Assembly (NCBI RefSeq): GCF_001194135.2
Contig: NC_068986.1
Coordinates: 90,039,747-90,103,746 of the forward strand
DNA length: 64,000 nt
Reading direction: 5' to 3'
Source: Octopus bimaculoides
Lineage: Eukaryota
The notes beneath the pieces were generated by a model. The model did not search any database. It was not told where the DNA came from and was given only the letters and a program-made list of their open reading frames with translations. This document shows positions 1-64,000 of the stretch, piece after piece (the first letter of the stretch is position 1; each line of letters opens with the position of its first letter). The position numbers were made by a program, and so were the translations under genes.

Positions 1-55
1 TATATATATATATATATATATTTGTGTGTGTGTGTGTGTGTGAGTGCGTATGTTT

Positions 56-262
56 GTGTATCTGTGCTTGCCCTCCCAACATCATTTGACAACTGATGGT
101 GGTGTGTTTACGTCCCCGTAACTTAGCTGTTTGGCATAAGAGACTGATAGAATAAGTACTAGGCATACAAAGAATAAATCCTGGGGTCAATTCGCTCAAA
201 TAAAGGCGGTGCTCCAGTATGGCCGCAGTCAAATGACTGAAACAAGTAGAAGAGTATAAAGT
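56..262 (+). mobile_element. 3' half of a SINE-like repeat that follows TA/TG microsatellites
   Basis: TTGACAAC.GAT..TGGTGTGTTTAC.TCCCCGTAACTTAGC...GATAGAATAAGTAC...CAGCATGGCC...ATGACTGAAACAA recurs near 29260-29400, at 53290-53455 (antisense) and at 56395-56612. Confidence 0.75.
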
Positions 263-699
263 TTTGAGGAGGTTAGCTTTGACAGTTGCATTCCCTCGTG
301 ATCGGTAAAAATGTGCTTATTTTGGTAGTTTTAACTTAAGGAGTCCCTCTAAGCGTGAGGCATATTGTATAGTAATGCCCTTATATAAATTAAATTATAT
401 ATATTTATGGAAAAAAATTATGGTTTTTTTTTTCCTTATGAGGATTTTTCACACTAACTACTTGATAAATTCTTATAAAGTCTTTATCCTAATATTATAT
501 TATGAATATTATTCTGTACAAGCACATGTGCTGAAGTGTAACTTAAAAAGCCCGCCTCTTTCATGGATATATAGGGATGTACAATCGTCTATGTACTGTT
601 GCTGAATACATGGAGTGTTCGTCAGGGTATGTTGATTTTTGTTTATTTTTATGTGTCTTGACCATACATGTACTGATGAATAAAAGATGCAGTTTACTG

Positions 700-917
700 C
701 ATTAATTATATATATACATATATAAATGGATGTACATTTAAAAAAATAAGGAATATTATAAATATATGTATATATATGTGTGTCTATGTATGTATATATA
801 TATATATATGTGTGTGTATACATCTGTATATATATATGTATATATATATATGTGTATATGTATAAATATTTGTGTATATATGTATATCTATATATATATA
901 TTGTGTATGTATATATA

Positions 918-948
<31 letters not shown>

Positions 949-990
949 CTATATGTGTGTGTATTATACATACACACACACACATATAAA
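700..990. repeat. Compound (TA)n/(TG)n microsatellite, representative of many in the window
   Basis: Direct inspection. Similar tracts lie at 1-55, 16805-16852, 20641-21710, 21975-22680, 23480-23560, 24205-24260, 29160-29225, 58350-58590 and 59880-59915. Most N gaps abut such tracts. Confidence 0.95.
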
Positions 991-2816
991 GACTATGGGC
1001 TGGACAACGAGAAAGCTCAAAATGACAAATGAAACTCCATGGGTGAAATATATTCATTAATCTAATGTACAAATACAAATGTGTTACATAATAGCATCAT
1101 TTAATTATAAAACCCGCTCAACTTAACCACACAGAAACATGCATATTCCTCAGTCATTGTTCTACAAAAGCTAGATCCCATACTCAGCCTTTCTTAGTTT
1201 GGTTTTAATTAATATTTGGAGCTACACCCATTCAATGATTTTTTTTTTTTTCAAGGTCTGCAAAAATATTTTAGACTCATACTGGATTATTAATTATGCT
1301 ACCCAAACACAAAGCTTCATCTGAAGTTGAAAACCTGATCAAGACAACCCAAGACTGAGGACCAGTGTACCTTGAAATCAGAAAGACACATACATCTATA
1401 TATTTTCAAGACATATATATATAAAAATTACACTTGTCATAACTATTTACCTACTTCACCCATGAAGGTTTTTGCATTCTTTCTAACAAATAACCAAAAG
1501 ACAGATATTCCTCTCCACACACGCTGTACTGTGAAAGAATATATCCAAACAAAAGTGTGTTTTTATTTATTAGAGTTCATAAAATGTAAAATTACATAAC
1601 AATAGTCCCTTCTGAAAACATGGAAATGGTTGTTAGATAACTGGTCAATTCAAGCAGGGGGAAACTCTTTCACTTTTAAAGAGCTGATAGTGGCCTGTTA
1701 TTTTACAATTGTGCTTTGAAGTATATGAAGTTTAAATAAACATGTCTGTCTATTAATTCATTTAACACTTAACACTGAAAAATGAAAGTCAAGCCTATTT
1801 AAAAGTACTGAAAAACAACATTGACTAAAACTGTAATCAAAGAAATTCTAAGTCTATCAGCCCAAATAATTAAAACAAATGCAATGCTAAGCTATTGGCA
1901 GTTTTGTCTATACACTGTTAAAAAATTTTTTTTTGCTTGTAATTCAGCTGGTTTATATTTTACTCAACTATTTGACTGTCTAAAAAAATGTAAAATTTGT
2001 CTACACAACCACCACCACTCCCAACTATTGTTTTTAAACATTGTATATATAGCAAAATAGCCCTTTTTGTTTTCATTTGTTTGCTTGGCTATTTTTGTGT
2101 TCTAGGAGAAAAAAAATAATGAAACATTGCATTGAACATATATCAGTACAATGGAAGAAAGGATGATGATGAAGGTAATGATAATGACAATGATGGAAGT
2201 AGATTGAATTATCAATGAAGATTAATTTTTGATCCTACTTAAAGTATGAATAGAAGTGTTTCATCATAGATGCTGATTTATTACCATGACTTTCTAAAAT
2301 TTTTATTCTAATAGCAGTTTTTTAAGTAAAAAAAAAAAAACTATATAAAAAATTAGATTAACTGAATATAACACTGGTTTTGACNNNNNNNNNNATGAAA
2401 TTAAAACTAAGAAAAAAAAACGAAGTTTGTTTTTAAAAATAAAAACTGAAAGGTGCAGAAATATAAATGAATGAATTGTAGACAATATTAAGCATAAAAA
2501 CAATAAACAGGGCAGCTGTATTTTTCTATTTTCAAATATCAGGTATAATTCTGAATGGTGGCCAGCTAGGGAAAAGATTATAGTCATCATCATATTTAAA
2601 CATAGTCATTAGCAAAATATAATTTCGCTTGGTGGTTTATAGCAAGTGGAAGAACAATACTTAAAAACAACAACAATACTTAAAAACTGCAATTCTTAAG
2701 GCAGAAGATTGTCACAACCTGTACCCTTCATTCTGTTCGATGTTTTATTTTCTGATGCTTAGAAGGGTCTATCCAAACCAAAATAATAGCTATACTAACT
2801 ACCTAAAATTATAGGA

Positions 2817-5188
2817 TATAGTATTTGGCCTCAGAGCTTTCCCAGCTCCAAACCTCTGTGGTTAATATTCATTGTCCCACCACTGGAGAAAATGTACAGA
2901 TCCTCACAACAAATCCTTATTCCTGCCAATAAAATAGGTCTACAAGTCATTTAAATTAATAATTATATCCTCTTAACCCTGCCTCTATTTTTCTCAGTCC
3001 ATCATTAACATTGGATTTACCAAATGACCTATAACTTTACCTTCATTTCTGTAATCACAAAGTCAGGAAAGAGAAAGGCATTCCTAAAGCAGGAACCTGG
3101 CCCAAATACTTGCAAAGAGTGAACTATTTAAGTCACCAACAACTAAGTGATGTCTCACCAAAAATAGGGTATCTGCAGACAATTACCCTTTATGGACTGA
3201 ACTGAAACTGCACCATAACTAAACTAACTCTGGCCTACACCAGCTTCACTATTGTATTCATTATCTATAAATTTCCATAGTTTTCCTTCTCTTTTACCAA
3301 TCCAACATAGGAAGCAGCAATACTACAACTAGTATCAACAACAACACCTTCTTCCACAATCTAACTGAATCACTGAAAACAACAATTTAACTTGAAGCTT
3401 ATGCATATCAGCAACTAGTCCTGAAAAAAAATTCATGTCTTAAGTTTCTCTCTCAGCATATTACAACTGATACCTACATATGGTCCTTGTGGGTTTTACT
3501 GATGGTAGATGCTCTCTATCCTTTCATACTCCTTGTTCAACAACTTCTCATAGGGATATTTCCAAAACCTCTTTTATTTTTACCCATATCATTGTTTGTA
3601 TAACTACTTAACTTCTGACAAGATGGGCAAGAGTTCACTTTCTAGTAACAGCGATTAGATGGTTCCAGCCATACACACATCTTGGTATGAATATAAAACA
3701 GACTAATACTGCAGAGATGTTATTGCACACAACATAATGTACAGATATACAACATATACTATAACAGTCTCAAAAGTAATCCCTAGTTTGGATAAGGAAA
3801 TCGAAGGAAAACAGTTAATAGTTGATAATTAACCAATTGTAAACATCAATTAAGTCATTAATTGACCAGTATCCAATGTATCCTTATTTAATCAATATCT
3901 AATTTAAATATTGACAGTACCTCATGTTTTCAGAGAAACAATTGCAACGTGGGACAGTTTCAATGGGATAAGAGTTAATTGGCTCAAAGTTTCAAGCTAA
4001 GAAATAAGAGGATTACAATAATTTTTGTTCATTTATTGTTTGTAATGGGTAAAAATTGTTTAAAGGGTAAAAGGGATCAGAAAACCTAGAGTGTTGCAAA
4101 TCCTTCACAAGATTACTACTCTGTCATGATCTGAGCAGGGAGATTCTCAAATGCGGCACATTCCAAAAGATGTATAACTGAACAGATTACAAGGCATTTA
4201 TTTCGGAAATGGCTTACTCACTCGATGAGGATCCTTTGCTGCCATATCGGTTGCCTACACAGATGGTAAAGTGGACAGATATGAATTCCATAAGACAAGA
4301 CCATAGAACTGGCTTTCAGACAGTACATTGTTGGAATAACAACATACAAAAAAAATCATTCATAAACAAAACAGAGAAAAAGCGCAAGAGTAAGTCTTGT
4401 GATATTGGAAAATTCCCTGTAATAGAGAGTTTAACAAATTGAAAGCATTATAAGCAGCTGAGTATAGCAAATAGCTAAGAATATTTTTCTCCAAGAAAGA
4501 GAATTGTTTCTTCCAAGCTCATTCCATATTACTTCTTTTAGCCACAAGTATACCAAAAATACCCAAACTCATTATTCCAGTAAGTTTTACCAAACTTTAA
4601 AGGTCATTTATGACGACTTTTGCAGTGCTCTCATCAAACAGCATAAGTTGAACTGTAAGTCTAATTTGAAAGTATTCCAAAGTCATGAAGCCCACATAAT
4701 ATTAGTGATTCATTTCATTTACATAATGATGATGTAAAAATATGATTAATAAATATTAATACACCATTAAAATAATACATCTAAGAATCTCTTAACTGAC
4801 AATTATTCCTCACACATCTTTTTCAAAACAAGTTTCAGCGAATTCACATGAGACCATGTAAAAAAAAATGTTGATTATCTTATAGAAAAGAAAATGTAAG
4901 ATATAACAAACATCATTAATGAGAAATGTAGTCCAAACCTTGTGCATAGGAAACTACTGATGTAACACTAGAAGCTATGCGGAAAAATAATAGGGTATAG
5001 TATTTGGCCTCAGAGCTTTCCCAGCTCCAAACCTCTGTGGTTAATATTCATTGTCCCACCACTGGAGAAAATGTACAGATCCTCACAACAAATCCTTATT
5101 CCTGCCAATAAAATAGGTCTACAAGTCATTTAAATTAATAATTATATCCTCTTAACCCTGCCTCTATTTTTCTCAGTCCATCATTAAC
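2817..5188 (+). repeat. Identical 193-bp direct repeat (2817-3009 and 4996-5188)
   Basis: Base-by-base identity from TATAGTATTTGGCCTCAGAG to CAGTCCATCATTAAC. Confidence 0.9.
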
Positions 5189-7529
5189 TGCAACTACACT
5201 AAAATTCAAAACTCTTATAGCTGGAAAGCATCTTGAATTTTATGCAATACTACAAATTTCATTCTGACAACTAATAATCTACAAGTGAATATCTCTCACA
5301 AATGAACTTTACCAATAACTTGAAAACACAATTATTTTCAGTAACAGCAAAAATATTTTGGTAAACATTAAAATTAAAGTCTATTTAATAAATTATACAG
5401 AAACTGATCTAAAATGCCCAAATCAGTTGACAAGTTATGTAACAATGTTGTAATTTAATTGCACTTTCCAACTATCTGGAAATATTAGCTACAATACATC
5501 ATAAGGACAACTATTTTATCTAATGCCAAATAAATAAGGAGCAATTAATTAATCTGGAATTTTACTTTTTATTTGACACATTAAGGTTTAATGGGATAAC
5601 AATATTTATATCTACAATTTATAAACCAACTAGCAACTTTATGAAGATCTACTAACCAACAATCTATAAACAGAGATTATAAATTAACCAGTGTCTCATA
5701 TCCGATACAGGCTTGTTTCTTACCAATCCACTGTATATCACAAGAGCAATGAGAGTAAGAGAATTGTTCCTTAATGAGATTACCAAGAATTTGTACATTG
5801 CACTAAGACTGAATTAGTAACAAGACTTATTTACCATTTTTGAAGACAATCCAAGCTTATTTGGATTCCCAAAAATATAGAAACAAAAGGACCCACAATA
5901 TTCCTTAGACTAGAATATAACATGAACAAGTGTATCTCAATAAATTCCCTGAACATTTTATTCATTTACCTGCAAACCACAACTAATCACAAGCAGAAAT
6001 TAAAAGTTCTTCTGACAATTTTTGAAGGATGACAACAAAAATCAATCCATTCAGTTTATTCTTTACAGAGAACAATCAGAAGCTATGGAGGTAATGTCAT
6101 TTTATAGTTACAACCAGCTTAGTTTATAAAAAACATTTTTATTGTGTATTTCACCTTATTTAGGTTGCAATACTATCATCTGGAATGAAACTGAGGAATT
6201 GCAACACAAGCATGCACAAATGAATTTTGTCTTTTACACTGCACAGAACAGATCAGTTTTTAAGAAATAGAAATAAAATACTTGTATTTTTCAGGATAGT
6301 TAAAGCAGAATTCCTAGTAGATAAATTCTGATATTTCACTCAAATTGGAATAGATAGGAAGCACCAATAAAAAAAGATTTAAATCATGAACACATTTCTC
6401 TTTTAAATAATGGATCTTTATCTTTTTTTTCTTTTTGTCAATTTATAAAGACTGAATTAAAAGGACATAAAAATAAGGAAAAGTTGGCTATAATAGAAAT
6501 GTGTACACTAAAATAATCCAAGAGTGCATGCATGTGTATGAGAGTGTGAATGCAATATGAGTCTGAAGAAGATATGTTCAGAAACCAAATATGATGAAAT
6601 TAATATACAAAACAATGTGTAGTTAAAACAAAAAGTGTCAGAAAACAAAGTTAAAATTCTCAAATCTTTTACAAATTTCTAATTATATAACCTGCAACAT
6701 AAGGAATAAGGAGATTGCCCTGAATTTATATAAATGAAATAAGTCCTGTGAGTATGCACATACTTGCTTCACACAGTGAAAACCCATGACCAAAATTTAG
6801 TTATCAGGAATAAGATTGGTTATGGACAGCAATAGGATAGGTTTATAACCAATGAATGCACCACCTGATATTGATTTCATTGTATCTAATTAAAATAGAT
6901 ATACTTATTCACAAGAAAATACCATCTTGCCAGGATGTTTTGTATGTAAATTGACATTGATTTCTCAAAATATCAAATTTGAATAAATGTCAGGCTAATT
7001 AGATTTTTATTTTTCAATTTCTAGTGAAAAACAAATTAGTAAGAGGGTTCAATGAAAATTAAAAGCATCAGATCTGGGACAATAATATGTACAATAAAAT
7101 GTACAGCTAATATAGAGAAAAGAAAATCAAGCCACATATTAAAATATGAATGAATACAGACTAAATATATATATATATATATATATGCACATACACACAC
7201 ATACTTATTCAATCACAAAACAATTTCTGTTTCTGGTAGTCAGGTGTACATAGAAATTTATGATACCTTCATCAGTTGCTTACCGTTATGCATACAACTA
7301 TAGTAAAGAGAGCAATGATAGGTGGAAACAGTTGAAATAGGAATACTTTCAATTCATTGTGCAAATAACATTGCTTAAATCTTTAAAATCAATATTAAAA
7401 GCACAATTTAAAATCATGTTGCCATAAGTTTTCAGTACAGATGATTACCAAAAAAAGAAAAAACAAAAATTCACATATTTGTGGCATTTCCCATATTCTC
7501 ATAGGAGGAAATCATAAACAAAGTCTCAC

Positions 7530-8195
7530 AGCCTAAGCTTTGGAAATTTGAGCCCCATCAAATATAATTCTTGATCTTGGCTGTCTATGACAATCTACCA
7601 AGCCTATCCAATTTCTTCTCCTAAAGGAATGTGGAATCACCAGCATGCACTCTGTGCCTGAGTAAAATGGCTCAAGAGCACATCCTCAGATGCTATTCAA
7701 AAGCCCTGAGTAAGGAGAGCTACTGCTGGCACCATAACCAATCACCAACTACAATAAGACAAGTCATTATAAACATCTCTACTCAATGAAGTATACCATC
7801 AATTTTGTTTGGAATGAAGCTAAATTCACTGGGAAGCAAAAGGTGGCTATAGAAAGTAATTGAAGTTCCCAGAAACTACCTCCACATCACCAAATGTGGC
7901 GCTGATCTCAGAAGCACTCAAGCAGGTCATCCGATAAGAACTCTTGTTTATTGAGAGGGTCATACTAACAAAGTCAATGAGGAGGAAGGTAGATAATGAA
8001 CTGGTGGAAGAATACCAAAGCAACAAACGGAAAGTAAGGTGTGAGCTCACTGAGATGGGATACAGAGGTTTCACAGGTCAGACTTTTTGTAGGGAGTACA
8101 AAGTAATAGGTTTCACAATAGCCAGTAGGCAAAGAGCCATCATGTTATCCACCTAAGCAGCGAAAGTTGCTTCAAAGAGGATGTGAATCAAGAGG
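7530..8195 (+). mobile_element. Decayed HERO-clade non-LTR retrotransposon, 3' zinc knuckle and restriction-like endonuclease
   Basis: Conceptual translation gives WKFEPHQI*FLILAVYDNLPS...ESPACTLCLSKMAQEHILRC...YCWHHNQ and ELVEEYQSNKRKVRCELTEMGYRGFTGQTFCR...AAKVASKRM*IKR. This matches the HERO C-terminal pattern; there are several stops. Confidence 0.8.
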
Positions 8196-11100
8196 TGTCA
8201 TCATTGAAAGATAGGATGGACTTCACAACTGATGAGGTGTCCAGGTGCATCACAAGTTGATGCATGTAAAAACTACATGATGAGGTCTTCATCACATTCC
8301 TGTTAACTGTACTCTAAACACAACATAAAAACAAGATAGAAATACTTTCTGAATATATAATTTACACAAAGCCAAAATTGCCTAATAGGAATTTTACTCT
8401 AAGATACTCAGTTGGTCATAAATCTACAACTGTAATGTATTGACATTAGGAGCACATGTAACCGATAGTTAACTGATGAACAGCATTACAATTAAGCTTT
8501 GTAAAATGTACTTTAACGAATATTAGGAACAAAATCAAATTCAGATCAGAGCAGTAAAAGATTTTGATTTCAATTCTTTATATTAATTCCTTGAGATTAA
8601 AAGAGAATTATCTCACCTATATGTCATGTGGCTTCTCAAGCAAGCAGAAAGAATGGGCTTTAGCTTTTCATTTTTTTTTTTTTATAATGGCTTGGAAATT
8701 CAGAATTTTTTTTTTTGTCATTTTATTTCATAAATTTATTTACTCAGCTAAAGAATTGGAAGTATTTAGAAGCAACCTTTATTACAAATTCATTTAGAAG
8801 TCCAAGCTATCATGAAAAAAAAAAGTACTTAAAAAATAGTGGTTGCTTACTTGAAAACCTCATACACAACTGGTAAAATACTAAAAAGAGACCAAATTGA
8901 AACTAAATAAGAGTTTCTGAAGACTAAAGTTATCAGCAAAATGTGATTTTTTTTACTTCTCTTGGAACAAATAAAAGAAATGCAACCAATTCTCAAAACT
9001 AATTTTTAAAAAATTATTTTCATTAATTTATTTTTATTTTCTCTTTGCTTGAAATGGTGTAGTAATTTTCCAAACAAATTAACTTTTATAATTTAAAATT
9101 ATACTGAAACAAAGCCTGAGAAATAATGCAGTTCACTAAAAAAATAAACTTTTTTTTAAAGAATTTAACAATTGCATTTAGAAAATAGAGTAATATAAAA
9201 AAATAGTATACCAAGGGATACGATATTTTCTTGTAAATTTAGTATATTTTAAATCGTTAAAGTAATAAGAAAATCTTCTAAATAAATACACACACACACA
9301 AAGCTATTTCAAAAACATCTAAAAAGAGACAGCTATATCCAGATTCTCAGAGTGACTTAAATATTACGAGAAGGGTACATGAAGTTACTTGCTTATAAGC
9401 CTAAATATTTTTTGGTTTTTTTTCATCTCAAATTAGTACATGTGTGTGCATCTCTAAGTATGTAATATACATGTTAAGGACGTCATTCAAAATGTTTTAT
9501 TTAAATGTACGCTAATGGTTATACATTTTACCGTACAGAAGACAAGGTAAGTTATCCAATAACCTGACCCACAGAATAACAAACAAGACATGGAGTAATA
9601 ACATCAACATTAGCAGAGTTTTACCCAACAATCATGGTTCTGCACTAGTATCTAATCAAGCTTAACTAACTCTTATATCAACTTTAATATTTCCATTCAA
9701 TGAAATAAAACAGCAATTTTTTTTTCTTGGTACACTCATCATTTTATAGTATTTTCAATGAAGATTTACTCCATGATTAATTATTCATTAGGGATTTTGT
9801 AATTAATACACAGACTGCTAAGTTTCAGAAGAATATCGAGCATCAAGAGTATCATAAAACTAAAACTCTTGGGAAAGGCATGAATATCTCATTCCAATTC
9901 CCCTCTTCCAACACATTTTCTCTCTCTATGCACCTCTCTGGAAATTACGTTAACTTCAGTCATTGCTCTCATAGTTTTTGTTTCAAAGACCCCCACCACA
10001 TATCTATCTATATATCTACACACACGCATAATACATATTTGACTTGCTATCAATTATGGAAGATTCTTCTAGAGAAGATTATTTCCTTACAGCCAGATAC
10101 ATCTAACCATTCTTATATTGCCTTGTTCTTTTTAAACTGCTATCCTTTATTTAATGAAATGCTTCATGTTTACAACAATCCTCTAAAATAAAAAATAAAA
10201 ATTTTTAATTTGAAAAACACAGGATTCAAACCTAACTAAAAATTTTTCCAACTGAGTGTAAACATGTGTCTGTACAAACTTTTACACACTCACACAATAC
10301 AAATAAATAAGAAATCTCAATGAGTAATCAACATTTTACTTTTTTAAACAGATTTATTCCCACCTCCCTTTTTTTTTTTTTTTGCTATCCATGTCTTCTG
10401 ACATTCTATAAAGTAACAGAGAATGTTCAATGATTTGCATTCCTTCATCAGTGTCTTGCCTATAACCAAAACAATTCTCTTTTGCTCATAACTCCAAACT
10501 GTATATAAACCCCATGAATAAGTGCAGTCATCACTATAAGTAACAAGAGCACTGGTTTGCAAACAAGTGTTTTCTTACTTTGCAGTTCTGAGTTTAAATT
10601 TTACTATAGCGCCCCACTAGACTGTCTTTCTCCATATACTCGTGAATTTGAAGCTTTCACTAAAACCCTGACCCCTTAATGGCTTAGGGAACTGACAAAC
10701 TGTCTTACACAATTCTATAAGAGATTGAAATTAACATCATCCTCGGTTTCTCTTACAAACTGCTATACTTTTTAACTGTATGATACTGTATGAGTAACTG
10801 CTGATACTGCAAGCATCAACAGTTCTTAGGTTGCACACCAGTTACTAAAAGCCACAAAACAGTAAATCCATTCTTAATAACTTTATCATTAATAAGTAAC
10901 TGAAGAGCTTCATTTGATGTATTTAAATCTACATTAATCAAAGCATAAGTTTCACCAAAATAGTTAAACAGTAAAAATACGATTGCTTGGGTTTTCTGAT
11001 GTTAATGTAGAGTTTCAAAAGTATACAAGTGTATCAAGAAGAAAATTTCAAATCACCGGTTTAGACAAATCCAAGCAGGCCTCAAGGTTTCATACAATAA

Positions 11101-12636
11101 ATCTCAGAAAACATAATAAAACTTAATTTTGCTACAAATATCTGTATCTGCCCTTACTCAGCAAGAAAATAAGTTAAATAAAACCGACTGGTTAAAAGGT
11201 TTACAATACTATCATCTCACATGTCTGATGGCAATCAAATGCAACCATACACACACATAATATTGATACATATACAGCATTGATATAAAGTCTCCTCTTT
11301 AATGCCTGAAAATACTTTAAATTTGATAGGATGGTCCTATGGCTACACACATTCATTTATCCTTGATCACATCTAAGAGCGGACCATCTGGATGATTGGC
11401 AAAGGTCCACTCACCAGCCACCACAACTGTAAGTCTACAAGTTTCAGCATCCATGGCACATCTACTTTTCATTATCCTTACTACAGTGCCCCAGCCTGAA
11501 AACCCATTCTAAATCATTTCTCCACAACTCCCTCCTTGCCTATATTTTCCCACAGAACATCATGCTGAACATACATCTACATCAATTTCACCAAGCTAGG
11601 AGGACCTACGAATGTCATGAGTGACACTCTTTCTCGGCTAATTAAATTAGAGAAAAAAAGTCCCACTTCCCCTCTAATAACAGAAAAATACCACAAATGC
11701 CTAAGACAGAATATTTACATCTTAAATTTCCATATTCCAAAAAATTTTTGAATAGAAACATTGGTATGGAAACACCAATGTTCCCTTACACACACAAACA
11801 TACACTCAAAGCTTGAAATTTGAGGCTAATGAATAACATTAAAAGATTTTTTTTTTATGCAAATAAAATGTGTCCCTTCCAGGAAAGAAGTTAAATAGTT
11901 TGAAGGGTTTTTTTAAATTCTTTTTTCCTTTTTATTTTTCAAATTTTTTTTTATATTTCTTTACAATTTTAAACAGACAAGATCGGGAGAAACCATGTAT
12001 GTGATGTGAATAAGAAGAAAAGAGTGGCTGTTATAATAACTCAAATGACGTACAACTCAAGGGTTCTGTCCGTAGTTATTTGAAACAGAGGACATCTGAC
12101 CCAGCTTTGTTAGTAGTTATTATAAGCAAAGTCCAGATAAGGTATACACGCCAAACATTTTATTAACAAAAAGAAAATTCACATTAAAAAAAAATTAAAA
12201 ACATGAGAATTCAAAAATAATTTTTAAAAATACATAAAATTAATTGAAATATTTAAGATTGTTTTCCAGTAAGCATTATATATAAAACTAATAGTAATTA
12301 GAAAACATGTTTTAGAAACTTTGTTCCACATTTTAAACCTTAAAGATCATTTTTTTTTCAATAGCTAAATAAATAAATTAAAAATAGTGCCTTAGTTTTA
12401 CCAAATAAAATACAAAGATCAGTTAAGAAAATGAATTAGCTTTTATGTCACAGTATTTGTTTTACAACAATCAGGAAGAAAAAAAAGGACTTAAAATAAG
12501 AATCTAAACAAAATCAAAATGACTAGACATAAATATTGTAATAACTGACTATTCTAAAACTATGGAAGCATCTAGATAACCACAATTCTAGCTAATATGT
12601 CAAGTAAAAGAGGAAAGAAGAGAGTTTGCAACCAAC

Positions 12637-12758
12637 CTTCACGATCTCCTGTTTCAACACTTGTAGTCTGAGTTTCTTTACTGTATGAGACATTCTCTTT
12701 TGGAGCAATGGTCGTCTCTGAAACCTTGCAGATGGACAACTTTACCTTCGGCCTAGTG
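12637..12758 (-). CDS. DYNC1I: Dynein intermediate chain coding exon 4 (Tctex1/LC8 light-chain binding region)
   Basis: Peptide TRPKVKLSICKVSETTIAPKENVSYSKETQTTSVETGDRE contains the LC8 motif KETQT (human ...PPREIVTYTKETQT). AG/GT boundaries, phase 2 to 1. Confidence 0.93.
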
Positions 12759-14557
12759 CTACAAACCAAAATAAAACCAATTTATGATGCAAGAAGAGTG
12801 ACAGAGCAATGTCAGTATTACAATTGCTGTAAGCCATGCAAAAAATTGTTAGACCTTATATCAAAGAAACAAATGATTTGCATTTGTTTTACACTTAAAA
12901 AAAAAAGTCACCTCCTGGACAAGATGCTAGTCCATTACCAATCAGTGTTTCATTAAATTCTTGATAATTAATTGCCAAATCTAGGTGGATTAAAGCAAGT
13001 AAAATAAATTAACTTGTCTCAAAAACTAAAATGTCTACAATGGATTGAACTAACAACCCATGAATTAGTAGTTCAATAATTGTTTATGCAACTACTTCAT
13101 TTCTAATTTTGTAAATAGTTAGCTTAATATTTGTTTTGATTTTACAGATGATATAATCCTTAATCATACAATATATTTCCCATTATATATACATATACAT
13201 ATATATATATATATATACACACATACACTTGCTGTATCTGGAGAAAGGCACAATACTATTTGCCCCACAGATCATCATCCTAGACAAGCGAGATGCCATT
13301 AAGATGGCATGCTCTTGAACTTTTGCAAGTCAACATCTGTAGAAAAAAACACAAGCAGGAAGAGAATTCCAGATGGCCAATATTCTGGGAAGAAAAGACT
13401 GAGCACAGTAATTAATGTGGAACCTTGGAGGGTTGGACACAACAAGGATGAGGAGAGAAGAGACAAACCTGGAATTATTTTCCTCAAGTAATGGATACGC
13501 TTCCAACAATCATAAACTACTATATTCAAGCTAATTTCAAAGTTATTTTACACTAACTGCACTAACTTTCAGAAACTCTTCGTGATATATGTGTAAGGGA
13601 ATAGTGCTATAAGTTCAAACCATACTCACTTGACATTTGAGTCATTAGCAATAAGGAGTGTACAAGCAACAACATCCTCATCATTGTACATTTGTTTTTC
13701 CTAGCTTATATAGGTAGGACAGATCCTTTCCAATACAATCCTACCATTTGTTGCATTCCTTTATCTCCTTTGTGAAGCTCACCACTTGTGTCTGTATATC
13801 TCTTGATTTTCCTCATCTACAATTTTCTTCCAGCTGGATATTTAGGTACGGCTTTACCCAACCATTATCATCCATACATATTTCTTATTCATACAATAGT
13901 CATCTCTCTTACACATTATATCTAATTCTGTTTATACCCAATTTTTCTCTCAGCTCATCTGTGCCTCATCATCTACGCACATTAACATTACATATCCAGT
14001 AAATTTTGCTTGCTTCATTTCTTTCCAACATTCACACATCCTGGGAAGATGGTAATTTAAAATACACATACTACAGAAAAAAAATTAATAACCAAATAAA
14101 AACTCACCAAACAACTTCAAATTTTTTTTTTTTTTTTTGGTACTTAAAGGGAAAAAAACAGTGATCATAACACTTTTGCAAGAGATCTGAGACCAGGAGA
14201 AAGAGGAGGGGGAAAAAAGACATTAAACAACATTCATGGGTGAACTTCAGCCTTAGTCTAAATGCCTGCAAGAGATTGATCTCCAATAAAGATACTCAAA
14301 AGTGAGGCGGTGAAAAACTGAAAAACGGTTTGCCTCTCAAGAACCAGTATAATCCAGTTAACAAACTTCCAATACAGTTTCTAGTTACTCAATATCAGTA
14401 AGAAACCCTAGGTCAGCACAATATGGAAGAAAAAAAATCACCTTCCCCAAAGTGCTGTCCTGTAGGAGTGAAACTAGAACCACCAATGTTACATTATGTC
14501 CAAATAATAATCTTTTTTATCTTTCTGAAGCTAAAACAATGAAAAGAAAACTCTTAC

Positions 14558-14636
14558 CTTCCTCCAGAAATTACCACATTTGTTTGTTCAGTGTCCTGTA
14601 CTGTGGGGCTTATGCTACCACTTCGACCACTATTCT
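14558..14636 (-). CDS. DYNC1I: Dynein intermediate chain coding exon 3 (serine-rich region)
   Basis: Acceptor ttttcttttag, peptide (E)NSGRSGSISPTVQDTEQTNVVISGG, donor AG|GTAAG. Its phase (1 to 2) exactly bridges exons 2 and 4. Confidence 0.85.
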
Positions 14637-14729
14637 CTAAAAGAAAATTAATACAGAAAATACACCAGATATTAGGCACAGTTTTTGAAAAGGCTGATCA
14701 ATAATAATAATAATAATAATAATAATAGC

Positions 14730-15262
14730 AATCCTTTCTACTATAAGCACAAGGCTTGACATTTTGGAGCAGAGGACTAATCAATAACATCAATTCCAGT
14801 GCTCAACTGGTATTTACTTTATTGACCCCGAGAGGTGATAAGCAAAGTTGACCTCAATGGAATTTGAACCCAGAAGAGATGCTGTGAAGAATTTTTCCCA
14901 GCATGCTAATAATAATGATAATAATGTGTAATTTAGGCACAAGGTTAGCAATTGGGAGGGGGGGGGTTAGTTGATTACATCAATCCCAGTGTTCAACTGG
15001 TGCTTATTTTATTGACCTCAAAAGGATGAAAGGCAGAATCAACCACAATGGAATTTGAACTCAGAATGGAAAGGATGAAAAGCTGCAAAGCACTTTACAT
15101 GGCATGCTAATGAGTGTCAGCTTGCCACCTTAATAATAATAATAATCCCTTCTACCATAGGCACAAGGCCTGAAATTTTGGGTTAAGAGAGTACCTATTT
15201 CATCAACCCCCAAAAGGAAGAAAGGCAAAGTCAACCTCAGTGGAATTTGAACTCAGAATATA
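14730..15262. mobile_element. Three stacked copies of a third SINE-like family separated by (AAT)n
   Basis: The block GCACAAGG...ACATCAA.CCCAGTG.TCAACTGG...ATTGACC...GGATGAAAGGCA...GGAATTTGAAC.CAGAA repeats three times. Related copies lie near 27130, 28430, 36500, 46800 and 56900. Confidence 0.7.
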
Positions 15263-16640
15263 AATAAGGCTAAAAAAAAAAGATAATTTAAAATATCACT
15301 TAAACCAGAGAAACGGAATTACTACCAAAAACATCTTTAAAGAGCTACACAATACATAAAATAGTTTTGGAGAAAAATTTACAATTGGATATTACTTTAG
15401 ACCAATTAAATTGAACTAAATTGTTAAACAATACAAAACTGAAAAAAAATTATGCATTTATCAAATAAAATTAAAATTTTTCATGTTTGGATAGTTCTGA
15501 AAAACAAGAAGAAAAACATTTCTTTCTTCAGAAGATTACATACAAATCAGAAACAATTTTGATAAAGAACACATTGTGTTCTTTCTAATTTTTAGCAGTG
15601 CATTTGCCATGCAATAAATGTATTTTTGATTAACAATAACCATGCTTCAGATATTTCCCTTGATTACAGATGGTACCACCTCTGATCAAAGCTGCAATAA
15701 ATATTTTGGAAGTTATGTGCAACTAATGTTAATAATAAACAAGTGAGAATATAGTGGGAGAAGGGGGGGGGGATACATTTTGCTAAGAAAAAGAAAATAG
15801 AATGTCAAAAGGGAAGAACATTTAAATATATATTTTAATAGATTTTCAGCAATTTTTAATGATATATCAAACATCTTTTAAATTGGTTATTAATTGCTTC
15901 TTACTCCTGCTTATCTATACTAGATTACAATGAATTTAATGTAGAATTATTTATTTCTTGGTCAGAGAGAACTGATTCTGTGAATAACTAAATACTTTAC
16001 TGCTGACCCAAATATTTACTAAATCTTTCAAAAAGGGCACTGTTGGTTTGATGTGTTCTTTCATAGCCATAGACTGATCAATACTTTGGTCAGAAACTAT
16101 AAGAAGCCAATCATATGAAGAGAGAGAGAGACTTCTCTTTGTCATAACATCTTTGCTCTGATTAAAAACAAAAATCACCATTCATATGGTTGTCATTTGT
16201 TTACAATCTTCCACGAAATCATGCCTGGCTACTGAGTTAGTTGTTACTCAAAGGACTGGTGGGGAAATATAACCTTACTTAGAAACAAATGAGAGTTGGT
16301 GACAACCATAGAAAAATTTACCTTGACAACTTTCATCTGACCTATGCAAGCATGGAAAAGTGGATATCAAAACAATAAAAGAGCAACTTCAAATAATTTC
16401 TCTAAAACAAATTTATACTACATATAGGTTCAAGTAGCAAATATGAAACAAGAATGGAATTATCCTCTAATGATAAAAAAATTAAGTGCTTAAGCTTTTA
16501 ATAAGGATTGGCATCTTTTCAAAATTCCTAACAGTTACATCTCAAATCTGCAGCTTCTAAGAACTGAAAATTCACGATTCTATGTATTCAGATAAGACAC
16601 AGTACATTGTTTAAAAACAATGTGAATATAACACTATATA

Positions 16641-16806
16641 GGTGTAGGAGTGGCTGTGTGGTAAGTAGCTTGCTTACCAACCACATGGTTCCAGGTTCAG
16701 TCCCACAGCATGGCACCTTGGGCAAGTGTCTTCTACAATAGCCTCGGGCCGACCAAAGCCTTGTGAGTGAATTTGGTAGACGGAAACTGAAAGAAGCCCG
16801 TCGTAT
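16641..16806 (+). mobile_element. tRNA-head SINE (family B, CORE-like) running into (TA)n
   Basis: GGAGTGGCTGTGTGGTAAG...GGTTCAGTCCC...ACCTTGGGCAAGT, the last being a CORE-SINE-like motif. A close antisense copy is at 53856-54007, with diverged copies near 28975, 35225, 51585, 52566, 59920 and 60265. Confidence 0.8.
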
Positions 16807-16810
16807 ATAA

Positions 16811-16852
<42 letters not shown>

Positions 16853-19800
16853 NNNNNNNNNNNNNNNNNNNNNNNNNNNNNNNNNNNNNNNNNNNNNNNN
16901 NNNNNNNNNNNNNNNNNNNNNNNNNNNNNNNNNNNNNNNNNNNNNNNNNNNNNNNNNNNNNNNNNNNNNNNNNNNNNNNNNNNNNNNNNNNNNNNNNNNN
17001 NNNNNNNNNNNNNNNNNNNNNNNNNNNNNNNNNNNNNNNNNNNNNNNNNNNNNNNNNNNNNNNNNNNNNNNNNNNNNNNNNNNNNNNNNNNNNNNNNNNN
17101 NNNNNNNNNNNNNNNNNNNNNNNNNNNNNNNNNNNNNNNNNNNNNNNNNNNNNNNNNNNNNNNNNNNNNNNNNNNNNNNNNNNNNNNNNNNNNNNNNNNN
17201 NNNNNNNNNNNNNNNNNNNNNNNNNNTTATATCTGTTTTTACATGCTTGCATATGTGATAAATGGCTTATAATCAATCAAAAATTGATATATGTTATTTT
17301 TCAGACATTTTAACCATAAAATAAAATACCAATTTTAAAAAAAAAGAAAACCAATCATATTTATAAATATAAAGAAATTTTTTTTCAATTGAAACAAAAA
17401 AAGTTTGTAAAATGAAAAATATTTTATTTTTCAATTTAATATTCAACTTACCACTTGTTGCAAATTATAACTTTTAACAAAGAAGAAGTTGGATTTCTCC
17501 AGCATTTAAAAAGAAAATTCTTGATTTTAATAAGCAAAAGAAAAAAAGCATTTCTCTTTTCTCAAAATGTGAATTTCTGAAGCAGCAAAATAGCCAATAA
17601 GATTTATTCAATCTTATTAAAATAGCAATAGACTTTTCATTTGTTTAAGTACCATCAACTTAAAGTCTCTTATAAGTATATATTTACAGGTAATGATCTT
17701 AAGACTACTGGTAGTAATTACAAGTCACAGGCAATTAAACAACTATAAAAAAATTCATAAACCTTATATTACTAATTTAACAAGAATTTTAAAAAATAAG
17801 ATAATATACAAATAATACTTAACATATACAAAAGTTATGTAACTGATTTATAACCCAACTGTTTAGACTCACACATCTCAATGTAAATCAAAATAATTCA
17901 TTAAAGTGTTTGTCTTAAACTCAACCAGTCATTTTTTTTTCTTCCAAAATGTTGAAAATATTTGAAAATTAATCATTATCTTCAAAGGATTTCTAAAATA
18001 AAATTCCCAAACCAGGAATATGGAAACACAATGGAAATCTCACAGGAATGGCTCCAAGATGAAGAAAGTATTTGGTTAGACAGAAAAACATTTTTTAAAT
18101 GTTCCAAAAAGAATTATATTTAATAACATTAATTATTTTGATAGTTGAAGGCCAATTTTTTGGAAGCAAGGGTTTATCAATTGAATATAACATTTATTGA
18201 TCCTGAAATACAAAGTCAATCTCATTAAAAGTTGAACTCAGATCAATAAGTTACCAATCTGGTTAAATTAACAGCTAACAAGAGAGCCTCTACACATTGC
18301 TCAACCTGTTAGAAAGAGCTACAAAATCTCCCTCAAGTGGCATCTTACCATCTTAAATAAGGAAACATTGGATAATGCAGTCCCAGATATAGCCCTAGTT
18401 CTCATTGCTAGCCATTCAACTATGGAGACGTATGGAAGGAAGACCAGTCAAGAGTTTTGGATGAACAAGATCACAACACCAGCATGTTTCACTCTTGTTG
18501 TTTTAACTAAATAACATCTGTGCCATACATAAGTGCAGCTTACTTTTATAAACAGCGGGAGCACAGTATAATTAAACACCAGCACTGTGTTTGGTCCAAG
18601 TTTAACTCTTGCTTGTTTAATCAAATACAGAAGAACAGCTTACTGCTGTAAACAATGGGGGCACTATAATTAAACAGCAGCACTGTGTTAACTTTTGCTG
18701 GTTTAATCAACTAATATAAGTGACACAAACAAGTACATTTTACTGTTGTAAGCAAGGGAGCACTGTATAATTAAAGGTGCTGTCTATTTTACAGTGCTGA
18801 ATTCTAAGTTCTCTAAAACAAAAAAAAACCTGGAAAGTTCAATGGAAAATACTCAACATCAACCTATCCAACCCACTCTATCAGCTTTGCCATTGGATGT
18901 AGTTCCTCATATGCATGTAAGTTGGTGTGCAACAGTCCATTGCCTGCTGAATTTTTCATATTCAGGCTCACACATCTTACAGGAAATTCCATAATTACAG
19001 TAAAATAAAAGTGGAAATCCTATTTTGAAAAAATGAAGCAAGCAGAATTATGTACCTTGGCAAGGGAGTACATAACAGTGTGGTAATAAGGTCAATAGCC
19101 TAATGTATCCATTTGAGGGCCACTTGTAACCATCTTACTAGATACTCAAGTTCACTATAGACTAACAATTGTAGCAAAAAGAGGGTAGGATTTTGTTAAG
19201 AAATTCTAACTCAGAATTTCTAAATCAGAAACTATGAAGGATGTTGTATGCTTTAACCTTTGGAGTGCTGGAAAGAAGCGACTGTGGTTGCTGTACAGTT
19301 TATTACATTACACTAAAGTATGTGAGCTGTGTCATCAATGAAATAAATTCTCGTTCCCAAGTGTGGTTCATATTTTTTTATCAATCAGATTCAAGTATTC
19401 ATTGCTGCCAAATGCATTTTAAAGAGAATATGGACTGGTAATGATAGGAAATGGTGATATATGGAACATACCACGTATTTGCAAATGCAACTTTAGTTAA
19501 TTTTAAATGGAAGATGACAATGTTATATGGCAAGTCCCAAATTTTAATTTCCTCCTTTCTCCTTCTGACATATTGATAGTATCAACATGGTAGATACCAA
19601 TCTGAGAGAGGAAAAGATGTTACACTATGGTCATGATCTAACTACTAACCACAATAACTCAGAGACTACCAGCTTCTTGAAAGTGGTTGGGTCCTTCATG
19701 GAGGAATCTGGTAGGGATGTATCATCCAAGGTCAAGTGAAGGAAAAATTTTCACCAGTCAAATAACATTACAACAACTAAGTTTATCTAACAGTTCTAGG

Positions 19801-20637
19801 ACATCATCAACAACTACAGTAAGTTGATCAAAAGCCACTAATGAGCAGATGGTGCATAAGGCCATCAGGGAGAAGTGTTTTGTGATGGAGAAGGGATACA
19901 TCACACCCAGCAAGACCCAGGAAAATTGCATCATCTAATCTATTGAACTTTTCATGAGAGGTACAGCATGAAATTCTTGAACAAGAGACTAAGTCTACTA
20001 GTCTGAAAAAAATTACTTCAGGCTTTGTGAAAATGGAATTATCAAATAGTTGACTGACATTGACTGCCATTAAGAGATTCTAGGCTATACAATAGTCCAC
20101 AACATTAGTCTTTTGTTGTATTACATTTAACAAGAGAATAAGGTAATACATACATATCACAGGTTGTAACAGTTATATGGAGTGTTAAAGTATGTTATAA
20201 AAACTCAGTTGTCAAAAAACCAGGTTTTCAGTAAAAACCTTCCTTCAGAACATTATTCTAATAAGTGGAAATTTTCATTACACGTGCGCACACACACACA
20301 CACACACATTACTATTAACCCAAGTATTTACCAAATCTATAGTACCAACCAACACCAGGGAATGAGAGCAATAGCTAAATAAAGGATTTTATAATTAGGG
20401 AAATCTAACAAGTTTAAAAGGAATGAAGTCATAGTTTTTAAAATAGTATTAACAAAATACCACATAAGGGAGAACAATAATAAAAACACATCTAGCATTG
20501 TTTTCTGCACAATAACTTCAGAAATATCAAACTACCATAGCGATTATATGCCAGACAAACAGTGGTAAGGAACCATTGGAAACCATGTACCCTCTGTGTG
20601 TGTGTGTGTAAATATAAAGTGTCCCAAAAGTTGTACT

Positions 20638-20677
<40 letters not shown>

Positions 20678-21709
20678 NNNNNNNNNNNNNNNNNNNNNNN
20701 NNNNNNNNNNNNNNNNNNNNNNNNNNNNNNNNNNNNNNNNNNNNNNNNNNNNNNNNNNNNNNNNNNNNNNNNNNNNNNNNNNNNNNNNNNNNNNNNNNNN
20801 NNNNNNNNNNNNNNNNNNNNNNNNNNNNNNNNNNNNNNNNNNNNNNNNNNNNNNNNNNNNNNNNNNNNNNNNNNNNNNNNNNNNNNNNNNNNNNNNNNNN
20901 NNNNNNNNNNNNNNNNNNNNNNNNNNNNNNNNNNNNNNNNNNNNNNNNNNNNNNNNNNNNNNNNNNNNNNNNNNNNNNNNNNNNNNNNNNNNNNNNNNNN
21001 NNNNNNNNNNNNNNNNNNNNNNNNNNNNNNNNNNNNNNNNNNNNNNNNNNNNNNNNNNNNNNNNNNNNNNNNNNNNNNNNNNNNNNNNNNNNNNNNNNNN
21101 NNNNNNNNNNNNNNNNNNNNNNNNNNNNNNNNNNNNNNNNNNNNNNNNNNNNNNNNNNNNNNNNNNNNNNNNNNNNNNNNNNNNNNNNNNNNNNNNNNNN
21201 NNNNNNNNNNNNNNNNNNNNNNNNNNNNNNNNNNNNNNNNNNNNNNNNNNNNNNNNNNNNNNNNNNNNNNNNNNNNNNNNNNNNNNNNNNNNNNNNNNNN
21301 NNNNNNNNNNNNNNNNNNNNNNNNNNNNNNNNNNNNNNNNNNNNNNNNNNNNNNNNNNNNNNNNNNNNNNNNNNNNNNNNNNNNNNNNNNNNNNNNNNNN
21401 NNNNNNNNNNNNNNNNNNNNNNNNNNNNNNNNNNNNNNNNNNNNNNNNNNNNNNNNNNNNNNNNNNNNNNNNNNNNNNNNNNNNNNNNNNNNNNNNNNNN
21501 NNNNNNNNNNNNNNNNNNNNNNNNNNNNNNNNNNNNNNNNNNNNNNNNNNNNNNNNNNNNNNNNNNNNNNNNNNNNNNNNNNNNNNNNNNNNNNNNNNNN
21601 NNNNNNNNNTATATATATATGTAGATATATATATGTATATATATATGCAGATATACATATGTATGTGTATATATATGTGTGTGCGTGTATATATATATAT
21701 ATATATATA

Positions 21710-21965
21710 GTGAATCCAAAAAAAAGAACAAACAAGAAAAAAAAACAACCCGAGGACGTGGTACAAGTACTGTATTATCAGATGCTCAGGAAAGGAAAGA
21801 AAGAGGATTTAATATTTTGAGCCAAGCTCTTCTTCAAAAATAGAGGAAAGTCCAAAGGAAGGGAAGACGTAGGAAGGAAATCACCAACGATACACAAGCG
21901 GTTACATTTTAAAATGACCGGAAAGGATTGGGTGACGGAAAAGTTATTTCTAAGATGGGAGACTG
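21710..21965 (-). mobile_element. Penelope-like terminal repeat (pLTR) belonging to the RT fragment above
   Basis: Same strand as and downstream of the PLE RT. Its reverse complement aligns by eye with 53585-53830 (TCTTAGAAA.AACTTTTCC ... TTTCCTTTCCTGAGC.TC ... CACGTCCTC). Confidence 0.7.
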
Positions 21966-22683
21966 CAAGAGGAGATGTGTGTGTGTGTGTGTGGAGATAT
22001 GTTGGGGGGAATATGTGCGTGCGCACAGGTGTGTGTGTGTGGACTTTGTGTCGCTTAATGTCATGGGAAGAATTTGCAGTAGGAATTTTAGGTAGAAGTG
22101 GCTCTCTTCTGTGAGTCTCCCTTCACATGTGCATGTGACAATGATCAGTAGAAAGCTGTTTAACTGGTAGTTTGAAATATGTGTGTGTGCATGTATGTAT
22201 ATGTTGTGTGTGTCTGTTTTGTGTGCAGTGTATGCCTGTGTCTGTGTGTGCGTGTGTGTATGTATGTATGTATGAGTGTGTGTTGTGTGTGGGAGGTATG
22301 TGTGGGTTCATTTGTGCGTGCGTGTGTGTGCCTGTGTATATATGTGTGTATGTGTGTGCTTGTGCATGTGTGTATGAATGAGGGGTTGTGTGGAGGTATA
22401 TGTGCGTTTTTTTTGCACGTGTATGCACATGCATGTGCATGTAGTTGTATGTGCGTGTATGAGTGTATATGTGCATGTGGGTGTGTGTATGTGGAGTTGT
22501 GAGTGTTAGGTATGTGTGCATGCATGTGTACTTGTAGGTATATATTGTGTGCGCATGTGTATGTATGTGTGCATGTGCACGTGCGCATGCATATGTGCGT
22601 ATGTCTATGTGTGTAATTGTGAATGTCTGTATGAGTGTGTGTTGTATGGGAGGTACGTGTGCACACATGCGCGAGTGTGTGTA

Positions 22684-23470
22684 TCCTCAATGCATGAACA
22701 GGCGGGCAAGGTACTGGAACTGGGTCTCAAAATCCTGGTCGCGGCTGCACAAACGTCAGAAGCGGAGGAACTGAGAGTAGGGGATGGTCCGTTTGGTGTG
22801 GAAAGGATGGGAGGAGGAGAAGTTGAGGCAGAGGTGGGAATCTGTCGGTTTGAAGAAGGCAGAGGTGGTGAGAGAGTGGGAGGGGAGGTCAATGGTAAGA
22901 GAGATATTAAGGAAGTTAACTGAGGTGTTAGAGATGGTAGAAGTAAATTGGAGAGAGGGGTGGAAGTTAGAGAGGAAAGAGATGAAGTGGTAGAGTAGTT
23001 CACAGGAGAGGGAGGTGGCACCTATATAGTTGTCTTATGTAGCAAACGTATAGCTCTGGGGTCGGCCTGGAGAATTGGGAGAATGCTTGGGCCTCAATGT
23101 AGCCAACAAATAGGTTGGCGAAATTGTGGCCCATTCTCATTCCCATCGCAACCCCAGACTACTGTTGGTAGGTTTTCTCCAGCGAACATAAAGCAGTTGA
23201 GGGTGAGGATGAGCTCTGCCAGATGAAGAAGGGTGGAGGTGCTGGGTGTGGGGTCAGGGTGACGGTCAAGGAAGTATTGGAGGGCTAAGAGACCGTCGTT
23301 GTGGGGAATCACTGTGTATAGGGATTTGATGTCCAAGGTGAAGAGGAGGTGTGAAAGGCCAGGAGGGAAGGAAAAGGAATTGAAGAGGCGAAGGGCATGA
23401 TTAGTGTCGTGTATGTGGGATGGGAGGGGAGCAACTAAAGGGGACAGGATGCGGTCATGGTACTTGGAAA
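22684..23470 (-). mobile_element. Penelope-like element reverse transcriptase fragment (frameshifted)
   Basis: LFTLDIKSLYTVIPHNDGLLALQYFL...LLHLAELILTLNCF, then after frameshifts GVAMGTRMGPNFANL and IPYSQFLRF*RLCS...GY. These are hallmark PLE RT and thumb motifs. Confidence 0.88.
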
Positions 23471-23473
23471 TTT

Positions 23474-23504
<31 letters not shown>

Positions 23505-23519
23505 GAGGAGAGAGAGAGA

Positions 23520-23562
<43 letters not shown>

Positions 23563-24201
23563 CTAAACATGTCTGTAAATGTGTGAGGTCTGTGCATAAA
23601 TACTCAGTTTCATTTATCACTGGCAAGGGTACAAGACAGTTTTGCACAGCCATTTTGGCATTACCTATTTAATGTTGCTGACTAAATTGGCATCAGACAT
23701 TTTAATATTTCTCTCATTCTCTCCTCACATGCCCTCACTTTCACACTCTATTTGTATGAGCTTATTTATGTGTGCACATGCATGTGTGTGTATTTGATTC
23801 CAGTGCCAAAACAGGTTGGATGTCCAGTCAGCCATGCCAAGTCGTCAGCATCCAAACAGCTGTGTCCAAATGCTACATTTTGAAGTGCTAAGGATATGTT
23901 TACATTCCTTGTTGGCATTATGAACTGTTGCTCTACACTTTCAAATAATTATGGAATAAAAAATCCCTTAATTGGAAAAAAAACCAGTGAGGGTTGGTGA
24001 CAAGAAGAGCATCTGCTGTAAAATCCTACCCCTAAGTCCCCATCCCAACCCATGCTAAATTGGAAAAACAGACATCAAACAAGCAATCATCATTTAACAT
24101 CCCTTTTCCCTGCTGTCATGGATTGGGTGGTTTTGAGAGGATCTGGTGAACCACAAGGCTCTGCCAAGTTTCCTGTTTTCTATATTAAACATAATTTTTG
24201 A

Positions 24202-24253
<52 letters not shown>

Positions 24254-25877
24254 TATATAACACACATAAACATACACATGATTCTTTAGGCACAAAGCCT
24301 TTTCTGTATCCCAGTGGAATATTATGGAAGGTGGAAAGGTAAAACAAAGCTCTGGTAGTATTTCAACTCCAAACAATGAAGGATTTACCACAATAGATTA
24401 CCACAAAGCATCTAAAGTAGTTTCCTACCACCTGAATCAACTACATTCCCCATTTTCTAGCAAAGGTCTCCCAATGTTATGTGTTACATCAGAAGAAAGT
24501 GCTAGAAGGTAAAAAAAATATATATAACAAACTTTGACTTCATTCTCAGTAATAATTAAGAAAAAAAATTTAAATGGTTAAGCATTGTGAGGCCAAGAAA
24601 AGTTGTATCTGGTGAGACCAACAGCATGCTAAAGGAGAAGTTCTGTAGAATTAAATTAGTTACCAAGTCTGTTCCAAACTTCATGAGTGTGGATAGAAAT
24701 GAAAATATAATAAAAAAATAATAATAGGACAAAGCTGTAATAAATATAAGCAAAGTTAAGAATAAAATTGAAATATTTTTGATAATTATATTATCAGTGA
24801 ACATAGAGAAGAGAAAATTAAAAATAGATTTAGAATAAAGACCACGACACCACATTCTAATGTAAAAAAAAAATCTTGAGACATTACAAGTAGCTTATCT
24901 TTGCAACACTGAATTTAATAAACTATCCTTCACATCATTTAATATTCAATATTTTGTAGGGGATTTTTATTTTGTTTTTTTAAAAGGAAATTGGAAAATG
25001 CATAAGATATTAATTCTTGTCTGTACCTAGATACATCTAAAAATGAACTTATGTAAGTAATCTTAACCCATTTGATACCAACCTCTTGAAACTCCTCCTG
25101 ATACAAGCTCCCCATTTTAAAGTTATCTAAATTAAACCTTCCATTATAATTTCGTGTTAGTTTATGTTCCAAATGCCCAAAGATAGTTAAATAAATTCAT
25201 TATTTTACAAAATTAACTAAAACAAAGGCAGCATATTTCAACAGAAATATGGTTATGAAAGGCTTTATCTCCAGCTTGTCTTTTCCCCTCTGACAATACA
25301 TTCTGTATATATTTATATCATTATTCTCTTATAGCTGTCAGCTTTCTCTGCACAGCCTTAAAGACTTGGGTAGGTTTATTATGAGAATTATTGATTCAAT
25401 ATATGTATAACATCTGTTGGTGCTATTTTATGTATTCTGTATATATAAATTAAACAATCTTATAAGAGGTGAAATAAATCAAGAATAGAAGAGCATTAAA
25501 ATGGAAATTGTGTTTGCCGTAGAGACATTGCACTACAGTGGATAATACAGCAAACAAATATCCAATCAAATAGTGATCATTGTTTTATATATATATATAC
25601 ACTTTCTTTTCTTAAATACATAATATGGATGCCATTTTTGCATATTGTCATAAGACCAAGAGCAGCAAGTTACTCTACTATTCTTATTATTCTTAGTATC
25701 ATGTGAATGAGACATCTCCCTACTCAACACATCAAAACTCTTCTACAGATTTTCAAAGATTTCAAAAATTTAAATTTTTATACGATTTTAATCTAATGAA
25801 AACATTTTTCTTGTTGGTTTATAATTAATTTAAAATGTTTCCTTCAGAAATCCCAAAATCTTGTTACCGATACTAAC

Positions 25878-25965
25878 CATTTGGTGGTATACCCAAGTCT
25901 TGAAGTAAAGCATCAGTTTCAGCTCTCAGGTCTTGTGGGGGTTTTCCTGGTTTCACTTCTTCATT
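25878..25965 (-). CDS. DYNC1I: Dynein intermediate chain coding exon 2
   Basis: Acceptor ttgttttag, peptide NEEVKPGKPPQDLRAETDALLQDLGIPPN+G, donor GTTAGT, phase 0 to 1. It resembles the DIC second helix (human REAEALLQSMG). Confidence 0.88.
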
Positions 25966-26149
25966 CTAAAACAAAGAGATATTAAACAACAATTTTAAAT
26001 ATCAATAAGAAATTATTTGTATGCACATTAATGAAGAATATTGTAAGTGTATTAATGAAACATTTAATACCAAGACTTAATAGTTAACAGAAATTCTTGT
26101 GGGTTGTGAGAAATGTGGAGAGAAAAACCAAGGAAGATGGTATTGGTCA

Positions 26150-26800
26150 TTTGCTTAACTGTTTCAAACGAATCAAAAGTGAAATATCTGCTATTAAGAG
26201 ATAAGTGACAGAGTTTTAACTAGTAAATCTGAAGAAACAAAGAGTGAGGGATTCATATATAGAGGAGGAGGACGTAGTGTGACTTGCAAGAGTAGGTATG
26301 ATCAGATGATCCAATAAGGAGAGAGATAGTAATGGAGGGTTACAGGCTGGATTTGAAGAGAAGAAACCATGACTGCTTGATGAGTCAGTCTTCCAGTCAA
26401 AGATATAAAAGAAGATGAGAGGACTAATTGCTGCAGACAGTTCAATATAGGAAACTATTTGGCCTCCATCCTAGCAGAGTTAATGTAGAAGTATCTGAGT
26501 CAGGAGCTTCAAGTAACTATGAGACAAATTGTGACAGATGTTCTCAATAGATGAAGAGAGAGTGTCAAACAACTGCTGATGATTGGAGTAGTTTGGAGAG
26601 CAATGGAGAAAACTGCTGGAGTTAGAGGACTGGGAAAAAAGAGGCTTTCAACCATAGTAAATGGAAATCTTTTTTAGTAACAATCAAGTGAGAAGACTCA
26701 GTGGTTTCTTTGTAATTTCAGACTGGCTTTTGGAAAGAAATTGGAATATTGACTGTAACCTTGACAACACAAATTGTAAGCCATTGATCTGGTCCTAGAA
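26150..26800 (-). mobile_element. Old APE-type LINE endonuclease fragment
   Basis: Minus-strand translation shows ...SPNYSNHQQLFDTLSSSIE... and ...IGSSDH..., the C-terminal SDH motif of LINE apurinic endonucleases. It is heavily degenerate. Confidence 0.5.
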
Positions 26801-29173
26801 TGTTGGACCTTATGAGAAATACACTGTGTAGACTCAACATATGGAAACATGGACAATAAACTAAGGATAATTACAATGATATTATTATTTCTTTATAAGC
26901 CACAATGATTCAATTACAGTAAAAACACTAACAGCTACCTTAGTTCACTTTGACTTTATCACAACAAAATAATGCTAAATCATAGAGTAAAAGGAACTGC
27001 AACAAGTGAAGAGAAACTAACTGGACTGATATTTACTTTTTCATAGCTATCACAAGGTACTTCATCTGATGCTCTACCAATTTTGCTACTTAATTTCCTA
27101 ATAAATAATTATTTCTAGTTTAGTCACACAGTCAGAAATTTTGAGGGAAGGGAAATAGTCAATTACATTGAACCTAGTACTGGACTGGTTCCATTACTTT
27201 ATTGATCCCAGGGAAATGAAAGAAAAAAGTAACTTCAACGGGACTTGAAAACATAATAGAATGAGACAACCGAATAAAGGCATTTTGTCCAATACTAACA
27301 ATCTTGCCAATCCAGAGCACTTTTGTGAGAGAGGATGTTAAATCAATCAAGTTGACACATGAATATTACAAGTACTCATTAATTACAAAAGGACAAATGG
27401 CAAAATCCAACCATGACACTGTCTTAAAACACACAATGTTTTGTTATAGATTTTTAGAAAGAAATACCATGTTGTGACATTCATACTTCTCTCAAAGGTA
27501 TTAATAGTATAGGATATATCACAGTTCCAACTGGGAATTAAAATTATGTTACACACTTAGCTCACTAATAACTTACCACCTTACTACACCATCTGCCCAA
27601 TCAATCTATTTTAAAAACTAAATTTGTCTGAATAAAAAGAGATATGTACAAGAGATGAACTAATTCTATATTAACTTACAGAGTATAATACCAAAGTAAA
27701 GCTGGGATTAAAGGAGATTAGGATAATAATGTGTATGTATTAAGTTAGTTTAGCTGAAACGGCCGATACTAATCATAATGTTTTCTGCACTTTCTAGTAG
27801 AAAAGAAAATTAGCTGTTGTTGCAGCCCCTACATCAGCCCAGACAGAGCAAGCAGACTTATGATCAAAGATGGTCTATCTCTGACAATCTTGTCTTTTAT
27901 TTAGCTATAAGTATCTTGGACTACATTATCAATATAACTTTTTTCTTTAAGATAGTAGAGAGAAATTTCACTTTTTCTAGTAAACTGAGCTATAACATAG
28001 AGACTCCCTTGTTGGCTCATGTAAAGATGATCTAAGACTTAAATGGAACAAAGGAAACTATGTTGGATGTTCAAAGAACTCTTGACATGCAAAAAAAAAA
28101 TGTCTTTACTGTGTTGATACTACTATTAAAGAGAAGACTAGAGGAAATAAACTTTGTTATTAAAATTATGGCACAAGAAAATCCATCCAACAACTTCATT
28201 GAAAGAACAGTGTCAATAATTTCTCCCATCAAAAATGGTGGGTATTTTTTTTAAATCAAAACTATTTTCATAAGCAGACTGCTTCAAATTTTGTGGGAGA
28301 GTACAGTTGATTATGATTATATTGACTCCCATCACAATTCAACTCTGATAATTAACCATTTCCAGATAAACTTAGTACCAGTTGAATTCCAAGATCAATA
28401 TAATGACTAATGATGACTGTTTCTAACATAAGCACAAAGCCTGAGCAAGAAGAAGTCAAATTATATTGTCTCTAGTACTTGATTGGTACTTCATCAACCT
28501 GGAAAGAGTGAAAGGATTAGTTGACCTTGGTGGAACTCAGAATGCTGAGTTGGAACAAATACCACAAGGCATTTTGTCCAACACTAACAATCTACCAATC
28601 CATCACCCTTAAATAAGTTCTTACGGAGGCAAAGGCCAGAAATTTGGAAGGAACGCCTAATCAATTGCATCAACCCCAGTTTTGAACTGGTACTCTATTA
28701 ACTCTACAAGGACAAAAGACAAATCTGACATATTAATTTCTTAGAATTAGAAGACTATGTTCCAATAGTTTTATTTCCATTTTGTTTGACAGATAGACCA
28801 GCAGTTCTCAAATGGACTACTAATAAGCTCTCATAACTAAATAGGGAACTATTTTACTCCCTAAGTCACCCTAATGAGAAAAAAATATAGCTTGCAACCA
28901 GATAATTCTACATCCTTTTGCCAATGTGCTAGACATGTTTCAAAAATTGAAAATACAATATTGAAAATGCTATATAAATGGTTGTGTGGTTAAGAAGTTC
29001 ATTTTGCAATCACATGATTACAGGTTCAGTCCCACTGTACAAAACCTTACACATGTGTCTTCTGTTACTTCTCAGGGCCAATCAATGCCTTATCAGTGAA
29101 TTTGGAAGATAGACAGAACCTGTGCAAAAGCTCACCATCTGTGTGTGAGTAGATATGCACGTGTGTGTATATA

Positions 29174-29225
<52 letters not shown>

Positions 29226-31248
29226 TATGTACATCTTAATGTTTGTCTTACTGATTGACAACTGGTGTTGATTTGTTTACAACCCCATAACTAAGCAGTC
29301 TGGTAAAGAGGCAGATAGAATAAGTACTACATTAAAAAATATGTAAGGCTCATTAATTATCTAAACCTGGAGATGGCCACAGTCTAATGATCGAAACAAA
29401 AGAACAGGAAAATTTGTCCATCCCTGCCCACCTCTTGTCAATTCTCATGCCAACCCATGCCAAGAGAAACACTTGAGATAGATTTTATTTACTAAAAAGG
29501 AAAGGTTATATTTAACTGACCAAATACATGGCAGTATTTTTCTAGTGATCAGAAATCCATATCTGCTGCACCAAATGTTACTGCATAAACAATACACATT
29601 GATTTCTCTCGTAACACTTTTTGCGTGGTAGAAAATATTAGCTTCATACACACACACACATTACTGGTGCTTATTTCTTTGACATCCTTCCAACTGGATC
29701 TAAATTCAACAAGCAGAGACCCTGTGTAGTCACTCGACTTGTTAGAAATATCAGTCCACTTTCCCTCATATCACACCATACCGTCTTTCAAAATAGATTT
29801 TTTTTTTTTTAATGCATTGAATAACGTAATCCTAGTTACAATATGTCTGAAAAATAAAACAGGAGGGACACTGCCGTAACGCCTTTGATCATAAGTGGTA
29901 GATCACGAACCACCAGCAATAAGCCAAATAACATTGTCAATATAGAACTGTATCTAAATTCAAAGGTGTGAAGTTCCAAATATGACATAGTAACACACAC
30001 ACACATCTGTACCAGTGGAAATAGTACACACAATCATATACTCTCTTTCTTACCATCTACCTTTCTGTAAGAAAGCAATCGATACATATTAAATCTTTTC
30101 TCCTTCGGCACTTTCATTCTATATATACAATATAGACATATTTACAAACGCCAACTGAATCGGAATCTCCATAGCCTAAAACGTGGGATTCCGTAAAAAA
30201 AAAAAATAATAAGGGGGGGGGGAGGTTCAGGTTACATATAGTCCGTCTCCGCCAGCAAAAGAGTAAAAATCATTAATTTCGAATGATCATATATATGATC
30301 GATCGTCTGAATTTTAATTGCCCTGCTTCATTTGAAATTTATATTCCAAAGAATTCTCAGACAGCGATTTTCTTTAGTAAACTTGGTTATTTTTTAAATT
30401 TATTTATTCATTTATTACATTGACATTACGGTGCAGCTTTTTTTTTTTTTCTTTAAGGGAGAGTATAACCATCTATGCGTTACCAAAAATGGTATCTGTG
30501 GCATAAAAGAAAGGAGCACTCTTAGAATCGAAAGCGGATGGCGAACGTAGTTCCCCATGAACTCCGCCTCGCAACCACATCACTTGTCACAAACATAAAT
30601 TATGTTGATGTCTTACAAACCCATTCCCAACGACAACAGCTGACAACGATAACAGGCTAAAACAAAATTTAAGAGATACATATAAATACCATGATATGCA
30701 CAATTTCATATCATGATAAGCTACAACAGCAAAATAAATATTAAATATGGTCACAAAATGCTAAAGAATGAAAGAGTTGAGCTGTCCTCAAAAATAGGCG
30801 TTAGCTTTAAAGAAGAACGGCCATAATACTTTAATCCCCCCGTCAGACAGCAAAGCATATTTTCTAAGACAATAAGATATAGATAATTGATTCAATACTG
30901 ATATACAACTTATATTTATTATATTATTATATCCACTCATCTCTTTCCTTGCTGGTGGATGAAAGACAATGTCGAAGCATTAACTGTATTTGAGAAGAAA
31001 AACGGACGGTTGCAATCTCCATAATGAAGCTTAAAAGACAGACGATTTATACGATTTCATCAATCTTACATACATACATGGAAATTGTTGACCGTCTTAC
31101 AAAGTCAAAAGGGTTCTGTGAATACAGAATACAATGTTTGAATACAGTATGCCTATCTCGACAGCATTAATTAAATGGATTTAAGCCGGAATCGCTCCAA
31201 TCTCCACGCAGCCTCGACTAAAGAATAATGACAAATCGAAAAGCTTAC

Positions 31249-31347
31249 ATCTTTTAACTTGCGACGTTGTTCCTTTTCTTGTCTCTCTTTTCTCATCTGC
31301 TCGAGACGAGCTTTCTTACGTTCTAACTCCGCTTTTCGGTCAGACAT
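31249..31347 (-). CDS. DYNC1I: Cytoplasmic dynein-1 intermediate chain, first coding exon (p150/NudE-binding N-terminal helix)
   Basis: Translates to MSDRKAELERKKARLEQMRKERQEKEQRRKLKD, closely matching the DIC N-terminus (fly MDRKAELERKKAKL...). It ends at a GTAAG donor, phase 0. Confidence 0.95.
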
Positions 31348-31637
31348 CTTTGTCCGTCAACCTGTGAGGATATCAGTGAAGATAATTTCTCAATACCCAC
31401 CACAGACGTCTCATCTACGGGAAGACATTACTCACAAGATGACGTCACTCCCCACCTCTTATTTAATATACAGAGCTAGCTAAACACTAATAACGAAATA
31501 ATTAGCATTTCACTTCAAATATATACTACAAATTATGCACATAATAAACGATGTACAGATTTTATATTTATATANNNNNNNNNNNNNNNNNNNNNNNNNN
31601 NNNNNNNNNNNNNNNNNNNNNNNNNNNNNNNNNNNNN

Positions 31638-31669
<32 letters not shown>

Positions 31670-32273
31670 ATTAAAATAACAAAAACTTTATTATATTTTG
31701 TTATAAAAATGTAAAACCTTTGAAAACTAAAACAACAATTTCTATTAAGAATTGGTTATTTTACTGATAAAAGTTGTTACTAAATATTCTAAATTAGTTT
31801 ATGGTAAAGCAAAATAAATTGCAGAAAGCAATATGAAATAAGAAGAAAAAAGAAAATTAAGCTGCTAGCTCACAAACGTACAGCTGTTATTATTTGGAGG
31901 TCACGTGATTGATGTGTGTTTCATAATAAATAAACGAAACGTCAATTTGACCCTCGATCACCTTGTGCCACGTGGTTGTAACACAGCAAAAGTTTTGTGT
32001 GGTCATCTAATAGTAACAACGACCACAACAGTAATGGACACAATGGAAATTTTGTAAGGAAAACAATAATTGATGCCAGTTCATAAATTGAACTTACTTC
32101 ACCGTCCCTTGAAGAATGGAAGCAACGTTCATCCATAGCTTGAATTGACTTCAGAAACAACAGAAATCCCTAAGCTAGGAACTATTTCCTTAGCATCTAA
32201 TGTTACTTTTTAATTATCTGTGATAATTGTGTTAATGATAATATTAAATTAAGCAGAATAATAAACGTTTACT
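31348..32273. promoter_or_regulatory. Putative bidirectional promoter between DYNC1I and SDHAF3
   Basis: The divergent ATGs are 926 bp apart, including a 62-N gap. The interval has TGACGTCA at 31440-31447, GTCACGTGAT at 31900-31909 and CCACGTGG at 31968-31975, and CpGs are visibly retained compared with the introns. Confidence 0.65.
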
Positions 32274-32453
32274 ATGGCGAGTAATCCAGGACATGTGAGA
32301 CGCGTAAAAGCCTTGTATAAAGCTATTTTGAAAATCCATCAGGGCCTTCCCATTCATTACAGAGCAATCGGAGACCAATATGTTAAAGATGAGTTTCGCC
32401 ATAACAAAACTTCAAACACCAAGCAAGCAGATATATTTATGCATGAATGGACG
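32274..32453 (+). CDS. SDHAF3: Succinate dehydrogenase assembly factor 3 (ACN9, LYR-family), exon 1
   Basis: MASNPGHVRRVKALYKAILKIHQGLPIHYRAIGDQYVKDEFRHNK...FMHEWT carries the LYK tripeptide and the GDQYVKDEFR signature. It ends at a GTAGGG donor, phase 0. Confidence 0.95.
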
Positions 32454-33499
32454 GTAGGGTCCTTTTATTCTTGTATGCGTGTGTGTTTGTTATTACACGG
32501 GCAAAGACAACTGAATGGGGTGTGTAGAAACACAGAATGATGGAGTTTGGGCACTGAAGAAAAGTTTCACCCCCACAAAAATTGGGTACTGATAAGGAAA
32601 GGGCAAAAAAAAGAATTTACTAGAATGGTAATTTCAGGTCTATGAAGCGTTAAAAAAAATTTATATTATAAGGTACAACTATTCTTAATAAATTCATGGT
32701 ATTTTGATATTTATAATTATTGGTGCTTATTTCAGAAAAATTAAGCCATTATCTACATAAATAAAAACATCCGTTATGCACGTACTACAAAGTAATGATG
32801 GCATGAAAGTAAAAGGAAATGTTTTTTTCATGAGAAAGAAGGGCTTGCTCCTAAGACGGATAAAGTTAATTTCAAACTGGAGACCTGGTTCAAATACAGC
32901 AGAGAAGACTCCATTGAAAGTACCCAAGTACAAGATGGTAATGTTAAAACAGCTAATGAATTAAATGTACCACCCAAGAATGCAACAGGCCCTCTAATAA
33001 ACTTCCGCAGTTTTTGTCTACCAAATTTCCCTCACAAGACTTTAGTTGACCCACAACTATGTTAGAAGACCTCTGTTCAGATTGTCACACTGTGGAATCA
33101 AACAGAAATTAGAGAATTTCAGTAGATTGTCATCTAGTTTAACATCATCAGCTAATCTTTGAGTATCTTTAGTGTAATCTACTCTGTTCTAAACTTTTGA
33201 GCCAGGTCTCTAGTCTTAGGATACTTTCTTCTCTCCTGCCCTTCTGCATCCAGAGACCCTGGAAGATATCCTCAAACTAGTCTGTCCTTCCTTCTTGATT
33301 AATGGGAAAAAAAAACTATGCCTTCACCCAGTTCTATTGAAGAATAAACTTTTAATTTTTCTCTCTAATCTTACAAAGGTTCTTAAATTTTTATGTCTAT
33401 TTTCCTGCTAACATAGTTTAGATGAATATATTATTGCTCCCCTTCAGTAAGCAACATCTTCTCCTCTCTAACATGGACTAATTCCAACAGGGAGATAGA

Positions 33500-34305
33500 T
33501 GAAGCTCTGTTACAGTGGAGAGAGCATGGTTTGTCAGTTCTTATTACAGTTGAGGATTGATGGAAGTAGAGATTATGGGACAATCTGTGTTCAGGTGTTA
33601 CTTTCAACTCTCTCCTTGATCAATCTGATCAATTTTTAAGGTGTTGCCTACTTTTTCTTGTGCAAAATTCTTGGGGGACTCAATTGATGCCCTGCCTACT
33701 CAGCCTTGATGCGCTCTGCATCTCCATCACACTCAGAATGGGTGCTGACGTCTGTAGGGGACTGAGATGTCGCTGTGGTAGGCCCCTTGATCCCACAGGT
33801 CTTCAGAATCTGTTATGCCACTTAAATGCTAGTCATTTCACTTGTCACACCAAGTTAAACTTAATCATTAAGTGAGCCCTGGCTCAGATTAATATCCCCT
33901 CAGTTCTGGAGCCAATAGGATTATCCAGAAGTGATGGGAAGCGATCAGATGGACTTACCCTCTGACCCTGGGTAAGATGTAGGTCCCTCATCTGGGATGC
34001 TACAGTCTGTCACTCTTTTGTTCCCTCCCACATCCTGGATGCTGCAGTAAATGGGAGAGTCGTTGCTTCTGTAACTGAATGGAACAAAACACTGAAGTAT
34101 CGGGACTTGGCAGTGAACTATCTCTTCCAATATGTGGTATTTGAGACATTTGGAAGGAATGGGCCACTAACGGTGAAGTTCTTGTCATCGTTGGCAGCTT
34201 GCCTTACAGAGAAGTTAGGTGATACCCATGAGGGTGCTTGATTTTTCCAATCCTCAGCCTCACTATCACCTGTGGTAATGCTGCAAGCGTGCTGGCTTGC
34301 TTCAG
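33500..34305 (+). mobile_element. Decayed CRE-clade non-LTR retrotransposon, 3' zinc finger and RLE domain, in the SDHAF3 intron
   Basis: ITLRMGADVCRGLRCRCGRPLDPTG...[41 protein letters not shown]...LIWDATV...KYRDL...FETFG...GNAASVL follows the CRE signature LEP.GL.R.DGKRPDG...WD.T...KY...ET.G...GNAAS. Confidence 0.85.
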
Positions 34306-34624
34306 TAAGTTCTGTTGAACCTTGTGTTGTGCAACCCATTGAAGCACTTGGTACTGCATTGATGTTTTTTTCTTTTCTTTTCTTTCTCACCTTTTTTTTT
34401 TTTACTTTGTCTTTCTTTTGTAAAATATATTATTGAAGCATTGTTTTATAACCAGTTGCCCTTCCTATCACTAACCTTTACCTGTTTTTCAAATAAGAGA
34501 TCTCTTATTTCATACCTCTTTGAAGGTGTAAATCAGTGGTCCTCAACAAGGGTCCATATGATCCTTGGAAGTTCATGTAAGATTTTGTTGTTAAAATTTA
34601 ATGTGCAATAAAATTGGTTATACT

Positions 34625-34936
34625 TCTACAATGCCAGTACCGCCTGACTGGCTCCCGTCGGATTTTCGAGCGAGATCGTTGCCAGTGCCCCTGGACTGGC
34701 TTGTGCGGGTGGCACATAAAAGACACCATTTCGAGCGTGGCCGTTTTCGTGCGGGTGACACGTAAAAGCACCCACTACACTCTCTGAGTGGTTGGCGTTA
34801 GGAAGGGCATCCAGCTGTAGAAACTCTGCCAAATTAGATTGGAGCCTGGTGTTGCCATCCGGTTTCACCAGTCCTCAGTCAAATCGTCCAACCCATGCTA
34901 GCATGGAAAGCGGACTTTAAACGATGATGATGATGA
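34625..34936 (+). mobile_element. RTE 3' UTR fragment with (GAT)n tail in the SDHAF3 intron
   Basis: GGAAGGGCATCCAGCTGTAGAAACTCTGCC...CATGCTAGCATGGAAAGCGGAC...GATGATGATG. Further fragments lie near 37800-38015, 45370-45520, 47285-47430, 52715-52870 and 57100-57230. Confidence 0.85.
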
Positions 34937-35893
34937 ATGCACAAAATATTTTAACAATTTTTTTTATACAATTCCTAAAAATATTTAATTATAAAAATAT
35001 TATAAGAATTTTTAAGCATTGAATGGTTATGAGAATTCATCCAAGTAACATTGGAATCAAAGGGATCCTCTGATTTAAAAAATGGTTGAGAAATACTGGT
35101 GTGAAGCAAGTAGATAATTTGTTGACAGGAGAAGCAACAACAACACTGCTCATAGTTTGTGATTTCCATAGAGCACAAATGTAAATTAACACACACACAC
35201 ACACACACTACAGGTGTTATTGAATTTCAATCCAGATTCACTCAAAAGTTTTAGTTGGCCCAGAGTTATAATAAAAGACACTTGCTCAAGGTGCTGCACT
35301 GGGGGACTGAACTTGAAATCACATGCTTGGGAAATGAACTTCTCAACAATAGAGCCATGCCAAATACCTATAAATTTAATGATTGCTAATATACCTAACG
35401 TAGTGAATCAGAAAAATTCTAACAGATTCATATTACACAAGAAGTGAGGAAATAAAAAAAAAACTCTATTGAGCTTAGTGATAAAAATCCTGAACAAGGG
35501 AGACAACCCTGAAATTTAAATTATAAGTAGAATGAGAGCACAAATGCAGTAGAGAATGAGTTTATCATTGTTAGGTATGACACTTGTAAACATGTTTCAA
35601 TTTTGTCAGACTTACTCATCAAAGCTTTGTCTTACCACTACATGTCAAATCCTAGATAACTGAGAAGTATAAATAGTCTGAGTGATAAACACAAAATGAT
35701 GTAACAACATAAAAGAATACCTGGAATTGTAGGACTGATTACTGAGGGATACCACTTCAGGGAAAATAAGTAGTTAAGCTTTAAACTAAAACAGTGAGCC
35801 TAAAACATTTTCTAATCAAAATTTAACACTCAAAATGAATACAGGAAAAAAAACTACTTGATTAATGATTGTTTACTTTTCTTTATTTTACAG

Positions 35894-36061
35894 AAATATT
35901 ATGTGACTATAGCTAAACAGCTCAGTCACAAAAATCGCACTGGAGTGATTGGAGAAAATTTGTCCTCAGACTTTTTGGATTGCTTTAATTCAGAACAACT
36001 TGGTCAACTCTATGAATTGTTCCAAGAAACACAGAAACCTCTACAAGAAAAGGAAAAATGA
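35894..36061 (+). CDS. SDHAF3: SDHAF3 exon 2 (to stop codon)
   Basis: Acceptor tttattttacag, peptide KYYVTIAKQL...EQLGQLYELFQETQKPLQEKEK-stop (human EQIGQLQELMQEATKP). AATAAA follows at 36166-36171. Total protein is 115 aa. Confidence 0.93.
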   Translation, partial: KYYVTIAKQLSHKNRTGVIGENLSSDFLDCFNSEQLGQLYELFQETQKPLQEKEK

Positions 36062-37219
36062 AACATCAATTGATATTTATTGCTTTTTGACAACAACAAA
36101 AAGTAGTTTTATTTATTTTTTTGCTACCAAACATGTTTCCTTATCCCCAGTGTTAAATTTTTTACAATAAATCCAACAGTATATTTAATTACTGTGAGGA
36201 GTGGAAAAGTTTGCAATTTTGTTATTTCTATCATTTAGTCAGGAAGAAAATGTAGTGCCTATGACCCCTTTAAGGCCTCCAAGATTAGTAAGACAGAGAG
36301 AGGAAGGTATCCTGAATCATGGTCTAAATGCATGCAACTGAGTGGACCCTATTAAATGCACTCAAAGTACAGGTGGTGATGTTAAACAAGATGATAAAGT
36401 CTATAACACAAATAGCCACAACAGGATCTGATCTCAGAATGCTAACAGTTGGAACAAATGCAAAGTACCTTGCCTGATATTCTTACATTTTCAGCAGTCC
36501 ACCACTCTAAATTAGTATTCAATTTATCAACTCCAGGAGGATGAAAGGCAAAGTTAATATCAGTAAGATTTGAACACAAATATAAAAACCAAAATAAATA
36601 CCACAAGGTATTTCATCCAATTTGTAAACTACAAAAATGAGTCTTGAAAATTCTTATTACAAAATATATTTTTTCCACTTTTCATAGCAACTAAATTTAC
36701 TGAGGCCTACAAAATTTCACAGATCAATAGATGTATAAAATTTTATGAGGAAAGTATCCTGAAACCAGAATCCTGGTTTGGGGATACTTTCCAAAATTAG
36801 AATATTGTTGACACACAGATCTTTAGCTAATATTTTCAAATTCTGGATTTCAATCTTTGAACTTTCAAGTTTTGATTGTCCCCATTTTCTATCTTGTCAT
36901 AGACTTGAACATCCTTTAAAGAATAAAAACTTTAAATGCTTTTTAAACTGTTTTGTCTTCAGTCAGTAATGGAGTGGATCAAAGCTTTTGATCAGACACT
37001 TCCAACATGTATTGAACAATGAGCTTTTTCACTGAAAATTTTACACAATATCTCTATTGTTACATTAAAGTTTATGCTCAAAGGTTTTCTACTTTTAGTT
37101 TTAATACTAAAACTATTATATACTTTCACTATTAATACTGAAACTATTATCTCACATATATATATGCATACAAACACATTCACACACAATATATATATAT
37201 ATGTATATGTATATGGTTG

Positions 37220-37642
37220 GTTGGCACTACGTTGAGGGTTCCAGTTGATCCGATCAACGGAACAGCTTGCTTGTGAAATTAATGTGCAGGTGGCTGAGCA
37301 CTCCACAGATACGTGTACCCTTAACGTAGTTCTCAGGGAGATTCAGCGTGTGGCAAGGCTGGCCCTTTGAAATACAGGTACAACAGAAACAGGAAGAAAG
37401 AGTGAGAGAATGTTGTAGTGAAAAAGTACAGCAGGGTTCGCCACCATCCCCTGCCAGAGNNNNNNNNNNGAAGAAAGAGTGAGAGAATGTTGTAGTGAAA
37501 AAGTACAGCAGGGTTCGCCACCATCCCCTGCCAGAGCCTTGTGGAACTTTAAGTGTTTTCGCTCAATAAACACTCACAACGCCCGCTTTGGGAATCGAAA
37601 CCGCGAGTCCGCTGCCCTAACCACTGGGCCATTGCGCCTCCA
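37220..37642 (-). mobile_element. tRNA-derived SINE (family A), antisense, spanning a 10-N gap
   Basis: Reverse complement of the family A sequence; about 66 bp are repeated on both sides of the gap. Confidence 0.88.
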
Positions 37643-39594
37643 ATATGTATATAGATGTATATGTATATATGCATATGTATAGATGTATATGTATAGACTT
37701 CAAGAATGCTCCGGGGATACTTGTACCAGCAGACAAAACAAGTAACATTTACACTGTTGATATTGAACTGTGTAAGTCTATGATTAGGAAGGAATTTCGC
37801 AGCAAACATAGGTGCTGATGCCACGTAAAAAGCACTCGTGTCCGTGCTGCGTAAAAGCACCCAGCACACTCTGTATAGTGATCGGCGTTAGGAAGGGCAT
37901 CCAACCGTAGAAACCATGCCAAAACAGACATGGAGTCTGAACAGCCCTTCATCTGGTCAGCTCTCGTCAAACCCATGCCAGCTTGGAAAACGGACGTTAA
38001 ATGATGACGATGACTCAATTACTATTTGTATTACTAGTGCACTTCCTCTTCCGATGTAATGTTTAAATTCACTGGTAATTGTTCAGTTTGGTTAGATTCA
38101 AAAAGTAAATATAAATTAAGGGGTAGATAAGTTAACTTTTTACACTACTTTTTACACAACATAAACACTGGCGACAACAGATTTGCCCCTTGGTACTACT
38201 AAAGCAGAGTGGTCCCGAACACGCAGTCGCGTGTCCGCGCTAGCTAGTCGTGAGTGGTCGATCCTATTATTTTTAAACTTCAAACTTCATTTGTTTTCTA
38301 TTTTGATAAATTCTCTGTTGAAAATTATATTTTTATATTTTAAATAATTTGCAATTTCAGAAAATATATTTTTATATTAAATTTGCGTTTTCTAATTTGA
38401 TAAATTCTACGGACACAAACAGAGGTGAACGAGTGATAGATAGATAGATAGATAGATAGACAGACAGNNNNNNNNNNNNNNNNNNNNNNNNNNNNNNNNN
38501 NNNNNNNNNNNNNNNNNNNNNNNNNNNNNNNNNNNNNNNNNNNNNNNNNNNNNNNNNNNNNNNNNNNNNNNNNNNNNNNNNNNNNNNNNNNNNNNNNNNN
38601 NNNNNNNNNNNNNNNNNNNNNNNNNNNNNNNNNNNNNNNNNNNNNNNNNNNNNNNNNNNNNNNNNNNNNNNNNNNNNNNNNNNNNNNNNNNNNNNNNNNN
38701 NNNNNNNNNNNNNNNNNNNNNNNNNNNNNNNNNNNNNNNNNNNNNNNNNNNNNNNNNNNNNNNNNNNNNNNNNNNNNNNNNNNNNNNNNNNNNNNNNNNN
38801 NNNNNNNNNNNNNNNNNNNNNNNNNNNNNNNNNNNNNNNNNNNNNNNNNNNNNNNNNNNNNNNNNNNNNNNNNNNNNNNNNNNNNNNNNNNNNNNNNNNN
38901 NNNNNNNNNNNNNNNNNNNNNNNNNNNNNNNNNNNNNNNNNNNNNNNNNNNNNNNNNNNNNNNNNNNNNNNNNNNNNNNNNNNNNNNNNNNNNNNNNNNN
39001 NNNNNNNNNNNNNNNNNNNNNNNNNNNNNNNNNNNNNNNNNNNNNNNNNNNNNNNNNNNNNNNNNNNNNNNNNNNNNNNNNNNNNNNNNNNNNNNNNNNN
39101 NNNNNNNNNNNNNNNNNNNNNNNNNNNNNNNNNNNNNNNNNNNNNNNNNNNNNNTTTTTTTGAATCTAACGTAAACAATGACCTCCGCTACAAAAACGGA
39201 GAAGACCACATAGAAACAATATACTACTACATCCTTCACCAAATATACAAATAATAAATCATCATTTTACTTTGAGTGACTTTTAAGATCAATTAAATTG
39301 GATCCGGAAATTTTTGTACATTCGGATTCTACATAGTAAATACTATATGCATAGAAAATTTCATTAAAAAATATTCATTTTTCTGAAAGTTATGACCTCC
39401 CAAAGTCTGGGGGGTAAAACCCTGTAGTTATGCCTTGAATTAATTGTCTTTCTATAGTATATTTTATTCTTTTATGAAACAACTCTTAGACTTTTTGTAG
39501 TCATTCGGGAATTTCCAGACAATGTAGTGTATATATTACGGAGATGTACTTGCATAGCAAGCGACCTGATCTGAGATCGTGTGCTGGAACGAAA

Positions 39595-39745
39595 ACAATT
39601 GCAGCGTGGAAGGTGTTTATAAGCCATTTAAAATAACACAAAAGAAGTCAGATTCACTTCAACTAAATTGAAACGTTGAAGTGAATCTGACGGCTTTTGT
39701 GTGTTATTTTAAATGGCTTATAAACACCTTCCACGCTGCAATTGT
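39595..39745. repeat. Fold-back inverted repeat, about 70-bp arms, 11-nt loop
   Basis: 39595-39663 matches the reverse complement of 39675-39745 except for a 2-nt indel and two mismatches. Confidence 0.95.
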
Positions 39746-40449
39746 AGTGTATATAAAATTCTATAAACAATTGAGGGAGCCTATGATTATTAAAACTAAT
39801 TAAAATTGATCACTGTTTACAATTTATAAACCATAAGAGTTTTGTAGACATTCGAAGATTCCAACATGTTTCTCTGTTGTGCACTGGAGTTCATTTATTT
39901 TACGTACAGATTTGACAACTTCACTTTATTGTTTATAAAACACTATAAAATGGTAATTAAGTCAGGTTAATTAATCTCAGGAGTCACAGGTTCCCTACTG
40001 AATTACACAACGCATATGGAATCCCTGAATATCTATCAAAATTCTAAGGTGTACCGTTTTATTGTTTATGACAATTAAATCAATTTAATTAGTCTTAGTA
40101 ATCAGAATTTCCTTCATTAAAGTAATGACATTTCCACTATATGTGAGGTATTCTGTAATGTCTACAAAAATTGTGTGATGTTTTATTTATAAGGTAGACA
40201 ATAAAATGAAACTAAGTCAGCTTAATTAAACTTAACAGATAAAATGATGTATTTGTAAATTGAATGAAAAATGCAGCATTTTATTTCTATGTGGTCACTT
40301 CTATTTTGTACTGGAGGTCATCGTCTATGTACATAGACAACAACTTTTGGAAATTGAGAAGGAATAACGGTCAATATAAAAACCTTCACCCTGGGAGAAA
40401 AAAAAAACCAGTCTGGTCCCACCCACCCCCAGGCTAGTTTATTTACTTT

Positions 40450-41520
40450 TTTTTGTTACCGGAATAACCAATTTTTTGAAAATTGATAGGAATAACGTAC
40501 GCATATATTTTATATTTGTGAAAATTAACTTTATTTGCCGACTAGTTTTGAAGTTTCGAACGGATTGTTTTAAGGAGAGAGGTTTTTTTTTTTTTCATCT
40601 GAGACCCGTCCGAATCATGAAAGCAACTCATTCCGCATTCTAATTTTTGTTTTACGAGTGTATTCTATGTTACGGTGTGTTTATTGTCTTTCTTGTCGAT
40701 GTATACATACATACAGCTGTTCTATTCTAAATAAGATAAAGGCATACCCCAAATTTCAGGTAAATGTGTAGGATGGCGGCGTAATTTTTTTCTTTAAGTA
40801 AATGAATATATATATATATATATATGGTTTGCTTGAAATTTTACGTTACTCTTAATTGAGTAACATATTTCCTCTTGAATAAAATCAGATAAAAGTACTA
40901 AATATGGTATAACTACTGATTGGTGCTCTTCGGCTTTATTTCCTTATAGTTTTCTGAAAAAGGAATATTTTATAATGAAATTTTACAAAAGTACATTTTC
41001 GAGGATGTAGATTACAATAATCTTAACGTTGAAATATTTATTCCCCGCCTCCTCCTTTTTTGTTGTNNNNNNNNNNNNNNNNNNNNNNNNNNNNNNNNNN
41101 NNNNNNNNNNNNNNNNNNNNNNNNNNNNNNNNNNNNNNNNNNNNNNNNNNNNNNNNNNNNNNNNNNNNNNNNNNNNNNNNNNNNNNNAAGTGTCGCTTTA
41201 TTGATACACTTTTCAAATTCTTTAAATTTCGCTTTTCACACATCCACTTGTGGGTGTTTGACTTTTGTGAAAAGTTCAATGAAGGAGGGAAGAGTTGGGT
41301 ATGATTTTTTTTCTTTTAATGTGAGTTACAAATGTTTCAGAAAGTAGAATAAGATAAAATGACAGAAATTTTTAGAATTCTTCTTTTAAAATAATGCGCG
41401 AAAAAAAAAAAAAAAAGGAGGAAAATCCCGACAAAAACGGGGAAACAAACAGCTATTTCCGAAAGTCTGCTTTTCCTGTTTCCAGTAAGGGTAGGTGTTG
41501 CACAACGAGTAATATTTACT
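40450..41520 (+). promoter_or_regulatory. Probable NEMP promoter / first-exon region
   Basis: CpG-retaining stretch 1.6-2.7 kb upstream of the first identified NEMP exon. It has a YY1-like GATGGCGGC at 40772-40780 and includes an N gap. Confidence 0.4.
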
Positions 41521-42129
41521 GCATTTTTTGTCTTTGAAAAAGTTATATTTTTTTTACAAATATTCACTACCTTGCCAAAACTATATTAGCCAAGTAAAGA
41601 CTTCTAAATGCAGTAAAAACTATAACATATTCAGAACGCTATTTCAGAAAATTATCACTGTTCTCTTTAAGCATATAAAAGACAAATTTAAGCGGGGCAA
41701 AATTAGTAAGACAGGATAAGGTAAATTTGCTTCCCCACTTCTCCAGAATTACAGTTGAAAAAGAACTCATATGCATAAGCATCCATCCTTAGACATCAGA
41801 AATGCAACAAAAATTTTAAATATCTTGGTCAAATGAAAGAGGATCCTGGAAAAATAGCACGTGATATGAAAATAATGAATCTCAACTAAATCTAAAAACT
41901 CAACATAAAATATTCTCTATAGCTTCTTCATGATGTACTGGAGTAGCTTCTACAGGAGACCCCACTTTACAAATCCATCTTGGGACTGCCTATTTTGGAT
42001 TTATTAAACAAAGGATTTATTAACAGAGGGAACAAAATTCGCTGATTGATTAAACATGTGTATTTATTAAAATACATACATATGTGAATACATGAATAAA
42101 AACATAAACAATGTCATTGAATGAAAAAT

Positions 42130-42745
42130 TTGTCAAGTGCTGTTTGCTTTGCTGGACATTTTGTTCGCAACTCTGCATTGATTTTTCCCTTAAGAGTTCT
42201 AAAAAGATTCATATCACTGAAATCAAAACTTCCAAGGCAACTTTCTTATCGAGGTAGATAGTGTCTCATTTCAGCTTGTGTTGGAGGCTCTAGAACCCTT
42301 TATCAACATCAATGTTAGAATTGCCATCTTGATCTCCTTTGGTTTCCTTCTGAGATTACCAAATGTCATGAATGATCTTGTCTAGATTTTCTTCTTCAGT
42401 GATGATCTCTGGGGCAACAACAGCACCATCATCTACAGACAACCAGTTCTCGAATTGCTTTTTGGTCAGTCCAGTAGGCAGTGAAGGCAGGATCAAATCT
42501 TCGTTAACATCTATTGTTCCATTTGATTCTTCAGCCAAAACAAAACCAGCTTTGATCCAACAATGATTGTCTGGCTAGAGACTTTCTTCCAAGCTATGCT
42601 TAACATGTACATGGCATCCAAAATGGTGATCCACTTTGCAACTTCTTGGGTAAAAATATCACGTTCAGTTTCTTCCATAACATCAATGATCTTCTCGTGC
42701 ATTTCATGTCTGAAGTAGGCTTTCAAGGTCTTGATTATCTTCTTG
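42130..42745 (-). mobile_element. Decayed pogo/Tigger (DDE_1) transposase, C-terminal part
   Basis: QPCDKKIIKTLKAYFR...ITILDAMYMLSIAWKKVSSQTI fits the family motif QP.D.GII..FK..YR...LDA...L..AW..V...TI. It is followed by an acidic tail (FENWLSVDD). Confidence 0.75.
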
Positions 42746-43138
42746 TCACAGGGCTGCAGATGATTTGTGTGGATGCTGTTAGTTGGGGGTCCCCTACTGT
42801 AGGCTGATCAATACCTTGTGAGTGAAATTTAGTGGGCAGAAACTGGAAGAAACCCATTATCATATGTGTATGTGTGTGCATGCATAACAGTGTATTCCCC
42901 TTGTCTAGACAGGTGCTTTCTGATTGTAGACAAAATATCTCCATTCATAAAAATGGCATACCTAGAAAGTGAAGCTTGATTACAGGGAGAGTATCAGACC
43001 ATAGAAAACTCAACCTCATCAAAGTTTATTATTACCCATGCAAGCATGGAAAAGTAGATGTGAAAATGATGATGATGATATATAGATTGCATGTACAATG
43101 TATATTAAAATTATCAAATCTTACTCATTGTATTCTAG

Positions 43139-43266
43139 GTACTGTAATAGACTCCACAAAGCCTTTTATTTCCATCCAAAATGACAATTTAGAAACATGG
43201 AAGACTTGGATATTTTGTTATCCTGGAGAAAAGCGAAATATTTATAAACTCTGGATGTCACCAATG
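43139..43266 (+). CDS. NEMP1: NEMP/TMEM194 nuclear envelope integral membrane protein, first identified coding exon
   Basis: Acceptor tattctag, peptide TVIDSTKPFISIQNDNLETWKTWIFCYPGEKRNIYKLWMSPM, donor GTAAGT. The FCY...W motif matches the NEMP luminal domain. Phase 1 to 0. Confidence 0.8.
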
Positions 43267-44831
43267 GTAAGTTAATTTTCTTTGCTATCACCTCTTTTCT
43301 GACAATTCAGTAGTTATTTTATTGGCTCTAAAGAGATTCTGACTGATTGACGCTCAGAACTGTAATTACCAAAGAAGATAATGCACAATATTTCAAACCA
43401 ATGAGAGAACTTCTGCGTCATAGCTTGTCCTACTTGAAATAGCAGCTACACCTTCCTCAAATCTCACTCTGCCAGCTTAAACAATAGGACACTTTGAATG
43501 AAGTTTTAGATACACTCTGACTGTAAACAAGGCCAGATGTCATGGCTGGAATATGTTCATTAATATGACTGCATAAATCAGAGTTTACCTGTGTTTAGGT
43601 CCCATCATCATCATTATTTTACATTTGCTTTCCATGCTGGTATGGGTTGGATGAGTCATCACTGTTTAGGTCTTTTCTTATCAGTAACTGTCCACTCCTC
43701 CCAGTTTGAGCACCAGTCTATGGGAGCAGCAGCTCTCAATAAGAAATAATAATACTGTGACAACCTGTCCAGTCCATGCTAGCATGAAAAACTGATGTAA
43801 AACTTTACAAAATAAGTACAGACTAGCATTCTGTTGGTCAACCAACTGTATACCACAATACTCACCTAAATAATGATAATAAATATTGATTCCCTTTGAT
43901 TGAGAACAGATCAATTTTTGAAAAGCAATTTGGTTTACCAGTTAAATGACTGCTATATATCATTGGACCTAGTTTATATATCCCAAAGAAATGAAAGGTG
44001 AACGTTCTAGAAAGGATCTATACTCTGAACATAATATCTAATAATGTAAAGCTTATTTAAGAAATTGTTAACGGTGAATCAGATGATTTAAAATTTCTTT
44101 TTTACTAGAATACTTGTGTATTGCAAGTTAATTTTCCCTGTAAAATCTGTACTGATTTTGTAAATTAGAGTAAATAAGTATAGCATTTTAATCAGATTCA
44201 GAAGAGTGGATAAATTCATGATAGATTCAGTAGTTGGAGTTGGATCATCTCATCCTGGATGAATACCAATACAAGTTCAAACAGAGGTAACATTTGCTTT
44301 AAGCTTATGTCTCCGTGTCTCCAAAAGTGACAGAAATTACAACTTGTCACAGTTCTCAGAGGTCAGTTATTTAGTTCCACTTTCTGTAGCTTCATGGGGG
44401 TCAAAGGGACAACTCTAAATAGAATGGTAGATAAAATTAGCTATGGGTTCTGCTACCTAATTTCTAATATTTAGATGAGCAGCTGTTCTCTATTCTACAA
44501 TGAATTCTTGCACTAGATTTGAATTAGTTGTTTGATATGTCCAATATACTCAGCTATTCTGCATTTGCTTGTCTTTTTGTAGGAAAATATATTCATTCAG
44601 TTTTGCATCTGTTTTTTTTCCATGGTAGCAGAGATTAGATGAACATACTATTGTCAAAGCATTGTTATGCAGACAGATGCCCTTTATGTCACTAAACTTT
44701 TTTTTTTCAAATAAGTGATATCTTATTCGTCACATTTTCAATGTTACAAAGATAGTGAATAACCAGCAGGGGTAATAATAGCAACATCACAAACCCGGAA
44801 CTTCTCCAATTCTGCTTCAGAGTCTTTTCAG

Positions 44832-45069
44832 CAAAGATATAGAAATTTAATGAAATTACATTTGAACAGAAGGACATATTTTTATTATTAAATCTAAGCT
44901 CTCCAAGTAGAAAGCGGGAATACCAAAAACCATTTTGACTTAGCTAGACCATACAGGCTAACCTGTATGGTCTGGCTAAATTCCTCCTTTCTACTTGGAG
45001 AGTTTAGATTTAATTATAAAAATATGTCCTTCTGTTTAAATGTAATTTCATTAAATTTCTATATCTTTG
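44832..45069. repeat. Long AT-rich palindrome with nested inner hairpin
   Basis: Outer arms of about 90 bp (44832-44921 and 44980-45069) enclose an 18-bp hairpin at 44940-44979. Confidence 0.9.
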
Positions 45070-45798
45070 TGCAGCTGAAAATTGCTCTACATTTCATATT
45101 TGATGTAATGTTTACATTGCTCAATTAAATGGAGTCGTATGAAATGATCATATTGCATTACTTTTGGATATCCTTATTGCTCATTTTGATTTTAATCACC
45201 TTATTTTGAAACTGTATGGATAATACCATACTAAATTCTGATGCCTAAACTTAAGTATCATATTCATCTGAATCTATATATATGTGTGTGTGTGTGTATA
45301 TAATATATACACATACACACATATATATATATATACACGTACATATATATTATACATGTGTATGTGTGTAAAAAGCACCAGTACTGGTGCTATGTTAAAA
45401 GCACCCAGTACATTCTGTAAAGTGGTTGGTATTAGGAAGGGTATCCAGCTGTAACCAGCTCCTATCAAGCCGTCCAGACCATACCAGCTTGGAAAATAGT
45501 CATTAAATGATGATGGTGATCAGTCCAAAGATCAGGTGTTAGTTTTCCATCTCATTGTAAATTATATTTCAATGCAGCAGTTTTGCTTTCTTTTGGCAAG
45601 ATTCTTCATTCTGCTTACCTCAGATCTTCTGGGAATTTTACTCTTTTCTTCCTCACCTTAATATAATGGTGTTCATCTGATGGAAACTGTTACCAATTAT
45701 CTCCTGTATTTAGATCACATAAATGTTTCAAATATTCAAAAGTTATATAACTGATGAGTTTCTTTCCCTTCTTTTTTTCTTTTTTTTTTTATGTTTAG

Positions 45799-46000
45799 TT
45801 GAAATTGAATATCAACGATGATTATTCTGTGAGTTATGGTGATAATGCTTTGGAAACGGAGGCAAGTGCCTCTTCATTTAGTTTCAACATCATACGTAAC
45901 AAGTTGTTTCAAAACAAAGAAATTTCTTTGCTTCCTTTTAATTCAACTTGTGTGCGAATCAGTACAACAAATGATTTTTCTGTACAACTGAGAACAAAAG
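45799..46000 (+). CDS. NEMP1: NEMP exon (luminal domain)
   Basis: Poly-T tract then AG, peptide LKLNINDDYS...LLPFNSTCVRISTTNDFSVQLRTK+G, donor GTATGT. Phase 0 to 1. Confidence 0.85.
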
Positions 46001-47336
46001 GTATGTGTAAACACTTTAACATTTCTAACCCTTCTTTTTGGCTAATGAGACAAGCAAGCCTTCATTAATTAATGTATTGACTTTTCCTCAAATTTCCTTT
46101 TTTTAGTTGTTTTAATTTTATTTTTATTAGAATCAGTGAGACAACTACAATTTCTTAGCAAGGAATCAACCACTTGACTGTTGTTATGTGTTAATCTAAA
46201 GAATGCCTTTGTTATGGTTGCTTGTTCTATATATATTTAGTTTATAGGCATTCCTATATACACTTAGTTTATAAGCATTCCATTACTCACTATTAATATA
46301 CACACAGCCAATGCAATAACTATAACAGTAATTGATGCTTTTGGAGCGATGACTCTGTTTGTAGCAAGTGTTATTTAAATACCCTGTTGAATTTGAATTT
46401 AGTTTCTATTTTACCTGTAAAGGTGTAAACTTTCTAGCCACTTTATTATTATCATTATTATTACTATTAATAACAGTAATAATATTTATTTAATTTACAT
46501 ATATATGTGTGTGTGTGTGTGTGTAGGAATGACGATCTGTGCAAAATTTGTTGAAGAGTTGCAGACAAATTAACATACCTGGAAGAATGGTCTTTATCTT
46601 TTTGTCAAGAAGAAAGGTAGGTCTGTTGAACCTTTACAGGGCCTCTGAAACTGGTGGAAGAGAGGGAGGAAATTATCCTCAAACCAGAGACCTGGCCTAA
46701 ATGCTTGTAAAAGAGTGAAATGTGTTAAAGATACCCAACGTATCAAATGGTGGTATTAAAGAGCTGATGAGTTAAGTCTGCCACCCAAATGGGCTGTGGC
46801 AGGAGTTGAACTCAGAACACAAAGAACATGAACAAATACCACAAGGCATCCAGTCTGATATTCTTACAGTTCTGCCAAATCCATTACCATGGATTGGTGC
46901 TTATCAACTCCAGACAGATGAAAGATTAAGTTGACCTTGGTAGGATTTGAACTCAGAACACAGAGTTGGGACAAGTTCCAACTCAGCCTATTCATTTCTT
47001 ACCATCTAAAAGTTAACATGACATGGGTCAAAGTGCAAGTTTGAATCGGAACACACAATCTCAGTTGCATATATAGGAAGTACCTTTGTTTGCTATGTTC
47101 AAAGGGAGTTGGGGAATGTACAGTTCTGTGTTGCCACTTCAATTAATAAGTACAGAAGAAGGTGCCTTAGGATCTCTGGGAAACCAACAAGCAACAGGAA
47201 TTTCAATTGCAAAGAAGGGCATCCAACTGTAGAAACCATGCCAAATCATCAAATCCTGTTAAACTGTTCAGCACATGATAGTATCGTCGTCGTTGTCATT
47301 TAACGTCCGCTTTCCATGCTAGCATGGGTTGGACGA

Positions 47337-47499
47337 TTTGACTGAGGACTGGTGGACCAGGAGGCGACCCCAGGCTCCAATCTGGTTTGGCAGAGTTTCT
47401 ACAGCTGGATGCCCTTCCTAACGTCAACCAGCTGTAGAAACTCTGCCAAATCAGATTGGAGCCTGTTATTGCCTCCTGGTCCACCAGTCCTCAGTCAAA
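47337..47499. repeat. Fold-back inverted repeat, 72-bp arms, 19-nt loop
   Basis: 47337-47408 matches the reverse complement of 47428-47499 at 67 of 72 positions. Confidence 0.95.
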
Positions 47500-48446
47500 G
47501 TATGGAAGACTGATGTTAAATGATAACACTGTAAAAAAAAATTTTTTTTGTCTTTGGTCCGTAAGTGTTATTTTCTTATTTGCTTCTATCTAGAAACCAA
47601 AGGAAATAACTGTTATTCCCTTCAAACTTAGCTTTTGTGACTTGGACATCAATGTTTTGAAACTGCCCTATTTTCCATTACATTTCAAACAGATTCAGCA
47701 CTGACTGGTTGAAGCAGAAATATCGTTATAGCAAACATTCTGCTCAATACCACAGATTTGCTTGTCAGTTGCTTGATCTTAAACACTTAAGCATGTTCCT
47801 CAGTGACTGGTAGTATGTGCATCTCTGATCATGAGCAGGAGTAGTGGAGGAGCATCATAATCATGTATTGAGAGAATTCTTTGGAGTTTGAATAAATGTA
47901 ACAAAAGCAAAATGTGAAGGAAATATTAGCTATTTTTCATACTTGCTAGAAGCAAACAATCAGGAAAGAACAATTCACTACCCAAGGACAAAGATTGTGT
48001 TTCACAGTGTAATCGTGGTGTTAATGGTGATGATGATGAATCTCAGCTGTAGTGATCAGTAGGAACAGCTATGAAACGAAGTTTGTGAACTGTGCAACCA
48101 GCTTACCACACATAGTTGATAATTTCTGTTACTTAGCTAACAGAAACTAATTAGTGCTGTGTATTTCTGGTAGAATAAGAAAGAAGTGGAAACATTTTTG
48201 GTATTGTTGTCTCTGTTGACAGCAAATAGTTTCTGTCTTAAAGCAAAAGGCAGACATTGTTGTCTCTGTTGACAGCAAATAGTTTCTGTCTTAAAGCAAA
48301 AGGCAGACTATACAAAAAGTATATGTTAGTGTGGTGGTGCAAGGTAGGTGAGTCATGAGCATTGGGTGTAGTAGGTTTATATGGACGTGTAAGAAATGAA
48401 GCTAGCAAAATCTGTTTCATGTTTAGTAAAAGATATGAAGGTAGAG

Positions 48447-48804
48447 GTGGAGGCGCAATGGCCCAGTGGTTAGGGCAGCGGACTCGCGGTTTTGATTCCC
48501 AGACCGGGCGTTGTGAGTGTTTATTGAGCGAAAGCACCTGAAAGCTCCACGAGGCTCCGGCAGGGGATGGTGGCGAACCCTGCTGTACTCTTTCACCACA
48601 ACTTTCTCTCACTCTTACTTCCTGTTTCTGTTGTGCCTGTAATTCAAAGGGTCAACCTTGTCACGCTGAATATCCCCAAGAACTACGTTAAGGGTACACG
48701 TGTCTGTGGAGTGCTCGGCCACTTGCACGTTAATTTCACGAGCGGGCTGTTCCGTTGATCGGATCAACTGGAACCCTCGATGTCGTAAGTGACGGAGTGC
48801 CAAC
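48447..48804 (+). mobile_element. tRNA-derived SINE (family A), near full length, with 12-bp TSD
   Basis: A-box TGGCCCAGTGG and a B-box-like TTTTGATTCCC. TSD ATGAAGGTAGAG at 48435-48446 and 48805-48816. Confidence 0.9.
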
Positions 48805-49535
48805 ATGAAGGTAGAGTAAATAAGAGCTGAAACTCTGGCCGAGGATAAGTATTAGGGGAGACAACTCTATGAATAAATACTTGTCTATGCATGATAGATA
48901 TAGATGTGTGTGTGTATATTGTTGTCAAGAATTAAACTTCCAAGGGAACGTGAAATAATTATTTTTTGGAATATTGGCGCACGAGCAGCCTTTGACTTTA
49001 TCTATCCAAAAGGGGTTTTCAACCCATTATTTACATGCTATTACTATAGCTTTACGTGATGGGCGATCTTTCGGTACTAGTACGCAACAACATCTGGTCG
49101 TTGCGCGCACGCATACTGATTACGGTTTTGGGCGGCTTGGTCACATGAATCAAAATTTTTTTCGGGCGGCTTTGGGCGGTTTGGTAACGAAAGGGTTGCA
49201 CGATTTAAACTCAGTATACTAAGTGTCAAAAGAAATATCACAAGGCATTCAGTACAATGCTACTAATTTATGACATTGGGGTTTCGGAGTTATTTGTATT
49301 TTATCTATTAATTAGATATCTATCTGGATATGATACAGGTAACTGTGCACATCTCTTGTTAAGCAGGATCATGATACTTAATCTTAAAATAAATGTGGAT
49401 TTCTGGGACAGGATAAAGAGTATTAGAGATATCACATTTTTGTTATGTTTTATCATTTGTAAAGGAGCCTTGTATTTTGATTAAATTGTTCCTATTGTTA
49501 ATTGGATTTTTATTTTCCTTTTGCTATTGTCTTAG

Positions 49536-49608
49536 GAATTGAAATATGGCTAGTCATCACTTTTGGACTTGGAATCCTGATGTTTGCCAATGCAGACCAC
49601 TGGAGTCA
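49536..49608 (+). CDS. NEMP1: NEMP exon (transmembrane helix 1)
   Basis: (G)IEIWLVITFGLGILMFANADHWS resembles human FDPKLFLVFLLGLMLFFCGDLLS. AG/GT boundaries, phase 1 to 2. Confidence 0.88.
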
Positions 49609-50072
49609 GTATGTATAACTACTTTCTATCATGAGCTATATTTAACTTCTTTTTTTTTTTTAACTATTTGACATCTAATTTTCCATGTTAACATGGGTGA
49701 AATGGTTTTGCAATTTGGTAGTGGCAGGTTTAATACATTATTGGACATTATACATCATGGTATTTGGTTGTTTTGAGTTCAGATCTCAATCTCATCCTTC
49801 TGAGAGTGATAAAGTAAATGCATGACAATTACTGAAATTGTCGATGTGCTTGAAGTGGTGCTCCATCATGGTCACAACACAATGACTGAAACCAGTAAAA
49901 AAAAAATGAAGACATATTTCAAGAACTGTATGAATATATCCAAATTTGTAGAGATACAGATGTAAAACTGTATGGGGCAGGTATAGGATAGTATAGTAGC
50001 ATCTGGACATATTCTGCTTATGTTTGATTATTGACACTGATTATTTTCTGAATCTTCCTTGCATTTTCACAG

Positions 50073-50166
50073 GAATTCTTCATTTCATTACCTGATGGGA
50101 ACTGTACTTGGAATTATTTTTTCTGTGCTGATTATATTATTCCTCATTAGTCGGATGATTTCAAAG
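50073..50166 (+). CDS. NEMP1: NEMP exon (transmembrane helix 2)
   Basis: (Q)NSSFHYLMGTVLGIIFSVLIILFLISRMISK resembles human [31 protein letters not shown]. Donor GTAAGG, phase 2 to 0. Confidence 0.92.
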
Positions 50167-50334
50167 GTAAGGCCTGCTGGTAGAAACATGTCAATATTTA
50201 TTGTGTTTATATGAATGATAATCATCATGATTATAATCTTTAACCCTCAATGCACTGATTAAATTTTTGCTGATGATGTAATGCATTAATCATATGCAAA
50301 TAGTTTTTGCAACTGCTTTACATTGTCCGGTTCG

Positions 50335-50724
50335 GTTGGCATTCCATCGCTTACGACGTCAAGGGTTCCAGTTGATCCGATCAATGGAACAGCTTGCTCA
50401 TGAAATTAACGTGCAAGTGGCTGAGCACTCCACAGACACGTGTACCCTTAACGTAGTTCTCGGTTCTTGGAGATATTCAGCGTGGCACAGTGTGACAAGG
50501 CTGACCCTTTGAATTACAGGCACAACAGAAACAGGAAGTAAGAGCGAGAGAAAGTTGTGGGGAATGAGTACAGCAGGGTTCGCCACCATCCCCTGCCGGA
50601 GCCTCGTGGAGCTTTTAGGTGTTTTTGCTCAATAAACACTCAACAACGCCCGGTCTGGGAATCGAAACCGCGATCCTACGACCATGAGTCCGCTGCCCTA
50701 ACCACTGGGCCATTGCGCCTCCAC
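50335..50724 (-). mobile_element. tRNA-derived SINE (family A), antisense
   Basis: Reverse complement of the 48447 and 54832 copies over the whole length. Confidence 0.9.
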
Positions 50725-52091
50725 CTTACAGTGTCCAGTAAAAATAAAATGTGCATACTAAATCATATGAAGTGTGAATAATTTTGGAAAGAACTTCACT
50801 GTCAAAAACAGGTTAACTTGCTTCCCTAATCTTGAGTGCACCTGCATGGAACCGAGTATATTCAGCTCCCATGCAGTAAAGACTAAGGCAGCAGATTGGC
50901 AGTTGTTAGAGCTCTGGCTAGGTATTTGTTCTGACCCTGTATTTGAGTGCAAATTCTGACATGGTCAACTTTGCCCTTCATTCTTTTGGGTTTGAGAGAG
51001 AAAAAAAAAAGGTACCAGTCCAGAACATTAAGTTGATGGAACTGTTAGAGACTGTTGGCATTCTATCTAACAGCATTTGTTCCAGCTCTTTACATTCAGA
51101 CAGCAACTTCTGTAACAACACTTATGCCAAGCTATTTCAACCCAAATCAGTTACCTTTTTCTTGGATACACATAAGTGATGTGGAGATGAGGAGACTTGT
51201 GTGCATGCACAACTGCAAGTCTTACTCAAAAATTCCTACCCAAACCTATATATGCAATGATCAGTGTTAACCTACAGTGGCACTGCACATATTGTCTTCA
51301 TTATCTGTTTCCTTTCACACATGTTGCCTAAAAATATCCCAGCATTGTTTCTGTTTCTCATTTCTCCTATAACAATGAAATGTTTGCTACCTGCTTAACT
51401 GATATCTGAGAGACCTCTACTGTGCACATGCACAATTTCAATACAATGTGATTTGGCCATGAACATTGCATAGTAGGAGCAGTGATAGGATGCAAATTAC
51501 TATACCCCCACTCACCTAAGTTGGTTGTCAAAAAGCCTTATTGATTTTGCCATGTACATTTTGCTCACATATAATTGAATATATAGGTGCAGGTGTGACT
51601 ATGTGGTTAAGGAGTTTGGTTCCCAACTTCGTGGTCTCAGGTTCAGTTTCACTACAAAGCACTTTGGGCATGTTTTCTCTAATTTCAATGCCTTGTAATG
51701 GATTTGGTTGACAGAAACTGAAAGAAGCCCACTGTGTGTGTGTGTGTGTTCGTATATCTTGTCTTGACATCATGTGATTGTTGTAAACGAATGTCATTCA
51801 TTTCCAATATTCTGTGAAAATATGTCAAAACATAGGGAAATATTACAGTTTTTTGGTGACAGGAAGAGCATCCAGCCATAGAAAATCTTCCTCAATAAAC
51901 TCTGTCCAAACAATGAAAGGAAGGAAAAATGAATTTAAAATGCTGATGATGATATCCATGTGAATTTCTTTCTCTCCCTTTCCCTCTTTTTCTTTCTCAT
52001 GCTCTATTTCTTAATCTTTCTATCTCTCTCTCTCTCTCTCACACATGTACACTCACTCCTGTTTACACTTATGATGTTATTTCTATTGTAG

Positions 52092-52432
52092 AAAGTCGTT
52101 ACAGCTGCTTTTCTTCTGTCTGGAGTATCTGGAATGCTTTACACATTTCATTGGTTTTACCAGAATGTGTTCCTGTTGACCAAAGAGTACTGGATTTCTC
52201 TTCTAGTTTACCTCACAGTAACTGGTGTACTCTCATTCTTTTTATCCTATCGATTTGGACCAGTCACTGATATCCGATCTAAAAAAATTCTCTGTTGGAT
52301 TATACAAGGTCTTGGTTTATTTTTAGTATTTCATGGAACTCAACTCACCGAAGTGTCCTCTGCTGCTATCATTATTATTCTTGCTGTTTATAATCGACCA
52401 CAGTGTCTTGACAATTTCTACAAACGCTTCAA
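52092..52432 (+). CDS. NEMP1: NEMP exon (transmembrane helices 3-5)
   Basis: KVVTAAFLLSG...YWISLLVYLTVTGVLSFFLSYRFGPVTDIRSKKILCWIIQGLG... matches the NEMP domain motif YW...SF...Y(K/R)(Y/F)GP...RS...L.W.LQ. Donor GTGAGT, phase 0 to 2. Confidence 0.95.
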
Positions 52433-53584
52433 GTGAGTAAAGCGTTTTCTTTATCAATTACCTTTCCTTGTAAATGATTTTTGTATTAAATTTTGTCTTT
52501 AAATGATTATAATTCTTATTTTTTTATATATGTTGGATTTTTATATAAAATTAAATTTAAAAAATGGGTGCAGGCATGGTTGTGTAGTGAAGAGGTTCAC
52601 CTCCCGACTATATGGCTTTGGGTTAAGTTCCACTGCATGGTACCACAGGTAAGTCTTCTAATATAGCCTCAAGCAAACCAAAGTGTAGTGAAGCTCATTG
52701 TGTGTGTGTATCATCATCATCATCATATAATGTCCATTTTCCATGCTGGCATGGGTTGGACAGTTTGGCCAGAGCCTGTTAGACTGGGGGCTGCTCAGGC
52801 TCCATTGGCTGGATGTTCTTAATGCCAACCACTTTACAGAGTGTACTGGGTGCTTTTTATGTGGTACCAGCACAGATGATAATATATATATGTGTTTTTG
52901 TGTGTGTATACCATCATTTAACATCCACTTGCTATGCTAGTATGGATGGATATATATATATATATATATATAAAATATCTGTAATAATAATAATAGGGAT
53001 TATTATGAAGTGGCATAGCATTACCTTTAATTCCTTTTTATATAGGTGTGGACGGGTGTCTCCATCATACAAGTGATGACATTTGTTTGCAATCTTCCAT
53101 GGAAACAAGCCCTTCTGTTGTTCTGTTTATGTTTGAAGACCCGGAGGAGTGGGGTATTGTCTTGCTTGGAAACAAGTGAAGGTTAATAACGGGAAAAAGC
53201 ATCTGTCTCAAAGAATGTCATCTGAGTCATGCAAGCATAGAAAAGTGGATGTTAAAATTACCATAGATGTGGTGATGGTGGTTACTTACTCTTTTACTTG
53301 TTTCAGTTATTTGGCTGCGGCCATGCTGGTGTACCACCTTTAGTCGAGAAAATCGACCCCAGGACTTATTCTTTGTAGGCCTAGTACTCATTCTATCTGT
53401 CTCTTTTTACTGAACCACTAAGTTACGGAGACGTAAACACACCAGCATCAGTTGTCNNNNNNNNNNNNNNNNNNNNNNNNNNNNNNNNNNNNNNNNNNNN
53501 NNNNNNNNNNNNNNNNNNNNNNNNNNNNNNNNNNNNNNNNNNNNNNNNNNNNNNNNNNNNATATATATATATATATATATATAT

Positions 53585-53830
53585 TCTCCTGTCTTAGAAA
53601 GAACTTTTCCCCCACCACCTCCTCTTCCGGTCTTTTCACAATGTAACCTCGTGGGCATCGGTACCATTTTCCTCTTTTTCCGTTCTTCCATTCTCCGAAC
53701 TTTCCATCTTTCCGACGAAGGGCTACGCCCGAAACGCCATACACTCTCTCTTTCCTTTCCTGAGCGTCCAATAACATTATCCGTATCACGTCCTCACTTT
53801 GTTGTTTTTTTTTGTTTTTGTTTTTTTGAA
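53585..53830 (+). mobile_element. Solo copy of the Penelope-like terminal repeat, flanked by (TA)n
   Basis: Homologous to 21710-21965 and contains CCGACGAAGGGCTACGCCCGAAACG. A third, partial copy of the tail lies at 58428-58496 on the minus strand. Confidence 0.7.
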
Positions 53831-54831
53831 CTTATATATATATATATATATATATACGATGGGCTTCTTTCAGTTTCCGTCTACCAAATCCACTCACAAG
53901 GCTTTGGTCGGCCTGAGGCTATAGTAGAAGACACTTGCCCAAGGTGCCACGCAGTGGGACTGAACCCGGAACCATGTGGTTGGTAAGCAAGCTACTTACC
54001 ACACAGCCTTATCTTTTTAAAACTAAGAGTGAATGCAGGCATGTGTGACATGTTTGAAAGAGAATATAAGTGTATTTCTTGCACCTATCAGACCCTTTTT
54101 AATTGATGCTATGGTACATGTGATTATAAGATCATAGGTTCAATTCACAATCCTTCATTTTACTTAGCATTATTTCAAAATAAATATTATGGCTGACAAA
54201 GCACCTAACCAGCATCAAGTTACTGTAATTTTACTAATAAGTCAATGATATGACCAGACCTTTAGGTTTGAAGAGGGTTGTGGCCTGCTATATCTTATCA
54301 ATTTTTTTTTTTTTACATGTACCCCTAGAATTCTATAATCAGAATAAGTCATTTGTATCTGCATTGCTTAAGCTGCTTGCCTTGAAATGTATATTGACCT
54401 ACACTAACTGAAAACTGCTTTTATTTTTTGTATGCTTTTCCATGGGTTAGACGAATATTACGATTGTGATGTTTTACAGCTGTATGCCATTCCTGTTACT
54501 ATCTTTACCTATAGTTCAAGTAATAAATCTCTTACTTCATACATCTCAAAGGTGCAAAACTGGCAGATGATTTCTTGACAGTAAAAATGACAATATCACC
54601 ATTTGTAGCTCTGCACAAATACAAACACACTGATACACATGTGGACATGCATGTACATTAGGAAATGCCCAAAGTTCTGTGCAGTGAGATTAAACCCCAA
54701 ACCACTTGTCTAATCTAATTTCTTATCTCACATTTCCTAGAGTAGTGACCTCCATTTAACTTGATTTGGTCAAATAAGGAATATATTCATAGCATCATTT
54801 GCAATTTATACATTATATAATTACATTAATT

Positions 54832-55227
54832 GTGGAGGCGCAATGGCCCAGTGGTTAGGGCAGCGGACTCGTGGTCATACGATCACAGTTTCGATTCCCA
54901 GACCAGGCATTGTGAGTGTTTATTGAGCGATAACACCTAAAGCTCCATGAGGCTCCAGCAGGGAATGGTGGCGAACCCAGCTGTACTCTTTCACCACAAC
55001 TTTCTCTCACTCTTACTTCCTGTTTCTGTTGTGCTTGTAATTCAAAGGGTCAGCCTTGTCACACTGTGTCCTGCTGAATATCCCTGAGAACTACGTTAAG
55101 GGTACACGTGTCTGTGGAGTGCTCAGCCACTTGCACGTTAATTTCACGAGCAGGCTGTTCCATTGATCGGATCAACTGGAACCCTCGACGTCGTAAGCGA
55201 CGGAGTGCCAACACACAACACACACAC
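54832..55227 (+). mobile_element. tRNA-derived SINE (family A) with (CA)n-type tail and 13-bp TSD
   Basis: Same sequence family, B-box GTTTCGATTCCC. TSD AATTACATTAATT at 54819-54831 and 55228-55240. Confidence 0.92.
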
Positions 55228-55659
55228 AATTACATTAATTATTTTTGAGACTTAATTTAAGATTGAAGGAAAAATACATGTACAGACTTCTGCATCATCA
55301 CCATCATCATTTTTACGTCCATTTTCCTCTTTTATGGTCTAGCGTGGTTGGAACATTTTAGACAGAATTTTATGGCTTGATTCTCTTCCTGGTACCAACC
55401 TTCTTTAATCACTTCTTACAACATGCAGGGATATAGTGGAACTAGTCTAAAATCTGAGATATACATGGCATAAACATACATTTGGTATTCCTTCTGCAGG
55501 TATCGGTTATTGTTTTGTTTATTCAGTTTGTATTTTTTATTTTGTCTTGACTTCTTTTTCTATTCTCCTCTTCATCATTTATTTATTTATTGCCTGCCTG
55601 TTGCTGCCATTTAGTCAGCTGATGTCTATGCAGCTTTGCCAAACTGCTCAGACTGAATC

Positions 55660-56155
55660 ATCATCATCATCATCATCGTTTAACGTCCGCCTTCCATGCT
55701 AGCATGGGTTGGGCGATTTGACTGAGGACTGGTGCAACCAGATGGCTACACCAGGCTCCAATCTGATTTGGCAGAGTATCTACAGCTGGATGCCCTTCCT
55801 AACGCCAACCACTCAGAGAGTGTAGTGGGTGCTTTTACGTGTCACCCGCACGAAGGCCAGTCAGGCGGTACTGGCAATGGCCATGCTCAAAATGATGTAT
55901 TTTACATGCCACCTGCACAGGAGCCAGTCTGGCGGCACTGGCAACGATCTCGCTCAAATGTCTTTACACTTGCCACCGACACAAGTACCAGGAAAGCGAC
56001 ACTGGGCACAGATGCCATCACGATTTCGCTTTCGCTTTCGCTTGCCCCAACAGGTCTTTGCAAGCTGAGTTTCGTATTCAATGAAGGAGACATCGTTGGC
56101 ATGGGTGCCAGTTGTCGAATTTAGTTCGATTTCGATTGCCTCAACAGGTCTTCGC
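55660..56155 (-). mobile_element. RTE 3' UTR fragment
   Basis: (CAT)n followed by CGTTTAACGTCCGC...CCATGCTAGCATGGGTTGG...CTACAGCTGGATGCCCTTCC, as in the RTE copies at 61.7-64 kb. Confidence 0.85.
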
Positions 56156-57953
56156 AAGCGGAATAGGTTTATTAAGACCCATCTCCAGCAGGTTCCATAT
56201 ATTTTATGGTTGAGGTTGCATTTATGTGACTTGCTTTACATTCATATTTGCTATAACCACATTAGTGATATGTCTCTCACTGACAGTACCTTGTGGTTTT
56301 TTTTTGGTTTTTCTATTCTTTTGAGTTAAATCCAACTGTGTGACACCTTGGGCGAAGCCCATTATATGTATATGTGATGTCTATGTATGTATGTGTCTTT
56401 GTGTTTGTGTTTGTCCTACCACTCTGCTTGACAACCAGTGTTGGTTTGTTCATGGCCCCCATAACTTGGCAGTTTGACAAAAGAGACTGACAGAATAAGT
56501 ACCAGGTATTTAAAAAAAATAAGTACTGGAGTTGATTTATTCAACTAAACCTCTTCAGGGTGGTGGCCCAGCATGGCCACAGTCCAATGACTGAAACAAA
56601 TAAAAGATAAAAGAAGATATGACTCTTTATGGAGCTTCCAAGACTGGTGGAAAGGAGAAAGGAAGTTATCCTCAAACCAGAAACCTGGCCTAAATGCTTG
56701 CAATAGAGTGGTCTCTGGTAGACCACCCAAGATGTTAGGTGGTGGCATTAAACTGAGCAGTGAGTCAAGTCTACAACCTAAGTAGGCTATGGGTGGGATT
56801 TGAACTCAGAACAAAAAGGGCTGGAATAAATATCATGAGACACCTTCCAGTTTGATGGTCTTACAATTACATGAAACCACTGTCATGAATTGGTATATTT
56901 TTATTGACCTTCAAAAAAGTTAAAGGGCAAGGTTGACTTTGGCAGGATTTGAAGTCAAGAATGCTGTTCAAAGACTGTTTTATTGAGATACTGTCTCTTT
57001 GGTTTGCTTTGTGTGATACTTGTAAATGAGTGCCACTGTTATGCTAGCAGTGTCATTTGTGGTCTCCAATTACAACATGTCAGGTCATGGGGAAATATTA
57101 CCATTATTTGGAAATCGGTAGGATTGGCAACTGAAAGAACATCCAGCCATAGAAAATCTACTGCAACAAATTCCATCCAACCTATGCAAGCATAGAAAAG
57201 TGAACATTAAAATGATGATGATGATGATGGCAGTGGTGGCGGTTGCTGCTGCTGCAAATATTTAGTAACTGCTAATAGAGGAAACAGGATAAAAGTGGAA
57301 TTTGCTGTAAAATTTTCAGCCTTTAGCTTGTTGTTTCAACCTATTAACTGCATGGATTCTGTGGATCTAACCATGAGGAACAGCATTGCTTGTTTGTCCT
57401 TTACTATTGTTTTTATTCTTAGGTCAACCCTCATACATTGTTCATTATCCCCTTTTTTTAAGACAGTACAATGTAATATAAGGGAAATTTAGCTGTTATC
57501 TCTAGCAGAATGAGCAACTGTGTAGTGATCTCTTCTCTGGTCTACTTGGCTGTTGATGAAAGAAATTTAAATCCCATAACGGCCAATATATTTTCCATGT
57601 TAGCTTTGACTGGAAGATTGTAGAAATGTGTTAATCTGCATGAATTATCAGAAAAAAATTATTTACAATTGAATGTCCAAGGAAACATGGTAACTCTGCT
57701 GATAAGATGACAAACCTTTAGCATTGAGCCCCTCTCTCTCCATGTCATTCCATACGTATTATAAGTGTAGGCAAGTTGTGACAGTAGTATCTACTATAAT
57801 TTGTGCTGTGCTAAAGACAATGTATCAAACTCCCCTGTTCCTACACTAATATTTGATACAGGTGCTATGGGAAACATGTATGTTGACCATCTCGTTCTCA
57901 TTTTGTTTGAGTAACAATAAAATAAGGTTGAAACATTGAAAGAGTTTATTTAA

Positions 57954-58176
57954 CCTTTTTGGCATTCAGATTAGTCTGTCAAATACAATGTTTATTTATT
58001 CATGTTGTTTTGAAATTATTCATACAATATTTTATACCGTCAAGATTTCAATGATGTGATTGTTTAGTTTTAGTATGACATTGTAGAGCAAGGTCAGAGA
58101 GGCCAGATCTGACCAGTTTGAGCATAAAACAGGTAGAATATTTGGGCTGGATATGGCCAGTTTAAATGCCAAAGGG
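57954..58176. mobile_element. TTAA-flanked MITE (piggyBac-like)
   Basis: TTAA|CCTTTTTGGCATT...AATGCCAAAGGG|TTAA: terminal inverted repeats with TTAA on both sides. Confidence 0.7.
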
Positions 58177-59408
58177 TTAAAAGAGAGACTAAAAAAAAAA
58201 AAGCAATAAAACAAGCAAGGATCTTAATTTGCTTGTTAGTATTAGGGACTATGGAAGATATCTCCAGTAAATGTATATCTATATTTGAATAATATTTAGC
58301 ACAAATTGTCACACATTTTATAAATGATAAAACCCTAACACTGTGCAATAATGTATGTATATGTATATATATATATATATATGTATGTATATGTATNNNN
58401 NNNNNNNNNNNNNNNNNNNNNNNNNNNATATATAGTAAATCCAAAAAAAACAATGCTAGGACGTGGCACATGCAAAGTATTAGCAGACTCTCAGGATATA
58501 TATGTGTGTGTGTGTATACATGTATATGTATGTGCATATATATGTGTGTGTATATGTATATATGTGTGTGTGTGTATATGTATATGTATATATGTAAATA
58601 AGTACATATGAATGGCCATCAAATAGTTGACAGTTACTCTAGAAAGAACATCCAGCTGTAAAAATATTTGCTCAAAGAAACTATGGGCTGATACTGAAAT
58701 GGCAAAACTCGACCTGTTGGGAAAATGTGTGGGTGTGTGTGCGCGCACGTGCATGTAAAATGTCTTACACATATGTAAGACATTTTGTATTCACACATGG
58801 TCCAACCCATGCCAGATGGAAAACAGATGTAAATTGATGGTGATTATAAAAATCATGCACACACACATACGTGCATACATACATATGCATATATTATAAA
58901 ATAGAAGTTCTGCTAATAAAATGAAATACACTTGAAAATAAAGTCAAGCTCACTCACATTCTCTCTGTTCCTATCTCTCTATCTATCTATATATATATAT
59001 ATCTAGCTATCTACCTATCTGTGTGTGTGTATGTGTAATGAAATATAGCACTGCTCTACAGTACCACCAAATATCTCAGCTTCTATTTAAAATGTAGTAT
59101 CACAGGTTTTAAGTTTTTAAAATTCTGTTACTATATTTCTGTTGAATTACACTATCCTTGTTTCAATTAATTTTGAAAATAACAAAGAATTTAATACAAT
59201 AACCTTGTCATTATTAAGCTGGTGTTTGGAACAAATTAGCATGAAATTTTGATGGAAGGTGTTAATTTAGATCATTTTAAAACAAGAAATTTGTATCATA
59301 GAACCAAGGACAGTGGTTCAGTATCAAAAGGATTTAAAATGTTCTCAACAAAGAGGTTGATCAGGGCTAGAAATATTTTATCAGTTAATTTGTCATATGT
59401 TAGCTTAA

Positions 59409-59586
59409 CCCTTAAGCATTTAAACTGGCCAGATTTGGCCTCTCACACCTACTGTATAATGTCATTCTAAAACTAAACAATCCCATCATTAAGATTTCAA
59501 TGTTATGAGATAATACATGATTAATTCAAAACAGTGTGAATGAATAAGCTTTGCATTTGATAGAGTAATATCTGAATGCTAAAGGG
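59409..59586. mobile_element. Second TTAA-type MITE of the same family, opposite orientation
   Basis: TTAA|CCCTTAAGCATT...AATGCTAAAGGG|TTAT. The interior is partly the reverse complement of 58030-58176. Confidence 0.65.
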
Positions 59587-59878
59587 TTATGTAAGTTAAC
59601 TGGATTTAGCCTCCAATAGCATTCATCATCAATTTTTTCCATGCTGGCATGAGTTGGACAAAAATTATTAAAGCCGTATTCAATGGCTGGATGCCTCTCA
59701 TCTCATCTCATGTTATCAACTCTTGTCTGTTTTTTTTAAAAATGGTATTTTTATTTTACTGATTCTTCACACATTGAAACCAATGGAACCACTGAACTAT
59801 ACAGTATGAATTGTTTATGGGAGATGTAAACATAACATTGCACCCCAAACAATGTTAATGTAAAGACATGGAAAGATG

Positions 59879-59920
<42 letters not shown>

Positions 59921-61166
59921 GACAATGGCTTTCTGAACAGTTTCCATTTTCCAATTTTGTTTACAAGGCATTTGTCAGCTAAAGACTGTAGTTGAAGACA
60001 CTTGTCTAAGATGCCATGTAGTGAGGCATGGACTGGAATCTAATCTAAAAGCAGGTGATTATGAAGAAAACTTCACAGCCTGTCAACAACAATGTACTAT
60101 TATTCTTAATTACCAGTTAAGGTAGTTGTTTTTTTTTTTTTATGAATTAGTTGTTGGTTATTATTGTCAGTTAGTCTTCAAGTTTGTTCTGCTCAAGTAG
60201 ATCTGTAGTCAGAAGCATTGCAGCTGTGACATTCCCATCTTTTTCTCAAATAATACTGTGGATAGGTGCAGGCATGGCTGTGTGGTTAAGAAGATTGTTT
60301 TATAATATGTGTTTTCAGGTTCAGTCCCACTGAGCAAATATCTTCTGCTATAGTCCCAAGCTGACAAATGCCTTGTAAATGAATTTAGCAGACAAGAAAT
60401 TGTAGGAAGCCCATCACGTGTGTGTGAGTGAATGTTCTCCACACTTGGTACTGCTTCAACAATACCATGGTAAATATTAGCATTTTTGTTGACATTATGA
60501 CCAGTCACTCTACATTTTTGAAGACCTCTGGATTAAAGAGAAATCCCTTATGTGGCAAAATAGGTGAGGGTTAGTGACAGGAAGAGCATCCAGCTATAAA
60601 ATCTTTCCTCAGATAACTCACCATCTAATCTATACCAGCAGTGAAAAATGGACATTATATGAATTAACGAAATGTATCTAAAACTATATTGTACCATGTG
60701 TTCTATTTCTAAGATGGCAGAGTATGACTTGAGGGAGATGAAACTGTTATTTCTAGCAGGTGTATTTCCATTTTATAGGCTTTTCTAGGCCAGTGAGATT
60801 GTTGTAGTTAATGGCCAATCTGAACATCTACAAGATAAAACAGAATGAGCTGATAGTTTGCAGTTTGGTGGGCTGACAGGTAGCTTTAAAAAGGGTTATA
60901 CTACTCTTTCTAGGAGTACTTGTCACTTTCCCATAGGATGGAGAAGACTTGAGTTGTTAGTGAGTAGGAAATACAATCAGCTGTAACAGTACATATGCCA
61001 GTTTTCAAAATTTCTGTTATAAAAAGAAAGGAACACACCAGTAGCATAGTGTATCCCTACATGACCTCAGTCCAGTAAAAGTGTAAAGAAAATCTCTGCC
61101 CCCATACTGTATGGATTGTAAATATGGATATAAAATATTGATTGTTGTCCTGTTTTTCCTTTTTAG

Positions 61167-61328
61167 GTATAAATATTTCCCACGAAAACACAGATTTTTA
61201 ACAGAAGAAGAATACATTACTCAAGGAGCAGTAGAAACAAAGATTGCCTTGGAAAAGCTCAGGGAGTATTGCCGCAGTCCGGACTGTGACCATTGGAAAG
61301 TAGTCAACAAACTTAGTTCTCCTAAAAG
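61167..61328 (+). CDS. NEMP1: NEMP exon (nucleoplasmic conserved region)
   Basis: YKYFPRKHRFLTEEEYITQGAVETKIALEKLREYCRSPDCDHWKVVNKLSSPK(R) matches human [45 protein letters not shown]. Phase 2 to 2; the gene continues beyond the window. Confidence 0.95.
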
Positions 61329-61673
61329 GTATGTGTAATAAATCGGGTGGAGCGAAAAAGGTACATTTTACACAGATTTTCGAAATAGGTTTTCAAGAAT
61401 ATATTTTTTATTGCAAAATCCTTTAAAAATCAACTGTGTTAAAATCTGAAGTTCTTAAATTTACATCTTCAGGCTCTACAGCCCGCTTGAAATTTTGAGT
61501 AATGAGTGAAAAAATCAATTTATAACATGTTTGCCATTTCTCATTTTATTTTTTGCATTCATTGTTACGAATCAGTTTTCTTTTGCAAAATCCTTTAAAA
61601 ACATGAACGTTAAAATCTCAAGCTCTAAAATTTATATCTTCAGGTTCTGCAACGCACTTGAAATTTCGAAATT

Positions 61674-62512
61674 CATCATCATCATCATCATCATTGTTTA
61701 ACGTCCATTTTCCAAGCTGGCATGTGTTGGATGGTTTGACTGGGGACTGGCAAGCCAGGAGGCCACACCAGGCTCCAATCTGATTTGGCAATGTTTCTAC
61801 AGCTGGATGCCCTTCCTAATGCCAACCACTCCGAGAGTGTAGTGGGTGCTTTTTACGTGCCACCGGCATGGGAGCCAGTCAGGGTTAGGGCACTGGCATC
61901 AGCCATGTTTGGATGGTGCTTTTTATGTGCTACTGGCATAGGAGCCAGTTGGGGCGGGGAAGCTGGCATCAATCACGTTCAGATAGTACTTTTTGCATGC
62001 CATCAGCATGGGGAGCCAGTCAGGCGACACTAGCAACGACCTACACATGAATGGTGCTTATTGCGTGCCACCAACACGGGAGCCAGTCAGGTGGCACTGG
62101 TATCGGCCACAACTACAATTTCCATTTGATTATGATTTGACTTTTGATTAGGTCTCCTCAAGCACGGTGTGTCACCCGACGATTCAGGGCTGGTTATGTG
62201 ACACTGGTGTAGGCTACGGCTGTGATTTCACTTTACTTGCCAGGTCTTTTCAATCACAGCATATCTCCAGAAGTCTCAGTCTTTTGCCATTGCCTCTGTG
62301 AGGCCCAACATTCGAAGGTCATGCTTCACCACCTCATCCCATGTCTTCCTGGGAAGATATGAGGAAACTCTTCTATAGGTTCCTTCCACTGTTAGGGAGT
62401 GACACTGCTTCACACAGCCCTCCTCATCCATATGCAGCACATGACCATACCAGCGCAGTCGTCTCTCTTGCACACATCTGATGCTTCTTATGTCCAACAT
62501 TTCTCTCAGGGC
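61674..62512 (-). mobile_element. 5'-truncated RTE-clade LINE, inverted relative to the adjacent copy
   Basis: LREMLDIRSIRCVQERRLRWYGHVLHMDEEGCVKQCHSLTVEG...PRKTWDEVVKHDL; the (CAT)n tail reads at 61674 on the plus strand. Confidence 0.92.
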
Positions 62513-62827
62513 AGAAATAAATAGACTTTCCGATTTTGTTTTCTGTATTATTTTTAATACCAAGTCACCGAATATATGTGTTATATGAGGTCTAGATTAG
62601 ACACATTAAAATAAAATTATGTGTATACCAATTTTTGATTCTTGACACATTTTGGTGATAAAAGTAATTAACATTTCCAATTTATTCGAAATAATTCCAT
62701 GTAAATAATAAGCTATGGACACATAAGAGGTGCAACAATATCAAAGGAAGGCTAACTGGGAAGATAGTTTGTATGTGGCAAATGCTTAGGAACAATAAAC
62801 TTTGAAAATATGCAGAGAATAGCTTCT

Positions 62828-63988
62828 GTTACCTAGGTGACAAAGTCAGTAGGCGGGGGTGGATGCTCTGAAAGTGTAGCTGCTAGAATAAGAATAGCCT
62901 GGGTAAAGTTCAGAGGGCTCCTACTTCTGCTGGTGACAAAGGGCCTCTCATTCAGAGTAAAAGGAAGATTGTATGACGCATGTGTACTAACAGCTGTGCT
63001 ACATGGCAGTGAAACATGGGCCATGACTATTGAGGACATGCGTAAGCTTGCAAGGAATGAAGCCAGTATGCTCTGCTGGATGTGTAATGTCAGTGTGCAT
63101 ACACAAGAGTGTAAGCACCCTGAGAGAAAAGTTGGACTTAAGAAGCATTAGATGTAGTGTGCAAGAGAGACGACTGCACTGGTATGGTCATGTGTTGCAT
63201 ATGGATGAGGACAGCTGTGTGAAAAAGTGTCACACCTTAGCAGTTGAGGGAACCTGTGGAAGAGGTAGACCCAGGAAGACCTGGGATGAGGTGATGAAGC
63301 ACGACCTTCGAACATTGGGCTTCACCAAGGCAATGACTAGTGACTGAGATATGCTGTGCTTAAGAAGACCTGACAAACCAAGTGAGACCATAACCCATGG
63401 CCTACACCAGTGGTGTATAACCAGCCCACTTATGAATACCCTTCATTCATTGGACAATAAACTTTGCTTGTGAAGACCTGTTGAGGCAAGTGAAATCAAA
63501 ATCACTGACGTAGCCGATGACAGTACCGCCTGGTTGGCACCCATGCCATTGGAATGTTAAAAGCACAATCTGAGTGTGATCGTTGCCAGGGCTGCTAACT
63601 GGCTCCCGTGCTGGTGGCACATGAAAAGCACCATTCAAGCATGATTGTTGCCAGCGTCACCTTACGGGCACAAGTGCCAGTGGCACATGAAAAACAACAT
63701 TTGAGCGTGGTCGTTGTCAGTGCCGCCAGGCTGACTCCTGTGCAGGTGGCACATAAAAAACACCTTTTGAGCGTGGTCGTTGCCAGTACCGCTTGACTGA
63801 CCCTCGTGCCAGTGGCACATAAAAGCATCCACTACACTCTTGGAGTGGTTGGCATTAGGAAGGGCATCCAGCTGTAGAAACTTTGCTACATCAGATTGGA
63901 GCCTGGTGCAGCTTTCTGGCTTGCCAGTCCTCAGTCAAACCGTCCAACCCATGCCAGCATGAAAAGCAGACGTTAAACAATGATGATG
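62828..63988 (+). mobile_element. 5'-truncated RTE-clade LINE (RT C-terminus, 3' UTR, (GAT)n tail)
   Basis: GGGCSESVAARIRIAWVKFR...KGRLYDACV...LHGSETW, then QERRLHWYGHVLHMDE...GRGRPRKTWDEV. The 3' UTR has internal tandem subrepeats and ends TTAAACAATGATGATG. Confidence 0.93.
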
Positions 63989-64000
63989 TGGTAGTGCATT

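What the first reader, a model, noticed from the sequence alone, without database searches (positions are those of the whole stretch)
12637..61328. Gene order DYNC1I-SDHAF3-NEMP may be an ancestral bilaterian microsyntenic block from the Hox/Dlx/tachykinin chromosome
Seen: the three genes are adjacent in this order. Known (from memory): human DYNC1I1, DLX5/6, SDHAF3 and TAC1 are neighbours on 7q21.3; TAC3, NEMP1, NAB2 and STAT6 cluster on 12q13.3; DYNC1I2 and DLX1/2 (2q31) and NEMP2, NAB1 and STAT1 (2q32) share 2q. Overlaying these paralogons gives DYNC1I-(DLX)-SDHAF3-(TAC)-NEMP-NAB, the same order as here. Inference: this animal keeps the housekeeping scaffold of that block despite cephalopod genome reshuffling, with no recognisable Dlx or tachykinin gene between the three. 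No single human chromosome shows the whole trio, so simple pairwise synteny would miss it.
Basis: partly seen in the sequence, partly recalled or inferred. Interest (0 to 1): 0.7.

Follow-up and report, generated by a model that had tools for sequence, protein, structure and literature searches.

The report
Octopus dynein–SDHAF3–NEMP gene neighbourhood
Three ordinary housekeeping genes do sit side by side in this octopus sequence. Only the first two, the dynein intermediate chain gene and SDHAF3, start back to back less than 1 kb apart in a brachiopod and an acorn worm too, so that pair is ancient and the three-gene block is not shown to be.

Summary
The window holds three neighbouring genes.
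- **DYNC1I** (minus strand): only its 5' part is here.
- **SDHAF3** (plus strand): complete, two exons, 115 aa.
- **NEMP** (plus strand): most of the gene is here.

An independent chromosome-scale Octopus sinensis assembly shows the same three genes in the same order. It is colinear with the window across four of the N gaps, so the adjacency is not a scaffolding artefact. All gaps fall in introns or intergenic DNA, with one exception: gap 38468-39154 hides NEMP's first coding exon.

- **Ancient pair.** DYNC1I and SDHAF3 lie head to head, 556-926 bp between start codons, in Octopus (two species), Argonauta, the brachiopod Lingula and the hemichordate Saccoglossus. DYNC1I exon 1 is exactly 99 nt in all five. 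This pair most likely predates the protostome-deuterostome split and is probably held together by a shared short promoter region.
- **NEMP not shown to be ancient.** NEMP next to SDHAF3 was seen only in Octopus. It was absent within 10 kb in nine other non-cephalopod animals, including the two that keep the pair. For vertebrates, what I confirmed shows only that SDHAF3 and NEMP1 each sit near a tachykinin gene.
- **No Dlx or tachykinin gene** lies in the window.

This is a modest comparative-genomics result.

The parts
31249..31347 (-). DYNC1I (cytoplasmic dynein intermediate chain) coding exon 1, 99 nt, from the ATG at 31347 to a GTAAGC donor
   Evidence: Found by tblastn and read directly from the sequence. 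It is 97% identical in protein to the first exon of the O. sinensis 690-aa Dynein_IC2 plus WD40 gene. The exon is exactly 99 nt followed by GT in five species.
25878..25965 (-). DYNC1I exon 2 (NEEVKPGKPPQDLRAETDALLQDLGIPPN plus a 1-nt overhang)
   Evidence: Acceptor and donor sites were read. The exon is 100% identical in protein to O. sinensis and is also present in Argonauta and Lingula.
12637..12758 (-). DYNC1I exon carrying the Dynein_IC2 motif (TRPKVKLSICKVSETTIAPKENVSYSKETQTT...)
   Evidence: Pfam PF11540, E 3.8e-11. Splice sites were read. Its phase does not fit exon 2, so at least one exon between them is undetected.
31348..32273 (.). Divergent intergenic region between the DYNC1I and SDHAF3 start codons (926 bp, including the 63-N gap 31575-31637). 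This is the candidate shared or bidirectional promoter.
   Evidence: CpG observed/expected is the highest in the window here: 1.26 and 1.12 at 30.9-32.1 kb, against a median of 0.20. O. sinensis is contiguous across the gap, which sits in an (AT)n run. A TGACGTCA palindrome 93 nt upstream of the DYNC1I ATG is kept in Octopus and Argonauta.
32274..32453 (+). SDHAF3 exon 1 (60 codons, holding the LYR-type motif region)
   Evidence: Pfam Complex1_LYR_2. The donor site was read.
35894..36061 (+). SDHAF3 exon 2, with the stop codon at 36059-36061
   Evidence: The spliced 115-aa protein finds proteins named SDHAF3 across animals.
38468..39154 (.). Assembly gap that hides NEMP coding exon 1 (start codon and signal-peptide-like region)
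   Evidence: The O. sinensis NEMP coding sequence starts 150 bp before the point that aligns to window 39157, so it falls inside the gap.
45799..46000 (+). NEMP exon (luminal region; its end reaches the start of the Pfam NEMP model)
   Evidence: Splice sites and phase. It is part of the 317-aa joined model that matches PF10225 positions 2-236.
49536..49608 (+). NEMP exon (first transmembrane segment)
   Evidence: Splice sites were read. Its phases fit both the exon before and the exon after.
50073..50166 (+). NEMP exon
52092..52432 (+). NEMP exon (the largest; transmembrane core)
   Evidence: Pfam NEMP, E 6e-23 on its own. Splice sites were read.
61089..61328 (+). NEMP exon, the last one visible in the window. 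The gene continues beyond 64000.
   Evidence: Pfam NEMP, E 7e-17 on its own. The in-phase acceptor is at 61089 and the exon's last base is 61328, with the donor GT following.

Best explanation
The window is an ordinary stretch of an Octopus chromosome. It is a close relative of O. sinensis but not that species. It carries three housekeeping genes.

**An old, tightly bound pair.**
- DYNC1I and SDHAF3 are transcribed in opposite directions from start codons less than 1 kb apart.
- The same arrangement, orientation and spacing occur in a brachiopod and a hemichordate.
- The pair therefore most likely existed in the last common ancestor of protostomes and deuterostomes.
- The most likely reason it persists is that the two genes share one short, unmethylated promoter region. 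Any breakpoint there would damage at least one essential gene. This mechanism is inferred, not shown.
- The pair has nevertheless been broken in several lineages: bivalves, a gastropod, a nemertean and a priapulid.
- In mammals the two genes lie roughly 1 Mb apart, and the published order puts DLX5/6 between them.

**A third neighbour documented only in Octopus.**
- NEMP starts about 3 kb downstream of SDHAF3, on the same strand.
- Its adjacency may be a cephalopod-lineage arrangement.
- Alternatively it may be the tightening of an older, looser linkage on the same ancestral chromosome.
- The present data do not decide between these two.
For: **Gene identities and structures.**

**Same trio in an independent assembly.**
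- The trio is annotated in an independent chromosome-scale O. sinensis assembly.
- That assembly is colinear with the window.

**The pair in other animals.**
- Argonauta hians has the divergent DYNC1I/SDHAF3 pair.
- Lingula anatina has an annotated 637-aa Dynein_IC2/WD40 gene whose first coding base is 906 bp from the SDHAF3 start, on the opposite strand.
- Saccoglossus kowalevskii has an unannotated exon, MADRRAELERKKARLQQMREEKKRKEEERKRQA, starting 557 bp upstream of SDHAF3 on the opposite strand. tblastn gives E 2e-11 without composition correction and 5e-5 with it.
- In all five species this exon is exactly 99 nt, starts with ATG and is followed by a GT donor.

**Promoter region.** It has the least CpG depletion in the window.

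**NEMP not adjacent elsewhere.** NEMP is not the downstream neighbour in Lingula or Saccoglossus. It was not found within 10 kb of SDHAF3 in seven further animals.
Against: **Limits on the promoter and co-expression claims.**
- Transcription start sites, co-expression and promoter sharing were not measured.
- No sequence motif is shared by the intergenic regions across phyla.

**Limits on the Saccoglossus evidence.** It rests on one 33-codon exon. The rest of that gene lies outside the 10-kb flank.

**Limits on the negative results.**
- They cover only 10 kb on each side of SDHAF3.
- They depend on gene calls plus my tblastn.
- A NEMP or DYNC1I gene 20-500 kb away would have been missed.

**Evidence pointing the other way.** In mammals SDHAF3 lies about 0.2-0.6 Mb from TAC1, and NEMP1 lies within 200 kb of TAC3. 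If TAC1 and TAC3 are whole-genome-duplication paralogues (from memory), this is some indirect evidence that SDHAF3 and NEMP were already neighbours before the vertebrate genome duplications.

**Missing taxa.** I could not obtain squid, Nautilus, annelid or amphioxus loci.
Confidence: 0.7

Rival explanations
1. The whole trio DYNC1I-SDHAF3-NEMP is one ancestral bilaterian microsyntenic block. Octopus kept it, and in vertebrates it was spread over the chromosome 7, 12 and 2 paralogous regions by the genome duplications.
For: - The DYNC1I-SDHAF3 half is demonstrably ancient.
- In mammals TAC1 lies near SDHAF3 (PMC11434253), and TAC3 lies within 200 kb of NEMP1, NAB2 and STAT6 (PMC10629031).
- If TAC1 and TAC3 are duplication paralogues (from memory), this places SDHAF3 and NEMP in one ancestral neighbourhood.
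- My negative results reach only 10 kb.
Against: - NEMP is not the neighbour of SDHAF3 in the two non-cephalopod animals that keep the pair (Lingula, Saccoglossus).
- It was not within 10 kb in seven others, including the compact Trichoplax genome.
- From memory, DLX1/2 and NEMP2 on human chromosome 2 are roughly 18 Mb apart. That argues for chromosome-scale rather than gene-scale linkage.
- The paralogon overlay was built after seeing the octopus order.
Confidence: 0.2
2. The head-to-head DYNC1I/SDHAF3 arrangement arose independently in cephalopods, brachiopods and hemichordates. It is convergence or chance, not inheritance.
For: - The pair is absent in most sampled lineages: bivalves, a gastropod, a nemertean, a priapulid, a placozoan and a hydrozoan.
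- No sequence motif is shared across phyla in the intergenic region.
Against: With roughly 15,000-25,000 genes per genome, the chance that one given gene is the divergent upstream neighbour of SDHAF3 is below 1 in 10,000 per lineage. It is seen in three phyla, with the same orientation and similar spacing of 556-926 bp.
Confidence: 0.04
3. The adjacency is an artefact of scaffolding across the N gaps in this assembly.
For: Nine N gaps lie in the window, several of them next to microsatellites. Gaps 16853 and 20678 could not be bridged with the data held.
Against: - An independent chromosome-scale assembly of O. sinensis has the same three genes in the same order and orientation.
- It aligns colinearly with the window from 23.5 to 43.0 kb, across four gaps.
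- Argonauta shows the same DYNC1I/SDHAF3 junction.
- The DYNC1I exons keep their order and strand across the two unbridged gaps.
Confidence: 0.02

Closest known systems
Conserved ancestral microsyntenic pairs with 5'-5' orientation, for example HSPD1-HSPE1 (Irimia et al. 2012, PMC3514665)
   Same: Two unrelated housekeeping genes are transcribed divergently from start points less than 1 kb apart. The arrangement and orientation are kept across phyla. The usual explanation is a shared, bidirectional promoter.
   Different: - DYNC1I-SDHAF3 is not adjacent in human, so human-anchored pair screens would not list it.
- The pair is lost in many lineages.
- Co-expression and promoter sharing are untested here.
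- I found no paper naming this pair. The supplementary tables of the main screens were not available to me.
The vertebrate DYNC1I1-SLC25A13-SEM1-DLX6-DLX5-SDHAF3-TAC1 neighbourhood at human 7q21.3, the SHFM1/DLX5-6 regulatory block (PMC3371700, PMC10616856, PMC11434253)
   Same: The same two genes, DYNC1I and SDHAF3, are linked within roughly 1 Mb. The linkage of DYNC1I1 to the block is conserved from human to fish.
   Different: - In vertebrates four genes, including the Dlx pair, lie between them.
- SLC25A13 is immediately downstream of DYNC1I1, so the 5' end of DYNC1I1 faces away from SDHAF3.
- The vertebrate linkage is explained by long-range Dlx enhancers inside DYNC1I1, not by a shared promoter.
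- The octopus window has no Dlx gene.
Metazoan microsyntenies retained in coleoid cephalopods despite genome reorganisation (Schmidbaur et al. 2022, PMC9023564)
   Same: It is an old gene linkage that survived the large-scale reshuffling of coleoid genomes.
   Different: That study counted blocks of at least three genes shared with at least six distant species. The supplementary text I could search names none of these three genes. By that criterion the trio is not shown to qualify. The two-gene pair would be too small to be counted.

Membership tests
Cytoplasmic dynein 1 intermediate chain (DYNC1I) | N-terminal coiled-coil region (MSDK/R..AELERKK...) followed by the Dynein_IC2 light-chain-binding motif | tested here: met
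   Exon 1 sequence. Pfam PF11540, E 3.8e-11.
Cytoplasmic dynein 1 intermediate chain (DYNC1I) | C-terminal WD40 beta-propeller | tested here: inconclusive
   No WD40 exons are in the window. The O. sinensis gene whose first two exons are 97-100% identical to the window's encodes 690 aa with WD40 families. The propeller is therefore present in the orthologue but lies outside this window.
SDHAF3 / ACN9 (LYR-motif family) | Complex1_LYR-type domain with the L-Y-K/R motif near the N terminus | tested here: met
   Pfam PF13233, E 1e-14, and PF05347. The motif reads ALYKAIL in exon 1.
SDHAF3 / ACN9 (LYR-motif family) | Orthology to SDHAF3 rather than to another LYR protein | tested here: met
   - The best relatives are proteins named SDHAF3: 94% identity to O. 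sinensis and 84% to Argonauta.
- Further relatives of 50-59% identity occur in molluscs and other animals.
- A phase-0 intron after ...EWT is seen at the same point in scallop and Gigantopelta, with read-through alignments at that point in four others.
SDHAF3 / ACN9 (LYR-motif family) | Role in maturation of the succinate dehydrogenase iron-sulfur subunit | not testable with these tools
   Function is inferred from orthology only.
NEMP (nuclear envelope integral membrane protein) | The multi-pass transmembrane NEMP domain (PF10225) | tested here: met
   The joined exons give one match to model positions 2-236 of 249, E 4.4e-62.
NEMP (nuclear envelope integral membrane protein) | N-terminal signal peptide and C-terminal nucleoplasmic domain | tested here: inconclusive
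   Exon 1 falls in gap 38468-39154. In O. sinensis it reads MDVILLLLILHLIPS.... The C-terminal exons lie beyond 64000.
Ancient conserved divergent gene pair (bidirectional-promoter type): DYNC1I/SDHAF3 | Same two orthologues adjacent, 5'-5', in several phyla on both sides of the protostome-deuterostome split | tested here: met
   Octopus (two species), Argonauta, Lingula and Saccoglossus.
Ancient conserved divergent gene pair (bidirectional-promoter type): DYNC1I/SDHAF3 | Intergenic distance under about 1 kb | tested here: met
   Start codon to start codon: 926 bp (with the gap), 843, 831, 905 and 556 bp. Transcription start sites are unknown.
Ancient conserved divergent gene pair (bidirectional-promoter type): DYNC1I/SDHAF3 | Shared promoter activity or co-expression | not testable with these tools
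   The only indirect sign is the least CpG-depleted stretch of the window.
Ancestral bilaterian three-gene microsyntenic block DYNC1I-SDHAF3-NEMP | All three orthologues close together in several distant phyla | tested here: not met
   The trio was seen only in Octopus. NEMP is not within 10 kb of SDHAF3 in nine non-cephalopod animals, including the two that keep the pair. Distances beyond 10 kb were not tested.

The most novel reading that the evidence does not exclude
The DYNC1I/SDHAF3 divergent pair is a promoter-sharing unit more than 500 million years old. The vertebrate DLX5/6 landscape could then be derived from it. One inversion, with a breakpoint in the shared promoter, would have turned the DYNC1I-to-Dlx segment round and placed the Dlx pair between the two genes. 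This would have happened before the two vertebrate genome duplications. Under this reading NEMP, and the tachykinin and NAB/STAT genes, belonged to the same ancestral neighbourhood. Octopus would then preserve the most compact surviving version of it.
Probability: 0.2. Interest if true: 0.5.

Novelty: new member of a known kind. Interest (0 to 1): 0.3.

Why it matters
- **A marker for ancestral gene order.** A divergent gene pair that has kept its spacing and orientation since before protostomes and deuterostomes split is useful for reconstructing ancestral gene order.
- **A test case for shared promoters.** It lets one ask whether shared promoters hold genes together. The repeated independent losses give natural controls.
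- **A link to a human disease locus.** In humans, rearrangements that separate the DYNC1I1 region from DLX5/6 cause split-hand/foot malformation. Knowing the pre-vertebrate arrangement could help explain how that regulatory landscape was assembled.
- **Limited scope.** The genes themselves are ordinary housekeeping genes. Nothing here suggests a new function.

Tried and rejected
**Searches that failed.**
- Two searches of solved-structure sequences, with DYNC1I exon 1 and with pooled minus-strand open frames, gave nothing.
- Two of my three homologue searches returned nothing: SDHAF3 exon 1 and 210 aa of NEMP. I therefore obtained no NEMP or DYNC1I orthologues from other species and could not compare chromosome coordinates.

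Human DYNC1I2, human SDHAF3 and two homeodomain sequences were used only as tblastn probes. Nothing rests on their accuracy.

**Literature.**
- No paper links DYNC1I1, SDHAF3 and synteny.
- The searchable supplements of Schmidbaur 2022 hold no SDHAF3, NEMP or DYNC1I name.
- The supplements of Irimia 2012 and Simakov 2022 are not held.

**Argonauta.** The gene downstream of SDHAF3 (107 aa, no Pfam hit) could not be shown to be NEMP. All similarity to the window in that stretch is repeat DNA.

**Promoter and intron checks.**
- No 8- to 10-mer is shared by the intergenic regions of all the lineages compared.
- A conserved intron block at 24528-24789 was tested as a missing DYNC1I exon and as a structured RNA. 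It has no clean reading frame or phase, no Rfam match and no folding signal.
- Rfam found nothing in the whole window.

Full report
**What the window is**

The window is AT-rich (35% G+C) and strongly CpG-depleted. It contains nine N gaps. Its open frames and repeats are those of an animal genome full of microsatellites and transposon debris.

Over 23.5-43.0 kb it aligns at about 90% nucleotide identity, colinearly, with Octopus sinensis chromosome CM016864.1 at 25.28-25.30 Mb. Its SDHAF3 protein is 94% identical to that of O. sinensis. The source is therefore an Octopus species close to O. sinensis, but not that species.

**The three genes**

*DYNC1I* lies on the minus strand.
- Exon 1 is 31249-31347 and encodes MSDRKAELERKKARLEQMRKERQEKEQRRKLKD before a GTAAGC donor.
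- Exon 2 is 25878-25965.
- A third exon, 12637-12758, carries the Dynein_IC2 motif (Pfam E 3.8e-11).
- The first two exons are 97% and 100% identical in protein to the start of an annotated O. sinensis gene. That gene encodes 690 aa with Dynein_IC2 and WD40 families.
- No WD40 exon is present in 1-12636, so the gene leaves the window on the left.
- Exon 2 ends with one extra base and the 12758 exon begins with one. The phases do not fit, so at least one small exon between them is undetected.

*SDHAF3* lies on the plus strand and is complete.
- Its exons are 32274-32453 and 35894-36061, and the product is 115 aa.
- It matches Pfam Complex1_LYR_2.
- Its relatives across animals are named succinate dehydrogenase assembly factor 3.

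*NEMP* lies on the plus strand.
- Five exons (45799-46000, 49536-49608, 50073-50166, 52092-52432, 61089-61328) have mutually consistent splice phases.
- Joined, they give a single match to Pfam NEMP positions 2-236 of 249 with E 4e-62.
- The 3' end lies beyond the window.

The finding's limits, 12637 and 61328, are exon ends of the two outer genes.

**The gaps**

- Five of the nine gaps abut (AT)n-type microsatellites and one abuts a (GATA)n run.
- Gap 31575-31637 lies in an (AT)n run between DYNC1I and SDHAF3. O. sinensis reads straight through at that point.
- Gaps 37460 and 41067 lie in intergenic or intronic DNA that is colinear with O. sinensis, apart from transposon-sized insertions and deletions.
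- Gap 38468-39154 is the exception. The O. sinensis NEMP coding sequence starts 150 bp before the base that aligns to window 39157. NEMP exon 1 is therefore hidden in this gap.
- Gaps 16853 and 20678 lie in DYNC1I introns. I could not bridge them. One of them may hide the missing small exon.
- Two further gaps, 53457 and 58397, lie in NEMP introns.
- None of this threatens the gene order, which O. sinensis confirms independently.

**Testing the interpretation in other animals**

I reached SDHAF3 orthologues through a full-library profile search and then an alignment-based search. For each I read up to 10 kb on either side of the gene. The table below lists what was found.

| Species | Upstream of SDHAF3 | Downstream of SDHAF3 |
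|---|---|---|
| Octopus sinensis | DYNC1I, opposite strand | NEMP, same strand |
| Argonauta hians | DYNC1I, opposite strand | 107-aa product with no domain; could not be identified |
| Lingula anatina (brachiopod) | 637-aa Dynein_IC2/WD40 gene on the opposite strand, its first coding base 906 bp from the SDHAF3 start | Serine hydrolase, then an Enhancer-of-polycomb gene (Pfam EPL1) |
| Saccoglossus kowalevskii (hemichordate) | Unannotated exon MADRRAELERKKARLQQMREEKKRKEEERKRQA, 557 bp upstream, opposite strand | Unrelated 197-aa gene |
| Pecten maximus | Nothing found | Sulfotransferase |
| Crassostrea virginica | HlyIII-family gene | Two sulfotransferases |
| Gigantopelta aegis | Nothing found | Nothing found |
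| Lineus longissimus | Nothing found | 1014-aa gene with faint WD40 hits, opposite strand |
| Priapulus caudatus | JUPITER-domain gene, divergent | 550-aa gene with no domain |
| Trichoplax sp. H2 | N-glycanase gene | 162-aa gene with no domain |
| Hydractinia | 478-aa gene with no domain | Phospholipase A2 |

In all five species that have the pair, DYNC1I exon 1 is exactly 99 nt, starts with ATG and is followed by a GT donor. Distances between the two start codons are 926, 843, 831, 905 and 556 bp. In the seven species from Pecten to Hydractinia, neither DYNC1I nor NEMP lies within 10 kb of SDHAF3.

**What follows from this**

- The same divergent pair, with the same spacing, occurs in molluscs, a brachiopod and a hemichordate. 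Chance is not a credible explanation, at below roughly 1 in 10,000 per lineage.
- The simplest reading is that the pair was present in the ancestor of protostomes and deuterostomes and has been lost several times.
- The two non-bilaterians sampled give no sign of an older origin, but two species is thin evidence.
- NEMP is adjacent to SDHAF3 only in Octopus. In the two non-cephalopods that keep the pair, other genes follow SDHAF3.
- The three-gene block is therefore not shown to be ancestral. My test reaches only 10 kb, so a looser linkage remains open.

**The vertebrate side**

- The SHFM1 locus holds DYNC1I1, SLC25A13, SEM1, DLX6 and DLX5 (PMC10616856).
- SLC25A13 sits immediately downstream of DYNC1I1 (PMC12568336).
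- The DYNC1I1-DLX5/6 block of 1.37 Mb is kept from human to fish (PMC3371700).
- In hg19 coordinates a SEM1 intron lies at 96.20 Mb, DLX6-AS1 at 96.58 Mb and an SDHAF3 intron at 96.76 Mb. A variant annotated as DLX5/TAC1 intergenic lies at 96.95 Mb (PMC11434253).
- Deletions covering fragments of DYNC1I1 and SLC25A13 lie at 95.64-95.80 Mb. DYNC1I1 and SDHAF3 are therefore about 1 Mb apart.
- In cattle, TAC3, MYO1A, NEMP1, NAB2, STAT6 and LRP1 share a 200-kb interval (PMC10629031).

If TAC1 and TAC3 are duplication paralogues (my memory, not tested), SDHAF3 and NEMP belonged to one pre-duplication neighbourhood. That is indirect support for an old, loose SDHAF3-NEMP linkage.

The invertebrate arrangement leaves no room for a Dlx gene between DYNC1I and SDHAF3. 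The vertebrate order with Dlx in the middle must therefore be derived. A single inversion with one breakpoint in the shared promoter would produce it. This is inference, partly from remembered strand information.

**Mechanism**

The proposed glue is a shared short promoter region.
- In favour: the distances are under 1 kb in four independent lineages.
- In favour: 30.9-32.1 kb is the least CpG-depleted stretch of the window (observed/expected 1.26 and 1.12, against a median of 0.20). That pattern is expected of an unmethylated promoter.
- In favour: a TGACGTCA palindrome 93 nt upstream of the DYNC1I start codon is kept in Octopus and Argonauta.
- Against, or missing: no motif is shared across phyla. 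No transcription data were available. The pair has been broken repeatedly, so the constraint is not absolute.

**Other checks**

- No homeobox and no tachykinin-type peptide motif is present anywhere in the window.
- Rfam finds no RNA family.

**Verdict**

There is an ancient two-gene pair, with a third neighbour documented only in Octopus.
- This is a new example of a known kind of conserved divergent gene pair. It is of modest interest.

Noticed in passing
window 24528-24789 (minus strand, in the DYNC1I intron about 1.1 kb downstream of exon 2): This is the only non-exonic block conserved between Octopus and Argonauta: about 81% identity over 260 bp, with a core of about 110 nt nearly invariant in three species. 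It has no clean reading frame or splice phase for a DYNC1I exon. It has no Rfam match and no folding signal (z +0.9). It may be a regulatory element or an alternative exon.
   Followed up: partly
window 31440-31447, and 31902-31907 / 31969-31974: A CRE-type palindrome TGACGTCA lies 93 nt upstream of the DYNC1I start codon. It is kept in both Octopus species and in Argonauta. Two CACGTG boxes 300-370 nt upstream of the SDHAF3 start codon are kept only between the two Octopus species.
   Followed up: partly
window 39900-41100: The second least CpG-depleted stretch of the window (observed/expected 0.86-1.04, against a median of 0.20) lies just downstream of the gap that hides NEMP exon 1. This fits an unmethylated NEMP promoter and 5' region.
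   Followed up: no
window 23097-23603 (-), 42511-42726 (-), 62276-63347 (both strands): Transposon debris is present. It includes reverse-transcriptase-like open frames in a DYNC1I intron and a DDE_1 transposase remnant in the first NEMP intron (Pfam E 4e-4, below the family cut-off). Tails resembling retrotransposon open reading frames lie right of the last NEMP exon.
   Followed up: partly
window, many copies, e.g. 34626-34868, 37749-38018, 47342-47520, 55726-56121, 61740-62030, 63801-63999: A short interspersed repeat is present in many copies on both strands. Its translations read ...LQLDALPNANHSESVVGAF... and ...FNVRFPSWHGLD.... It is also abundant in the O. sinensis and Argonauta loci, and it accounts for most cross-species hits outside exons.
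   Followed up: no
L003 (Pecten maximus) 13817-20831 and L004 (Crassostrea virginica) 13567-17753: In both bivalves the genes just downstream of SDHAF3 are sulfotransferases on the opposite strand, although of different Pfam families. This may be a bivalve-specific neighbourhood that replaced the ancestral one.
   Followed up: no
L001 (O. sinensis) 14407-17772 and 20988-23240, against window 36991-37643 and about 42760: O. sinensis carries two insertions of about 2.2-2.7 kb that the window lacks. One lies between SDHAF3 and NEMP and contains a retrotransposon-like open frame. The other lies in the first NEMP intron. Spacing in this region is evolving quickly, while gene order is stable.
   Followed up: no
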